A stretch of DNA of 64,000 nt from Prorocentrum cordatum (GCA_963575745.1 CAUYUJ010000303.1:310001-374000), one strand, 5' to 3'; positions 1 to 64,000 are shown, numbered from the stretch's first letter. Notes: generated by a model from the sequence alone, not told the origin. A program made the numbers and translations.

Positions 1-238
1 CCAAGAGGCGCCCGGGAGGCCCCCAAGGGGTCCCGAAGAGGCTCACGAGGGGCCCCCCAAAGCCCCCCAAACGGCCCCCAAGAGACACTGAACCGGGCCC
101 CAAGAGCCTCGGAACTGCTTCCAGGATCTCCCAAGAGACTTGCCACGAGATTCGAACGAACTGTTCAGATGCTTCAATGAGGAGCGCCAGACGCCTCCAG
201 GACGACCCCAGATGGCCAGTTGTCGTCGCCGAGTTCGT

Positions 239-282
<44 letters not shown>

Positions 283-1289
283 GTCATCGTCGTCGTCGTC
301 GTGCGGAGGTGACATGACCACCTCAAATCATGACATCTCAGAGTCCACAGTTTACGAGGATGTCATAGGCGAACGTAGCTGGACCACCATAGGACAGGGC
401 ATGAGGTCAGAATTGCAAGGATATCTCAGGCCAATGTGTCCTGACCACCTCAGCTCAGGGCATCTCGGAATCCAGGGTTCCCCGGATGTCCCAGGCGAAA
501 GTGGCCGAGCCGCCATGGAGCGTGGTATCTCCTAGGTCGAGGATGTCTGAGGCGAAAGTGGACTGACCACCCCAGCTCAGGGCCTCTCGGATCCCAGAGT
601 TTCGAGGATGTCCTAGGCGAAAGCGGCCGAATCACCAGGGGGAACGTAAAGAACGGCCCAAGACGCTCCCAAGCAGTCCACAACACCATGTGGACGGCTT
701 TCCACGCTCCCAGGAGGCCTCCATAAGACCCCCATCGAGGTCCGAGAGGCGCCCCGGTAAAGCCCGAAGATGCCAAAATCGTAGATTTTGATTGTTGTTC
801 TGTGTTTTGTGACCTCGCGTGTTCGAACTTCCAACAGGGCAAGACCACCCAGGACGGGTCCTAGACGGGCCCAGACAACTCCAAAATTGCCGAAGAGGCG
901 CCCGGTACCGCGCCCCCCGGCCTCCCTGGGAGCTCCCAGAACTTTCCAGGACGCCCCAAGACAGCCCCAAGAACCCCTCATTATGCAAAAGAAAAGCCGA
1001 AGATGCTCTCAAACAGTCCAAAACAGTCTGCTGACGGCTCTCCAGACTTACGGGAGGCCTCCAGACGCCTCCAAGACATTGCATGAGAATTCTTTACGCT
1101 TCGCGTATCCCCACCAGCCCATCTCACAACAGTAACTCTTGCGAGGCATGCCGACAGTCGTGTGTTTCAGGCGTGTGTCCGCTTGCCCCCGCATGTCTCC
1201 CCTGTTCCTCCTTCCTCCCGCCTCCTTGTACATCCTCCTTGTGGGGGGAGCGGGAGAAGGACGAGGCGGAGGAGGAGGGAGAGAAATCG

Positions 1290-1720
1290 CTCCTCGTGGT
1301 TTGAGTCGTTTGGGGCTTCTCGTCCTGGTGTGAGTCGTTCGGGCCCTTTTTCCTGGTGTGAGTCGTTCGGGCTCTTCGTGGTGTGAGTCGTTCGGGCTCT
1401 TCGTCCTGGTGTGAGTCGTTCGGGTTTCTCGTGGTGTGAGTTGTTCGGGCCCCTCGTCCTGGTGTGAGTCGTTCGGGCCCCTCCTCCTGGTGTGACTCGT
1501 TCGGGCTCCTCGTGGTGTGAGTCGTTCGGGGCCCTCGTCGTGGTGTGAGTCGTTCGGGCTCCTCGTGGTGTGAGTCGTTCGGGCGCCTCGTCCTGGTGTG
1601 AGTCGTTCGGGCCCCTCCTTCTGGTGTGAGTCGTTCGGGCTCTTCGTGGTGTGAGTCGTTCGGGCCCCTCGTCCTGGTGTGAGTCGTTCGGGCTCCTCGT
1701 GGCGTGAGGCGTTCGGGCAC
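1290..1720. repeat. Minisatellite, about 26-32 bp unit (GTGTGAGTCGTTCGGGC[C]CTCGT[CCT]G)
   Basis: About 14 head-to-tail copies visible; a further copy lies near 63010-63050. Confidence 0.9.
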
Positions 1721-1729
1721 CTCGTCCCC

Positions 1730-2045
1730 TTTGGGGGCGTCTTGGGGGCCTCTTGGCGGCCCCAGGGGCTTCTAGGAGCGTCTTGGGTGCCTTGGGGGAG
1801 CCTCTTCGGGCCTCTTGGGAGCCTCTTGGAGGCCGTTTGGGGCGTCTTGGGGGCCTCTTGGCGGCCCCAGGGGCTTCCAGGAGCGTCTTGGGTGCCTCGG
1901 GGGAGCCTCTTGGGGCCTCTTGGTGGCCTCTTGGGGGCATCTTGGGGACCTCTTGGAGGCCTCTTGGGGGCCTCCTGGGGGGCCTCTTGGGGCCATCTTG
2001 GGGCCTCTTGGTGCCTCCTGGGCGCTTCTTGGGGCCATCTTGGAG
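1730..2045. repeat. Degenerate GGGGCCTCTT tandem repeat
   Basis: Repeated 10-11 bp units. Confidence 0.85.
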
Positions 2046-2520
2046 GGAATCGATCAAAGAAGAGGGGAGCTTTAATGAGCGCTGCCCCCTCAGAAGGGCA
2101 AAATGAGGCCAAAACTTTCGTAAAACCAATGATTCTGCCTTGAAAGAAGAGGGGAGCTTTAATGAGCGCTGCCCCCTCAGAAGGCCAAAATGGGGCCAAA
2201 ACCGTAGTAAAATCAATGATTTTTGCTTCAAAGAAGAGGAGAGGGTTTTTTCTCCCTCCCCCCGTCGGGGCCAGAATCCTCGTGAGGGGTGTCGTTTTTT
2301 AGCCCTCCCCGGAGTCGAAAATTACCCTCCCAACGACCCGCGGAGGGACCTCTCCAGGCCCAGGGGGAGGGGGTAGGGGGAGGGGTAAACCCCTCCCCGA
2401 AGGGGAAGAGGGGGGGTTGAGAACAGAGCGGGCTCTCTAAACCACTCACGCCCAAAGGGCTGGTGGGATTCCGAGAGACGCCCCGAGAGAACCCAAAGAG
2501 GGTAAAATCGTAAAATCGTT

Positions 2521-2557
2521 TCCGTAGCCATTTTGGCTCAAGCAATTTTGGCGCAAG
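2521..2557 (+). other. Dinoflagellate spliced leader (DinoSL) plus degenerate relict SL
   Basis: TCCGTAGCCATTTTGGCTCAAG (2521-2542) matches the 22-nt DinoSL consensus DCCGTAGCCATTTTGGCTCAAG exactly. It is followed by CAATTTTGGCGCAAG, a decayed relict. Confidence 0.95.
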
Positions 2558-2644
2558 CCAAATTAGTCAGCAAACAGTTCAACTTGTCTCGTCACCACAC
2601 CTGCGCTCTTCTCCGGGAATATCCCCCGCGGGCTTTGCTCTCCG

Positions 2645-3211
2645 ATGGCGGCGCCAGCGTTCGATGAGTCTTGGCGCTTAGACCCGATATTGGCGGGTGG
2701 CGTGGCGCCACCATGCGGAGCTGAATTTACGCGCTTCGTACCGCCGACGTTCAGCGCCCACGGGTGCGGGCCATTGTTCTCTCGCAAGGTTGGCGTCGTG
2801 AGGGCCCGCGCACCACATCCCGAGGACCTGGACGGCCTGCAGCGCGGGATGGTGGCGTCCGCGGAGCCAATCGCTTCGCGCGGCCCTGTCGGCGCAGAGG
2901 TGGGCGGCCCAGAGCGCGCGATGGGGGTGCTCGCGGAGCCGGATGCCTCGCGTGGCCCTGACAGTGCTCGTGCAAATTCGCTTGGGGCAGGCTTGGACGG
3001 GTCCGTGATCTTGAGAGGTGCGATCGGGGCAGCGATGGTGGCTTTGCGCTGGAAGCTGATCGGCAAGTCCTCCGCTCAGAGTTTCTCTGAGATCAACACG
3101 GAGACCACGCTAGTTGCGCCGGCCTCGCCACCACGGGCCGTGTTCAAATTCAGAGCTCGGTCATACGTCGCGGCACGTGCGCAGAAAGGAGACCAGCCGC
3201 GCAAGGCATAG
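2645..3211 (+). CDS. Hypothetical 188-aa ORF, first ATG after the SL
   Basis: Only its position supports it; no recognisable domain. Confidence 0.25.
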   Translation: MAAPAFDESWRLDPILAGGVAPPCGAEFTRFVPPTFSAHGCGPLFSRKVGVVRARAPHPEDLDGLQRGMVASAEPIASRGPVGAEVGGPERAMGVLAEPDASRGPDSARANSLGAGLDGSVILRGAIGAAMVALRWKLIGKSSAQSFSEINTETTLVAPASPPRAVFKFRARSYVAARAQKGDQPRKA

Positions 3212-4752
3212 TTGATATGTTTCGTCACGCGGTGCAGAAGCCACCCGCACTTGTGGATAACGAGGGGGCCGTTCTGCCGGCAGGTGCCCAGAGAAGGGTG
3301 AGGAGGAACGAGAAGGGGAGGAGCACGAGGTTGGTCGTGTCGCGAGGAGTGGCCTGCCGTTGATATTTGCACCGCTTTGGCGGAGCCTGCCATGATGCTG
3401 GTCAGGCCGCGGCAGTTCGGCCGCACTCGAGCACTCGTCCTGTGCTGGTTCGGCCCTGCGCCTGGAGCACGGAGTGCCCAGTCGCACTGCACAGCCGAGC
3501 TGGGCCTTGCCCGCCCACGTCGCGCGTTCGCGAAGCGCTGGAGAGGAACGTTGCCTCTGGACGGCCCGGGGCCGAGCATAGCAGACACGCTCGGGGAGCT
3601 CCTGGCGTGGGCAGTTCCTCGCGCGCAGTGCCGTGTTCGGGTCATCGTCTTGCTCTCGGATGCTCTCAGGGCTCTGGCAGGACCTTGAGGGATCTGCGGC
3701 AGCCCCTCACGGGCGCGGACGCTCTGGACGCCGCTCTCCTCTTTTCGGGTCCGTCCGTGTTCTTTCCCCACGCCCAGGATATGCGTGTGTGTCTCTCCAA
3801 CAGGTGTGTCTCCAATAGGTTCGTCTCCCACACAGCGTTCGGTGCGCTGCAGTGCTGCTATGATGCGACCGAGGGGGATTCCCATAGTGACACCATCATG
3901 TCCCATTGCGGCACCATCACCACCATCATCATCACCATTATCATCAGCAGCGTCATCACCACACTTCGAGGGACGCTCCGCTGCGATGGTAAAGAAGTGC
4001 CATCGCCCAGCGTATCTTGCAGTGGATCTCCCACCACCGCGCAGCTGCCCACCGTCGGTGGTGAAGTTGGAGGATATCCGAGCGTCCTAGCTCGTTGCCG
4101 CTCAAGCTGCTGGTCTATTCTGGTTCGGGGTCGTGAGCCGTCGGCCAGTTGGCGAACTGGACCATAGTCCCCATGCGTTTCCCACAGCTTGGAGAGCTAG
4201 AAGGCTACGCATCGTGGTCACATATTGTCAGCTGTGGCGACGCAGACTCCAGGATTTGCGTTTGCGCGAAAAAAACACCACACTTCGTGGGACGTCGAAT
4301 TGTTTGCACTGTATTGGCCTTTGGGGGAGACGCAAACATGAGTGGATGCTGCAGAGGTGCAGGTAGGAGCTTTTTTCCAGGTACATCTCTTCCGATGTTG
4401 TTGGCTCGCACAGGCGTGCTGCGTTTCATGGAACTGCTGCAAGCAAGCCAAGCGCACAGGGTGTCGAGATGTATCAGTTTGTACATAGATTGTTGTTTCT
4501 CCATGTCCAGACCCGCCGAGCATCCGTTTCTCGCAGGGCGATGGTTCAGTGAATGGGGCGGCAATGTAGCCATTTTCCGCGTCTTGAGACGCGCGGGCAG
4601 GCAGAGATTTTCCTGATGTGTCCACCAGCCAGGGGGTCACATCCCACAGGCGGCTTTCTCCGCGGCAGCGCTGGGCCCAAAATCGCAACATTGGGACGGG
4701 TTGAGTTCACGAGTGGAGTGAGTTAGTGTGTCGGAATGGGTAGGGTGATGCA

Positions 4753-5037
4753 ACTTTAAACGGAGAAGGTTAAAGGCGAGATGTATATCGAGCATGCACC
4801 GCTGCCGTGCCTGGCTCAAGCCGGGCCCGGCGTAATATGTGATTGTGCCTCACCGAGGCGCACGATTCGTATCTGAGATCGGAAAATACCTTTTCCATTG
4901 ACGATGCCTATTCTATCCTTTACTCCAGATCCCATGCTTCGTCTTGCTCTCTTGCTCATGCGATATGAGCCAAAGCTTGGGATATGGGAACGCCTAAGGC
5001 GTAACATATATCTAAGCTTACCAGCGCGATTTCGACT
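4753..5037 (+). repeat. 5' LTR
   Basis: ACTTTAAACGGAG...GATTTCGACT; differs from the 3' LTR at 2 positions by eye. Confidence 0.95.
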
Positions 5038-8000
5038 TGGTAGCGGAGCTGGCTACACTCTCGTGTGGCTGGCTCTCGCTCTAATACCAGTTATCCACGG
5101 CACAACTTGGTGGACTACTACCACGGTGGAATACCATGTTGCGCCGGCTCTGCGAGGAGCGGAGTCAGTCCGCGATCGAGCTAGCGGGGCAACCCGCGAG
5201 CTCGAGACGCTCTCTCTCACTTCACTGCGCCACTACACTCCAGACTTCCACCAGATGCCAATCGGCAACTCGATCGAGAACGTGGTCACCCTGCGGGGCT
5301 ACCCGCAGAGGGGCCACCTGCATCCCATGCCGGTCAGACGCCTCACGGCTACCACGCCCGAGCCTGACAAACCACAGCCTAAACCAATCACCGAAGCCGA
5401 GATGCACATGCACTGGATTAAGATAACTATCTTCGGCATTTTATGGGTGATATTGGGATGTGCTGTGGGCTACATGCGGCAAGGGATGGACGACACGCGT
5501 ACTACCGGCCCTTCATGGGACCCAGCCGGTACTACGCCCTTTCGCGAATACGTTCGCGAAGTACATGCATGGATAAACGCAACGAGCGGCAATATGACGC
5601 CACCTCAGCAAGCTGCAGCACTACAACGTGGCCTTCAAGGCCTTGCTCGTCGCATCGCCATGCAGGTCCCCTCCCAGATCATCAACTATGGTGTTACCGT
5701 CAACGGACAACCAACGGATGCAGTTACTTACATACTGTACCTATTGAGCACCAAATTTGAGAATCTGGAAGAAGAGCGCCAGCTCAACTCTGGCACTGCC
5801 CTTATCGACTTCCGCGTCGAAAGGGGCGAACGAATCGACTCAGTGTTAGCTCGATTCGAGATGGCCCGTGACGAGGCTAACTCTGTTGGCTTTGTCATCC
5901 CCAACTTTCAGATCCTAACGCTGATCCTTTTCAGAGCGTTAGGCGTTGGCGCGTCACGAGCCCAACACCTGCTGGAGCCCTTTAACCATCAGATGCCCAG
6001 GACACAAGCAGACTACGATAGGCTGCTGACCAGGATGAGGAACTACGGGCATGTTGCCGAACGCTCTCCTGGCAACATTGCGGGCATCTTCACAGGGCAT
6101 CACTCACATGCAGGTGTCTACGCCACGACTGCGGGGTCACCCGCTGGTCCTGGCGAGCCAAGTCCCTGGGCTGACTCAGCCGATATGCCCAACGAGGCCA
6201 CTACCCTCTTAGGGCAGACTGGCCAGGCATCAGCAGAGGCAGCGGAGGCGAACGCCTGGTCGAACTACACGCCGGGCGCCGCCTACACTGCAAGCCCGCC
6301 CTCGGGCACAACCCTCTGGGGCCAAGCGGAGTCATCCGCTCAAGGGTCTCAGCCACCCTCCCCGTTTGAATCTGGCACTGACACCGATACCTCATCTGAC
6401 GGTGATCACAATGGCATAGTCTCTGCTGGTAATGACTATCCAGCCGATGACACTCACCTTTCTGAACAACAAAGAGCGGAAGCCGCTTTTATGGCTTATC
6501 GCAAATCAAAACGCCGTTGGAGGCGCTTCATGAAGAAACCGGTCAGAAAAGTGAGACGTGCAGTACGCCGACATTTCAAACGATATGGAAAGGGTCGTGG
6601 CAAAGGGGGTCGCAGACGCCGTATGCATGGTAGGGGTATTACTGCTTTCCTCACGTCCTTAACTGACATAGTTTTTGAAGAAGTTCTTATCGGAGGTAAA
6701 GGTCGGGGTCATAGGCGGACCTCTGGTAAGGGAAAAGGGCGGAGGGGCAACCCTAGAGACGCTTCTGGCAACGTTATGAAGTGTCATACATGCGGTAGTA
6801 CAGAACATTTACGCGATCATTGCCCGGAGGGGAAAGGAAAGGGATCCGTACATTTGGCTCAAAACTCTTTTATGGACGACATAGACTATATTGACTACGA
6901 GTTTTACATCAACCCAGAAGCGGCTCCCGCCGCGGGCTCCTCCACGTACTACGTGATGGCCCGCTACGCTGATGTGACCGTAGCCTTGGAAGAGTACGCG
7001 GTGAACCTCTTCGACGAGTTCCACGGTTGGGACGAGGTCGACGAGACCGCGTTCAATGCTTGGTTCGGTCTTACAGCGGGGCCACCCGCCGGCGACGAGA
7101 TCTCCGAAGCGGAGACCGCCCCGGCGACCGAGGAGGAGCTCGCCGCCGCGCTGGCACCGCAGGTGATTGGCATGCCGTTGCTGCCAGATCCTCCGCGAGC
7201 CGGCTCGGAAGTGGGAGACGCTGATGACGAAATGCGGGGCCATCCCGCTTACTCTGACTCCGAAGAGGACTATAAGGACATGCTCCGAGAGCAGGTCGCA
7301 GAAGCAATCCAGCTCCTGAGTGCGCCAGCATACCAGCAGATAACCATGAACGGTTTACTGTCGCGCCCAGGGGCCGCAATGTTGCGTCCATACCTGGATT
7401 CGGACATGTCGGCACCACAGATGCTGACAGCACTCCAGATTTTAGCGGGGTCACCCGCCGAAGAGGCGCCAGCCGTAACAGCGGGGCCACCCGCTTGGTC
7501 TATGGAGGTATTCATGCAGGGCTGCGACCAAATGGACCTTAACAACCTCACGATGGAGCAGTTAACCGACATCGGGTACTTTAACAGCCCGCATCAGCAC
7601 GTATTCATGGTCCAGGACAGCTCAGAGGACTCGGAGGACAGGCGCTACGCAAAGAAGGACAGACAACCATCGCCACCCCGAGACCCAGAGCACGGTCGCG
7701 AAGACGAAAGGCCCATGGAACGTGGCAGTGCGTCAGCGGGGCCATCCCGCAGGAGGAGCCGTTCAGCTCCACGACGTCCCACACATGATGCATCAGGCTA
7801 CCCGTGCAGCACGGAGCACTCCGTAGGTGTATCCTCTCAGTACGTGCCGGAGTGGTACATCAATTGGTACCCCGGCTACTCGATGGAGGTTATCCGCCAC
7901 TGGTGGTCCAAAGAGTATTGCGCCAAACGGGACGAATCTGGCATGATAATACGTACCAAGGGTGGTAAGACTAAAACGCCAGAGGCTTGGGACCGAAGGA

Positions 8001-8944
8001 CCAAGAAACAGGAGATCATCAACGATCGCAAGACATACAGAAAACAAGTATGTCAATGCGAGCCCTTCAAGGGTCACATGCGCAGCTGTCCAATGGACCG
8101 CCCCTCCAGAAGCCCTCATCATGGTGAGACCCCTTGGAATTGGTCTCACGGAGATGACGCTGGCAACGTCCACGATCCTAATAAAAGGGTTCCTGGAGGA
8201 GGAAAGCGCATCACTGAAGCCGATCGCGTCCCTATGACCGAGGAGGATGCCAATGCGGTCAGGGAAAATTGGGAACAGCTTCCCAGAGACCATCGCCTCA
8301 AGGAATGGAACCGCCGATTCCATGAAGAGGCGGGGTCACCCGCAGAATCCAGCGGAGAAGCGGGGTCACCCGCAGAGCCCAGCGGAGAAGCGGGGTCACC
8401 CGCAGATGCTGCGCCAGCCGCTGGGTCAGCGGACGACGAGTGGATAGCTGTTGCCTCTGTCGCCGGATCCGCCGCCGGTACTGACCAAACCGAACTGAAT
8501 GAAGAATGGGCGGCGGAAGACGGCTCAGAGAATCCATTCCCTGATGGATGCGCCTGCTGGTACTACAGCTCCTCGGCACAGAAATGGTTCTGCACGAGGG
8601 TAATTTGCCGCCATGAAAATGGCAAGTACAAGTTGGCCATAAAGAATAATGCCGACATCGACCAGATGAGGCAGATCATTCATGATCATGGCCAGCCAGA
8701 AGGCCTTCCGAAAGACCCTCCTGGTCCACAGCCAGGCAAGGGCTCTGCGGGGCCACCCTTAAAGCGGCGTCAGCTGCAGCAGCGGGGACACCCGCAGGAC
8801 CAGGAGCCGATTCCTCATCTCCACCTTCTCCTGCGAAGAGGAACCCTTCTAAGAGCCCCGAAGGCACGCCGGGGCGTGTTAAGGCCAGAGGGATCGCCAA
8901 GGAAGAGGACCCTGAGCAGGAAGAGCCTGCCGGCCCGTCCGTGA
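4898..8944 (+). CDS. Retrotransposon gag-like polyprotein segment with CCHC zinc knuckle
   Basis: CHTCGSTEHLRDHC (CX2CX4HX4C) at 6782-6823 after a basic RG-rich tract; gag-like GPSWDP...FREYVREVHAW near 5505. The true start is probably downstream of the LTR/PBS, and a frameshift is likely near 8760. Confidence 0.8.
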   Translation: MTMPILSFTPDPMLRLALLLMRYEPKLGIWERLRRNIYLSLPARFRLGSGAGYTLVWLALALIPVIHGTTWWTTTTVEYHVAPALRGAESVRDRASGATRELETLSLTSLRHYTPDFHQMPIGNSIENVVTLRGYPQRGHLHPMPVRRLTATTPEPDKPQPKPITEAEMHMHWIKITIFGILWVILGCAVGYMRQGMDDTRTTGPSWDPAGTTPFREYVREVHAWINATSGNMTPPQQAAALQRGLQGLARRIAMQVPSQIINYGVTVNGQPTDAVTYILYLLSTKFENLEEERQLNSGTALIDFRVERGERIDSVLARFEMARDEANSVGFVIPNFQILTLILFRALGVGASRAQHLLEPFNHQMPRTQADYDRLLTRMRNYGHVAERSPGNIAGIFTGHHSHAGVYATTAGSPAGPGEPSPWADSADMPNEATTLLGQTGQASAEAAEANAWSNYTPGAAYTASPPSGTTLWGQAESSAQGSQPPSPFESGTDTDTSSDGDHNGIVSAGNDYPADDTHLSEQQRAEAAFMAYRKSKRRWRRFMKKPVRKVRRAVRRHFKRYGKGRGKGGRRRRMHGRGITAFLTSLTDIVFEEVLIGGKGRGHRRTSGKGKGRRGNPRDASGNVMKCHTCGSTEHLRDHCPEGKGKGSVHLAQNSFMDDIDYIDYEFYINPEAAPAAGSSTYYVMARYADVTVALEEYAVNLFDEFHGWDEVDETAFNAWFGLTAGPPAGDEISEAETAPATEEELAAALAPQVIGMPLLPDPPRAGSEVGDADDEMRGHPAYSDSEEDYKDMLREQVAEAIQLLSAPAYQQITMNGLLSRPGAAMLRPYLDSDMSAPQMLTALQILAGSPAEEAPAVTAGPPAWSMEVFMQGCDQMDLNNLTMEQLTDIGYFNSPHQHVFMVQDSSEDSEDRRYAKKDRQPSPPRDPEHGREDERPMERGSASAGPSRRRSRSAPRRPTHDASGYPCSTEHSVGVSSQYVPEWYINWYPGYSMEVIRHWWSKEYCAKRDESGMIIRTKGGKTKTPEAWDRRTKKQEIINDRKTYRKQVCQCEPFKGHMRSCPMDRPSRSPHHGETPWNWSHGDDAGNVHDPNKRVPGGGKRITEADRVPMTEEDANAVRENWEQLPRDHRLKEWNRRFHEEAGSPAESSGEAGSPAEPSGEAGSPADAAPAAGSADDEWIAVASVAGSAAGTDQTELNEEWAAEDGSENPFPDGCACWYYSSSAQKWFCTRVICRHENGKYKLAIKNNADIDQMRQIIHDHGQPEGLPKDPPGPQPGKGSAGPPLKRRQLQQRGHPQDQEPIPHLHLLLRRGTLLRAPKARRGVLRPEGSPRKRTLSRKSLPARP
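5038..5049 (+). promoter_or_regulatory. Primer-binding site TGGTAGCGGAGC (initiator tRNA-Met-like)
   Basis: Begins with TGG (complement of CCA) immediately after the LTR and resembles known iMet PBS sequences (TGGTATCAGAGC, TGGTAGCAGAG). Confidence 0.8.
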
Positions 8945-10419
8945 CGGAGAGGAGGAAGGCTTTCGCTGGACCATCAACCCCGATGCCACCAGCTGCTCAA
9001 GGCGACGTTAAGGAAGAAGATCGTGATCAGCCTAAGGCAGCTTTCCGAGGTGGCTGGGCTCCAACTCTGCATCAGCCGCGCCTTGCACCACGACCAGGCT
9101 CGGCACGCATGAAAGCACAGCCGAAGCCCGAGGCTGGGATGAGGTCGGTGCGGGCAGAGGCAGTCGCCAAGGCTAAGGAGGACAAGGGCCCTGCGGGGCC
9201 ACCCGCTAAAGCGGCGCCAGCCGCAGCAGCGGGGACACCCGCAGAAGGCACTCTCTCAAGAGAAGAACGCTTTAGAGCCCTCAAGGAATTTGGTGACCAA
9301 CAGAAACTAGCCGACGATGCGGTGGCAGCCCAAGATCACCAGCACTCTGGTGCAAGATCATCCACTGGAGCTGCCTCGGCAGCCGCAAGCTTTGCGGGGC
9401 CACCCGTTAAAGCGGCGCCAGCCGCAGTAGCGGGGCCACCCGTTAAAGCGGCGCCAGCCGCAGCAGCGGGGTCACCCGCAAGTTGGCAACCAGTGATGTC
9501 TGTCCTCAGGAACATCCCTCTGGGAGCCATTGAATATTGGCAAGGCATTGAAGGCAAAGGCCCAAAACGCACCATAAACCCACGAGTCACTCGAGATGAT
9601 ACAGATCGATACGAGGTCATTAATTGTCCTGTTCGTCGTAACTTCGAGTGCCGTAACAACTGGGAACGTGAACAACAAACCGTGGGAAATATGCTGCGTG
9701 ATAGGCCGCCATTGCGAGTCGCGCAGCACAGGGCAGAGCTCATGAAGGTCATGGAGAGGTTCGGCACGGATCCGACTCTGCCGCGCGACGGGCAAATGAC
9801 CAAGGTGTCAATATGGTTCTCTACAGCCCTACGCCAGAGTCCGTATTGGAAGGATGGATTCAGCCGACACTTCGAAAAGATTAGCACTTTCGATCCATGC
9901 GATGGCTGGGTTGTTGTTGACGATTTGCTGACAAACTGGACTGAAAATGATCAGTGGAAAGGCTATCGTGAAATGCACAAGGTGCTGATCAAGGGCAGGC
10001 CCCACACGTCATACGTGTATTGGGTGCTGCTAAACTGCTGTGAGATGATTGATAACCACGGCATGCAGAAGGGCAGGCTCCAGATGAAGTGCGTTGAAGA
10101 CAGTATGCTGCTGCCTCCCAGGTTCCGACCAACGGCACGCAGGCCACAGTACTTCATCAGAGCCACTAACGGCCACAGCAGTCCAGGCATCCACTGTCCC
10201 GAATCGCTTTATAAGCCGATCACAACATGGATGAAAGAACCAGACGACCCAGTATATTTCATCCACGGGACACAGTGGGAATATGTCAAGGACATCCTTG
10301 CTAATGGCCTTTCATGCCTCGCACAGGACAACCCTAAAAGACAGGGGGGGGCGCCAATTTGTACACGGCTGCCCCTACCTTCTGGGCGACCCGAGGATTC
10401 AATCGGGCATCCGTCCTGA
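8941..10419 (+). CDS. Polyprotein segment containing the N-terminal two-thirds of a Tpt1/KptA domain
   Basis: STALRQ...DGWVVVDDLL...KGRL...IRATNGHS...FIHGT...ILANGLS. Confidence 0.8.
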   Translation: MTERRKAFAGPSTPMPPAAQGDVKEEDRDQPKAAFRGGWAPTLHQPRLAPRPGSARMKAQPKPEAGMRSVRAEAVAKAKEDKGPAGPPAKAAPAAAAGTPAEGTLSREERFRALKEFGDQQKLADDAVAAQDHQHSGARSSTGAASAAASFAGPPVKAAPAAVAGPPVKAAPAAAAGSPASWQPVMSVLRNIPLGAIEYWQGIEGKGPKRTINPRVTRDDTDRYEVINCPVRRNFECRNNWEREQQTVGNMLRDRPPLRVAQHRAELMKVMERFGTDPTLPRDGQMTKVSIWFSTALRQSPYWKDGFSRHFEKISTFDPCDGWVVVDDLLTNWTENDQWKGYREMHKVLIKGRPHTSYVYWVLLNCCEMIDNHGMQKGRLQMKCVEDSMLLPPRFRPTARRPQYFIRATNGHSSPGIHCPESLYKPITTWMKEPDDPVYFIHGTQWEYVKDILANGLSCLAQDNPKRQGGAPICTRLPLPSGRPEDSIGHPS

Positions 10420-10560
10420 CTCGGAGGTGCTCATATTCTGCAGCATCAACAAGATGCTGTCCAGTGGCTTTACCCTATGGAGGTCAGCAAATGACATCGT
10501 CATGACACGGGGCCACGACGGCCGTATACCGCCCGATCATATCCTCCAGATTGTGAGCAT
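9800..10560 (+). CDS. TPT1: RNA 2'-phosphotransferase (Tpt1/KptA) domain, split by a frameshift near the G8 run 10344-10351
   Basis: Family motifs occur in order: LR(H>Q), DGWV, KxR, IRAxxGHS, HGT, GLS. The next frame continues RQFVH, SGIRPDSEVLIF, RSANDIVMTRGHDGRIPPDHI. Confidence 0.85.
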
Positions 10561-13500
10561 TGCGAAATATCGGGTCGGTGAAGCCTGGAGCAATCCGCTG
10601 GCTTATGACAAGTCGCGGAGGCGGGGCCAACCCGCGGACAGGATTCGCACCGATGACTACCTGCCACTTAAATTATGTGACAGAACTCTGCGTCTGATGG
10701 AAGATCACGCCATGTACCTAAAGGGCTGGTCTAAGACGGACGGTCGTCCATTTAACTTGATCATGACCGAACAAGATGTTGCTCCACGACCGTACCTCAC
10801 ACAGACAGTCCTCATGATAAGTGCCCAGGAAGACGAGGTCATGCCTGAAGCGGGGCCACCCGCAGGTGCGGGGACACCCGCGGCAGACACCCCGGATGGT
10901 TCATGGCAGCAAGTGGTCACACCAGTAGCGACGGTAGCATCTCCTTGGAGGCCGGACCAGCAGACATGGGTCCAGGCCCTCAACAGCTACTTGTCACCAG
11001 CCGACGTTTCTGGACTGACCGATCAGCTATACCGTGCTGACCCGTGGGCAGTGCATACAGGTATCCAAGATGCACGGCAGAGGAACCTGCGTACCCTTGC
11101 GGGGCCACCAGGCGTCCTAGGACCACAGCCACAGCGCCCTCCGCAGCAGGCTGGAGGCGCGAGGTTTGTCCCTATGGGCGGCTCCGATGGTGGCTCGCCG
11201 TTCCGGACTCCGCCGTCTGAGACGAGCGAGAACAGCTTGTGGCAAAGACTCCAGGCGATTCGCGGAAATCCAGCACTCGCGGCAGCACTCCAAGCAACCA
11301 CTCCCTTTGGCACTCCGAGGGGTAGTGAAGGAGGAGCAGCTGCGGGGTCACCCGCTGGGCGAACGCCTGCGGAGCCACCCGCACATGCGGGGCCACCCGC
11401 TGACGGACAGCAAGGTTCAGACTACGAACGTCGGGCAGCCAACCTAAGAGCACAGGCTACTTTTCTGCAGCAACAAGCTGATAGAGTGCCCAGCCTGTTG
11501 CGGAACCGCAACATAGATGTTACGAATCATGGCGACTTTCGGCCTCTCTGGAGCTGGACTTCTGAAGATGCTCCAAATGCTGATCCCACGAATCCATATC
11601 GACAGGTGTTTATTCCAGGAATAGCATCACACCCGATATATGGATGGGACAATCACGGTCCAGCAGAGGCGCAGGCCATGGACGCGCCGATGTACCCGGA
11701 GTACTACGCGCAGATGAATAACACCCCTATGATTGCGGGGCCACCTGCGAACGAATACACTCGGAATCTAGCCAATGAGATGTTTCGTTTGCAGTTTACA
11801 CGAGCGGTCGATGCGCAGTCTATGCCGCACTACGCCTACATGCCCACGCCGACGGACCCCGAGACCGTAGTTCAGCCAGCTGGTCTCGCGGTGCCAGCCG
11901 CTATGGGCAGCATGCCAGACTACATCCGCGACGTGCACAACACGCAGCAAGCGATACTGGCATCTAGGCAGCAGGCTCGGGACAACACTAGGCTGCGCCA
12001 ACAACGCGCGATCCAGAGAAGGATTGAGCGCGAGACCCAAGCGGGGACACCCGCAGAAGCGGGGCCACCCGCTGAACGGCCAGACAGACGGCCGCCACCG
12101 ACGCCATATCGGGAGGGCGAAACCACTTTCGAGCGCCAAGCTCGGACTCGCCCTGACGTGCCTGCTCCAGTCATTTCAGACTACAACTTCACACAGTGCC
12201 CAATCTGCATGGACAACTACGAGATGGGCACTACAGTGTGGAGACTGGCGTGTGGGCACTTCTTTCACGATATATGCTGGATCGTTGCACAGCAGCACGT
12301 CCGCAATCAGCGGCCAGGTGCGCCGAATGAGGCCCCCTGCGCTGTATGTCGTGGGCCGGGCATAGTTATAGCACACTTCCCGTATGCTGGACAGCGCGAC
12401 GCTGAATCAGAACAAGCGCGCCAGCAGGAAAGGTACGCGGCAGATGCCCGGGAAATGCGTCGGCCACGTGAAGCAGTGGAGGCACTGGAGGCTCGAGCCG
12501 CACAATCGGCGGAGCCATCCGCACGTGCCCCAGCTGCACAGGCATACCCCTGGCCAGCGCCAGAGCAAGGCATTCAGATGCCAATCCTGCCTACGCTTCG
12601 AGCGCAGGAGCCCCCAGCTGCGGGGCCACCCGCTGAAGCGGCTCCCGCCGCACAAGCGGGGCCACCCGCTGAAGCGGCTCCCGCCGCACAAGCGGGGCCA
12701 CCCGCAAATGGACCTCCAAATCCAGGTTTCCTGAGGACAATGGAGGCCAACATCAGGCGGAGTGGCAGGAGCGGAGGCGGGACTCGATGGCCAACTGGAT
12801 CAGCCAGGACCTCGCGAGTGGCAAGCCCGGTCAGCGCCAGGAGCCGGGCAAGCGCTGAGAGCGCAGAGGCAGCCCAGTTCCATACCACATTCATGATCGA
12901 TACAGAGGGGCTGACCTACGCACGTGACGACACGGACACGCTGCCACCAGGAGGTGAATGGATGTCCACGCTATCTGCGAATTATTGGGTCCTTGAGCAG
13001 GAACCAATTACCGTGGAGGAGCGCCGCCAGTATGAGCAGATGTGGTGCACCGAGCTGACCATGAGTCAATGGGTTCTTGAACAACGCCTGTTGAAGGGTA
13101 CACTCGGATCGCAGATCACGTACCACACCAATGACCATGGGACAATCGCTCTGGCAGCGCGCAATGGGACATTCTTTCCTGACGAAGATGGTATGCCCTG
13201 CATCTCGTTCATGCTGGACATTGGTTCCAATGTGAATATCATTGGATCCAACACGGCGCGAACCTTCCAGGAGATTATGGCCAGGTTCAACTACCGACCT
13301 GCCATATGCACCCTGAGCAAGACCCTCTACATCAATGGTGTTGGTGAGGGCGCTGCGATATGTCGGAAGATGGGCAACTTCACGATCGGGGTACAATATG
13401 CCAATGAGGCGAGCCCCCGTATTGAGGAGTATGCCTCCAACATCGCAGAAGGCTCGGGTGCCAATCTCCCGGCCATCTGGGGCCTAGGAGCCATGGAGGC

Positions 13501-14239
13501 ACGTGACACGATCATCGTGCTGAAGCCAGGCTACCAGAAGGTTATCTTCCCCAGCGGTGACTACACCCTGAAGCTGGGAAGAGGCGCCAAGGTCCTGAAG
13601 GCGAAGAAAACTCCCTCGGGACATCTCGCGATTCCCTGCGGTTTGTATGACGGGGCTAAAAGCCAGACGGCCACGAACACCTTCACAATCCGCAGCAGTC
13701 GAGATGGCTATACCGAGACGGAGAACGAAGAGGACCCCGTCAGTGCGGGGTCACCCGCCGAAGCAAGTGCGGGGCCACCCGCTGAAGCAAGTGCGGGGCC
13801 ACCCGCTGAAGCAACAGCGGGGCCACCCGCGACGGGACAGTCTATGACCGTCACGACCGATACGTACATTGTCGAGCCGTACATCGACGAGCAGCTCCTG
13901 GAAGACACGACCCGTTTGATCGTGGACAGGACGCTGAACAGCTGGTGGGAGGGCCAACAGTGTCCCGAAGGGACCTGGCCACATATGAAGGATGCCCTGA
14001 AGTCTAAGATCTTCTGGGCAGTCCAGGAGGCGGTGAATAAATGGTCGCCTGAGGACCAAGCGGGGCCACCCGCGTCACCGCCACCACCACCAAGCTACAC
14101 GGGCGGAGGTTCGTCGGACTCTGCGGGGCCAACCCGCGTGGAGATCGTTGGCGTGGCCACACCAGCGACTCCTGCGGAGCCATCCGCTAACAGCATGCCT
14201 CCGAGTCAGACGGCAACGTGGTCACACGACCGCCGCTGA
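10283..14239 (+). CDS. Polyprotein segment: Tpt1 C-terminus, low-complexity linker, RING-H2 finger, aspartic protease
   Basis: RING CPIC..LACGHFFHDIC..CAVCR at 12197-12352; retropepsin-like FMLDIGSNVNIIG near 13205-13245 with downstream PAIWG. Confidence 0.8.
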   Translation: MSRTSLLMAFHASHRTTLKDRGGRQFVHGCPYLLGDPRIQSGIRPDSEVLIFCSINKMLSSGFTLWRSANDIVMTRGHDGRIPPDHILQIVSIAKYRVGEAWSNPLAYDKSRRRGQPADRIRTDDYLPLKLCDRTLRLMEDHAMYLKGWSKTDGRPFNLIMTEQDVAPRPYLTQTVLMISAQEDEVMPEAGPPAGAGTPAADTPDGSWQQVVTPVATVASPWRPDQQTWVQALNSYLSPADVSGLTDQLYRADPWAVHTGIQDARQRNLRTLAGPPGVLGPQPQRPPQQAGGARFVPMGGSDGGSPFRTPPSETSENSLWQRLQAIRGNPALAAALQATTPFGTPRGSEGGAAAGSPAGRTPAEPPAHAGPPADGQQGSDYERRAANLRAQATFLQQQADRVPSLLRNRNIDVTNHGDFRPLWSWTSEDAPNADPTNPYRQVFIPGIASHPIYGWDNHGPAEAQAMDAPMYPEYYAQMNNTPMIAGPPANEYTRNLANEMFRLQFTRAVDAQSMPHYAYMPTPTDPETVVQPAGLAVPAAMGSMPDYIRDVHNTQQAILASRQQARDNTRLRQQRAIQRRIERETQAGTPAEAGPPAERPDRRPPPTPYREGETTFERQARTRPDVPAPVISDYNFTQCPICMDNYEMGTTVWRLACGHFFHDICWIVAQQHVRNQRPGAPNEAPCAVCRGPGIVIAHFPYAGQRDAESEQARQQERYAADAREMRRPREAVEALEARAAQSAEPSARAPAAQAYPWPAPEQGIQMPILPTLRAQEPPAAGPPAEAAPAAQAGPPAEAAPAAQAGPPANGPPNPGFLRTMEANIRRSGRSGGGTRWPTGSARTSRVASPVSARSRASAESAEAAQFHTTFMIDTEGLTYARDDTDTLPPGGEWMSTLSANYWVLEQEPITVEERRQYEQMWCTELTMSQWVLEQRLLKGTLGSQITYHTNDHGTIALAARNGTFFPDEDGMPCISFMLDIGSNVNIIGSNTARTFQEIMARFNYRPAICTLSKTLYINGVGEGAAICRKMGNFTIGVQYANEASPRIEEYASNIAEGSGANLPAIWGLGAMEARDTIIVLKPGYQKVIFPSGDYTLKLGRGAKVLKAKKTPSGHLAIPCGLYDGAKSQTATNTFTIRSSRDGYTETENEEDPVSAGSPAEASAGPPAEASAGPPAEATAGPPATGQSMTVTTDTYIVEPYIDEQLLEDTTRLIVDRTLNSWWEGQQCPEGTWPHMKDALKSKIFWAVQEAVNKWSPEDQAGPPASPPPPPSYTGGGSSDSAGPTRVEIVGVATPATPAEPSANSMPPSQTATWSHDRR

Positions 14240-14440
14240 CGGGGGCAGGCGGGCGCGCCGGCGGCGCTCGCTTGCGAAGAGAAGCCGAATACCGGCCTCC
14301 TCGCTACATACGTTGGCCGCGCTGAGGCCCGAGAGGAAAAATATCATTCAAAATGTCTTGTCATCGAAGATATTCGCACAGCTTGCGCTGAACTCCGAAC
14401 CCGTGGATATATATGCGACCGGATTACCCATAATGAGGTA

Positions 14441-17400
14441 ATGACTTCAACTGGAACACAGTATTTGGGAAATTTGTTGGCAGGAGACTACAATATGTTG
14501 TGGGTGGCCACACCCTCTGATTGGTACGTTCGTACTCCAGGAAAGAGGGCGGGACCACACTATCAACGTATACAAAATCTCCTGATCAAAGCGCGTGCTC
14601 TGAGGATGCAGATTGTTATCCTGGGGCCACCCGGGTATTTCTGGAAACAGGGTCCGATCAAAGATGTTATCGAAGATTTGAAGCTAAGCATTATACGAAT
14701 GAGACTCTGTCATTTCGGTATCAAGTTTGACCGCTCCAGTAAATATCCCAGTGGTTCTTATATACAAGTTGCTACATCTTGTCCTCATATACCGATAAAC
14801 TTATGGAGATGTACTTGTGGCTCACACAAAGAGCATGATTTGGATTGGTATGGCCAAGATCAGCAACGTGCCGAGTTTCGGCATAAAACTTTGGCTATCA
14901 TTATTGCACGCTTCCTTGATCAACTCAATAAAGCCAACATGATCAGGAATGAGCGGAGTGCGGTACACCTCAGTGTGTGTACTCGCGTTGACAAAAAGGT
15001 AAGACACTACGTCCCATGCCCACAAAAGGGCCCTCAATGGGACCATGTTGTTCGTAGATTCACGACCGACCTGGACACGAATAAGATCGTTCAAGATATC
15101 AGAATCCAGGATCAGCCGACTGGGTACAATCATGTAGCTCCATTGCCTGATGGGGTTACAAACATCAGTACTCGGTTATACTGGGAACCTCCGGCTCCAG
15201 TTCTTCACGGCGACGGTGAGTCGCGAAGGCCACGCCCAAAGCGTGTGACGATCGTCGATGACGATCGATCTCCTCCCCCTTCGATTGAGCGTTGCCAAAC
15301 GCGACCCACCTACTTTCCTGAAATTCCGTCACTTCCTGACTTAACAGCGGATTCCTCCGCAGCGGATCTCTCCGCGGAAACTGCGTTGCCCACTGATGCC
15401 AGGATAAAACAGAAAGAAAAGCAGAAAGCTGACGAAGAGGCTGGCATCAAACCAAAGAAAATCCCGAAGAAAGTGGAAGACGGCAACGACGACTGTGGAG
15501 AGGACCTCAAAGGGCTTGACTGCTCCACATATTTCAACGACGTTCCTCTTGACGACTCGGACTCGGACAGCGAATCAGAGGACATCTTCATGATGTTACC
15601 GGCGGGGCAACCCGCTGACTCACATGCTGATGTCTTCTCGATGGTCCAGTCATTATGCTACGGCAGAAACAATCAAGTGGACATGCTTGAATTATGTGGG
15701 GGCAAGGGTGGTATATCCATATTAGCCTTCAAGAGGGGACTCTCGTCAGGCGGGAACCTTGACAAGATATCTATGGTTGACCTTGGAAACTCGGAAGTAC
15801 AAAGAGCAGTCCTCCACTACCTCAAGACTTGCTTTGTCAAGATCACGATTCTGCAGCCAAGCTGCAGAACTACTGGACTTCCTTCATACTTCAATGCACA
15901 GGTCAATCATGATACGTGGCTTAAACACCACAAAGAGGACCTGCCTCACATCACGTTCTGTGGAACAGTCGCTCTACTACAAGACGACCTAAGACGTTTC
16001 TTTCTTAGGGAACAACCAATGGGCACGTGGGTGGATGAGATCCAGCCATGGAAGGAACTGGCACAACGCAAGGTCACTTGCCAAACGATTATTGATCAAT
16101 GCACGACTGGTCTCAAAGATTCGTTTGGACAATATATTCGCAAGCCAACACAGATGATGGCAAACAAAGAAGAGTTGTTGGCACCTTTCAGAGGCAAGCG
16201 TTGTCCAGGTAATCATGTGCACGCCAATGCTTGCAATAAAGAATTAGCAAGGGCGGCACAGTATACTTGCAGAATGCAGTCGCTGATCGTTGACGTGGTG
16301 CAAATCGCCAAAGATCTGTTTGCTTACGGTCGCGACCCATTCGCGAATCGTGAACGCAGCTATGCGTCCGTAACAAACAGTGCTGGCTACGACTTGGACG
16401 ACACAACAATCCAGAGACACCCAAACGGAGAAATCCGACGACCACCACCTGGCGGTCTTGGGCGCCCTGGCTGTGTGGACAACAATTACAAGCAATCACC
16501 AAAGCACAGCAGGGATCCGAAAATGTGTCGGTGGTATGATGTTGAACCATACTATTGGGACTGTCCAAGCTGTAAGAAGGAATATCAGAAGAGTAATCCT
16601 CACCACACCAAGATATCTGGCCAATGCAGATTCGCCGAAAAATGGAAGCTGCCAGATAACTTTGGTCAGCCGCGCCCGGCGGGGCAAGCAGCTCCTGCGG
16701 CGCCGGCCGCGGAAGCGGCTCCAGCCGCAGAAGCGGCGCCAGCCGCAAAAGCGGCGCCGGCCGCGAGAGCGCGCATACGCGCGCCTAGGCCGCCACGGCC
16801 CGGTGAGGGCGATCCAACCGCAGGCGCCAGCAGTCATGACATCACCAGAGCCGAAGGGGCTAATGGTGGCAACACTGGCGCTGGCAGCTCTGACGATCAC
16901 CGTAGACTGCCGCAAGTGGCAGCAAGGCGCGGACGCATGGAAGGAGGTGATCCTCCACCGCCGCCGCAGCCTCCTGTAGAGCCGAGGCCAAGGCCAAGGC
17001 TTCCTGATTGGACTCGTTTCGATGTTCAGCTCAGCCTTCAAAACCTGCGCAGCTTTGACCCAGCTGTAGTGCAGCGAGAACTCCGCAAGCTTCACTTGAG
17101 ATGGTTTCATGCCAAGGAACCAAAGATGCGGATGATTCTAGCTAAGGTTGGTCTGGGCGAAACCCGTTTGAGTCTGATTAAGGGCATTTGCGACTCATGT
17201 AGAGAATGTCGTGCCTGGGACAAACCAGGCAACACAGTGATGCCATCTGTGTCACTGCCAGGACATTTCAACGAGGAAGTCGAATGTGCTCTTTTCTTTT
17301 ACAAACAGGAACATATTGTTTTTCACATCATCGACCGTTGTATTCGTTGGGCAGCTGGTACAGAGATCCCCGATAAGACTATGCACACTGTTCTCGATGC

Positions 17401-19132
17401 CTATCACACAACTTGGATGCAGCATGGCCCTGCCAAAGTCTTATACTCCGACGGGGAAGGAGCACTGAATAACGATACAGCAAAGGCCATCCTTAAATCC
17501 AAGGGAACAGAGCTTCGTATCCGAGCGCGTGGCCAACACGCCACGACTATCGAAGCTAGGAACGGCATCCTGCGACACCTCATACACGTGATGGGAGAAG
17601 AATTGAATAGATTGAATATTCCTCTGAATTTCACTCGTCTTTTACATGGAGCCATGTTTGCCAGCAGTGCATTTACCTTCTACAACGGAGCTTCTCAGTA
17701 TAATGCGTTATATGGCAGACAACCAGCTATGCTTCCCGATTTCCCTGTCTTGGATCATGATCAGTCTGCTGAATCATCAGATCACTCAAGGGAGGAGACA
17801 ATCAGGAGGGTTAGTCTGGAGGCAATCACGCAGGCCACTGCGGTTGCCAAGACAAACAGGGCTCTTCGTACGAAGACTACTGCTACGGGTGAATTTCACT
17901 ACCGAGAGGGAGATCTCGTGGACTATCATCGCCCGACCACCACGAAAGATGACTGGGGTGGATGGAGTGGTCCATACCCGGTCATCCGCAACGAACCTGA
18001 CCGGGGTCAAGTCATCGTGAAGGTCGGCAGTCGCGAAGTGCGAGTACAGTATCCTGACACACGACATACGCTGTACATCGAAGCACTGATGGTCCGCGAG
18101 ATAGGATCGGACAATACGGCCCTTCGGACAGTATTGGCCTTTATTGCCGGTCTGTCAGCGGGGAAGCCCGCCATGACTTTTGGATACTTACCAGCGAAAC
18201 AGGGCCGGCTGCAGATGACTGCTGCGAGCCGGCTTTCGCCTAAAGTGCACCTGGCTCTTCAGTATCTCATTCGCAACTATTTTCGCATTGAAAACGTTGT
18301 TGCCGTACGACTTGCCAAGAGCCTGACTAAGTTGCCTGCTGCACCCTATGCAGACAGCTGTACACTAGTGCACTATGATAATGATGTGACCCCTGGCTTT
18401 CATTATTATGAAGCTGATGGCACCGCCTTGAACATCTACGACATCACAGGATCTACACACTCACGTATCATCCAGTGTCTCAAATCCAAGAAGCCGCCTG
18501 CTGGATTCGACCGAGACCTCACTAAATTTGAGGAACTCGCTGATGGTCCACCACCAAGCGAGTCACCTCCAGCAGCTGCTCCTGAGCAGCCTCCTGCGGA
18601 GAATGGTGGTCGGCTCCCGACCATCATAGAGGAAACAGAAGAAGATCTGGATGCCTTTGTCTTAAAGTCGTGGTATGCTGAACTGATGGATGACAGAACA
18701 CTCTTTGAAGCTGACACAGAAGAAGTCATGCATACAGTTCCGACATACATGACAGACACACAGTGTGTGTTAGTCTCTACGACCTGTGAAGATGTGCAAG
18801 GCCACTTGCCGGAGCGGGGTCACCCGCCAGGATACGACATGGACACCTCTTACTACGTTCCTTTGTGCCCACGGATCCGGACAACAAATATGATCTGGAT
18901 TCCGACGAGCACGGGAAGTACATCGAGCTCTGCTTCACAGCAGACATGTCCAAAGTCGTCCTGTCCGAGCAGCAACACCGATTGCTGGATGACAGCAGCG
19001 TCACAACTATGCGAGTATACGTTAGTGCTGCCTCCAAACGTGCCGTGGTCGTCAAGGAAGACGATCTACTCACGAAGGCCGACATTCAAGCGAATCCGGT
19101 CAAAGTTTCCAAAGCCCTATACACATAATTGA
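14441..19132 (+). CDS. Polyprotein segment: C5-DNA-methyltransferase-like domain and integrase
   Basis: MTase-like motifs LELCGGKGG, QPSC, REQP, DQC..G..RKPT at about 15670-16300. Integrase HLRWFH..CDSCREC zinc finger, YSDGEG, IEARN and SH3-like GDLVDY..WSGP at about 17080-18060. Frameshift likely near 18800. Confidence 0.85.
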   Translation: MTSTGTQYLGNLLAGDYNMLWVATPSDWYVRTPGKRAGPHYQRIQNLLIKARALRMQIVILGPPGYFWKQGPIKDVIEDLKLSIIRMRLCHFGIKFDRSSKYPSGSYIQVATSCPHIPINLWRCTCGSHKEHDLDWYGQDQQRAEFRHKTLAIIIARFLDQLNKANMIRNERSAVHLSVCTRVDKKVRHYVPCPQKGPQWDHVVRRFTTDLDTNKIVQDIRIQDQPTGYNHVAPLPDGVTNISTRLYWEPPAPVLHGDGESRRPRPKRVTIVDDDRSPPPSIERCQTRPTYFPEIPSLPDLTADSSAADLSAETALPTDARIKQKEKQKADEEAGIKPKKIPKKVEDGNDDCGEDLKGLDCSTYFNDVPLDDSDSDSESEDIFMMLPAGQPADSHADVFSMVQSLCYGRNNQVDMLELCGGKGGISILAFKRGLSSGGNLDKISMVDLGNSEVQRAVLHYLKTCFVKITILQPSCRTTGLPSYFNAQVNHDTWLKHHKEDLPHITFCGTVALLQDDLRRFFLREQPMGTWVDEIQPWKELAQRKVTCQTIIDQCTTGLKDSFGQYIRKPTQMMANKEELLAPFRGKRCPGNHVHANACNKELARAAQYTCRMQSLIVDVVQIAKDLFAYGRDPFANRERSYASVTNSAGYDLDDTTIQRHPNGEIRRPPPGGLGRPGCVDNNYKQSPKHSRDPKMCRWYDVEPYYWDCPSCKKEYQKSNPHHTKISGQCRFAEKWKLPDNFGQPRPAGQAAPAAPAAEAAPAAEAAPAAKAAPAARARIRAPRPPRPGEGDPTAGASSHDITRAEGANGGNTGAGSSDDHRRLPQVAARRGRMEGGDPPPPPQPPVEPRPRPRLPDWTRFDVQLSLQNLRSFDPAVVQRELRKLHLRWFHAKEPKMRMILAKVGLGETRLSLIKGICDSCRECRAWDKPGNTVMPSVSLPGHFNEEVECALFFYKQEHIVFHIIDRCIRWAAGTEIPDKTMHTVLDAYHTTWMQHGPAKVLYSDGEGALNNDTAKAILKSKGTELRIRARGQHATTIEARNGILRHLIHVMGEELNRLNIPLNFTRLLHGAMFASSAFTFYNGASQYNALYGRQPAMLPDFPVLDHDQSAESSDHSREETIRRVSLEAITQATAVAKTNRALRTKTTATGEFHYREGDLVDYHRPTTTKDDWGGWSGPYPVIRNEPDRGQVIVKVGSREVRVQYPDTRHTLYIEALMVREIGSDNTALRTVLAFIAGLSAGKPAMTFGYLPAKQGRLQMTAASRLSPKVHLALQYLIRNYFRIENVVAVRLAKSLTKLPAAPYADSCTLVHYDNDVTPGFHYYEADGTALNIYDITGSTHSRIIQCLKSKKPPAGFDRDLTKFEELADGPPPSESPPAAAPEQPPAENGGRLPTIIEETEEDLDAFVLKSWYAELMDDRTLFEADTEEVMHTVPTYMTDTQCVLVSTTCEDVQGHLPERGHPPGYDMDTSYYVPLCPRIRTTNMIWIPTSTGSTSSSASQQTCPKSSCPSSNTDCWMTAASQLCEYTLVLPPNVPWSSRKTIYSRRPTFKRIRSKFPKPYTHN

Positions 19133-20835
19133 AGACTTGGCTTGACAACAAATGCTTCCAGATGACTGACTTGAACAAAGCGTCGAACACCATGACTTCA
19201 CGCTATGTATACAAATGGAAGTTTGTCAAGAACGAGAAGGGCGACATGGAACGGACGATCAGGTTACGCTTAGTACTCCGTGGCTTCATGGACATTGAAG
19301 CCTTCGATGTCGAAACCTTCTCTGGCACAGCAAGGAGGTCAAACCAGAGACTGCTCGCAAGTTCTGCTGCATGCAGCAAAGCTTGGATCATCGCTTCCCT
19401 GGACATCAACATGGCTTTCTTAAAGGGACTGACCTATAGTGAGCTCGCCGCGGCAACGGGTGAGAAAGAGCGTGTGGTGTGCTTCACACTACCTCCTGGG
19501 TCAGCAGCTGTCCTTCGTACACTGCCAGGCTTTGAGTCACATGACGAATCAAAGCACTGTCTTCGGCGTCTGAAGCCGGGGACGGGCACGAAGGATGCTC
19601 CCAGGGCATTCTCGTTGAAGCTCAGGTCCATCACTCGGAGCTTTGGACTACAGCCTACGTCATACGACGAAGAATTCGAGATGAGCCCAAACCTCTTGAC
19701 AGCCAAACACGTTGATGACATTAATATGACTGGGAAGGAAGATGCTATTGACAAGTATGTCAAGTGTGTTGAAGATACGTTTGGAAAGTGCAAACTGAAC
19801 AAGCACACATACACAAACTGTGCCGTTCGGTACAACAAGACCGATGATGGGAGCGTCACTCTCGATCAGGACGAATACATCAAACAGCTTCGTCCTATCA
19901 CACATCCAGAGCTCACAGGCGCTGATCCTGAGAGTAAAGCGACAAAGACGATTTCTGATATGTTCGTCAGTCTTCGCGACGCTCTAGCCTATGCGTTGAT
20001 TACGCAGGTATGGCTGATGGTCTATGTTGTCTCACTACAACGTATCCAGGAACCGACAAACATCCAGGTACGACGACTAAACGCGGTTACCAGGAAATTG
20101 CAGGCAGGTCCGAAGAAGATCGTATATCAAGCTATGACTCCAACAGGAGAAGTCGACCTGCATAGCGACTCTGGCTATCGTCGTCTCAACGGAGACGAAG
20201 ACGACGAAGTCAAAGGCTATGGTATCCGCGGGGCTAACCTGCTGAGGCGTGGCCACACGCAAGCGGGGAAACCCGTCGTGCACCTGGTGGACGCATACTG
20301 CAAGTCTCATCGACTGCACGTGCGTTCGAGCTACTCTGCGGAAACACTGGCAGCAGCCCACAACTTGGAAGACTGCTACCCGACCATTGTAACGCTCCAC
20401 GAGCTACACTCGGGACCATTGACCCGCACACAGTTAAAGAACATATTGGAAATGGGTGGTCTATGTATCAAAGTCACTCTGACTATTGCTGCCGAGTCCG
20501 TCTTCAAGTCTTTGTCTAGCAAAGATCTGAAGAAGCCCACAGAATGTACTCTGCTTGGGCACATCAGCTGGATCCGCCAGATGATGGAGCGCGGAATCGT
20601 TGAAAGCGTTCAATGGTGTGACACGCGGGATATGACTGCCGATGGTCATACCAAAGGTAGTATTGACCGCGCGTTGCTCCTACAAGTAATGGCCGGCCAG
20701 CAATCCTTCAAGCACGAGCTGAAGAAACATACACCGTATAGGGCGGGCAGGTCGTCTCAAGACGGTCCTGCCTCCCGAGCTAGCGGGGAAACCCGCATGC
20801 AGGTGCGCTTTAGTAGCGAGGAAACTCGCCGGTAG
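19129..20835 (+). CDS. Copia-type reverse transcriptase and RNase H
   Basis: SRYVYKWK, RLVLRGF, LDINMAFL, GTKDAPRAF, HVDD (19708-19719); RNase H SDS, SSYSAE, MTADGHTK. The coding sequence probably joins upstream through the frame of 18865..19128. Confidence 0.92.
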   Translation: MKTWLDNKCFQMTDLNKASNTMTSRYVYKWKFVKNEKGDMERTIRLRLVLRGFMDIEAFDVETFSGTARRSNQRLLASSAACSKAWIIASLDINMAFLKGLTYSELAAATGEKERVVCFTLPPGSAAVLRTLPGFESHDESKHCLRRLKPGTGTKDAPRAFSLKLRSITRSFGLQPTSYDEEFEMSPNLLTAKHVDDINMTGKEDAIDKYVKCVEDTFGKCKLNKHTYTNCAVRYNKTDDGSVTLDQDEYIKQLRPITHPELTGADPESKATKTISDMFVSLRDALAYALITQVWLMVYVVSLQRIQEPTNIQVRRLNAVTRKLQAGPKKIVYQAMTPTGEVDLHSDSGYRRLNGDEDDEVKGYGIRGANLLRRGHTQAGKPVVHLVDAYCKSHRLHVRSSYSAETLAAAHNLEDCYPTIVTLHELHSGPLTRTQLKNILEMGGLCIKVTLTIAAESVFKSLSSKDLKKPTECTLLGHISWIRQMMERGIVESVQWCDTRDMTADGHTKGSIDRALLLQVMAGQQSFKHELKKHTPYRAGRSSQDGPASRASGETRMQVRFSSEETRR

Positions 20836-20943
20836 CGAGGCTACTCGCGCGCCCTTACCTTGTAGGCAGCCGCTGTTGCCTAGTACTGTTTTTTTTTCCG
20901 CGTAATGTAGTAATGCGGTGCTCGCTCGTCTCCCCCCCCTCCG

Positions 20944-21228
20944 ACTTTAAACGGAGAAGGTTAAAGGCGAGATGTATATCGAGCATGCACCGCTGCCGTG
21001 CCTGGCTCAAGCCGGGCCCGGCCTAATATGTGATTGTGCCTCACCGAGGCGCACGATTCGTATCTGAGATCGGAAAATACCTTTTCCATTGACGATGCCT
21101 ATTCTATCCTTTACTCCAGATCCCATGCTTCGTCTTGCTCTCTTGCTCATGCGATATGAGCCAAAGCCTGGGATATGGGAACGCCTAAGGCGTAACATAT
21201 ATCTAAGCTTACCAGCGCGATTTCGACT
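20944..21228 (+). repeat. 3' LTR
   Basis: Direct repeat of 4753-5037. Confidence 0.95.
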
Positions 21229-21699
21229 ATGCAATGCGGGCGGTGCCACTGGGCCCTTCGGTGGGGCACTCTGTGGGGTCACTAGAAGTATAGGGGGCAA
21301 GTCCTCAAGAGCGTGACGGCATCTGTTTTTGAGGCCGCCCTCGTGGGCGCGCCTGAGCAACGCCCGTGCACTAGGATGTATATTCCCACCGCCCTCGTCT
21401 CTGGCGGTCGTGGTCATTGGATGTATCAGCCAGCCCACGGTACGGGCAGGGAACACTGGATCCACGCTGGCCAATGCTTGGGGTCCACCGTGCACGCCGC
21501 TGCACAGGGTGATTTGTGCATCACGCGATTTTGCTGTTTCTGAGCAGACCTACCGGGTGTCGCATCGGAAGCGCGAGGTACAGTCGGCTTCTCGGCCAGT
21601 GAGCCTGCGCGCCAGCGGCGAGGCTGCTTAAAAGATACCAAAGACCAGGCTCGCAGCCCCTCGCCAGCGCGGAACAAAAAAAGAGAGGGTAAAATCGTC

Positions 21700-22260
21700 G
21701 ATTTCCAATTGTTTTTTCAATGTTTTTCGCCTTCTCACGTTTTCCCTCTTCCAACCCTCGAAGATCGAGGATTTGGAAAAAAAGGGAATTCCCAGAATTG
21801 TTTTTTGTTTGAAAGTGGATTCCTACTCGGAGATCCCACACATCCCCTGACATCTGGCCGGTACCGCGCCTCCCAGGTTCCCGGAGGGGCCCCAAGACGC
21901 CCAAGGACAGCCCAAGACGACCCCAAGGAGCCCCCAGAACGTAAAGAACGGCCTGACACGTTCCCGCGCAGCCCGAGACACCCTTCCGACGGCTCTCCAG
22001 GCCTCCAGGAGGCCTCCAGAACCCCCAGGGAATCCGGAAGATCCCACACCCCTGAGGGGCCCGGCTAACAAAACCCGCGAGGCACAAACAAAAGACAGCG
22101 CCGAACAGTGCCGAGGAATTGGAAAAACATGGAATTGGAAAAACATAGAAGTCCCATAATTTTGGTTGTCCAAGTTTGGCTCCCGATCTACTCTTGCACA
22201 ACAGACCACAATTCAGACCACCCCCCTCACCTCCCACAAAAGAACCCAGGAAGCCTTTGA
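21700..22260. repeat. Dispersed repeat related to 620-1085
   Basis: Shared blocks CCGGTACCGCGCC, AACGTAAAGAACGGCC, GACGGCTCTCCAG and GGAGGCCTCCAGA. Confidence 0.7.
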
Positions 22261-22421
22261 AGGCCCCAAATCGTTGAATACCTTAAAGGAAATGAATGAT
22301 TTCTGCGTTTCCGCACTTCCCCTTCTATGCGATTCCGAGGCTTGCGCAGGGCCTCCAAGGGAATCCCTGGACGCAAGAAGCGACCTACTGTATATTACAT
22401 GAGTTAGCCCTTCAAGCCTAG

Positions 22422-22462
22422 CTAGAACTTGAGCGCGCGCGAAGCGCGCGCGATGGTTCTAG
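22422..22462 (+). mobile_element. Canonical Helitron-type 3' terminus
   Basis: GCGCGCGC-GAA-GCGCGCGC hairpin (22433-22451), 7-nt spacer, then CTAG (22459-22462) followed by T and an (AT)n tract. Confidence 0.65.
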
Positions 22463-22465
22463 TAC

Positions 22466-22506
<41 letters not shown>
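22466..22506. repeat. (AT)n microsatellite
   Basis: Seen directly. Confidence 0.95.
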
Positions 22507-22508
<2 letters not shown>

Positions 22509-25107
22509 TTCGGATGCAACTCCTGGGATGTCAAATTCTGATTTTGCCCTGGTCCGAAGTCTGGCTTAATCCAGCTTAATCCCGCTTACTTCCGCTCAAT
22601 CCAGTTTCATCCTGTTTAATCCCGCTTAATCCGAGGCCCACTCCGGCGCAACAGCTCCCAAACGGGGCTTAATCCTCCTTCATCTTTCCGACGAGAATCC
22701 TCCCAGTAGTTGCCTCCGTTCTCCACCGCCGTGCCAGTAGTTGTCTCCTTCATCGAAAACCTCCCCGTAGTTGTCTCGCTCTCTCTCTCTCTGCCGTGCC
22801 TGAGCCTGCCTGCCTCGTTCTCTGTCGGACCGTCCGGTCAGCTGTCTGCCTCTTCCTGGTCCCCCGCCCGCGCAGAGCCCAGGAAGGGAAAAGACCCACA
22901 GGCACAAGGAATCGTCGATTCCCTAGAAAATATGAGGAAATGTGGGAGATGGAGGGGGAGACAAAGACCCAGAGACTATACGAAAATATGGGGAATCCTG
23001 TTATCTGTGTCTGTTCACCTGTGCGTCCCAGGGCCCGTTCAAGAGCGGGCTCCCAGAGTCGGCACGGCCTGTGCGCGTTGGCGGTCGGTGGCCCCGGCCG
23101 ACGCCTCGGGGCTCCCCGGGCGCCTGTCTTGCAGGAGAGGGGGAAGGGCACGCGCGGCGGCCGACACTCGGGGCGCGTTTGCCCCACGCCCAGCGAGAGG
23201 CCACGCCACCACGTCGGATTCATCGACGATGCGTCGCGATCCTCCGCCCCCATCTACAGTGGAGGCCCATGCCAAGATACACCATGCTTGCCTCCAAGGG
23301 TGCCCCGTGTTTTCTTGGGTTTCGATGGTTCTGCGATGGAAAGCGTGACGCTCCCATACCAAAAATCGATGGACGTCCTGGGGTCTCAGCGTTGGGTCTC
23401 TTGTGGAAGGTTTCTTGTGGTCGAGCAACTGCTGCAACCTTTCTCCGCAGATCACGTTCCTGCGCCGAGTGGCCGGCAGCGGCGGCGGGCGGGCGGCGCA
23501 CCGTGGGCGCAGAGGAGCGACGCGGGCGGCGCGGAGCGCAGCACAGGCGGGAGAGGGGTCTCAGGGCTGGGTCTCTTGTGGGAGGTTTCTTGTGGTCGGG
23601 CCCATACCGTCAACCATGATAGTAAGGATGGGGTAACTTTCCAAGGCTACCCTTGCATCCTTGCCCCGTCGGTATTCGGCATCCTTCGGCATTCTGCTGC
23701 GCTCCGCACGGAAAACGTCAACATGGCGTTCCAAGGCCCTTGCATCCTTACCGCGCATCCTGACTATCCTGGTTGACTGCACCGTACTCGGACCCCGTTC
23801 GGGAGGCCTGCAGAGGATTCGCGTCCCCCTGAGGAACGCCGTGGCAGGGAACCACGACCACTGCGCATGGCGCTGGGTTTCGCCCGTGTGCGAGTGAGTT
23901 GGGACTGGCGGAGGCGCTAGGTAGCAGGACCTCGAGATATTGCCGCATGCTGCAATAGATTGATTCGCGTCCTCTCCGCAGCGCCTGAGGCCTCGCAGGC
24001 TGCGGGGAGGCCGCGTGCCGAGCGCACGGGCGCAGCGGCGAACGGCCAGTGGTCAGCTGCGGCAGTCCGCCCTGCGGCCAGGGAGCCCCCTCGAGCGCTG
24101 GCGGCCGCCGTTGCAGGAAGCACATCCTCGCGCAGCCCAGGGCAGGCGTGCTCTGGATGTCACTTGCAGCTGCTTTGCCTCCTGTATGTTGCAGCGCTCG
24201 AGTAACATCCAACAAATCGTTCAAGTCGGTGGATGGTGACGCCGACCAGGCTGAAGGCGGCGACGAGGGCGGCAGACTCTGCGGTGCTCTTGTGTCGGAT
24301 CGCCAAGCGCGCGGCACGGGCGCGCGCGTGGCGGGCGCCGTGGAACAGAAAAACGGCCAGCGCTCGCCGGAGGGGCTCTCGGGGTCCACCTCGGGACGCC
24401 CAGGGGGGCCAGGTCGTGGCGAACGTTGCGGCCCGAGCCGTGGCCTTGACGACGCCCCACTGGGGGTAGTTGCGTCCTCCTGCGGGGACGTCTTGGCCCT
24501 GTCGACAGTTGAAGTGCGTTCACGATTCCGTGAAGCGTCCTTCCAGGGGGAGATGCCTTACGCACGCCAGTGGCCAGTCCACCAGCCACACCACAGTGCA
24601 ATGCAATGTCCGCACAGGCGGGCGTTGGAGGGGCGACAGCCGCCAGGCGCGGCCTTCCGAATTTCGCCCGACTGAGCAGAAGTATTCCCAATGCCGCGGC
24701 CGCACTTCTTGGGCGCAGCCCTCCGTCACAGATTGTGCCCCTGAGCATTCGCAGTACTCTTCCCAGGTTCCGCTTCGCCAACGCAATCCCACTTCGAAGT
24801 TTGAGAGACTTCTTGGGCTCGCTTCAGCCCCACGTCCCATCCTCCAGGAGGTTCAGCGTTCGATCCAGTTCTGGCTCTCCTGCTCCGGACAGCCATCAAA
24901 ATGGCGGCGTTCTTGTGAAGCCGCGAGCTTCGGCCAGCCTGTCAACGAACGAGTCAGAGTTCTTAGGCAAAGCATTGGGAGTCTAGGACTTGTTTCCCTC
25001 AGGACCCTTTCCCCCAATGCCAAGCAAATGCGCCTCGCTGTTGCGCAGCACACGGCGCTCTCTCCAGTGATTTGTTGAAAGTCATGGGCGGAGCGCTGTC
25101 CCATGCC

Positions 25108-25242
25108 CTTGGCATCGCTAGGACGTGTGCATTTGTTCTCGACGAGAACCATCGAGGACCATCCTGGACCATCGAGCAACAAAAAACACGCACGATACCG
25201 AAGCATGCACGGGAACTGGACGTTCGAGCGACGGCAAGTGCC
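25108..25242. repeat. Dispersed repeat of about 135 bp; second copy at about 34760-34892
   Basis: CTTGGCATCGCT..GAGAACCATCGAGGACCATCCTGGACCATCGAGC..CATGCACGGGAACTGGACGT occurs at both sites. Confidence 0.85.
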
Positions 25243-26257
25243 ACGTGACCATCCCGAAGGTGCACGCGAGCCGAGCGGCCCACACTGCGTGAGCCACCTG
25301 CACAGCACTCGCCAGTAGCAGCCTGCACTGTCGGCACTTGCACCTGCTGTGTGGAGGACGATCAGTTTGAGAGGAAGCATGTTGCCACATAATTTCCAGA
25401 TGTCTGAAAGATGTTTCAAATATGTGTTCAAATATGGTCTACACATTTTGAATACATCTTTAAAGCAATGGCCGCAGCCCCCCCCCCCTGGGATACGAAG
25501 GCCGCCTTTTGGCCCCCAAGCCAGTGCCACAGGTTGGTGCCGCACTCCAGCGCCTCGCCGCTGCTTTCATGCAGAGAGCACCGCGCAAAATGCGGCGGAC
25601 ACCAGCCTCGCGCGGGCCACGGGGCTTGAAGCAGGTTGCAGAGGCTGGCGCGCTGCCCACGCTGTGATGAAGTTCGCTGACCAACGCGCGCGGACTGGGC
25701 GACCGCTACAAGAGCCGCCTCGGTTCCCAACCTCCCGCCCGCCCCGCAGTCCACACTGGGCCAGATAGGCTGCGGCGATCAGCCCTGCAGCAGGGGTCGC
25801 ACGAGTTCACGTTCGCCGCATCCCAGTCACTCCCTCGCGAAGCTGGGTTCAATGAGCGCAGAGTCCCGCCAGGCAAGTTCTTGGCCCCAACAGCATTGCG
25901 ACAGCTCCGGGAGGCTGCCGCCTGGCTGCCATGGCAGGGCTGCGCCCGCATCGGCCTGTCGCTCTGCGGCATGCTCGCCCTCGACGGCACGGCTGGCTTC
26001 CCGATTAGCCTGCAGAGCAGAGTGAGCCGCGGGGAACGGTTTCAGTGGGCCCGACTCGCATGGCAGCTGGGATCTGCCCTGCGGTAGACCACTGCCACGC
26101 TTCCTGCTACTTGTCCCGCGGCCGCCCGACCAAAGCTGCTTGAGAGCATCCAGGGCGAGGGCCTTACCGCCGTGGTCCCAGTGACCGCAGCGCGCAGGGC
26201 CCTTCTTCAGGATGCACTTATTTTCTGTATATCTGTCCGTTCTTCCTGCTATCCAGG

Positions 26258-26295
26258 TCCGTAGCCATTTTGGCTCAAGGCCATTTTGGCTCAAG
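26258..26295 (+). other. DinoSL plus tandem relict SL
   Basis: TCCGTAGCCATTTTGGCTCAAG (26258-26279) followed by G-CCATTTTGGCTCAAG (26280-26295). Confidence 0.95.
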
Positions 26296-26366
26296 TTGGC
26301 ATGTGTCCCTGACAGGCTCCTAGCTGCCCAAAGTTGCTTCAAGAGGAGGGTTGCCGCGCGTGCCTC

Positions 26367-26954
26367 ATGCTCCTGCCAGGCTGCCCGCACCTGGTCTCGC
26401 ACAAGAGTAGGGCTCTGCTTTGTTGCGTCTGCGCATCGACACTTGCGAATGCGCTGCTAGCTTTGTTGTATCGAATGCCACTGCGCGCATTTTCCTCGAC
26501 GCCGCCTGCTAGTGTGTTGGGAGGGCCTCCGAAGTCAGCTGTTGCGGTGTTCGTGCAGATGGCGAACCCGTCTGTGTGGCCGCACCTTCGGGAGTGCGTC
26601 ACCAATGTGCGAGAAGGGGCCACCTGCACTTCTCGACAAGGGGCTCGGCTGACACGGAACGTGGACGTATACATCGGAATGATCTCAGGCAGCAACAATT
26701 CCAGCATCGCTGAAGACGCCCGCTTGCTGGTGCACAGGTGGAACATGGGGGGCGAGTACCAGGCGCGATTGATCATGAATTTCTCCCTCGAGAACAAGGG
26801 CGCCGACGTGGGCTTGTTCCTTCAACAAATCCAGCAGGTACTTGACCCATCGATGTACGAGTTTCTGCTCAAAGTGCATAGCAAACGTGCAGAAGCTTGG
26901 CGGTGTCAGATGTTGACGTCGCTTTGCGGAAGTAAGGATCAGGTGAAGCACATA
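26367..26954 (+). pseudogene. RgpF (rhamnan synthesis F)-like glycosyltransferase retrogene, 5' part
   Basis: N-terminal hydrophobic anchor; ENKGADVGLFL..YEFLLKVHSK..WR..LCGS fits the RgpF pattern ENRGRDIGPFL..YDYVLKxHTK..WR..LLGS. Confidence 0.75.
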
Positions 26955-27554
26955 TCTAAAGGCTGCCGCCTCTGCCGCCGACCCCAGGGAACATCGGGGA
27001 GGTTAATTTTCTTAGTGCGCGTGGATTTCGCGTTGTGCTTGTCCGTCCTTGGGATTCATCCAAGGGTGCAGTCGGGTAACCCCTTCATGAAGGCGGAACA
27101 GTTTTATTTTCGTCTTGGAGTTTTCTTCGGTTGTCTTGGGGGCTTATGTGGCGGTCTTGGGGGCTATCCCTGGGCCTTCTCGTGTGCTCGTGGGCCCAGT
27201 GGAGGGACGGATGTCACACGTCTGGGATCTCACAATGGGTCGGCGGAGTCGTCTCCCACGGAGGTCCGACAAAATTGATTGCAGCGGCGTCCTCAAGCAA
27301 ACGGAGGTCAGGTGTTCTGGGATGTCCGAGGTGGTGTAGGCCCGTTGCCTGGGGCGGACCCCTTTCGGCATCTTGCGAGGAGGAGGCAGCAGGGAGGAGG
27401 CAGGAGGGAGGATCAGGAGGAGGAGGGAGGAGGGAGGAGGGTGGAGGGAGAAGGGTTGACCGTCCGGTTCAAGCTTCTAAGTCTCTTTTCCTCATCCCTT
27501 CCCCCTCGGCCCCCTCCCTCTTTCAGTTGTTCCCTCCGGCATCTTTGACGGTGT

Positions 27555-30500
27555 TTGTCGCCGTTCAGTCCCTGTCCGTGTTGTTCGGTGTCCGCGCAAC
27601 GTTTCAATTCGGACGTGCAGTTGCCGCATCGGTTCCCCATCACAGATGTTTGTTGCACGTGCGGGAAAGCGTGCGATAAGAAGCTCAACGACGCAGCGAT
27701 CATCAAGGTCGCGCAGATGGCACAGGACGCACAAGCAGGGTACGCCTGCGACTACTGCACGAAGCGCCAACCCATGGCTTTTCACGAAGTGAAGGAGTGC
27801 TGCAAGGGAATAGTGAAACTTAACAGGCAGCTGCAGGGCGAGAATTCGAATCGGATCGGGAAGAGAGTAGCGAACCGAATCATGAGCGACGCGTATGGCA
27901 AGGGCATCGTGCGGGGGCAAGTTGAGTGTGCGAACCTGAGGGCGTTCGCGAGGGAGGACGACGTCACTGCGGCGGAATCATTGAAGTCGTGCCAGACCAC
28001 AGCCTTTTATGGACGCGAGTACGTGGACTTGGTCGAGCGCCTGGCAGACCGCACGCCAGGCGGGCGCAAAGCGCAGTTTGCTGAAGTGGACATGCGGCAG
28101 AGGAGACGCAGAAAGGTGACCTTCCGAGACGTGGCCATGTTGTATGGGCTGCGGCCGAACGTGCCCGACCTGTGGCACTTGTCGCCGTACGAGTTCGCGA
28201 CGTTCTGGACGCCGGTGTTGGTGTCGTTCACCACGAGAGTCGGGGATGCGGACCATCCCCGGCATCACGCTGTTTTGACGCAGAAGGGCATGGACAAGGT
28301 GCGCCAGAATTGTAAGAACCCGAGATGGGAGCAGGACCTGGAACCTGTGGAGGACTACATGGTGAAGGAAGGAGGAGGCGTCGACTGGGTGCCTTATCCA
28401 GAGACAGACGGGCGCGCCCACCTTCGTCACACGTGGGTGCTCAAGCGGAACAACAGACCCAAGGCACCAACCTTTTTCGGAGCGCCCGCGCCACGCGGAC
28501 GTCCTGGAGAAGCGGAGCGATCTGCGCGCATTGTCATGACGTACTTCCACCCGTGGACGTTGAGGCCCGACGCGGCCGACGCGCACGTCGTGTTCGCAGG
28601 GGGCCTGCGCGGCGACGCGCCGACGTGGGACGCGGCCATGGTGTCGTGGCTGGACGGCGGGGTGCAGACACAGGAAGCCGCGCGGTACGTGGGCAACTTC
28701 TTGAGTGTGTACCGCGTCCGGCCACGAGACACTGAAGGAGCGGGGGATGGGACCGACGAAGACGTGAGCGACGAGGAGTTGGACGTGGGCTTCGATCAGC
28801 TCGACGAGGCGCTGAAATCCCGCGTGGGCGGGAAGAGGCGCAAGGACGGCGACGGAGACAGCAGCAGCGAGGAGGACGACGCAGACCCCGGGCAGGGGGC
28901 AGGAGGCGTCTCCCACTACGAAAATTCGAAAGAGGGCATGAGCGTCGCGCAACAGGTGTGGGGGCTCCGCGATGGCGAAACGCCGTTGAGCGAGATTCCG
29001 GGTGCATGGCCCGCAGAGGAGCCCTGCGACGTTGAGCAGGTACTCAGAGAGGCGCGGAAATCTCGGAACAAGGAGCATTCCATGGCGGACCGACTGGCGG
29101 AGGCTGACGGCGCAGTTATCGTCGCTGGCCAGGCCGCGACATCGGAGGACGTTGCCGCGTGGCTCAGGGACCTAGAGGTCCGGGTGGACAAGCAGACGGG
29201 GCGGCGTGTTGTGAATGCGAAGCAGTTCGAGATGGTGATGCAGGTGGCGAATCGAGTAATGCGCGAGATAGACGGCGAGGGAAGTGAGGACGGCAGCATG
29301 GGTGAGCCGCTGCAGTGGTGCATGCACGGGGGCCCTGGGACCGGCAAGTCGCACGTGCTTCGCATTATTCGTCATGAGCTGTTCGAGAAGGTGATGAAAT
29401 GGTCAATCGGAGTGCACTTCCAGATAACCGCCTTGCAGGCCGTCATGGCTCAGCTGCTGGGAGGCGACACCATCCACCATGCGCGTGGCATTCCGGCCAT
29501 CAAGCGGGGGGAAGAGAAAGGGGGGGAGGACGTGAAGTTGCAGTACGAGACTGCGAAGCGACTGCTCCAGTGGAGGTGGCTCTTCATCGATGAGATAAGC
29601 ATGGTGAGCGCTAGACTGCTAGCAGAAGTGGACGCGAAACTTCGCGGGGTCATTCGGGACGTGGGCACGACGAAACTCGGCGACGATGGCGTTCCACGTC
29701 CGTTCGGCGGCCTGAACGTCGTGCTGAGTGGAGATTTCTGGCAGCTGGCCCCCCCTCACGGAGGCTTCCTCGCCGACGTCCCCACGGAGCGGATTTCGGG
29801 TGCGCGCAAGTACACTTCGCTGCCACCCGTGTTGCACGGGCAATCGCTACTGTGGGGCGGGGCCGAGTGTGGGATTCAGGGCGTGACAGAGCTGGAAGAG
29901 TGCGAGCGATGCGACGACGCCTGGTTGAAGGAGGTGCAGGAGGAATTCCGAAGAGGGTCGCTGTCGGCGGATGCGCACGCATTCTTGCACGGCCGGCATA
30001 CGACCGTTCCTGGGAGCTGGTTGGGGGGGGACGTATGCTGCGGGAATCGGGCGTGTCGGGAATTGTGCAGTGGCGGAAGGGACGCAGCGTCGTCAAGCGC
30101 GGGGCAACGACGGAAACGCCCCGTGACGCCGAAAGAGATCCGCGAGCAGGAGTGCAAGGTGTGCAGAGCGGAACGCGCACGCCGCAAGCTCGTGGTGGAT
30201 GGACCCGACGACCCGCGTCTGCAGTCAGACAAGTTCCTCGAGGCGCCGGGTGTGTTCCCAAACAACGACGTGAAGTACGAAGCGAACAAGCTCCGTGCGT
30301 CCCAGTACGCACGCAAACACAGGAAGCCGATGGTGTACGTCCCTGCGCGAGATACGCCAACGCCAGAGGCGCTGCGGGAGCGGCCGGATCTGCCGCAGCA
30401 GAAGATGGCATGGCTTCAACGCCACGACAAGGAGAGCGGGGACTTGTACGGCTTCTTGCCCATCGCTGAAGGCATGCCCGTCGCTCTGACCGATCATATC

Positions 30501-31412
30501 GATCGAAGCGAGGATAAAAACCTGCTGCGCGGTCGCGTGGGCCGGGTGCAATCCTGGGCATGCGACGGGGACGGCGTCGATGATCGAGTCACGCGCGGCG
30601 GGGAGACCATATTGAAGAAAACTCCAAAAGTGATTTTCGTGTTGTTCGACGAAGGCGATGGCGGGAACGGCGGCAGGAAGCCATGCCAGTGGACGATCGA
30701 GGGATTGAAGACGCCCGGCTTGTACCCCGTGATTCCGCAGAAGAAGGATTGGTTCGTGGACAAGGGCCGTCCGCATCCGCGACTGAAGGTCAAAAGACGG
30801 CAGTTCCCGCTGGCTCCGGCCTTCGGAGTGACGGCCCATGCGGCGCAGGGGCAGACGTTCAAGCAAGGTGTCATAGTGGACCTGAGCATCGGCGGGGGCA
30901 CGTCACCTCTGTCGAGCTACGTGGCACTGACGCGGGTGCAGCGCCGCGAGGACATGCTGATCTTTCGCCCTTTTCGATATTGCGCCGTATCAGAAGAAGG
31001 ACGAACGGAAGGGCCCGGACTTACTGCTGCGCACGTTGCGCGGAGAAGAATTGGACTGGGAGGCGATAGAGCGGGAGTTCATGCCGTCTGGCAGGTGCGC
31101 GGTCTGCGGGTGCACGAAGTACAAGAACATGTACCCGACGGTCGGGCAGTGGAGCCGCGCAAATGGGCTCCGCGTGTGCAGCGTGTGTCTGGAAGAGAAG
31201 AAGAGGTCCGGCACGCCATGGCAATGCATGGAGTGTGGCCTATGGAAGAGCCAGGAGGCGTTCCACGCGTCGCAGCACCACCCGTCGAAGTTGACCACGC
31301 GGCGCTGCGTGGACTGCCCCGAGAGGCGGAAGTGTTACGTATGCGAGGTGCGGAAGTACGAGGATGCGTTCGTGGAGTTGCAATGGGAGAAGGCAGGGAA
31401 CGCCCGATGTAA
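27555..31412 (+). CDS. Helitron RepHel C-terminal part: Rep motif III plus Pif1-family helicase
   Basis: NSDVQ..YACDYCTK (two-tyrosine motif III), GGPGTGKS (about 29328-29351), FIDEISMV, GDFWQL, RRQFPLAPAFGVTAHAAQGQT, YVALTRV. Frameshift near 30975. Confidence 0.9.
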   Translation: MSPFSPCPCCSVSAQRFNSDVQLPHRFPITDVCCTCGKACDKKLNDAAIIKVAQMAQDAQAGYACDYCTKRQPMAFHEVKECCKGIVKLNRQLQGENSNRIGKRVANRIMSDAYGKGIVRGQVECANLRAFAREDDVTAAESLKSCQTTAFYGREYVDLVERLADRTPGGRKAQFAEVDMRQRRRRKVTFRDVAMLYGLRPNVPDLWHLSPYEFATFWTPVLVSFTTRVGDADHPRHHAVLTQKGMDKVRQNCKNPRWEQDLEPVEDYMVKEGGGVDWVPYPETDGRAHLRHTWVLKRNNRPKAPTFFGAPAPRGRPGEAERSARIVMTYFHPWTLRPDAADAHVVFAGGLRGDAPTWDAAMVSWLDGGVQTQEAARYVGNFLSVYRVRPRDTEGAGDGTDEDVSDEELDVGFDQLDEALKSRVGGKRRKDGDGDSSSEEDDADPGQGAGGVSHYENSKEGMSVAQQVWGLRDGETPLSEIPGAWPAEEPCDVEQVLREARKSRNKEHSMADRLAEADGAVIVAGQAATSEDVAAWLRDLEVRVDKQTGRRVVNAKQFEMVMQVANRVMREIDGEGSEDGSMGEPLQWCMHGGPGTGKSHVLRIIRHELFEKVMKWSIGVHFQITALQAVMAQLLGGDTIHHARGIPAIKRGEEKGGEDVKLQYETAKRLLQWRWLFIDEISMVSARLLAEVDAKLRGVIRDVGTTKLGDDGVPRPFGGLNVVLSGDFWQLAPPHGGFLADVPTERISGARKYTSLPPVLHGQSLLWGGAECGIQGVTELEECERCDDAWLKEVQEEFRRGSLSADAHAFLHGRHTTVPGSWLGGDVCCGNRACRELCSGGRDAASSSAGQRRKRPVTPKEIREQECKVCRAERARRKLVVDGPDDPRLQSDKFLEAPGVFPNNDVKYEANKLRASQYARKHRKPMVYVPARDTPTPEALRERPDLPQQKMAWLQRHDKESGDLYGFLPIAEGMPVALTDHIDRSEDKNLLRGRVGRVQSWACDGDGVDDRVTRGGETILKKTPKVIFVLFDEGDGGNGGRKPCQWTIEGLKTPGLYPVIPQKKDWFVDKGRPHPRLKVKRRQFPLAPAFGVTAHAAQGQTFKQGVIVDLSIGGGTSPLSSYVALTRVQRREDMLIFRPFRYCAVSEEGRTEGPGLTAAHVARRRIGLGGDRAGVHAVWQVRGLRVHEVQEHVPDGRAVEPRKWAPRVQRVSGREEEVRHAMAMHGVWPMEEPGGVPRVAAPPVEVDHAALRGLPREAEVLRMRGAEVRGCVRGVAMGEGRERPM

Positions 31413-32031
31413 AGGAGGAATGTGCCTCGAGTGCGAGGAGCCCAAGCGGCACTTGAAGTGTTCACGCTGCGGCCAGGAGCAGATGCGTGTCGAATTTTCT
31501 AGAGCGGAGCAGTGCATGGACGAACCGACATGCAAGTCGCGTAAGGCGTCGCAGAGAAAGGAGGAGAAGGCGCAGGCGGAGGCAGAAAAACGGGCAGTAT
31601 GCTCTAAGTGCGGTGGGTCGAAGACGAAGGCAGAGTTTTCCAGGTACACTCTGGACCACGCGGACAGAGCGTCGGTAGTTTGTACCACGTGCGTGGACGC
31701 CGCGGCTGCAGAGCGGGACGCGCAATCAAGGAAGTATTTGAAGACGTGCGCGAGGTGCGGGAAACGTCAGCGGCGCGAGTTCTTTTCGGGTCGCATGTGG
31801 GCCAACGTGGCTGATCAGGACCGCAAGTGCATGCGTTGCGTCGAGGAGGCGAGGGTGCAGCGCGGATGTTGGAAATGCATAGGCTGCAAGGACGTGTTCC
31901 CGAAAGTGGATTTCTGCCGCTGGTTGGCCAAGCGGACAACGAAAACATCAGATGGGAAGCAACGCTGCAACCAGTGCTTCGAACACGAAGAGCGTAAGAG
32001 GAAGGAGGTCGCCGATCGGAGTTGGGAATAG
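31036..32031 (+). CDS. Cys-rich tandem zinc-ribbon tail of RepHel (frameshifted continuation)
   Basis: About six CxxC..F..CxxC modules directly after helicase motif VI. Confidence 0.75.
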   Translation: MRGEELDWEAIEREFMPSGRCAVCGCTKYKNMYPTVGQWSRANGLRVCSVCLEEKKRSGTPWQCMECGLWKSQEAFHASQHHPSKLTTRRCVDCPERRKCYVCEVRKYEDAFVELQWEKAGNARCKGGMCLECEEPKRHLKCSRCGQEQMRVEFSRAEQCMDEPTCKSRKASQRKEEKAQAEAEKRAVCSKCGGSKTKAEFSRYTLDHADRASVVCTTCVDAAAAERDAQSRKYLKTCARCGKRQRREFFSGRMWANVADQDRKCMRCVEEARVQRGCWKCIGCKDVFPKVDFCRWLAKRTTKTSDGKQRCNQCFEHEERKRKEVADRSWE

Positions 32032-32119
32032 GTGACAAAGAAAGGAAGGTCGCAGTAGCGATGACGCGGCGGGGCGTTGCAGAATGTCGCTCGTTGCGGG
32101 TGCCCTGCGCGGTCCCAGG

Positions 32120-33030
32120 AACTGAGTCTCCATGGGGTAGGGGTGTCGGGGCGTCGTGGGGGCGTGGTGGGGGCGTGGTGGGGGGTATCGGTTGGTTGTG
32201 GGCGACAAATGGTGGGGTGGGGGGCCACAAGAACAGAGGCTCCATGGGGTGGGGATGCCGGGGCGTGGTGGGGGGGTATCGGTCGGTTTTGGGCGACAAA
32301 TGGTGGGGTGGGGGACCCCAAGAACAGAGGCTCCATGGGGTTGGGATGCCGGGGCGTGGTGGGGGGTATCGGTCGGTTTTGGCGAAAAATGGTGGGGTGG
32401 ATGGCCCTAAGAACAGAGGCTCCATGGGGTGGGGATGCCGGGGCGTGGTGGGGGGCATCGGTCGGTTTTGGGCGAAAAATGGTGGGGGGTGGGGGGCCCC
32501 AAGAACAGAGACTCCATGGGGGAGTGATGCCGGGGCGTGGCGGGNNNNNNNNNNNNNNNNNNNNNNNNNNNNNNNNNNNNNNNNNNNNNNNNNNNNNNNN
32601 NNNNNNNNNNNNNNNNNNNNNNNNNNNNNNNNNNNNNNNNNNNNTGTGGGCGGAAAATTGTAGGGTGGGGGGGTCCGAAGAGCAGAGGCTCCATGGGGTG
32701 GGGATGCCGGGGCGTGGTGGAGGGTATCGGTCGGTTTGGGGCGAAAAAAGGTGGGGTGGGGGACCCCAAGAACAGGGTCCATGGGGTGGGGGTGCCGATG
32801 CGTGGTGGAGGGTATCGGTCGGTTTTGGGCGAAAACTCGTAGGTTGGAGGTCCAAGAACAGAGGCTCCATGGGGTGGGGATGCCGGGGCGTGGTGGGGGG
32901 TATCGGTTGGTTTTGGGCGAGAAATGGTGGGGTGGGGGGCCCCAAGAACAGAGGCTCCATGGGGTGAGGATGCCGGGGCGCGGTGGGGGGTATCGGTCGG
33001 TTTTGGGCGAAAAATGGTGGGGTGGGTGCC
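32120..33030. repeat. Subterminal minisatellite of element A (about 85-90 bp unit; contains an N-gap)
   Basis: Repeated CCAAGAACAGAGGCTCCATGGGGTGGGGATGCCGGGGCGTGGTG..TATCGGTCGGTTTTGGGCG. Confidence 0.9.
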
Positions 33031-33146
33031 GGGGCATGGAGGGGGGTGTTGGTCGATTGTGGTTTCGGGGGAGATTTCGGGCGAGAAATTGTCGGGTGTG
33101 GTATCCAGCTCAAACGGATATCGCACACGCCTCCGGGGTCGGCGGA

Positions 33147-33674
33147 TTGGATAGGCTTGACCATCAGCGAGATTTGGGCATATTGGGGCCATGGGCCCTG
33201 ACATGGCGGTATGACGATATGGTCGATCCTGTTAAAGTCCAAGACTCGTTTGACCATCTGGCCGGCTATTCATTTCGAGAGAATGCGGGGGGCGCTTGGA
33301 TGAGACGAGCTTGGGGTTTTCTGTATGACAATCACGTTGCCCTTCCTCCCCGTGACAAGTGGGCGATTGTTGCGGGAACTGCTTTCTGGGCCCGCTCAGC
33401 ACCGCTGTTGCGAAACCCATGTCTATTCGCCGCTATATCTCGGTGGCTGGCGATTTTGGAATATAGTTACGATTCAAACTGTCGTAATCAGACGGCTTGC
33501 CTAGATGTTTATGGATTGGAAAGGGTCCTTCCGACAATGATAGCATCTGAATACGCGCTTCTTGTTGCGGAGGCCCCCAACAAGTTCCGCCTACATGATA
33601 CACGCAACCACTGCTGCCGGCAGAGAGACTGCATGTCGTCATGCGCATACGCGCTACCTCCACCGAGTGTGTAA
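33147..33674 (+). pseudogene. RgpF-like retrogene, 3' part
   Basis: LDRLD..LGILGP..VAGTAFWAR..YGLERV are typical RgpF C-terminal motifs; in frame with the 5' part (CAC ATA | TTG GAT), giving about 371 aa. Confidence 0.75.
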
Positions 33675-34959
33675 GTAGAGCTTCGTGCGAGTCTGGCGGA
33701 CCAAACACATGCATCTCAGGATATCCTTTTAGACGGCTCAACAAGCCCCCATTGCTAAAATGAACGCCTCAGTATGTAATTATTTAATGTGTTCCGATGC
33801 CGGACAGCACACCATGTTGGCAGCGGATCGGCGGCTGGCCTATTCGACGCAGCACGCTTTGGCTCGATTTTCATGCGAACTCCTGTAGGCCGCCCTCTTA
33901 CGGACGAGAGGGTCGGGGAGCCATTCGTGTCGAACAAAAAGTCTCTCTGCTCTTCCTGCTTGTCTGCCAGCCAGTCTTCTTGGTTGCTTTGCATGCCGGA
34001 CGGTTTGCTGGCCGGCCTTCCCCTGTTCGATTAACCGGTTGCGTGCCCGTCCGTCTGTCTGCCTGTCCGCCTGCTTGTCGTGCGTCTGTCCCCCGGTCCG
34101 TCTGTCGGGTTGCCCATCCTTTCGGGGGCCCCCAAACGGTGTGGTGACCACAACGTGTGGTGAGTCGGTGGGGATTCGGGATCTTTTTTGTTCTGCGGCC
34201 CGCAAGGAAAAGTCCAGAGGCCGTGTCAATCAGGCAAACTGGGGCACAGAGCCAGATAATTCGTGCACATGCACAACAAATTGGGGAAAACGAGCAGAGG
34301 GATTCGGGATCACCGCACCGCACGGTTTTGGGACTCGAGGCCCCCTCCGAGGATGTCTCGGGCGACAGGGGCCTCTGGGGTCCCAAGACCGTGCGGTGAG
34401 GGAGCGTGCGGTGAGGTCTTGGGGGATTTCGAGGTCACTCCACGGTGCGTCCGTCACCGCACCGTTTCGGGACTCCAAATCATTCTGTGAGCGTGGGCAG
34501 GCGTGAGCAGGGGTCAGCGCGCGAGACTGCTGATTCGGAGGAGGGTTCTCGCCTCGCGCTCATGGAACGCAGAGGGATGGTGACGGACGCGGGCACAGGC
34601 AGGTTGTTTTGTGCATCCGATGTTATAGAAACTAGGTTTCAAGATGGTGAACACCCCCTGAATACTCAAAGGTTGTTTTGTTCTGGGTTTTGTTGCATGG
34701 TTTTTTGTCCGTTGTGTTCAGTCTTCGGTTTTTCAGTCTTCAATGTCAGGAATATTGCACTTGGCATCGCTCGGACGCGTGCATTTGTTCTCGGCGAGAA
34801 CCATCGAGGACCATCCTGGACCATCGAGCCAAAAAAACACGCACGATACCCAAACATGCACGGGAACTGGACGTGCGAGCGGCGGCAAGTGCATGCGACG
34901 AGCGCGTCGTAGAGTCGCTGAAGCATGCCGCGCGGCCGGGGCCGGCGCCTCCGTGCCAG

Positions 34960-35011
34960 CAGTACTGCGACGAGAACGACCTGCTCTTCATGGAGACGTC
35001 TGCGAAGACCG
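34960..35011 (+). CDS. Probable isolated exon of a Rab GTPase (Rab5-like, G5 motif)
   Basis: QYCDENDLLFMETSAKT flanked by CAG| and |GTGAG; no other Rab exon was recognised in the window. Confidence 0.55.
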
Positions 35012-36159
35012 GTGAGAGCGTCGCTGCCTTGGGACACCATGATCGGGGGTGGAAAAGAGGGGGGTGATGACAAGGGGGGGGTGGATTTCATGGCGCGGGC
35101 CATGATTTTTCCTCAGATTTCATGGCGCCTCTTCTGTTTTCATTACGTACCTGGCCCCCCCGCTGGGCCGCGCACATGCCGCCGGTCATGATTTGCACCC
35201 CCCCCTCTTGGACACCCCCCTCTTGGCCGCTCCCGACATGATCAACATGGCGGAATCCGCTTGATTTCTCAGTTCAACGGTCGTCAGATGTATCATCGGT
35301 CGCTGAAAGTAGGTACAGTGGAGGCGTTCAGCAAGAAACCAGATGCTGCTCGCCAGGGTACCCTGGGTTTCTTCGATCCTCGTGCTGCGCGGTGGCGTCC
35401 CGCGGCCGTGAAAGAAGCTGCTGCGTTCAGAGTGCTCTGGGTTTCTCCTCAGGTGTACCTTACGCGCAGGTTTTCAGGGGTTGGATTTCTTGCGAGGGTT
35501 TCTTGCGACCGAGCCCGTACTGTAGATCCAATCTACTTTAAGCGCCTTCCTACTTCAATGATCGAGTGGCTTCACCTTTCCCGTCCTCCTTCGGGGGCGA
35601 ACGGGACGGGCTTGGCTTTTTTTCTCCCCCCCGAGGCTTTTCTTTCCGCCCCCCCCCAGGGGAGCTTCGGGGGTCTGGGGGGGCCTTTTCTTTTCCCCCT
35701 GAGGGGGGGGCGGCGGGGGGGGCGTGGGCCTCGAGGCTTTTTTTTGTTCTCCCCTCGGAGGCTTTTTTTGTTCCCCCCTCGAGGCTGTTTTTTCCCCCAG
35801 GGGAGGGGGGGGTGGGGGGGGGGGGGCGGGGGGCCCGAGGCTTTTATTTTTTTCTTCGGATGCTTTTCTTTTTTTTTCTCCCCCCTCGAGGCTTTTTTGT
35901 TCCCCCCCGGGGGCCTCGAGGTTTTCATTTTTTCCCTCGGGTTTTTTTTCCCCCCTCGAGGCTTGTGGGGGAGGGGGGCGGAGGAGGGGGGGAGGGGGCC
36001 CCGCCGAAGGGGGGCTCCGGCGTGGGCCTGGGGATCTCGCCCCTAGGGGACTGCTGGGCAGGCGCCAGAGCTTGACGTCTCGCGGTCATATTGATGATGA
36101 CGGCGACGACGACGACGACTGCGGTGGCGACGACGACGGCGACGACGACGATGACGACG

Positions 36160-36420
36160 GCGGCGGCCAATGCATGCCAACGCAAGCCAATGCATGTCAT
36201 GGGATGCCAAATCATGCTAATGCATGCCAGCGCATTGGCATGCATTCGCATGCGTTGGCATGTATTTGCATGCATTGGCATGCATTGGCATGCGTTGGCA
36301 TGCATTGGCATGCATTGGCACGCATTGGCATGCGTTGGCATGCCTTGGCATGCATTGGCATGGATGGGTATGCTTCGGCATGCAGTTGCATGCTTTGGAA
36401 TGCGTTGGCATGCATTGGGC
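36160..36420. repeat. (TGCATTGGCA)n microsatellite
   Basis: Seen directly. Confidence 0.9.
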
Positions 36421-39400
36421 GGGGGCGCGAGTGGGCGGCGGGCGGGCGCGCGGGCGGGCGGCGGGCGGCGGGCGGGACCGGGATTTTAATAGAACTCCTA
36501 AGGAGGGTGTCTTGCAGCGGGAGCCTGTTGAGTACAAGGTGTTGTGTTGGGCACGGAGGTTGTTGAGTACTGGGTGTTTTGTAGGACACGGAGGCTGTTC
36601 AGTACTGGGTGTTGTTTTGGACACAGACAGAGCTGAGCACAAGGAGAGCGCGGGCGGGCGGCGGGCGGAATCGGGATTTTAATTGAACTCCTAAGGAGGG
36701 TGTCTTTCAGCGGGAGTATGTTGAGTACGGTGTTTTGTGGGACACGGAGGCTGTTGAGTACTGGGTGTTGTGTTGGACACGGGGGATGCGGAAGGGTTTC
36801 AGGGAAGGGCGCACCAGAGACCTCGAGCCACATATGTTTGAGTGTGATGATGATGTTGATGATGATGATGGTGTTGATGACGAGTGCTCATGTTAATTAT
36901 GAGTATGACAGGGAATGATCATGTAGGGGGATATTTAACATGGTAGTCCCCAGCTGGAGCCATGTCTTTTTCATGTGTCCAGGCCACCCAATGTGGTATC
37001 CAGCATGTGTGCCCCGAGTTGGAACCACGTGTTTTCACGTGTCCAGGCCACCCACGGGGGTATCTAACATGGAATTCCCGAGCTGGAGTCATGTGTTTTT
37101 GCGTGCCTAGGCCGCCCAGCGGGGTATCTAACACGGTTACCCCTAGCCGGAACACGATGTTTCACGTGTTCAGGCCACACCAGGAGGGCCTCTAGCATGG
37201 CGGTCCCGAGCTGGAGCCATGTGTTTTCAAGTGTCTTGGCCATCCAGGGGGGTATCTATCATGGTGGTTCCGAGCTGGAACCACGTGCTTTCATGTGTCC
37301 ACGCCGCATGGCGGTTCCGAGCTCAAAACACGCGTTTTCACGCGTCCAGGCCACAGGGGGTTATCTAACATTGTTAACCCGAGCTGAACCACGTGTCTTT
37401 CGCGTGGCGCGGCCAGTTTTCGGCCTCCAGATCCCCGTTCTGAGCCCCACGACCGTCTAAAAACGATCCCGGATGAGAAACTGACCCTGGGGAGAGGGTC
37501 GTGTCTTCTGGGGGCCGACTTGGGCCGTCTCAGGGGGCTCTTCACCGGTCTGACGCCTTCGGAGGGGCCGTCTTGAGGGGCCTCTCTCCCCCCCGCCTCT
37601 CTCTCTCTCTCTCCTTCTCTCTCTCTCTCTCTCCTTCCCTCCCTCCCCCCTTCTTGGGTGTTGTGTTGGATACGGAGAGCGAGGGCGGGCGACGCGCGGG
37701 CGGGCGGCGGGCGGCGGGCGGGATCGGGATTTGAATCGAACTCCTAAGGAGGGTGTCTTGCAGCGGGAACCTGTTGAGTAGAGGGGTGTGTGATGGACGC
37801 GGAGGCTGTTCAGTACTGGGTGTTGTGTTGGACACGGAAGCTGTTGAGTATTGGGTCTTGTGCTGGACACAGAGAGAGTTGAACACAAGGAGCGGGGGCG
37901 GGCGGCGGGCGGGCGCGCGCGTGGGCAGCGGGCGGCGGGCGGGATTTTAATAGAATTCCTAAGGACGGTGTCTTGCAGCGGGGACCTGTTGAGTACAGGG
38001 TGTTGTGTTGGACGCGGACGCTGTTGAGTACAGGGTGTTGTGTTGGCACGGAGGCTGTTGGGTTTTGTGTTCTGTGTTGGACACGGAGAGCGTTGACACA
38101 AGGAAAGCGGGGGCGGGCGGCGGGCGGGCGCGCGGGCGGGCGGCGGGCGGCGGGCGGGATCGGGATGTGAATCGAACTCCTAAGAATGGTGTCTCGCAGC
38201 GGGAGCCTGTGGAGTACAAGGTGGTGTTTTGGGCGCGGAGGCTGTTGAGTACTGGGTGTTGTGTTGGACACAGAGGCTGTTGACTATTGGGTCTTGTTTT
38301 GGACACAGAGAGAGTTGAACACGATGAAAACGGGGGCGGGCGGCGGGCGGCGGGCGGTATCGGGATTTTACTGGAACTGCTAAGGAGTGTGTCTTGCAGC
38401 GGGAACCTGTTGAGTACAGGGTGTTGTGTTGGGCACGGAGGCTGTTGAGTACAGGGTGTTGAATTGCGCGCGGAGGCTGTTGAGTATTGTGTTCTCTGTG
38501 TTGGGCACGGAGAGCGTTGACACAAAGAGAGCGGGGGCGGGCGGCGGGCGGGCGCGCGGGCGGCGGGCGGCGAGCGGCGGGCGGGATCGGGATTTGAATC
38601 GAACTCCTAAGGAGGGTGTCTTGCAGCGGGAGCCTGTGGAGTACAAGGTGTTGCGTTGGGCACGGAGGCTGTTGCGTACTGGTTGTTGTGTAGGACGCGG
38701 AGGCTGTTGAGGATTGTGTTTTGCGTTGGACACATCGACTTGAGCACGATGAGAGCGGAGGCGGGCGGCGGGCAGTCGGGCGGCGGGCGCGGGCGGGATC
38801 GGGAAATTAATGGAACTCCTAGGGAGGGTGTCTTTCAGCGTGAACGTGTTGAGTACACGACGTTGTGTTGGGCACGGAGGCTGTTGAGTACGCGGTGATG
38901 TGTTGGGCGCGGAGGCTGTTCAGTTTTGGCTGTTGTGTTGGGCACAGAAAAGCTGAACACAAGGAGAGCGGAGGTTGTTGGCGGGCGGGCGCGCAGGCGG
39001 GCGGCGGGCGGCGGGCGGGATCGGGATTTTGATAGAACTCCTAATGGAGGGTGTGTTGCAGCGGGGGCCTGTTGATTACAAGGTGTTGTGATGGGCACAG
39101 GGGTTATTGAGTATTGGGTGCTTTGTAGGACGCGGAGGCTGTTAAGTATTGGGTGTTGTGTTGGGCGCAAAAAAAATGAGCACAAGGAGAGCCGGGGCGG
39201 GCGGCGGGCGGGCGCGCACCTGTGCGGCGGGCGGCGGGCGGGATTTTATTACAACTCCTAAGGGTTGTCTTGCAGCGGGGACCTGTTGAGTACATGGTGT
39301 TGTGTTGGACACGGAGGCTGTTGAGTACTGGGTGTTGTGTTGCACGCGGGGGCTGTTGAGTATTGTGTTCTTTGTTGGACACGGAGAGCGTTGACACAAA

Positions 39401-41175
39401 GAAAGCGGGGCTGGGCGGCGGGCGGGCGCGCGGGCGGGCGGCGGGCGGCGGGCGGGACCAGGAGTTTGATAGAACTCCTACGGAGGGTGTCTTGCAGCGT
39501 GTGCTTGTTGAGTACAAGGTGGTGTGTTGGGCACGGGGGCTGTTGCGTACTGGGTATTTTGTAGGACACGGAGGCTATTCAGTATTGTGTTCTGTGTTGG
39601 ACAGAGAGAGTTGAGCACGATGACGGCGGGGGCGGGCGGCGGGAGGGCGCGCGGGCGGGCGGCGGGCGGCGGGCGGGATCGGGATTAGATTGGAACTCCT
39701 AGGGAGGGTGTTTTTCACCAGGAACCTGGTGAGTACGGGATGCTGTGTTGGGCACGGCGGCTGTTAAGTACTGGCTGCTGTGTTGGACACAGAAAAAGCT
39801 GAACACAACGAGAGCGGGGGTTGTTGGCGGGCGGGCGGCGGGCGGCGGGCGGGATCGGGATTTTAATAGAATTGTTGAGGGTGTCTTGCAGCGGGGACCT
39901 GTTGAGTAAAAAGCGTTGTGGTGGGTACGAAAGCTGCTGAGTATTTGGTGATGTGTTGGGCACGGGGGCTGTTGACTATTGTATTTCGTGCTGGAGACGG
40001 GGAAGGTTGACCACAAGGAGACCAGGGACGGGCGGCGGGCGGGCGCGCAGGCGGGCGGCGGGTGGCGGGCGGGATCGGGATTTTAATAGAACTCCTGAAG
40101 AGGGTGTTTTGCAGCGGGGACCTGTTGAATACAGGGTGTTGTGTTGGACGCGCAGGCTGTTGAGTACTGGGTGTTATGTTGGACAGAGAGTGTTGAGCAC
40201 AAGGCGAGCGAGGGCGGGCGGCCGGTGGGCGCGCCGGCGGGCGGCGGGCGGCGGGCGGGATCGGGATTTTTAATGGAATGATTTTAATGGAATGTTTAAG
40301 GAGGGTGTCTTGCAGCGGGGACCTGTTTAGTACAGGGTGTTGTGTTGGACACGGAGGCTGTGGGGTACTTGGCGTTGTGTTGGGAACGGAGGTTGTTGAG
40401 TTGTGTGTTTTGTGTGAGACACGGAAAGCGTTGACAAAAGGAGAGCGGGGGCGGGCGGCGGGCGGGCGGCGGGCGGCGGGTGGGACCGGGATTCGAATAA
40501 AATTCCTAAAGGGGGGGTATTGCAGCGTGTGCTTGGTGAGTACAAGGTGTTGTATTGGGCACGGAGGTTGTTGATTATTGTGTTTTGTGTTGGACACGGA
40601 GGCTGTTGAGTATTGGGTGTTGTTTTGGACACAGACACAGTTAAGCACGATGAGAGCGGGGGCGGGCGGCGGGCGGGCGCGCGGGCGGACGGCGGGCGGC
40701 GGGTGGGATCGGGAGTTTAATGGAATTTCTAAGGAGGGTGTCTTGCAGCGGGGACCTGTTGAGTACTGGATGTTGTGTTGGACGCGGAGGCTGTTGCGTA
40801 CTGGGTGTTGTGTAGGACACGGAGGCTGTTGAGTATTTGGTGTTGTGTTTGGCACAGGCGCGCGGGCGGGCGGCAGGCGACGGGCGGGACCGAGATTTTC
40901 ATAGAACTCCTATGGAGGGTGTCTTGTAGCGGGAGCCTGTTGACTACAGGGGGGTGTTGTGTTGGACACGGGCGTTGTTGAGTACAGGGGGTTGTGTTGG
41001 ACACGAAAGCGGTTGGGTTTGGGGTGGTGTTGAATACAGTGCGTGTGTGTGTGTGTGTGTGTGGTGGGGGGGGGGGGACGTGGAGGCTGTTGAGAACTGG
41101 ATGTTGTTCGGACACGGGGGATGCGGAAGGGGTTCAGGGAAGGGCGCACCAGTGACCTCGAGCCACATATGTTGG
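36420..41175. repeat. Satellite array, about 200-bp unit (GGCGGGC tract, GGGATTTTAATAGAACTCCTAAGGAGGGTGTCTTGCAGCGGG, CTGTTGAGTAC subrepeats)
   Basis: About 18 diverged units in two blocks (36420-36840 and 37650-41175). Confidence 0.92.
36925..37400. repeat. About 60-bp tandem repeat (TATCTAACATGG..CCCGAGCTGGA.CCA.GTGTTTTCA.GTGTCCAGGCCAC)
   Basis: About 8 copies. Confidence 0.85.
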
Positions 41176-41179
41176 TGAG

Positions 41180-41390
41180 TGTGATGATACTGTTGCTGCT
41201 GATGATGATGAGGATAAGGATGAGAATGATGATGAACATGATGATGATGATGATGATGAGGATGATGAGGATGATGATGATGATGCTGATGATGATGATG
41301 ATGATGCTGTTGAACATGATGATGGTGGTGATGATGATGATGCTGATGATGTTGATGATGATGATGATGATCATGATGATGATGAGGATG

Positions 41391-41461
<71 letters not shown>

Positions 41462-41530
41462 AATGATGACGACGACGATGATGATGCTGATGAGGATGAG
41501 GAGGAGGAGGAGGAGGAGGAGGAGGAGGAG
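41180..41530. repeat. (ATG)n and (GAG)n microsatellite
   Basis: Seen directly. Confidence 0.95.
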
Positions 41531-41939
41531 GTTTCTCGGGTGCCTCTTTCAGCTTCCAGAGAGCTTTTCGGGCCGTCTTGAGCCGATCTTGAAGGGCCCG
41601 TAGGCCGCTTTCCACGCTCGTAACACCTCAGGGGCCCGATGCGACAATCAGAGGAAAACCTTACGAGTTTGCGCATTGTGTTGTTTCTTTGCAGCGCTAG
41701 TTGGAGCTCCTTTGGGGCTTTCTTCGGCCGTCATTCGGACGCCATGCGGCGTGTTGGGGTTGTCTCTGCCGTTTTGGAAGTTTTGGCCCTGGCATCGGAT
41801 GTTGATGCTAATTCTAGGGCTTGTTTCGACAATCCACTTTAATTGCCCCCTTCATTTGCCACGGGGGGGGGGGGGAAGAACCCGCCTGGGGAAAATTATC
41901 CCAGTGCGACCCTACCTAGGAGTTGGAGCATTTAGGAAA

Positions 41940-42700
41940 GCAACATCTACATCTACACCGACAGCTACATTTACATCTACTCCTGCATCTACATCTACAG
42001 CAACATCAACAGCGAGACTCACATCTACATCTACACCTACACCTACATCTACACCTAAATCTACGTCTACATCTGCACTGCAGGTCCGGCTTTGCGTTGT
42101 TTTTGTTTTGTTGTGTTGTTGTTGCTGTTGATTTGCCTTTGTTTTGCTGATATGGTGTGCTATGCTATGTTATGCGGCGCTATGCTATGCTATGCTATGT
42201 TGCGCTATGCTATGCTATGCGATGCTTTGCTATGCTGCGCTATGTTATGTTATGCTATGTTATGCTAGGGTAAGCTCGGCTGCGCTGTGTTACGCTAGGC
42301 TATGGTATGCTATGATATGCTATGCTATGTTATGCTGCGCTATGCTATGCTATGCTATGCTGCGCTAGGCTATGATCTGATATGTTATGCTGTGCTATGC
42401 TGTGCTAAGCAATACAATGCTATGCGATGCTATGCTGCGCTATTGCTATGCTATGCTATGCTATGCTATGCTTGGCTATGCTATGCGGTGCTGTGCTATG
42501 CTAATGCTGCGCTGCGCCATGCTGCGCTAAGCTACGCTAAGCTAGGCTAAGCTAAGCCAAGCTAAGCTGAGCTAAGCTAAGCTAAGATGAGATCAGCTAA
42601 GCTAGGCTAAGTTAAGCTACGCTAGGCCAGGCAAAGCTAAGCTAAGCTAAGATGAGATAAACTAAGCTAAGCTTGGCTTAGCTTTGCTTAGCTAAGCTGG
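41940..42700. repeat. Compound microsatellites (ACATCT)n, (GCTAT)n and (GCTAA)n
   Basis: Seen directly. Confidence 0.9.
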
Positions 42701-43768
42701 GTGATCCCAGGGGGCGCAACTGAGGGAACCGCGGGGCGGATTCTGGGGGAACCGCCTGGGGCGCTTTCCACTGCCCGGCCCCTTTAAGCCCAGAGAGTAA
42801 GAACCCTTCTAGGCAGAGCCTGGGTAAGGAAAACACAACAGATCCCCTCCCGGGGGGGAACAACAAAAAACAGCTGGTGGAAAAAAAAAAAAAAGCTCCC
42901 CCCGGGGGAAAATAACAAAAACAACAAACAAAACAAAAAAACATAAAGAAAACGCCGCCGGGGGAAGAAAATACAAAAAGCGCCCTTCCAGGGGGGGAAC
43001 AAGAACCAACAAAAAAACTTCGGGGGGGGGAAGCCTCCCCCGAGCGGGCCCCTATCTACTTTCAACGCCTTCCTATTTCATATTTTTACCTACCTTTACG
43101 ACCGATGGGTAAGCGTGCCGAGCGCGGAATCTTGATTGAGCGATGCTCGCATTTGGGATCATAATACATCCGTGGAGTCCAACGCGATGGCGTGAGCGCG
43201 GTCAGCCAGGCAGCGGCTGGTGTTCAGGTGAGTGGGTATTGCTCCCGTGTCCCTGTGAGACAGGCAACTTTCTGTTGGAATTGGTTTGGGTCACCTGTTG
43301 CAGCGGCGTGCGCCGCCACGCGAAGTGATTGTTTTCACCGTTGGCATCGTCTACGGTAGGTTCGTGTCGAGCCGACGCGGCAGCGACCCCCCGCCACGGG
43401 CGTTCAAGGTTGAACGCCGACAGTGACCGCGAACCTGCCAATATGGAAAAGCCGCCGATCGCTCAAGGTTAAACGATCCACGCGGAGTCAGACACCAACG
43501 CAGGTGTCGGTGCGACGCGAGCCTGCCGTACTAGAGCTTACTGTCGCCGACCCCCCCCAGTCCTCCGTCCTCCCTCCGCCCTTTTTGGCCCCCCCCTTTC
43601 GTTTCTCCTTCGAGCGCTGGCTGGGAGGTGGCGAAAGTGGTGGATCCTCGTGAGGTCCAGTGCGCCACCCTCCCAGCAAGGCTCGAAGACCAGGAGCACG
43701 CAAAATCGAAGCCCAGCGTTGAACAAAAGCAACCTCACTAATCCAGAAGCCGCATTAAAGTGATCATT

Positions 43769-43880
43769 GAGGCCCTCTGTGACAGAGGGGGTGTTTTTTC
43801 GGAGGCCCTCTGTGACAGAGGGGGTGCGTTCGGAGGCCCTCTGTGACAGAGGGGGTGCGTTCGGAGGCTCTCTGCGACAG
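43769..43880. repeat. 31-bp tandem repeat with palindrome CCCTCTGT-G-ACAGAGGG
   Basis: 3.5 copies. Confidence 0.85.
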
Positions 43881-44310
43881 AGTTGCTCGTCATCCCGTTC
43901 CTCGTCATCCTGCTTCTTGATTTCGGATATGTCATGCTACCACTGCGCTCATCATCTTTGCGTCTGTGATCCTCGTCGTGTTTTTTTCCATGCGTCCTTT
44001 TCACAATTTCCACCACATTATCCTCCGTTGCCGTTCTGGCCCGCCATCTACCTCGTCACTCTCCTTCGTCTGCATGTCCTTATTCTTTTCCGCTCTTTTT
44101 TCGCCTCCCCCTCTGGTTCGATTTCCGCTCTTAGTCCACTTCGTTCATCCGTTTCCAACCCCCCTTCCTTTCAAGTTCTCCGCCGTCCAATCACATCGCG
44201 TCGTCCGTCGCCGCTATGCTCAAACCATCCCGCGCCCGTGGGATCGCCCGCGAGCACCGGTGCAGCTGGGCCCGTCGCGGCCTAACGCGCGCCTGCGCCA
44301 TCGTCTTGCA

Positions 44311-44744
44311 ATGGGCGATGCAGGCGGATACACATGGGGTGGCGCGGGAGGATGGTGGGATAGCCGCAGCAGCGGCTGGCGTGGCTGGGAGGACGGCCAT
44401 GATTGGTCAGCGAGGGGTTGGAGAGACTGGCGACAAGACGGGCACACGCCAACGGAGGACGCCAAATGGCGCGATGGCCCTGCCGCCGCAGCAGCGGCGG
44501 CGGTCTCGCCTCAACGGCCGTCTCGCTTCGCCGCGCTTAGCGTTGTGAGCCCCCGCGCCCCTGGTCTCGGCATGCCCGAATTCGATAATTTCGTGAGGGC
44601 TGCCCTCCGAAACTCACCAGAACCTGGGAACACAGTTTCAGGAGAGGGGTCGGGATCCCGAGCCGCGCCTGCGGCGCAGGAGCCCCGCGCCACCGCAGCG
44701 GCGGCGGCGCGCGGGCCCCAGGATTTTGAGAAGTTTGATGTTAA
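44311..44744 (+). pseudogene. Unknown gene, 5' part (G/W-rich N-terminus), split by element B
   Basis: ATG at 44311; reads ..QDFEKFDVN up to the element left end. Confidence 0.55.
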
Positions 44745-45935
44745 TCTAAAGGCTGCCGCCTCTGCCGCCGACCCCAAATTGGGGTACTGTGTTCGGTGTT
44801 TTGTGTTGTCGTGTTCTGTAGCTAATGGGCGACGCCGAAGTCGCCAGGCGCATGGCTGCCTTTAGAGCCGCCCGTTACCTGGTCGGGCGGCTGTGGTACC
44901 ACGTTGCTGGTGCACGGTCTTTGCGTTTGTTGCACTGGTGGGGAGGGGGGGGGGGCGGGACAGCCAAGTATCTCACACCCCTTTCACCCTAGGCAAGCGA
45001 GGGTCGGCGAATTGTCTTGCGGATCCGAGTCCTACTTCTACTCCTCGGGTTGGGAGGACGGGGTTGGGAGGAATGTTGGTGTCATCCATGCCGCCGCGCA
45101 TGTGGAAGGTGCTGATTGCACAGTCGTGCCTTGTACCTTCTCAAGCAGAGTTGTCTTTCTCACTGTGAGATGGCCCCCGAGGCCGAACACGCATTTTCCG
45201 TCGTGCTCGCGCGCCGCAGCGGGAGGGCCCGGAGGTTAAGTCGGGCGGGCCCCTCTACAGGGGGAATTTCCAAATATAGTCACACAAATAGTCCGGGGAC
45301 GATTTATTCATTCTTGTTGGTTATTTTTGATTATGTTTTCTGGCTTTTTGTCAAAAAAGGTTTGTCGAAAACCCGCCTGCAGGGGGGCGTGCCCGACTTA
45401 ACCCTGGAGCTCCTGCAGGGCTCTGCGGGCCGTCGGCCGGCTCCCGCGGCGCCGGCCACGGAAGCCCGGCGCGCGCGGCGACGCGGCCCGGCGGGAGCGC
45501 ACGACGCGAGGGGTTGAGGCGCCGAGGGTCCCTCGGGTGCGCAGCCAACGCAGGCCCCCTCGCGCTGCGAACAAGTCTCGACGGGGGGGCGGGGGAGGAG
45601 GGAGCCCTCCTGGGAGCAAGGAGAGGCGACACCACCACCGCCACCAGCGCGACGCGCCAGGGGGGGGGGATCTTTCTGCTTCCCGGTGGCGCGGTTCTTC
45701 CTGCCGGAGGTGCCCGCCCCCCCCCCCTTTTGTGGTGTTGCCCAGACCTTTCGCGCTGTGAAATCAACGCGACGGGAGTTCGGCCTCCGAGGGCCCTTCC
45801 CAGAATCCGGGCCGTCAACAAAAACGACTCGGGATGAAGAACCTGTCCCAGAGAAAGGGTCCAGACCTCTTATGGGGGTCGACGTAGCTAAAAAGTCACG
45901 ACGTCGGGGGTCTGGGAAGATGGCGGGGGGCGACA

Positions 45936-47252
45936 ATGGCCCCCCGGAGGGGGGTTGGAGCTCGCGGCCAGGGCCCTGGTAATTACCTCTCCAGGTCACG
46001 CGGCCCCCTCTTCTTTTTTCAATGGGTCCCTTGGCCCCCCCCCACTCCCTGTGCCGCGCACGTGCCTCTCGGGCCCTGCTCCGCGAACCCCCCTCTGGGA
46101 CGGCTCCCCTCTCGGACGCTCCGGCCACGCACGGGCGCGGAGCTTGCAGGCATCGCGTCTGTGATCTTGAAGTCGGGCGGCGACGACGATGCTGCTGCAA
46201 GCGTGGCCACGTTCGTGCACCAAGCTCTCGTGCGCAGGAAGGTGGTCGTGGATCTCATCGAGGGGGTGAAGGCTCGCGGGCATCGCGCGTACAGGAACGT
46301 GGACATGGATGAGGTCCGGAAAAGAGCCATGGAGCTGCCGGAGGAGGGCGTGCCACCGGAGATCATGCGCCTGGTACCCCTGGACGACGCGCTTGAGAAG
46401 ATCCAAATGCAGAAGGCGGCGACGCCCGTGCCGAGGCCCGACGGGCTACGTGAGGCGGGAGACATTTTGGATACTACGAAGGCGAACGCTGTGGTGTGTG
46501 AGAAAAGCAGTTTCGATGAGGGAGACATCAATGCGCAGCGGATTGAGGCCGTGCGGACCTTCGTGCAACGGCTAGATGAGGAGTGCGCGCATGGCGGGGC
46601 CGACGACACGTCGAACTCCAGCGAAGACGAGGAAGGCGGCTGGAAGGCAGAACGGGCAAGTAAACGCGGCCGCGTCCGCGAGCAAGCGGCCTCGAGCGCG
46701 GATGAGGCGGCGCGAGAAGCAGTGGAGCGCGACATGCTGAGTCAGGCCGGCCGCGAAAGGAAGCGCGTGGATCGGCTCCGCGTGCGCACTGGAAACGTTA
46801 TGATGGATCAGTTCGAGCCCTGGTATTTCGGCGTCGCGTTCGCGTTTCTGTTTAGGTATTGCACGGGAATGCCTGACTGCCCAGAGTTCATGAAGCGCCC
46901 GCGCCACCGACGGGGGAACGGGGCGCCGCGGGTGGAGCTGCCGCTGTGGGTGAGGATAATGAGTCGTCGCGTGGAGAGCCAGATTTCCCGCGACTGGCAC
47001 TTCGGATTCGTGTCGTGGAACCTTGTGTTTCGATCGGCTGTGAACCTGAGCAGGACGTGGTTCACGTATGTGACAGCGAACGCATCAGGCGAGGTCGAAC
47101 AGCTCTCTCCCGCGGAAATCGCGGAAGGAGTGAAGCAGATGTATCGCGCGCTCGACGGGAAGTACGTAGACATCAACAATAGGAAACAGAAAGTAAACGG
47201 CGACATGACCAAAAGTGCGGCACGTGCCAGGGTTGGGGAAAGCCGCCCATAA
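45936..47252 (+). CDS. Helitron RepHel N-terminal region
   Basis: VRRKVV.., QFEPWYFGVAFAFLF..G.PD, W.FGFVSWNLVFR resemble the region preceding Helitron Rep. Credible coding starts near 46140; frameshifts into the next ORF near 47215. Confidence 0.7.
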   Translation: MAPRRGVGARGQGPGNYLSRSRGPLFFFQWVPWPPPTPCAAHVPLGPCSANPPLGRLPSRTLRPRTGAELAGIASVILKSGGDDDAAASVATFVHQALVRRKVVVDLIEGVKARGHRAYRNVDMDEVRKRAMELPEEGVPPEIMRLVPLDDALEKIQMQKAATPVPRPDGLREAGDILDTTKANAVVCEKSSFDEGDINAQRIEAVRTFVQRLDEECAHGGADDTSNSSEDEEGGWKAERASKRGRVREQAASSADEAAREAVERDMLSQAGRERKRVDRLRVRTGNVMMDQFEPWYFGVAFAFLFRYCTGMPDCPEFMKRPRHRRGNGAPRVELPLWVRIMSRRVESQISRDWHFGFVSWNLVFRSAVNLSRTWFTYVTANASGEVEQLSPAEIAEGVKQMYRALDGKYVDINNRKQKVNGDMTKSAARARVGESRP

Positions 47253-48004
47253 GCTGCTGATGCACATAGAGCACACTTCGCGGCGACTGTCTGGAACGCA
47301 GGAAGCTCGTCGAGTCATGCGGTTTGAGACGAACGCGCTGCACGTACGGTACGGCGTCCCCATATTCGTAACTTTCTCGCCCGACGAAGGTCACAATCTG
47401 CTCATGGTGAGACTCTCGCGTAGTCGCAGGCAGGACCCCGTGCACAAGGCAGCTGATGATGAAACGCACTCGCGGCTGGCGGGGGGTCGGGGCTGGCCGC
47501 GCGTAGCCCCCGACATCGATGGGCTGCTCATGGACTTGCCGATGGCCACGGGGGAGGCAGGAGTGCCGCCATGGAACGAGCGCAGACGAATTCTCGCGAG
47601 AGATCCCATGGCCAGCGTGGACGGCTTCCGTATCCTGGTGGACGCCACGCTCCGTCACTTGTTCGGCGTGCGGACCTGTCCGAACTGCCCGCGGTGCAAC
47701 GAGGCGGAGAATGGGGCACCTTGCCAGGACCTGTTCGGGAGTAATGCTCAGCCCGGGGGAGGCGCGTTCGGGCGCGTTGATGCCTACTACGTGTCGATCG
47801 AAGCGCAGAAGTCCACGGGGTCTCTCCACGCGCACTGCCAGGTATTCATCCAGTGCCTGCACCAGCACACACCGCTGGAAGAGGTATTCGAAATCGTCCG
47901 CGACGAGGTGGAAGGCCGTGGAAGGAAGATCGTGGAGGATTATTTGAAGTATAAGAGTCGCGTGTGCCGCCAGGTTTACTCGGAGCAAATGACACAGAAG
48001 GAGA
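47215..48004 (+). CDS. Helitron Rep HUH endonuclease motifs I-II (truncated by gap)
   Basis: YGVPIFVTFSP (motif I), RDP, FGRVDAYYVSIEAQKSTGSLHAH (motif II; HUH at 47827-47835). Confidence 0.88.
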
Positions 48005-48104
48005 NNNNNNNNNNNNNNNNNNNNNNNNNNNNNNNNNNNNNNNNNNNNNNNNNNNNNNNNNNNNNNNNNNNNNNNNNNNNNNNNNNNNNNNNNNNNNNNN
48101 NNNN

Positions 48105-48565
48105 TTGGGACAGAATTTGTCGAGTGGGGGGCCCCAAGAACAGAGTGCTCTCGGGGTGAGAATGCCAGACGAGGGAGGAGCCAGGTGGGGGGCGTGGGTA
48201 GGTTTTGGGCCAGAATTTGTCGAGTGGGGGCCCCAAGAACAGAGCCAGACCAGGGAGGGGCCAGGTGGGGGCGTGGGTAGGTTCTCCAGAATTTGTCGAG
48301 TGGGGGGCCCCAAGAACAGAGTGCTCTCGGGGTGAGAATGCCAGACGAGGGAGGGGCCAGGTGGGGGGCGTGGGTAGGTTTGGGCCAGAATTTGTCGAGT
48401 GGGGGGCCCCAAGAACAGAGTGCTCTCGGGGTGAGAATGCCAGACGAGGGAGGGGCCAGGTGGGGGGCGTGGGTAGGTTTTGGGTCAGAATTTGTCGAGT
48501 GGGGGGCCCCAAGAACAGAGTGCTCTCGGGGTGAGAACGCCAGACGAGGGAGGGGGCCAGGTGGG
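48105..48565. repeat. Subterminal minisatellite of element B (about 100-bp unit)
   Basis: Repeated CAGAATTTGTCGAGTGGGGGGCCCCAAGAACAGAGTGCTCTCGGGGTGAGAATGCCAGACGAGGG. Confidence 0.9.
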
Positions 48566-48681
48566 GGCCGTGGAGGTGGGGGTGTCGGATCAGGTCGACG
48601 GCGGGGCGGCTTGGGGCGAAAAATTGTCGGGTGTGGTATCCAGCTCAGAAGGATATCGCACACGCCTCTGGGGTCGGCGGA

Positions 48682-49392
48682 TTATTTTTGAGTTATGAAG
48701 AGAGGCTCGGCACTTCGTTTAAGCAACACAATCAAGCGTTGAAATGGTGGCGCCATCTGAATGAAGACCCAACTGCCCCGTTCGAGTCAGAAGCCAAGTG
48801 GTATGACAATGCGGAGCCCACCATGGTCGCTGTTTGCGACCACGGTGCGAGGACGAGCTTTGGTTTCAAAAGCGACGAGGAAGTCCCTTGGCGGCGGCAA
48901 GAGATGGTGGCGACGCTCAGGGAGGAAGATATCAGGGAGGTCGTGGGGGGGCCCCGCAGCAGCGGGGCTCTGATCGGCTGCCCCCTCGAAGTCCGGCCAA
49001 ACAGCTACGACCACATGCGTCAGAGTATTGTGCGCGCGCGACAGTTCGCGGGGCAGCGGGTGAAAGTGAAGCTGCCGATGTGGGATTTCGTGTTGCACCG
49101 CGACGACGGGACAGGCGTCCGTTTACACCCGCACTGGGGCGACAGGAAGGTCGAAGCTCTGCCCCTCGTCCCCCACGCGGACACGGCGAGGCCACCAGCC
49201 GCGGGTTTGGGCGGGAGCGACGGGTCAGGAACTTTTCGCTGGCACAAGGACCTCGGTGTGGAGCGCAAGGTCAAGTTCGACGCCGCCAGAGAGAAGGGGA
49301 GGCCGACGCCTTCTCAGGGGCCCCGCAGCAGCGGGGCCGCGGCGTCCAGCACCAGGCCCTCGGCGTCCGCAGCAGCGGGTGGCAAACAGTAG
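48682..49392 (+). pseudogene. Unknown gene, 3' part
   Basis: Globular-looking sequence (FKQHNQALKWWR..WDFVLHRDDGTGVRLHP) starting exactly at the right end of element B. Confidence 0.6.
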
Positions 49393-52275
49393 TTTTGGGG
49401 CCGAATAACTCCCCAGACGATTTGGTTGCGGAGTAGATGGCTCCGCAGCAGCAGCGGGGCTCGAACGAAGGGCGCGTCGCATTTCGGCAGGGGCGCGCGC
49501 GTCGGCCGCCGAGATCGGGAGCGCGCGTGCAGGCGCCGTGGCGCGATCTTCGTTAGAAAGTCTTCCCTCTCCTCCCTGTCCCCCCATCCCGCCGCCCTCA
49601 ACGTCGGCTCCTCGCCGCCCGTTCCTCGTCGCTCCACGCCTGTTCGTTCTCCTCTAATTTCCTCTCCCGCTTCCTCGTTCTCTCCTTCCCATTTTCCCTC
49701 CACCCCATTGCATCCCTGGCGCCCCAGCGAAGTTCGCAGTTCGAAGTTTGAAGTTCGGAGTTCGAAGGTCGCAGTTTGAATTTCGAAGCTTCGCACTTCG
49801 AGGTTCGATCTTCGAACCTTCGTCATCTCGTCGTCGTAGTCGTCGTCCTCGTTCGTCGCCGTCGTTCCTCGTCGGCGTCGATTGTCGTTGTCGTCGTCGC
49901 TCGTTGTCGTCGTCGCCGTCGTCGTCGTGGTCGGCGTCGTCGTCGTCGGTCGTCGTCGTCGCTAGTCGTCGTCGCTGGTCGCCGTCGTGGTCATCGTCCT
50001 CGTCGTCGTCGTCGTGGTCGTCGTCGTCCTCGTTGTCGCCGTCGTGGTCATCGTCCTCGTCGTTGTCGTGAAACGCCCCACGTAGGAGGAGCAGAGAAGG
50101 GAGTAAGGAGAAATGATCACGGTGGAGGGAGGAGGGAGGATTGAACAGGAAGAGGAGGGCGCAGATGGAGGTAGAAGGGATGAGGTAGTTCAGAAGTGGG
50201 AGCAGCAGACTGGCGCAATGGGAAAAGCCATGTGAGTGCAGGGAGGGATGGAAATGCGATAAAGTGAAGCCGCAGCCGTTGCAGGTCTGCCCCCCGCCGC
50301 GCCCGCCCGCCTCCGCGACGGAACCGCGCAGGAGCCTCTGCCGAAGTCTCCGCAGCAGCGGGGACTGCCAGAGGAGGCTCCTTCGCGGCCTTTGCGCCGC
50401 TATGGCGAGCATCGCGGGCAAGTGCGACGTCGATGACTTCGAGCTCATCACGACGGAGGGCAGTGTTTGGAACTGGGCGACCATGGTGGCGCGGTTTTTC
50501 CAGTGGCGCAATCGTTGCCGCCATGCACGCGCCGTTGGAGAGAAGGGCCAGATGCTCGTCGACCAGGCGCGGCAGATGATGGAGGAGGCGCGCCGTACCG
50601 AGGAGAAGGACAAGATGATGCTTGAGATGTCGAAGAAGACGGTGAAGGACATCCCAGGCAATATTCGGCACTTTTGCCGCCAGCCGCACCAGGAGAGCTG
50701 AGCGGCGATCGGAGCTGGGCCGATAGAGGAGGATGAGGAGGAAGAGGAGGGGGGATGAGGAGAGGAGGAGGAGGGGGATGAGGAGTTGGAGGCAGCACGC
50801 GCACCCGCACTAAGAGCCGCCAGCCGCGCCCGTCTCCGAGCATGAAACCCGAGCTTGGCTGGAAGGGGGGAGGGTGGTAGCAGAAACAGCGCGGGACAGG
50901 GATGGGAGAGGTCACGCATCCGCCGCAGTAGCGGCGGTGGTACGACAGTTCTCATGGCGGCGCGGCGGTCGCTGAGAAATGGAGCACGTGCGTGGGCCTG
51001 CGTGCGCTTAATTATGAGTGGCTCTCGTCCCCTCCCCTCCTCTTCCTCCATGAGATCTCTCTCCTGGTGCATATCCCCTGCCAGGTCTCGTCCTGCTCCT
51101 CTATCCGCCCCCCCCTCGTCCGTTCCTGCCACCAGCCACATGGGGCGTTCTCAATCAACACCCCATTGAGTGTCCCCATGTGAAGGTTGCCCTTGTCATG
51201 AGGGCGGACTCGCAAGAGCCGAGTGGCTGAAGAACTAGTAGTTTGGGGTCCGAACAGCTCCCCAGACGATTTGGTTGTGGAGTAGGTGGCTCCGCAGCAG
51301 CGGGGCTCGAATGAAGGGCGCGTTGCATTTCTGCAGGGGCGCGCGCGTCGGCCGCCGAGATCGGGAGCGCGCGTGCAGGCGCCGTGGCGCGATTTTCGTT
51401 TTGAAGTCTCCCCTCTCCTCCCTGTCCCCCCATCCCGCCGCCCTCAACGTCGGCTCCTCGCCGCCCGTTCCTCGTCGCTCCACGCCTGTTCGTTCTCCTC
51501 CAACTTCCTCTCCCGCTTCCTCGCTTTTCCTTCCCATTTTCCCCCCATCCCAGTCCATCCCTGGCACCCCAGCGACGTTCGCAGTTAGAAGCTGGAAGTT
51601 CGGAGTTCGAAGATCGAAGTTTGAATTTCGAAGCTTCGCACTTCGAGGTTCGATCTTCGATCCTTCGTCATCTCGTCGTCGTAATCGTCGTCCTCGTTCG
51701 TCGTCGTCGTTCCTCGTCGGCGTCGATTGTCGTCGTCGTCGTCGCTCGTTGTCGTCCTCGCCGTCGTCGTCTTGGCCGGCGCCGTCGTTGTCGATCGTCG
51801 TCGTCGCTAGTCGTCGTCGCTGGTAGCCGTCGTGGTCGTCGTCCTCGTCGTCGTCGTCGCGGTCGTCGTTGCCCTCGTTGTCGCCGTCGTGGTCATCGTT
51901 CTCGTCGGCGTCGTCGTCGTCGTCGTTGTCGCGAAACGCCCCACGTAGGAGGAGCAGAGAAAGGAGCAAGGAGAAATGAGCGCGGTGGAGGGAGGAGGGA
52001 GGACTGAACAGGAAGAGGAGGGAGCAGGCAGAGGTAGAAGGGATGAGGTAGTTCAGAAGTGGGAGCAGCAGACTGGCGCAAGGGGAAAAGTCATTTGAGC
52101 GCAGGGAGGGATGGCATTGCGATAAAGTGAATCCGCAGCCGTTGCAGGTCTGCCCCCCGCCGCGCCCGCCCGCCTCCGCGACGGGGGCGGCCCGGGGCAT
52201 GGAGCAGCAAGGCGCGACTGGAACCGCGCAGGAACCTCTGCCGAAGTCTCCGCAGCAGCGGGGGCTGCCAGAGGA
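49390..52275. repeat. About 1-kb direct duplication (49390-50375 vs 51237-52275)
   Basis: Long colinear near-identical blocks, including TTCGAAG and GTC-rich tracts. Confidence 0.9.
50402..50701 (+). CDS. Hypothetical small helical protein
   Basis: ATG at 50402; coding-like composition, no recognisable domain. Confidence 0.35.
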   Translation: MASIAGKCDVDDFELITTEGSVWNWATMVARFFQWRNRCRHARAVGEKGQMLVDQARQMMEEARRTEEKDKMMLEMSKKTVKDIPGNIRHFCRQPHQES

Positions 52276-54927
52276 GGCCCCTGATGCAGTTCCGCATGGA
52301 ATGGCAGATTCAGCACCGGCCTCCGCAGCAGCGGGGGAGGAGGTTGCAACGAAACTTCGGACATTGCTTTCGTCGATGTCTGGTGCCCAGGAAAGCGTTT
52401 CGCAGAGCCTGCTGGCTGCTCAGGAAATCATGGAGAATGGCGAGATCGAAGAGGCGCGGAAGTTAACGGCCGCCGCCAACCGCCTTGTAGTCACAACGGC
52501 TAAGGAGGCGGCTTCCGCAGCAGCGGGGGCATCCGTGGAGCCAGGCGCCGCCGCAGTGGTAATCGAGCCTGGACAGAACGCCGCCCGCTCCGATGACCCG
52601 AGACCGAGATCTCCCTGCACGACTAATTGGCGACAACGGCAGGCTCTGATCGCAGCGCGCAAACTGCGTGAAAGCTCCCCCGCAGCAGCGGGGGCCCGCG
52701 CGATCAAGCCTCTCGCCCTGACCTCGAAGGCTCGGTCGCCAGCGCTTCCTGTCCAAGAGGGCTCCCCAGAGGAAGGCCGCCCGCACTTCCCATCGGAAGA
52801 GCGCGGCCCGAGCCATTCCAAGCCTCTTGTGCCCCTGCTGTACGACGACGAAGACCAGGTGCAGGAGGGGCAGACAGAGGCGCGCGCGAATCTGGCTTTT
52901 GCTTCCCTCGTCCTGCGCGCGGGCGCCCCCCTGTCGGATTGGGTCGCAGCTGTCAGGGACAGGCGCGAAGGGGTCGTCTTAGTCTCCTTCGAGCTTGGCG
53001 CACGCATCAATCGCGACCGGCGGAAGCAACATCTCGACGATCTCATCCGCCAGAGTGGCTTCCACGGGGAGGTCGCGCGCGAGTGCGTCGGGGCTCTCCT
53101 CTGGGTTCCCGAGCGCGTCGAGCAGTGCGAGGTGCTTCGCTGGCACTGCCACGGGAAGTTCCTGGTTCAGGCCTGGTCGGTGACCCTGGCAGCGGTGGCT
53201 CACAATCCGAAAGCAAAGGAAGGCAAACTCCCCATAGCAGTGGGGGGCGTGTTCTTCCGACACCAGACGAGCCTCGCGGGAAACCCGTGGCCCGAAAACT
53301 TCCGCAACGGGCTGCGGAACCTGGCGCTGTGGCACCGAGTGCGTATTCTCGCTGGGATCTTCGACGCAGACAGGGAGGATCTTTCGGAGCTGCTCAGAAG
53401 TTGCGGCGCGTCTGGTACAGGCGTACTCGGCTTGGCTTTGCGGTGTCCGACAAAAGGTTATCACGTGACGCACCCGCACTACATCGTGATTCTTGGCCCC
53501 GCTCAGGTTCGCGAGTGCCCTGCGGGCGGGCAGCCTGATCTGCCGCACTGGTTGAATCAGGTTTCCCAGCCTCCGCAGCAGCGGGGGCTCCTCACCAGGC
53601 TGCAGTACCGCCAGTTGGATTGGGCGGCGCGTCCGACCTGGGTCAGGCTCACGGACGCGGAGCGCAAGGAGCAGGAAACATATGACTGGCCGCACTTGCA
53701 CAGGGTGATCCACAAGGCCCAGGATGCGAACCGCCTCGCGGAACATGCCACACATTGTTCGTTTTTATAGAAGCCAAGAACAGGAAGTCTGGCAAAGGCG
53801 CCGCGGCCAGGAAGAAGGATCGGAAGCGGGAAGCCAAGTGGGAAAAACAGCGGGGAGAGTGGGCGGAGACAGAACCCGAAGCAACAGCCTCAGCAGCAGC
53901 GGAGGCGCACGGAGACCAGGAGGAGGCGGAGACAGAATCTGAAGCAGCAGCCTCCGCAGCAGCGGGGGCGCACGGAGCCCAGGAGGAGCTTGAGGGCGAC
54001 GGGCGCGACGCCGTCGACCTCTGCAGCCCCACGCCGCCCCAGGACGAACAGAGCAACCCTGACAGAGGTGAGAGGGAGGAGAAGAAGGAGAAGGATAATA
54101 TGAAGAAAAACAAGAAGAAGAATAACAAGAAGAAAGATATCAGGAGCAGAACCCCAAAGAGGACGAAGCCCTCGCAGCAGCGGGGGGGCAGCCGTTCCAC
54201 ACGCAGAGAGCGGGAGCAGAGGAGCAGAGACCGAATGAGGAGAGTGCCCTCGCAGCAGCGGGGGCGCAGCCGCTCCAGACGCAGAGGGCAGGAGCAGAGG
54301 AGGCGCAGCCGCTCCAGACGCAGTGGGCAGGTGGAGGGCGGCGACCGCAGGGCGGCGTGGGCAGGGTGGTTCCTGCCCACGCCGCCCGCGCACCCACCCC
54401 ACACAGGTCAGGTGATGCTGAGGCCGAGGGCATGGCGCCCGCTCCTCCCAGGCCAGATATGCCGTCCGCCAGGCATGCCGCCAATGATGCCACCACCACG
54501 GCCACCTCCCCCGCGTGGAGGAGGACGCCGCGGGGCCCCCCCGCTGGAGGAGACACCGCACCCTACGGCAGCGCGGCTCGTCCCGAGCCAGCCGCCGCAC
54601 CCTCCGCCGAAGCGGCTCCTGCCAAGAGAGTCGCAGACGCCCCCCCCTCTGGCAGCGCCGCTCGTCCCGAGGCCGCCGCCGCAGCCTCCCCCGCCGCAGC
54701 TCCTCTCCAGGGAGTCGCCGCTTCCTGCGGACACGTTTGCGTTCAACAGTGACGCGTTCGAGGCATTGTCGCGGCGCCGCAGCCCTTCAAGCGACTCCAG
54801 CTGGCGGCGCGCGGCTGCGGAGACCTCCGCAGCAGCGGGGGTGGTCTCCGCAGCAGCGGGGGTTATCATAAGAGATCTGAGGCGCGGGCTCGGCGCGCGC
54901 GCGCGAGGAGCCAGGCGCTCGCATTGA
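52127..54927 (+). CDS. Hypothetical protein (ORFs 52127-53770 and 53755-54927, probably joined across a frameshift)
   Basis: Alpha/beta-looking domain at about 52870-53770, then K/R/S- and P-rich tails; the overlap falls at a T-run near 53762. Confidence 0.5.
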
Positions 54928-55069
54928 GCGGCTGAAGAAATCGCGGTCGTTGTCGTCGTGCTCGTCGTCGTCGTTTGCTTTTTGCTGGGGGGGGAAGGAG
55001 GACGAGCAAGAGGAGGAGGAGGAGGAGGGGTCCTGCAGGGACCAGGGCCGACACCGGGACCAGGGGAAG

Positions 55070-55255
55070 AGCGGGACCGGGACCGGGAGCGGGACAGGGA
55101 CGGGGAGCCCAGGACGGGCAGCAGAACCGACCACGGGACCGGGACCGGGACCGGGGCCGGGACCGGGACCGGGACCGGGAACGGGGGTGCTGGTCCCGGT
55201 CCCGGTCCCGGTGTCGGTGCTGGTCCCGGTCTCGGGCTCCCGGTCCCGGTCCCGC
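55070..55255. repeat. (GGGACC)n followed by its inverse (GGTCCC)n
   Basis: Seen directly; self-complementary arrangement centred near 55185. Confidence 0.85.
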
Positions 55256-56294
55256 TCCATGTGTCAGCTCTTTGTCCCGCTCCCGATCTCTGCCGTGCCG
55301 TTTGGGTTCGAGATCGCCAGCCATGAAGGTTAGGAAGCCTGACACAAGGATCGGGCGATGCCGCATCGGCGAGAAGAGGAATAGGAAACCCGACACAAGG
55401 ACGGGACGATGCCGCGTCGGCGAGAAGAGGGCTTTTCGGAAACCGGATCACAGACCTCATTCGAGCAAGCGCGCTGGGGCGGCGGCTCGACCCACGGCAG
55501 CGTCGGCGAAGGCGGCCGCGCGGCCGCTAGCTCGGCGCAAGGCGAGCTCCAAGAAAGAAGCCCTCGCAGTAGCGGGGGCTGCTGTAGCCCTCGCAGCAGC
55601 GGGGGCTGCTGTCTTGGAGCGTGGTGGGTTGTGGGATGAGAAGACTGCTCGGAGGGCAGGTCTGGACGATGACGATCCATTCGATCAGGCACTTTGGTAC
55701 CGCGATCATTGGGGCAACTGGTACAAACTAGGGTCCAAGATGCCGCCAGTCGGCAGCTCCTGGCAAGAAGGCGCCGACCCCCTTCGCATGTAATTACGGG
55801 GCGGATGAACACGACAGTGCCCCCAGATGGTTGACTGCACGGTCCTCAGGATGACCACGACATCCCGAGCGCACAAGGGGAACGCCCCTCCGCAGCAGCG
55901 GAGGGATGTCGCGAGAATTTCTCCGAGGGGGGTTGTCCTCGGCGGAGGGGCGCACTCGCGCGCGCGCGGGGGAGCGCGGTTTCGCGCGCCGCGTGCGGCA
56001 TCGCATGCGGTGTGGGGAAAAACACGACATCTGTGCTGTCACCTATGTCCTGCTCTCTCCTTTGCTACGCTTCCCCTTGCACTCCCTCCTGCAATCCCCC
56101 GCCCGTCATTATGCCTTTGTAGTGATCATCGCTTCCATGCACGCAACTCACACAGCGCCCCTTTTCTCTCACAGATGGGTTCGGGGTGGGAAATCTTTCT
56201 CTCACACAGGGGGGGCCGATGTATCAATGCTTCTCCTGTTCAGGCGGATGTGCGCGTATCGAAAAACTGAGAAGGCCGCGTCGACCCGCCGTTC

Positions 56295-56362
<68 letters not shown>

Positions 56363-56585
56363 CCTCTATCTGCCTTTCCTCTCCTTCTCCTTTTGCTCAA
56401 GTGCGGGCAGGCCGCGGATCCGTGAGGCCCCTCCTTCTGCCCGCGCGCGCGACAGGCACTCGTGCTTCAAGCGGGGCCCCGCAGCAGCGGGGGCAACCGT
56501 CGCGGAGCATCTGTTTTGGAAGCTGCCCCCGCAGCAGCGGGGGCGCCTGGATAGATGTCCGAGGACATCAAGTCAGGCCCCCTGA

Positions 56586-59048
56586 ATGATGCCGCCACGT
56601 TGCGCAGCCGCTATGCCTTGGAAGGACTCCGAGGGCCAGCGGCTGAAGGCCAAAATTTCCTTGGAGGATATCTGCGTCCACCCGCAGAACAGAGGTGGGA
56701 CGTACCCCTCCGCTGCCGAAGTGGTTAATCTCCTGCGTGGCATTCTGAAAGACAGGTTCCTCTTGAACGAGGCGCAGCACGAAGCAGTGGTTGTTCAGGA
56801 ACTCCCTGCGGGGAAGAAGGCCGATTACGAGCGCCTCCATGGCAGGCCGTGCACGGCGCACGCGGACCACAAATTGCAGAAAACGGAATCCGTGGAAGCT
56901 CTACGCTCGGCGTACACAAGCTTGTCAACGTTCAACTACAGGGCGCTGAGCCACTGCACCCTAACCCTTGGTCTGCTGAGCCTCAAGCACGGCGCAGTGT
57001 GGGTCATTCCCGAAGACCACAAAGGATGTGGCTTGGAGGAGTTCCAGACAGGTACAGGTGGCTCCTGGGATATCCCAAAAATGCGTCGCGCACCGAAGTT
57101 CACAGAACTCATGGACGTGCTCGATAACGGTTTGCTTTGCGAGGTGCTCTCGTGGGAAATTCACTTCGGTGCCGTCTTCGCGCAAGGCCCCGCGATCATT
57201 TCCGCGGCCCTGAACGACCCACAGGGAAAAGGTGTGACCTCTCACGAAATCGAGGTCCTGACGTCCGTCGCTGATTTCGTCGCCACCGCAGCAGCGGCGG
57301 GCAAGACAGCATCGTGCGGATCTCAGACAGGACACCCCGTGAATATCTCGTACGACACTGTTCTCAAGGCTTGCGCGCAACGACATCCCGAGTACGCCAC
57401 GGCCAAATGGTTCGAGGACATGCTTACTTTCGTCATCAACGTGGGGGCCGCATCAGGGCAGCTCATACCGCAAATTCTAGATTATGATCGACGTTGGGTG
57501 GATCACAAAATACGCTCCCTGGCACCAGCCACATGGGGCGTTCTCAACCAACTCCCCATATATTGTCCCCATGTGGAGGTAGCCCTTGTCATGAGGGCGT
57601 ACTCGCAAGAGCCGGGGTGCGGACAATGCCCCGCGCCGGAAACGGCTTGGGGACACAGCGAGGGCAACAGTCGGATACAGGAGCTCAATTCTTTGTTGGG
57701 GTATGTCCGTCGCATATTGGCCCCCGCAGCAGCGGAGGCCCACGGGGAGGAGAAGAGCGCGATTTTGACCGCGGGGGCGGTTCTGACTGCGACGGACACC
57801 TTCTACCAGGCGTACGTAAGGGTGAAGGCTAACAAACCTCGTCTGGAGGCAGTTGTGGAGGCCGTGTGCGAGACAGTGCGTCCGTACTATGCTGAAGTAC
57901 GCGAGGCCTGGCAGAAAATGGAAAAGAACGCACAGAAAGAGTTCCCGCTCCCTCCTGCGCCGTGGACCGACAAGTTGCCCGCGGCCCCCGAGAACCCCGC
58001 TGGCCCTCGCAGCAGCGGAGGTGGCAAGGGCTCTCGCCCGCAGCCAGTTATTGATAGAGTTCAACGAAGAAGACAAGCCTCTGAACAGGCAGATGTCTGA
58101 AGTGTCCAAGCCCGTGAACAGCCTGATGGTGGTCCCAGTGAATCGTGGCACGCTTCGGCTCCGTCTGGCAATCTCGACACAGACAGGTGGCACCAAGCAA
58201 GCATCGCGGAAGTCATGACTGGCTTCCATCGTCACGCGGACACTTGCGCCCAACCCGTCCAGATGCAATATGACGTTCAGGCCGAGAGTGTCCATGTGGT
58301 GGCTACTGGGGACATCGCCGAGGGGGAACTGATGCTCTTCCCTTGCTGCCCCACCGCGAAGATTTTCCCGAAAGTCCCGAGCAATCCGCGGGCAGTGGAT
58401 GTGCTAGTCGGTGAGAAACGTCCGACTCCTGTCGAGAAAATGGAAAAATATTGGGCACAACTTGATTTCAAATTACCAGAGCTGGAGCTCAAGCCCGCGC
58501 CGCAGGAAGCGGCCTCCGCAGCAGCGGGGGCTGCACAGGGCGAGGCGCCCGTGGGTCCGCAGCTCGACGAGGCGGCCCCCGCAGCAGCGGCGCCTGCACA
58601 GGGCGAGGCCGAACAGGCAGAGAATCCGTGCCAGTTTAAGTTCGGAGGTACCGAGTCCTTGCACTTCTTTTGGGGAGTTGAGAGGATGACACCAGAAGAA
58701 CTTGCCCGAGCCCAGCTAGTGCAGGGACAGGAGCGCTGGAAGTTCAACGTTGCACTTCAACCGCTCGAGTTCCAGACAATGACAAAGTGCCAACCAGCCG
58801 CCCCCCTCCGCGTCTGCAGCGTGCTTGTCCCGTGCATGCACAACGCGGTGCCGCTGGTGCGCGGAGATCGGCTGATGCTGCAGATCACAAAGGAGAAGAG
58901 GGCCACCGACACCCAAAAGGAGAAGCAGGCATGGCAAAAGGAGCAGAAAGAGCAGGAGAAGAAACGGAAGAAGGACGCCGAGGAGGGACGGAAAACCCCC
59001 AAGAGCGGCAAGATGACAATCCCTGGCCAGGGGGCCCACTTCGTGTGA
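56586..59048 (+). CDS. Large hypothetical protein (56586-58100 and 58215-59048, probably one frameshifted gene), possible ParB/Srx-like N-terminus
   Basis: Long complex-composition ORFs; N-terminal ICVHPQNRGG..LLRGILKDRF is reminiscent of ParB-like folds (weak). Confidence 0.55.
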
Positions 59049-59984
59049 TCCCGCCGCAGCAGCGGAGGGTGCGCGAAACGGAGCGGCAGATGACAGCGGC
59101 CGATGATCCACCCGTCGCAGCCCGCAGCCGTCAGCTGGAGGGGAGGAGGAAAAGGGCGGGGAGAGGAGGTCGAAGAGGGAGGGGGGAGGGGGGCAGCAGA
59201 AACAGCACAAGACAGGGATGGGAGAGGTCACGCATCAGCCGCAGTAGTGTCGGTGGTACGTCAATTCTCATGGCGGCGCGGCGGTCGCTGAGAAATGGAG
59301 CAAGTGCGAGGGCCTGCAAATGCGGAAAATGTGAGTGCCTCTCGTCCCCTCCCCTCCTCTTCCTCCATGAGATCTCTCTCCTGGTGCATATCCCCTGCCA
59401 GGTCTCGTCCTGCTCCTCTCCCTCTAAGTTCGTCCTGCCCTCCCCTCGCGCCTCGCCTCCGTCTCCGTCCCCCCTCGTCCGTTCCTGCCTCCCTCCCGCG
59501 TCCTGTTTTCCTTTCTCCGTGCTCATCGCCCTGCTCATCGTCCTGCCGTCCTGTTCGCGGGACGCCCTGTGGGACAGAGGGGCGGTCGAAGCACACAAGG
59601 CCGAACCCTTCTGCGACAGAGGGGGCGGGGTCGTGCTTTTCCGCGCGCCCTCCTCTGTGAAACAGGGGTGGTCGTTCGATCAGGACGCCCCCCCCTGCGG
59701 GACAGAGGGTCGGTCAGAGCACACAAGGCCCCCCCTCAAGGGGCAGAGGAGCGGTCAAGGGACAGGGAAGGCAGTTGCGCTCGTTCGGAGAGAAGGAGGG
59801 GGATGGGTTGGATGAGATGGAAAGAAGCTCGTGGAGGGAGCATGATGCGGATGAGGAGTGGGGGGGATCTGTTCGAGACGAGGAGTCCGCTTTCCATAGC
59901 CGCTTTCAGGCGGTTCATTTGTGAGGGGGGCCGACACCTAGGACGCGCGCGCCTTCGCAGCAGCGAGGGCTTGCGCACGGCGGC

Positions 59985-60942
59985 ATGAAACGCAAGGCAG
60001 AGGACGCATGGCGGGAGGTCGCTGTCGGGAAAGCAGCGCGCCAAGATGGCGCGAGCATGGGGGTGCTCTGCGCGACGGGCGGGCTGTGCCGAAGTCACGA
60101 GGGAGCAGCGGGATTTGCCCTGGAATGCGAGGAGCGCTGTGTTGTCTTGGGCGGCGAGGAAAGCCTAGAAGCCTTCGTGCCCGTCGGAAAGCACCGCCTG
60201 TGGATGCTCAAGGTGGTCGGTGGTCACAGTGCCGTGAAGGGCGCTTTGAACGAAACAAACTTGTTAGATCAATTGCATGGGAAGCTTCGCGCTGGAGAAG
60301 GAGACAACGTGGATGAAGCGGCGACTCCTGTGAAAGAGGCCCCCGCAGCAGCGGGGGTTGCAGCAGGGTCCCCCGCAGCAGCGGGAGAAAAAAGGTCGGG
60401 ATCACATGGCGGATCTCCTCGGCACCGTCAAGGCCGCATCGAAAGCGAATAAAACCCCTGAGAAACAGAAAGGGTTTCCTCGAGGCACGCTCTGCAGAGT
60501 AACCATGCCGATGTCTCCTAAGCCAGATGAGGCCGACACGAAAGAGGTTAGTGTGTATGAGAACAGATATGGGCAACTACTCGTTCAGAGTCAGGACCTG
60601 CCTTGGCTTCTGCATTACCTGTACGAGGAGAGCCAGGGCAAAAGCTTCCCCGAACCCAACGACGACGACGAGGACGACGCTTTGGACGAGAAGCGCCCGT
60701 GGACCACCAGGTGGTGCCCCTCTGGGATGTGGACACTGGAGGTCAAAGGAGGGCCAATGGCAGGCCGAACATGGGCCTCCAGGATTCAGGATCTGAACGA
60801 GGAGAAATGGTCCACAGGCGTGGCGTTGACGGAAGTGACGACGCCCTTGAAACAGTCCACCCGTGCGCAGCAGAAGCAGGTTCTTCTAGCGTTCTTGGAG
60901 GACGTGGTCCAGAAAGCCATCGAGCAGGAAACAAAGCAGTGA
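59985..60942 (+). CDS. Hypothetical protein (59985-60452 and 60358-60942, frameshift near 60390)
   Basis: The paralog at 61846 reads through the same junction in one frame (AAGEKGRDPMADLLG), so the two ORFs are one gene. Confidence 0.65.
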
Positions 60943-61845
60943 TGTCCTCGTTGTCCGCTCGCTGGCGCGCGCCGCAGCAGCGGCGCGCTGACCGCTACAA
61001 CGGCTTTTTTTTATGCAAACAGACTCGGTGTGTGCACCGCACCAGCGGCGCGCTGACCGCTGAGGTGGATGCCTGCGGGTTCCTGTCGACTGGACAGGGG
61101 TTAGGGCACGCGCGGGGGATCGCGAGCCTGCGGCTCCCCAGCGCTCGCGCGCTAGAGGACAAACGGAACTCGCGGAATCTGGCGAGGACGGGGCGGAGGG
61201 GCTGGGGCCAGTAGGAGGGGGAGGGGGAGGGGGAGGAGGAGGAGGGGAAGGAGGAGCAACAGCAGCAGCAACAGCACACTAGCAGCACCGACAGGAGGAT
61301 CATTGCGAGGATGCGGCCGTTTGCTTGCCCTGCGGCGCTGGGCTCGAGACAAGAGGGCGGCCGCGTGTGCGCGCGCATGGCTTCGGCATCATGGCCGCCG
61401 CAGCCGCTCCGCCCCCAGACCCAGGCGGCGCTCGCCATGCAAACGCGCCTCTGCGGGTCGGGCACGACCGCGAGGTCAACGAATGTGGAGTTTTTATAGC
61501 AACAAGACAAAACTAAAGACCCCGACAGAGTGCTCATGAATCCACGGAAACTACAGAGACCAATATTTGGATTCGGGTAATTACGTTATGCGCCGCAGCA
61601 GCGGCGCGGCTTGCCATTATGAATCTGGCAAACGCACATGGAAGAATATTCATTTATGCTCGCAGTGGCCGTGGAAAAGCGACCACAAGCAGTGGTTAGG
61701 TTTTGGAGTCCGATGAGAAGTAGGAGGATTTGTTCGAGACGAGGAGTCCGCTTTCCATAGCCGTTTTCAGGCGGATCACCAGTGAGGGGAGTTGACACCT
61801 AGAACGCGGGCGCCTTCGCAGCAGCGAGGGCTTGCGCGCGGCGGC

Positions 61846-62383
61846 ATGAAACGCAAGGCAGAGGAAACATGGCGGGATGTCGTTATCGGGAAAGCAGCGC
61901 GCCAAGATGGCGCGAGCATGGGGGTGCTCTGCGCGACGGGCGGACTGTGCCGAAGTCACGAGGGAGCATCGGGATTTGCTCTGGAATTTGAGGAGCGCTA
62001 TGTTTCCTTTGGCGGCGAGGAAAGCCTAGAAGCCTTCGTGCCCGTCGGAAAGCGCCGCCTGTGCATGCTCAAGGTGGTCCGTGGTCTCAGTGCCGTGAAG
62101 GGCGCCTTGAACGAAACGACAATGTTAGAGCAAGTGCTTGGGAAGCTTCGCGTCGGAGAAGGAGACAACGTGGATGAAGCGTCGACTCCTGTGAAAAACG
62201 CTTCCGCAGCAGCGGGGGTTGCAGCAGGATCTCCCGCGGCAGCGGGAGAAAAAGGTCGGGATCCCATGGCGGATCTCCTCGGAACCGTGAAGGGCGCATC
62301 GAAAGCGAAGCAGGTGGCGGCGCGTCGCCAACCAGAGAAAACCCTTGAGAAACAGAAAATATTGTCTCGAGGCACGCTCTGCC
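61846..62383 (+). pseudogene. Truncated paralog of the 59985 gene
   Basis: MKRKAEETWRDV..; region 61730-62383 duplicates 59870-60495. Confidence 0.7.
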
Positions 62384-63009
62384 TCTCGCTCCGTGCGGTC
62401 GTCTTGGGCGGCGTCGGGCCTCCGCTGACTGATTACATGATGCATGTATGTATATGTTGTGTATGTATGGTGTGTCGACGTATATGTATGTACATACGTA
62501 TATGTGTGTATTTATATCTATATAGGTATGTATATATAACGCGGTCGCAGGGGCGTGGCCCGCGGCCCAGGGCGGGGCCCGAGACTCTGGGACAGGACAT
62601 AGGGCCTCATCATCGTAGGATGCTCATCATTCTCACCATCGCCATGATGGGGGGGGAGGAGGGGACAGCTACCAGCTGCGCGCTGGCGCCACCGCCGCCC
62701 CCCCGCGCCCGCTGGCGCATCCGCAGTGCGGCTGCGGGAGGGACTGCGCCTCAATTCCTGCAGAGGCGGCCTGCAGGCATGTTGCACTTGTGGCGTCTAG
62801 TACAAACGCCCGAGCGGCCCGCTTTTTTTTTGGGGGGGCTCTTGCTTCACGGTGGAAGAGGAGACTATCATCATCCCCCGTGCCGCGTTCGCCTTCCCTC
62901 GACGACGGCGTCGGCGACTTCCCACATTCTGGCCTTGTTTTCTGGGGAGTGTTCTCGGAGTCGTTCGGGGCGTTCGTTCGTGTGTGCATGCTTCTGAGTT
63001 TTCTGCGCG

Positions 63010-63196
63010 TCGTTCGGGCCGCTCGTCCTGGTGTGAGTCGTTCGGGCCCCTCCTCGCCAGCCCATCTCACAGCGGCAACCCTCGCGAAGCATGCCGACGG
63101 TCGTGTTTTTTTTTCAGGCGTGTGTCCGCTGGTCCCCGCATATCTCCCTTGTTCCTCGTTCCTCCCGCCCCCTTGTACATCCTCCTTGTGGGGGGA
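63010..63196. repeat. Fragment of the 1090-2468 element family
   Basis: CCAGCCCATCTCACA..GCATGCCGAC..CTTGTACATCCTCCTTGTGGGGGGA matches 1114-1249. Confidence 0.85.
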
Positions 63197-64000
63197 TGCG
63201 ACCGTTTGCTTGCCCTGCAGCGCTGGGCTCGAGACCAGAGGGCGGCCGCGTGTGCGCGCGCATGGCTTCGGCATCATGGCAGCCGCAGCCGCTCCGCCCC
63301 CAGACCCAGGAGACGCTCGCCCTGCAAACGCGCCTCTGCGGTTCGGGCACGACCGCGAGGCCAACGAATTTGTGGAGTTTTGGTACCAAGAAGGCAAAAA
63401 GAAAGACCCCGACAGAGTGCTCATGAACCCACGGAAACTAAAGGGGACAATATTCGGATTCGGGTACGTTATGCGCCGCAGCAGCGGCGCGGCTTGCCAT
63501 TATGACTCTGGCAGACGCATATGTAAGAATATTCATTTCTGCTCGCAGTGGCCGTGTCCCAGCGACCATCGTCTGGCGGACGGTTCTGTGGACTACAATA
63601 AGTGGTCAGACTTGCAAGCGCCCTGGCATTTAGGGCAATGCGCGGGCGGGTGGCCCGCAGGAGCGGGGGCCCCCGCAGCAGCGGAGGCGCCGGCCGAGGC
63701 GTGCGAGGTCCCTGCTGAAGCGGCAGCGGAGCCGTCGGTGGGCCCTGCTGAAGGCCCCGCAGCAGCGGGGCCGTCAGCGGAGGCGTGCGTGGCCCCTGCT
63801 GAAGTGGCAGCGGAGCCGTACGTGGGCTCTTCTGACGGCCCCGCAGCAGCGGGTGCGTCAGCGGAAGCGTGCGCGCCTCCTCCTGAAGTGGCGGCGGCAC
63901 CGTGCGCGTGCCCTTCTGCAGAGCCCGCAACAGCGGAGGCGTCCGTAGGTCCTGCTGGCGCGCATGGCGCCGACGCAATCGCCGAGGCCGCTTCCGCAGT

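Follow-up and report, generated by a model that had tools for sequence, protein, structure and literature searches.

A strand-specific hairpin word in a co-oriented array of orphan genes of Prorocentrum cordatum

Our analysis of a 64,000-nucleotide stretch of Prorocentrum cordatum DNA (GCA_963575745.1 CAUYUJ010000303.1:310001-374000; the whole stretch is hereafter the window) revealed a 12-letter hairpin word, CCGCAGCAGCGG, that lies on one strand, carries covarying stem extensions, keeps its positions in related loci and is restricted, within the window, to a co-oriented gene set. The tract that bears it is best explained as an array drawn from a very large, multi-copy set of orphan gene families (X, B, A, C and D) in the dinoflagellate nuclear genome. 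As for the word itself, we lean, with slightly less than even confidence, towards a hairpin that would serve recognition on the family's sense strand, as RNA or as single-stranded DNA, and that would have accumulated by substitution.

Count, strand and pairing of the hairpin word

The window contains 34 exact matches to CCGCAGCAGCGG, all on the + strand and none on the - strand, against an expectation of 0.02 from 100 dinucleotide-preserving shuffles; allowing up to one mismatch yields 51 rows, again on the + strand only (1.03 expected). Of the exact copies, 32 fall in 44,364-63,852 and the other two, at 9,221 and 9,458, lie in a Copia element as one occurrence duplicated internally; with these Copia copies, the tract does not have the motif strictly to itself. 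The tract itself (44364..63936, + strand, reaching the window end) holds 45 of the 51 rows, comprising 32 exact copies and 13 one-mismatch variants, two of which overlap each other, and copies there are spaced some 350-600 bases apart without ever leaving the gene strand. The first-pass annotation had described about 40 hairpins sharing one orientation, a description that holds: all 27 positions it listed lie within two bases of an exact match. The Copia element, a PIF1 element, a satellite and a Helitron-like insert together account for 6 of the 51 rows. No CCGCAGCAGCGG copies were found between 21.2 and 44.3 kb, which covers the satellite and an 'element B' already noticed to be free of hairpins, and none of the 45 tract rows falls in 44,705-48,953, the Helitron-like insert, a gap whose length has a chance of ~4e-6 by a Poisson estimate.

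A triplet-repeat effect was rejected, given that 43 GCAGCAGC octamers occur on the + strand of the tract, 32 of them within CC..GG and 4 within TC..GG, against a single one on its - strand. Read in the longest open frame over each of the 34 copies, the word encodes AAA in 17, RSS in 9 and PQQR in 8; most copies lie inside ORFs and some outside homology-supported ORFs, in agreement with the earlier description of copies in three reading frames and between genes. Use of all three frames, and of sites outside ORFs, makes DNA or RNA, rather than peptide, the unit of the motif.

The hairpin core consists of a 4-bp CCGC/GCGG stem and an AGCA loop, and the stem usually reaches 7-9 bp when extended. 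Across the 34 window copies, the mean contiguous extension past the core is 3.32 bp in the + strand reading, compared with 1.77 +/- 0.25 (maximum 2.65) in 2,000 trials with re-paired flanks and 1.82 bp under the - strand reading. The first extension pair is Watson-Crick in 15 copies, G·T in 12 and A·C in 3, which bears out the wobbles earlier reported to pair on the + strand only; since G·T is the most tolerated mismatch in DNA hairpins too, this preference reads the same for RNA and for single-stranded DNA. Among 52 distinct copies from the window and its relatives, paired cells amount to 83.3% versus 75.3% when shuffled (0 of 500 shuffles as high), and the covariation score is 0.271 versus 0.135 (reached by 0 of 500), with slid registers at 0.126 or below; many of these rows are orthologous or duplicated, so that the shuffle control overstates their independence, and the shared descent of aligned copies inflates both the conservation and the covariation statistics. 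The claims of covarying extensions and of a strand-specific structural tag thus stand against the re-pairing, shuffle and slid-register controls. When bases were tallied around 32 copies, nothing but the stem consensus GGCC(C/T)...(G/A)GGCC emerged, with neither a target-site duplication nor a conserved tag beside the stem.

Gene content and conservation of the array

The orphan genes of the tract all run in one direction and form an array marked by frameshifts and internal duplications; all genes, repeats and hairpins given here are on the + strand. Gene X opens it with a W/G-rich N-terminal part at 44347..44769 (tblastn with the gene X ORF of the related locus L006, E 4e-11; hairpins 44364 and 44486, variant 44693) and resumes with a conserved C-terminal part at 48685..49392 (stop ~49390; hairpins 48954, 49323 and 49367), which has 57 homologous clusters and matches the L006 ORF at 55% identity over 282 columns (tblastn, E 1e-89). 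Between them lies a hairpin-free insert of ~3.9 kb (44870..48600, boundaries approximate) with an ORF at 45888-47249, a Helitron_like_N (Rep-like) domain at 47209-48003 (Pfam E 4.1e-10), an N gap at 48005-48104 and a 99-bp tandem repeat at 48111-48573; since this Helitron-like segment interrupts gene X, it is a later insertion. A unit of ~0.95 kb with (TCG)n arrays follows at 49385..52184 in two copies 91% identical (49385-50321 and 51233-52184), in a region with hairpins at 50350, 51292 and 52250 and variants at 49443-49457 and 50923.

Gene B (52427..54924; 61-63% identity in two frames by tblastn with P0014) is ~750-850 aa long in relatives, has a basic tail rich in R/S and is frameshifted near 53750 in the window copy. 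It contains exact hairpins at 52515, 52680, 53573, 53954, 54827 and 54848 and variants at 53891, 54172 and 54250, with 52250 and 52323 lying upstream. After a low-complexity spacer (54936..56470; (CT)n array 56300-56371, hairpin 55890, variant 55591) comes gene A (56561..59048), supported by 13 homologues of 94-28% identity and by a DNA alignment; it begins with a conserved HPQNRGG segment, spans 790-850 aa in complete relatives and reads as two ORFs in the window (56586-58097 and 58101-59045) because of indels. Its internal hairpins lie at 57286, 57724, 58516 and 58579, with a T-variant at 58007. Further on, two tandem units that match in part (59850..63556) carry gene C (~59985-60939) and a partial copy of it: segments 59850-60449 and 61712-62309 are 90.5% identical, and 61309-61673 and 63194-63556 are 91% identical, with hairpins at 60343, 60373, 60972, 61593, 62204 and 63476 and variants at 61037 and 62234. 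Gene D starts within 63330..64000, continues past the window and runs into an 84-bp tandem repeat (63671-63943) with one hairpin per unit (63673, 63757 and 63841; variants 63655 and 63925). The earlier view of these ORFs as co-oriented, intron-free and unrecognised is therefore sustained, and the hairpins mark these genes rather than the neighbouring elements.

In metagenome relatives at ~75% DNA identity, the hairpin is kept on the gene strand, often at matching sites. Six related metagenome loci (17,050 bases) hold 31 exact copies on the gene strand and none on the other, which brings the window and these loci together to 65 on one strand versus 0. Motif columns are 83-100% identical between the window and its relatives, compared with 74-75% elsewhere. 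Gene A and its flanks include nine motif sites, four of which are identical in every sequence covering them, namely both 5' sites, one coding site and the post-stop site; two of the nine differ by one base and three turn over in an Ala-rich linker. The 5' pair (56479..56540; hairpins 56479 and 56529) stands 35-85 nt upstream of the ATG and is kept with its 50-nt spacing in four loci (L001, L002, L003 and L005), while the hairpin 6 bases past the TGA stop (59054..59065) is kept in L002, L003 and L006. Motif sites thus appear to have been selectively retained between the window and its relatives.

How copies are gained was compared at three sites. At window position 48954, which has CCGCAGCAGCGG, L006 carries a sequence of equal length differing by substitutions only, and distant homologues lacking the motif show no gap when aligned with gene A at its TAAAAG and PAAAE sites; the motif was apparently gained by substitution, without indels. 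The PAAAE site sits in a confidently modelled helix, and hairpins within gene A helices could be kept in part by protein constraint.

The loop seems to vary between lineages. Among 162 gene A family proteins (87,126 aa), [STPA]AVA[GAVDE] occurs 355 times against 8.9 expected, PQSR 20 against 0.8 and RSRG 24 against 0.7, and 355 of the 474 AVA tripeptides have the flanks demanded by NCC-GCN-GTN-GCG-GNN (10% expected). The same peptides recur in the gene X family, which is unrelated (57 proteins, 22,362 aa; AVA 134 against 3.4, PQSR 16 against 0.2, RSRG 38 against 0.7), so that enrichment across both families ranges from 25- to 190-fold, and gene X sub-lineages use AAA with RSSG, AVA with RSRG or AVA with RSGG. 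Since AVA, PQSR and RSRG are the three-frame readings of CCGC-AGTC-GCGG, lineage-specific loops are suggested, and distant lineages probably carry CCGC-AGTN-GCGG, judging by peptide sequence only. DNA itself showed a single variant loop, AGTA, which L001-L003 have at one gene A site and L006 at a different site.

Gene A belongs to an orphan family that numbers at least 1,772 clusters when grouped at 50% identity and whose sequences are of marine dinoflagellate type; in eight runs from five studies, 28-48% of the 31-mers sampled from a 10-kb stretch were present. The dN/dS ratio is 0.55 between the window and L002 (810 codons) and 0.86-2.3, about 1, between close copies, and the window copies of genes A and B are frameshifted. 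The family is multi-copy and evolves like repeats.

The proposal of one large mobile unit, giant element or endogenous virus was not supported. A Pfam scan of the 61 tract ORFs within the window found no capsid, polymerase, integrase, packaging ATPase or reverse transcriptase, its only hit being the Helitron_like_N domain of the hairpin-free insert. No recognisable domain was found in genes A, B or X, a profile search of solved structures gave nothing (best E 0.84, aldose reductase), neither PDB nor BFVD offered a fold, viral or other, that matched the gene A model (pLDDT 69.6), and no relative was found in IMG/VR. Gene order also differs between loci, with A then X in L006 and X..B..A..C..D in the window, and the copies are frameshifted. 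The tract is neither one intact giant element nor a recognisable virus, although a mobile element or viral origin could underlie it, with hallmark genes perhaps too divergent for these searches or placed beyond the window. The only reverse transcriptase in the window is that of the Copia element (19129-20832); the parallel hairpin code once read in that element looks, for the most part, like Ala-rich tandem peptide repeats.

Explanations for the hairpin

Under the reading that we tentatively prefer, the hairpin would form in vivo on a single-stranded sense molecule of the family, with RNA transcripts somewhat favoured over a single-stranded DNA intermediate. A co-evolving factor, possibly one of the family's own proteins, would bind it, putatively so that the family's own nucleic acid is selectively bound, stabilised, processed or packaged. 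Point substitution would be the main source of copies, at any place where AAA, PQQR or RSS is tolerated by the protein, and copies would accumulate because molecules with more sites propagate better; molecular drive of this kind has been proposed for bacterial uptake sequences and for HIP1.

It is unlikely, though far from negligible, that the word is instead a host-level mRNA signal, a cis element by which host machinery would, for instance, recognise transcript ends, processing sites or trans-splice sites, or control translation or stability; the tract would then be a regulon of ordinary, highly duplicated dinoflagellate genes, and loop differences would track host species rather than element lineages. 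The best-conserved copies do flank gene A, two before its ATG and one past its stop; long spacers are poor in the motif (59066-60342 in the window, 1640-2631 in L006); pyrimidine-rich spacers such as the (CT)n array precede genes, as expected in trans-spliced arrays; and a co-oriented intron-free array is typical of dinoflagellates, the host type identified by spliced-leader relics elsewhere in the window. Most copies, however, lie within ORFs, where a signal for ends or processing would cut messages short, the motif is missing from the other coding sequence of the window, and close copies that evolve neutrally and are frameshifted suit repeats better than a regulated regulon. A double-stranded DNA site is improbable; under this reading the word is a near-palindrome whose CCG/CGG half-sites would be bound or modified by a dimeric protein of DNA-binding, partition or methyltransferase type. 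A polar function, like that of the oriented Chi and KOPS sites, would explain why it lies on one strand only; the stem halves form a perfect inverted repeat, and the HPQNRGG start of gene A is reminiscent of ParB-type N-terminal boxes. The iterated palindrome HIP1 of cyanobacteria offers a further precedent, being linked to methyltransferases (PMC4390886). A duplex, however, does not require variable stem extensions to covary with G·T used rather than A·C, and neither the fold searches, which returned no ParB-like match, nor the empty profile search lends it support.

The remaining readings carry still less weight. A functionless mutational by-product, in which templated repair within the strand 'perfects' hairpins that form transiently on the non-template strand of an array under heavy transcription or replication, is already disfavoured and slightly more improbable than a duplex site: it would account for perfect or near-perfect stem extensions that differ in sequence, but arm recopying, which perfects local palindromes, cannot write one 12-mer core and loop at dozens of unrelated sites or hold identical sites in relatives at ~75% identity, and it leaves unexplained the lineage-wide loop types of two unrelated protein families. 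Precedents such as the Rickettsia palindromic elements and organellar palindromic repeats bring to mind a miniature mobile palindrome colonising genes in frame, and the 12-nt core does preserve the frame, sits in segments that tolerate it, Ala-rich or disordered, and turns over in linkers. Such an in-frame, MITE-like insertion is nevertheless very improbable, with motif-bearing and motif-free homologues equal in length at the three sites, one-mismatch intermediates in existence and no target-site duplication or stem-adjacent tag. We give least credence to terminal hairpins or termination signals of Helitron-related rolling-circle elements, a candidate suggested by the + strand Helitron_like_N domain and already disfavoured: the Rep-bearing segment that splits gene X is the only part of the tract devoid of copies and a later insertion, and related loci have the hairpins without any Rep. 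An attC-type integron cassette array was likewise rejected, the hairpins lying inside ORFs at conserved positions rather than at cassette ends only and no recombinase domain being found in the tract ORFs scanned.

Comparison with known systems

The REP/BIME repeats with RAYT transposases (PMC3733652) are short, GC-rich, high-copy hairpins read strand-specifically as single-stranded DNA, much as the tract hairpins might be; they are extragenic, are linked to a HUH transposase and bear GTAG or CGTC as a tag where the stem begins. The tract hairpins, in contrast, are mostly inside homology-supported ORFs and untagged, in a family where no HUH-type gene was found, and a REP/RAYT-type repeat was rejected. 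Helitrons have a GC-rich subterminal 3' hairpin, one per element, 10-12 nt from the CTRR 3' end, and a TC at their 5' end. The tract resembles them in having a GC-rich hairpin on the ORF-bearing strand and a Rep domain, but its 45 motif rows do not fit one hairpin per element, and dozens occupy conserved positions within and beside unrelated genes. Hairpins also define transcript 3' ends, once per gene, in the histone mRNA stem-loop and under the Mimivirus 'hairpin rule', the Mimivirus hairpins being gene-specific in sequence. A stem-loop directly after the stop codon, conserved at gene A, recalls them, whereas the tract employs one shared word that also occurs upstream of genes and repeatedly inside ORFs.

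Closer in logic are the self-identifying dispersed uptake sequences of Neisseria (DUS) and Haemophilus (USS), and the packaging signals of single-stranded RNA viruses, dispersed hairpins such as the A-x-x-A loops of satellite tobacco necrosis virus. By analogy, the tract word may likewise be a signal of many dispersed copies, tolerated in coding sequence, that favours the propagation of its carrier molecule, and it shares with packaging signals a hairpin of stem plus loop motif on what would be the packaged strand. Neither a capsid nor a receptor-like domain was found in the tract ORFs (Pfam scan) or in genes A, B and X, and, in contrast to those systems, the carrier is a nuclear multi-gene repeat family.

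HIP1 of cyanobacteria apparently spread through point substitution, and its function is unresolved. It is the highly iterated palindrome GCGATCGC (PMC4390886), a perfect palindromic 8-mer and therefore strand-symmetric. The tract word resembles it as a short palindromic word found once per few hundred to a thousand bases, within genes and in all frames, and is similarly over-represented, with a substitution-only difference at one site. Whereas HIP1 spans a bacterial genome, the tract word marks one gene family set in a eukaryotic nucleus, has an AGCA loop that is not self-complementary, occupies one strand only, and combines covarying stem extensions with a loop that seemingly changes between lineages.

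Distribution, strand and pairing of the hairpin motif

The 12-mer CCGCAGCAGCGG, a CCGC/GCGG stem with an AGCA loop, is present in 34 exact copies in the 64-kb window, all 34 on the + strand, where dinucleotide-preserving shuffles lead to an expectation of 0.02. It is the commonest 12-mer of the tract, and 32 of the 34 copies lie between 44,364 and 63,852; the remaining two, at 9,221 and 9,458, fall in an internally repeated Ala-rich portion of a Copia element. With up to one mismatch allowed, the window holds 51 motif rows, every one on the + strand (1.03 expected), 45 of them in the tract. The 27 positions listed by the first-pass annotation were all within 2 bases of an exact copy. In addition, each unit of an 84-bp tandem repeat in the tract carries one hairpin. 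Generic expansion of a CAG/GCA triplet repeat was rejected as the source of the motif by octamer flanks and strand counts: 43 GCAGCAGC octamers occur on the + strand of the tract, 32 in a CC..GG and 4 in a TC..GG context, and one occurs on the - strand. The motif is specific to the tract gene set, since the Copia element, a PIF1-like element, a satellite block and a Helitron-like insert together hold 6 of the 51 rows.

The 4-bp core stem is usually longer, with GGCC(C/T) as the left and (G/A)GGCC as the right flank consensus. Read on the + strand, the contiguous extension has a mean of 3.32 bp, compared with 1.77 +/- 0.25 for randomly re-paired flanks; the - strand reading gives 1.82 bp. At the first extension pair, 15 of the 34 exact copies have a Watson-Crick pair, 12 have G·T and 3 have A·C. 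Across 52 distinct copies from the window and its relatives, 83.3% of cells are paired against 75.3% in shuffles (0 of 500 as high), and the covariation score is 0.271 against 0.135 (0 of 500), with slid registers at 0.126 or below; these controls overstate independence, as many rows are orthologues or duplicates, although the direction of the result is clear. Single stem pairs alternate between CG, GC, UG and UA, and the computed folding energy of a typical 22-mer lies between -17 and -22 kcal/mol for RNA and between -9 and -15 kcal/mol for DNA. The use of G·T pairs and the covarying stems call for a signal that is read as nucleic acid, from the sense strand and in single-stranded form.

Gene content of the tract and its metagenome relatives

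The genes of the tract form a co-oriented, intron-free array, lack Pfam recognition and run in the order X, duplicated units, B, A, C and D; their boundaries are approximate. The sole Pfam match among its 61 ORFs is Helitron_like_N at 47209-48003, and scanning the ORFs together with their homologues returned nothing besides it. Homology places gene X on the + strand in two parts, a W/G-rich N-terminus (44347-44769) and a conserved C-terminal part (48685-49392), divided by an insert of ~3.9 kb that carries Helitron-like ORFs and a 99-bp tandem repeat and includes an assembly gap. This insert contains no motif copies (Poisson estimate for such a gap, ~4e-6) and splits gene X; the Rep-like gene is therefore a later insertion, outside the tagged unit. 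At the end of the gene X homology, on the left edge of the insert, a different hairpin with a 9-bp stem (AGCCGCCCG ... CGGGCGGCT; 44862-44895, +) may be the terminal hairpin of the Helitron-like insert. In the N-terminus of gene X, W residues bordered by G, S and D are also abundant (window 44347-44480; 2519-2640 in the related metagenome contig L006), and such GW/WG-type composition is familiar from Argonaute-binding 'hooks'.

Gene A (about 56561-59048, +), whose window copy is broken by indels, has 13 word-search homologues ranging from 94% down to 28% identity and mostly 780-850 aa long, and gene B (52427-54924, +) shows a two-frame match to P0014, a 749-aa protein. Internal duplications within the tract are 90-91% identical. 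The two copies of the duplicated unit include long imperfect (TCG)n arrays of 81 units (49820-50069) and 87 units (51665-51931), which open long - strand frames (49657-51150 and 51238-52419) that are probably not genes. In the NCBI-sourced gene model P0016 (401 aa), a gene B-like segment is joined to ~230 aa in which a GDLN-type stretch, on visual inspection, resembles an endonuclease/exonuclease/phosphatase motif; the model has no Pfam match and may be chimeric or may hint at a nuclease partner.

Six related contigs came out of a metagenome scan (L001-L006; 75-77% DNA identity over gene A); a seventh, L007, is bacterial (LysR-type), matched a peptide by chance and was dropped. In 17,050 bases the six contigs contain 31 exact motif copies, all of them on the gene strand (opposite strand, 0). 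The sites common to the window and its relatives comprise a pair 50 nt apart upstream of the ATG, several within the ORF and one located 6 nt past the gene A TGA. Identity between the window and each relative is 83-100% in motif columns and 74-75% in other columns, so the signal has been kept better than the sequence around it. Four of the nine sites compared are unchanged in every covering sequence, two carry a one-base difference, in one case a loop C-to-T change giving AGTA, and three turn over in an Ala-rich linker. The gene order in L006 is gene A followed by gene X; the family is modular, and the window has no single fixed unit. A longest contig of 9,123 nt is given both for one gene A protein and for one gene X protein, matching figures that are consistent with A-X linkage elsewhere and are no proof of it.

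The motif at window position 48954 corresponds in L006 to an equally long sequence only a few substitutions apart (GPRSSG versus GPSGSG), and distant motif-free homologues of gene A align without gaps at its TAAAAG and PAAAE sites. The one-mismatch forms include four TCGC...GCGG copies in which pairing is kept through T·G. The equal-length or gap-free alignments at the three sites examined, together with the one-mismatch forms, point to substitution, rather than to a miniature element inserting itself, as the way in which copies were gained. The dN/dS ratio (NG86) between the window copy of gene A and L002 is 0.55 over 810 codons, and it ranges from 0.86 to 2.3 among close copies, which is the pattern of a family with constrained active lineages and decaying inserted copies. 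Between 28% and 48% of 31-mers sampled from a 10-kb stretch were present in 8 runs of 5 studies, four of the runs being small marine-metagenome runs from one study, which hints at a high copy number.

A three-frame peptide footprint in two protein families

The gene A profile recovered at least 1,772 representatives, defined as clusters at 50% identity, at E <=0.001, 988 at E <=1e-10 and 276 at E <=1e-30; none of 30 members scanned had a true Pfam match. Read in three frames, CCGC-AGTC-GCGG encodes PQSR, AVA and RSRG; an AGTG loop fits PQWR and RSGG, and the AGCA loop of the window lineage fits PQQR, AAA and RSSG. In 162 gene A family proteins (87,126 aa), with expectations from residue shuffles, [STPA]AVA[GAVDE] was observed 355 times (8.9 expected), PQSR 20 (0.8), RSRG 24 (0.7), PQLR 14 (1.1), PQWR 5 (0.2) and RSGG 8 (0.6). 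The exact neighbours demanded by NCC-GCN-GTN-GCG-GNN flank 355 of the 474 AVA tripeptides, where 10% would be expected. The gene X family, which is unrelated to gene A, yielded in 57 clusters (22,362 aa) 134 AVA (3.4 expected), 16 PQSR (0.2), 38 RSRG (0.7), 18 RSGG (0.8) and 17 RSSG (0.7). Its sub-lineages separate by type: the closest relatives carry AAA+RSSG, and others AVA+RSRG, AVA+RSGG or AVA+RSRG+PQSR. Selection at the peptide level was rejected, as the motif occurs in three frames and in intergenic copies.

From these peptides, we infer that the whole family set shares the same stem and that the loop of the signal changes between lineages; the DNA words implied for the AVA/PQSR/RSRG lineages would include CCGCAGTCGCGG, CCGCAGTGGCGG and others. 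One 12-base hairpin would then mark two unrelated orphan protein families, together well over a thousand clusters, and the mark is legible in protein databases as an AVA / PQSR / RSRG (or AAA / PQQR / RSSG) footprint, a simple handle to find and classify the family in any dinoflagellate genome or plankton metagenome. It also cautions annotators that, where these proteins have short insert-like peptides rich in Ala, Gln/Arg or Ser, a signal in the nucleic acid imposes them.

Candidate explanations and comparison with known systems

The first-pass annotation had proposed a giant element or endogenous virus at 44363..63940; this finds no support in a hallmark gene, a fold or an IMG/VR relative, but the proteins are orphans and the tract exceeds the window. 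A profile search of solved structures with the gene A family gave no match, and Rfam has no family within the window. With the gene A model, Foldseek against PDB found nothing significant (best E 0.79), the VIA-wide search only helical-bundle matches (Z <=7.3) and BFVD no match; the gene B model (pLDDT 33.6) was left unused. ESM Atlas gave no usable match for gene A and, for gene X, a sub-threshold lead (0.83) to 3'-5' exonuclease clusters that was not adopted. In IMG/VR, the gene A search returned 0 loci, a profile search none (nor any in GTDB genomes), and a 14-mer scan single matches only, on both strands of unrelated contigs. A two-hairpin pattern found 14 IMG/VR loci, all discarded as local tandem repeats with 2-5 copies, and a match to the protein P0012, on one contig of 31% GC (L141), was spurious.

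Other elements accompany the tract in the window. The very long Copia-type element (4753-21228, +, ~16.5 kb) has 285-bp LTRs (4753-5037 and 20944-21228) that are 99.3% identical; its ORFs combine an RVT_2 domain with unusual Tpt1/KptA (RNA 2'-phosphotransferase) and RING-finger domains, and its CCGC-N4-GCGG words, with many A-rich loops, are mostly within tandem Ala/Pro-rich peptide repeats (12630-12684, 16707-16743). A PIF1-like helicase open frame of 1,287 aa (27549-31409, +; domain E 1.8e-15), without the hairpin motif, may have supplied the helicase of a Helitron-type element that is separate from the Rep-like fragment at 47.2-48.0 kb. A satellite block of ~6 kb (36220-42700, +), with units of roughly 200-430 bp and shorter arrays, adjoins the left side of the tract and has a strong G-over-C skew of up to 0.45. 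Exact and near-exact copies of the 3' part of the dinoflagellate spliced leader occur at 2528-2557 and 26265-26295 (+), with exact matches at 2528, 26265 and 26281; the 26265/26281 pair is in tandem, as in retroposed genes, and the copies look like relic leaders of such genes and show that the host is a dinoflagellate.

Dinoflagellate nuclear genomes are huge, with mostly unexplained repeats and orphan genes, and to our knowledge almost nothing is known of cis signals on dinoflagellate transcripts or mobile DNA. In the literature searched on dinoflagellate hairpins, palindromes and repeats, no description of a nuclear motif of this kind was found, and an earlier description may exist elsewhere; the matches listed for the exact 12-mer look unrelated by title. 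Our favoured explanation, held tentatively, places a recognition hairpin on RNA of the family itself or on a single-stranded DNA intermediate, where a putative co-evolving factor would bind it; hairpins would accumulate through substitution if signal-rich molecules propagate or survive better. We lean towards RNA rather than single-stranded DNA because the best-kept copies flank gene A and the long spacers are motif-poor. A bolder and doubtful extension is a heritable 'hairpin barcode' of a large, ancient dinoflagellate element family, in which the CCGC/GCGG stem would hold an AGCA, AGTC, AGTG or other loop according to lineage and would be written by substitution every few hundred bases on the sense strand of all element genes. 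A co-evolving element-encoded protein would read it on a single-stranded intermediate, which would restrict recognition, packaging or protection to the nucleic acid of the lineage concerned; if true, uptake sequences or viral packaging signals would have a counterpart in the eukaryotic nucleus, one whose specificity switches between lineages.

Among the alternatives, an mRNA signal acting at host level in a duplicated host regulon is rather unlikely; the well-kept sites that flank gene A speak for it, and the dN/dS values of close copies speak against it. A polar site on duplex DNA, for binding or for modification, is improbable: its polarity would explain the strand bias, and covarying stems with G·T pairs are more than a duplex site needs. 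We consider a repair by-product still less probable, given that relatives keep the same sites. A miniature mobile palindrome has a low probability in view of the gap-free alignments at the three sites examined; Helitron-related hairpins, suggested by the Rep-like ORF in the tract, are the least credible, as the insert with that ORF is motif-free. Under the favoured recognition-hairpin explanation, a 20-22 nt RNA or DNA hairpin would be a concrete ligand to pull down the reading factor, and the family would offer a natural setting in which to study changes of specificity in a recognition signal and its reader.

The tract motif fails defining features of every family tested (HIP1, REPs, palindromic insertion elements and the Helitron hairpin). 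Like HIP1 of cyanobacteria, it is an iterated palindrome present in all frames, but it is strand-asymmetric; REP elements are single-strand hairpins as well, but the tract motif lies within genes and has no tag. Palindromic insertion elements come and go as indels, which the motif does not do at the sites examined, and unlike the Helitron hairpin it is missing from the Rep-bearing segment. Also close in behaviour are the 3'-end stem-loops of histone and Mimivirus messages, and uptake sequences and dispersed RNA packaging signals, which are self-identifying dispersed motifs. The favoured explanation shares its logic with uptake sequences, dispersed viral packaging signals and HIP1.
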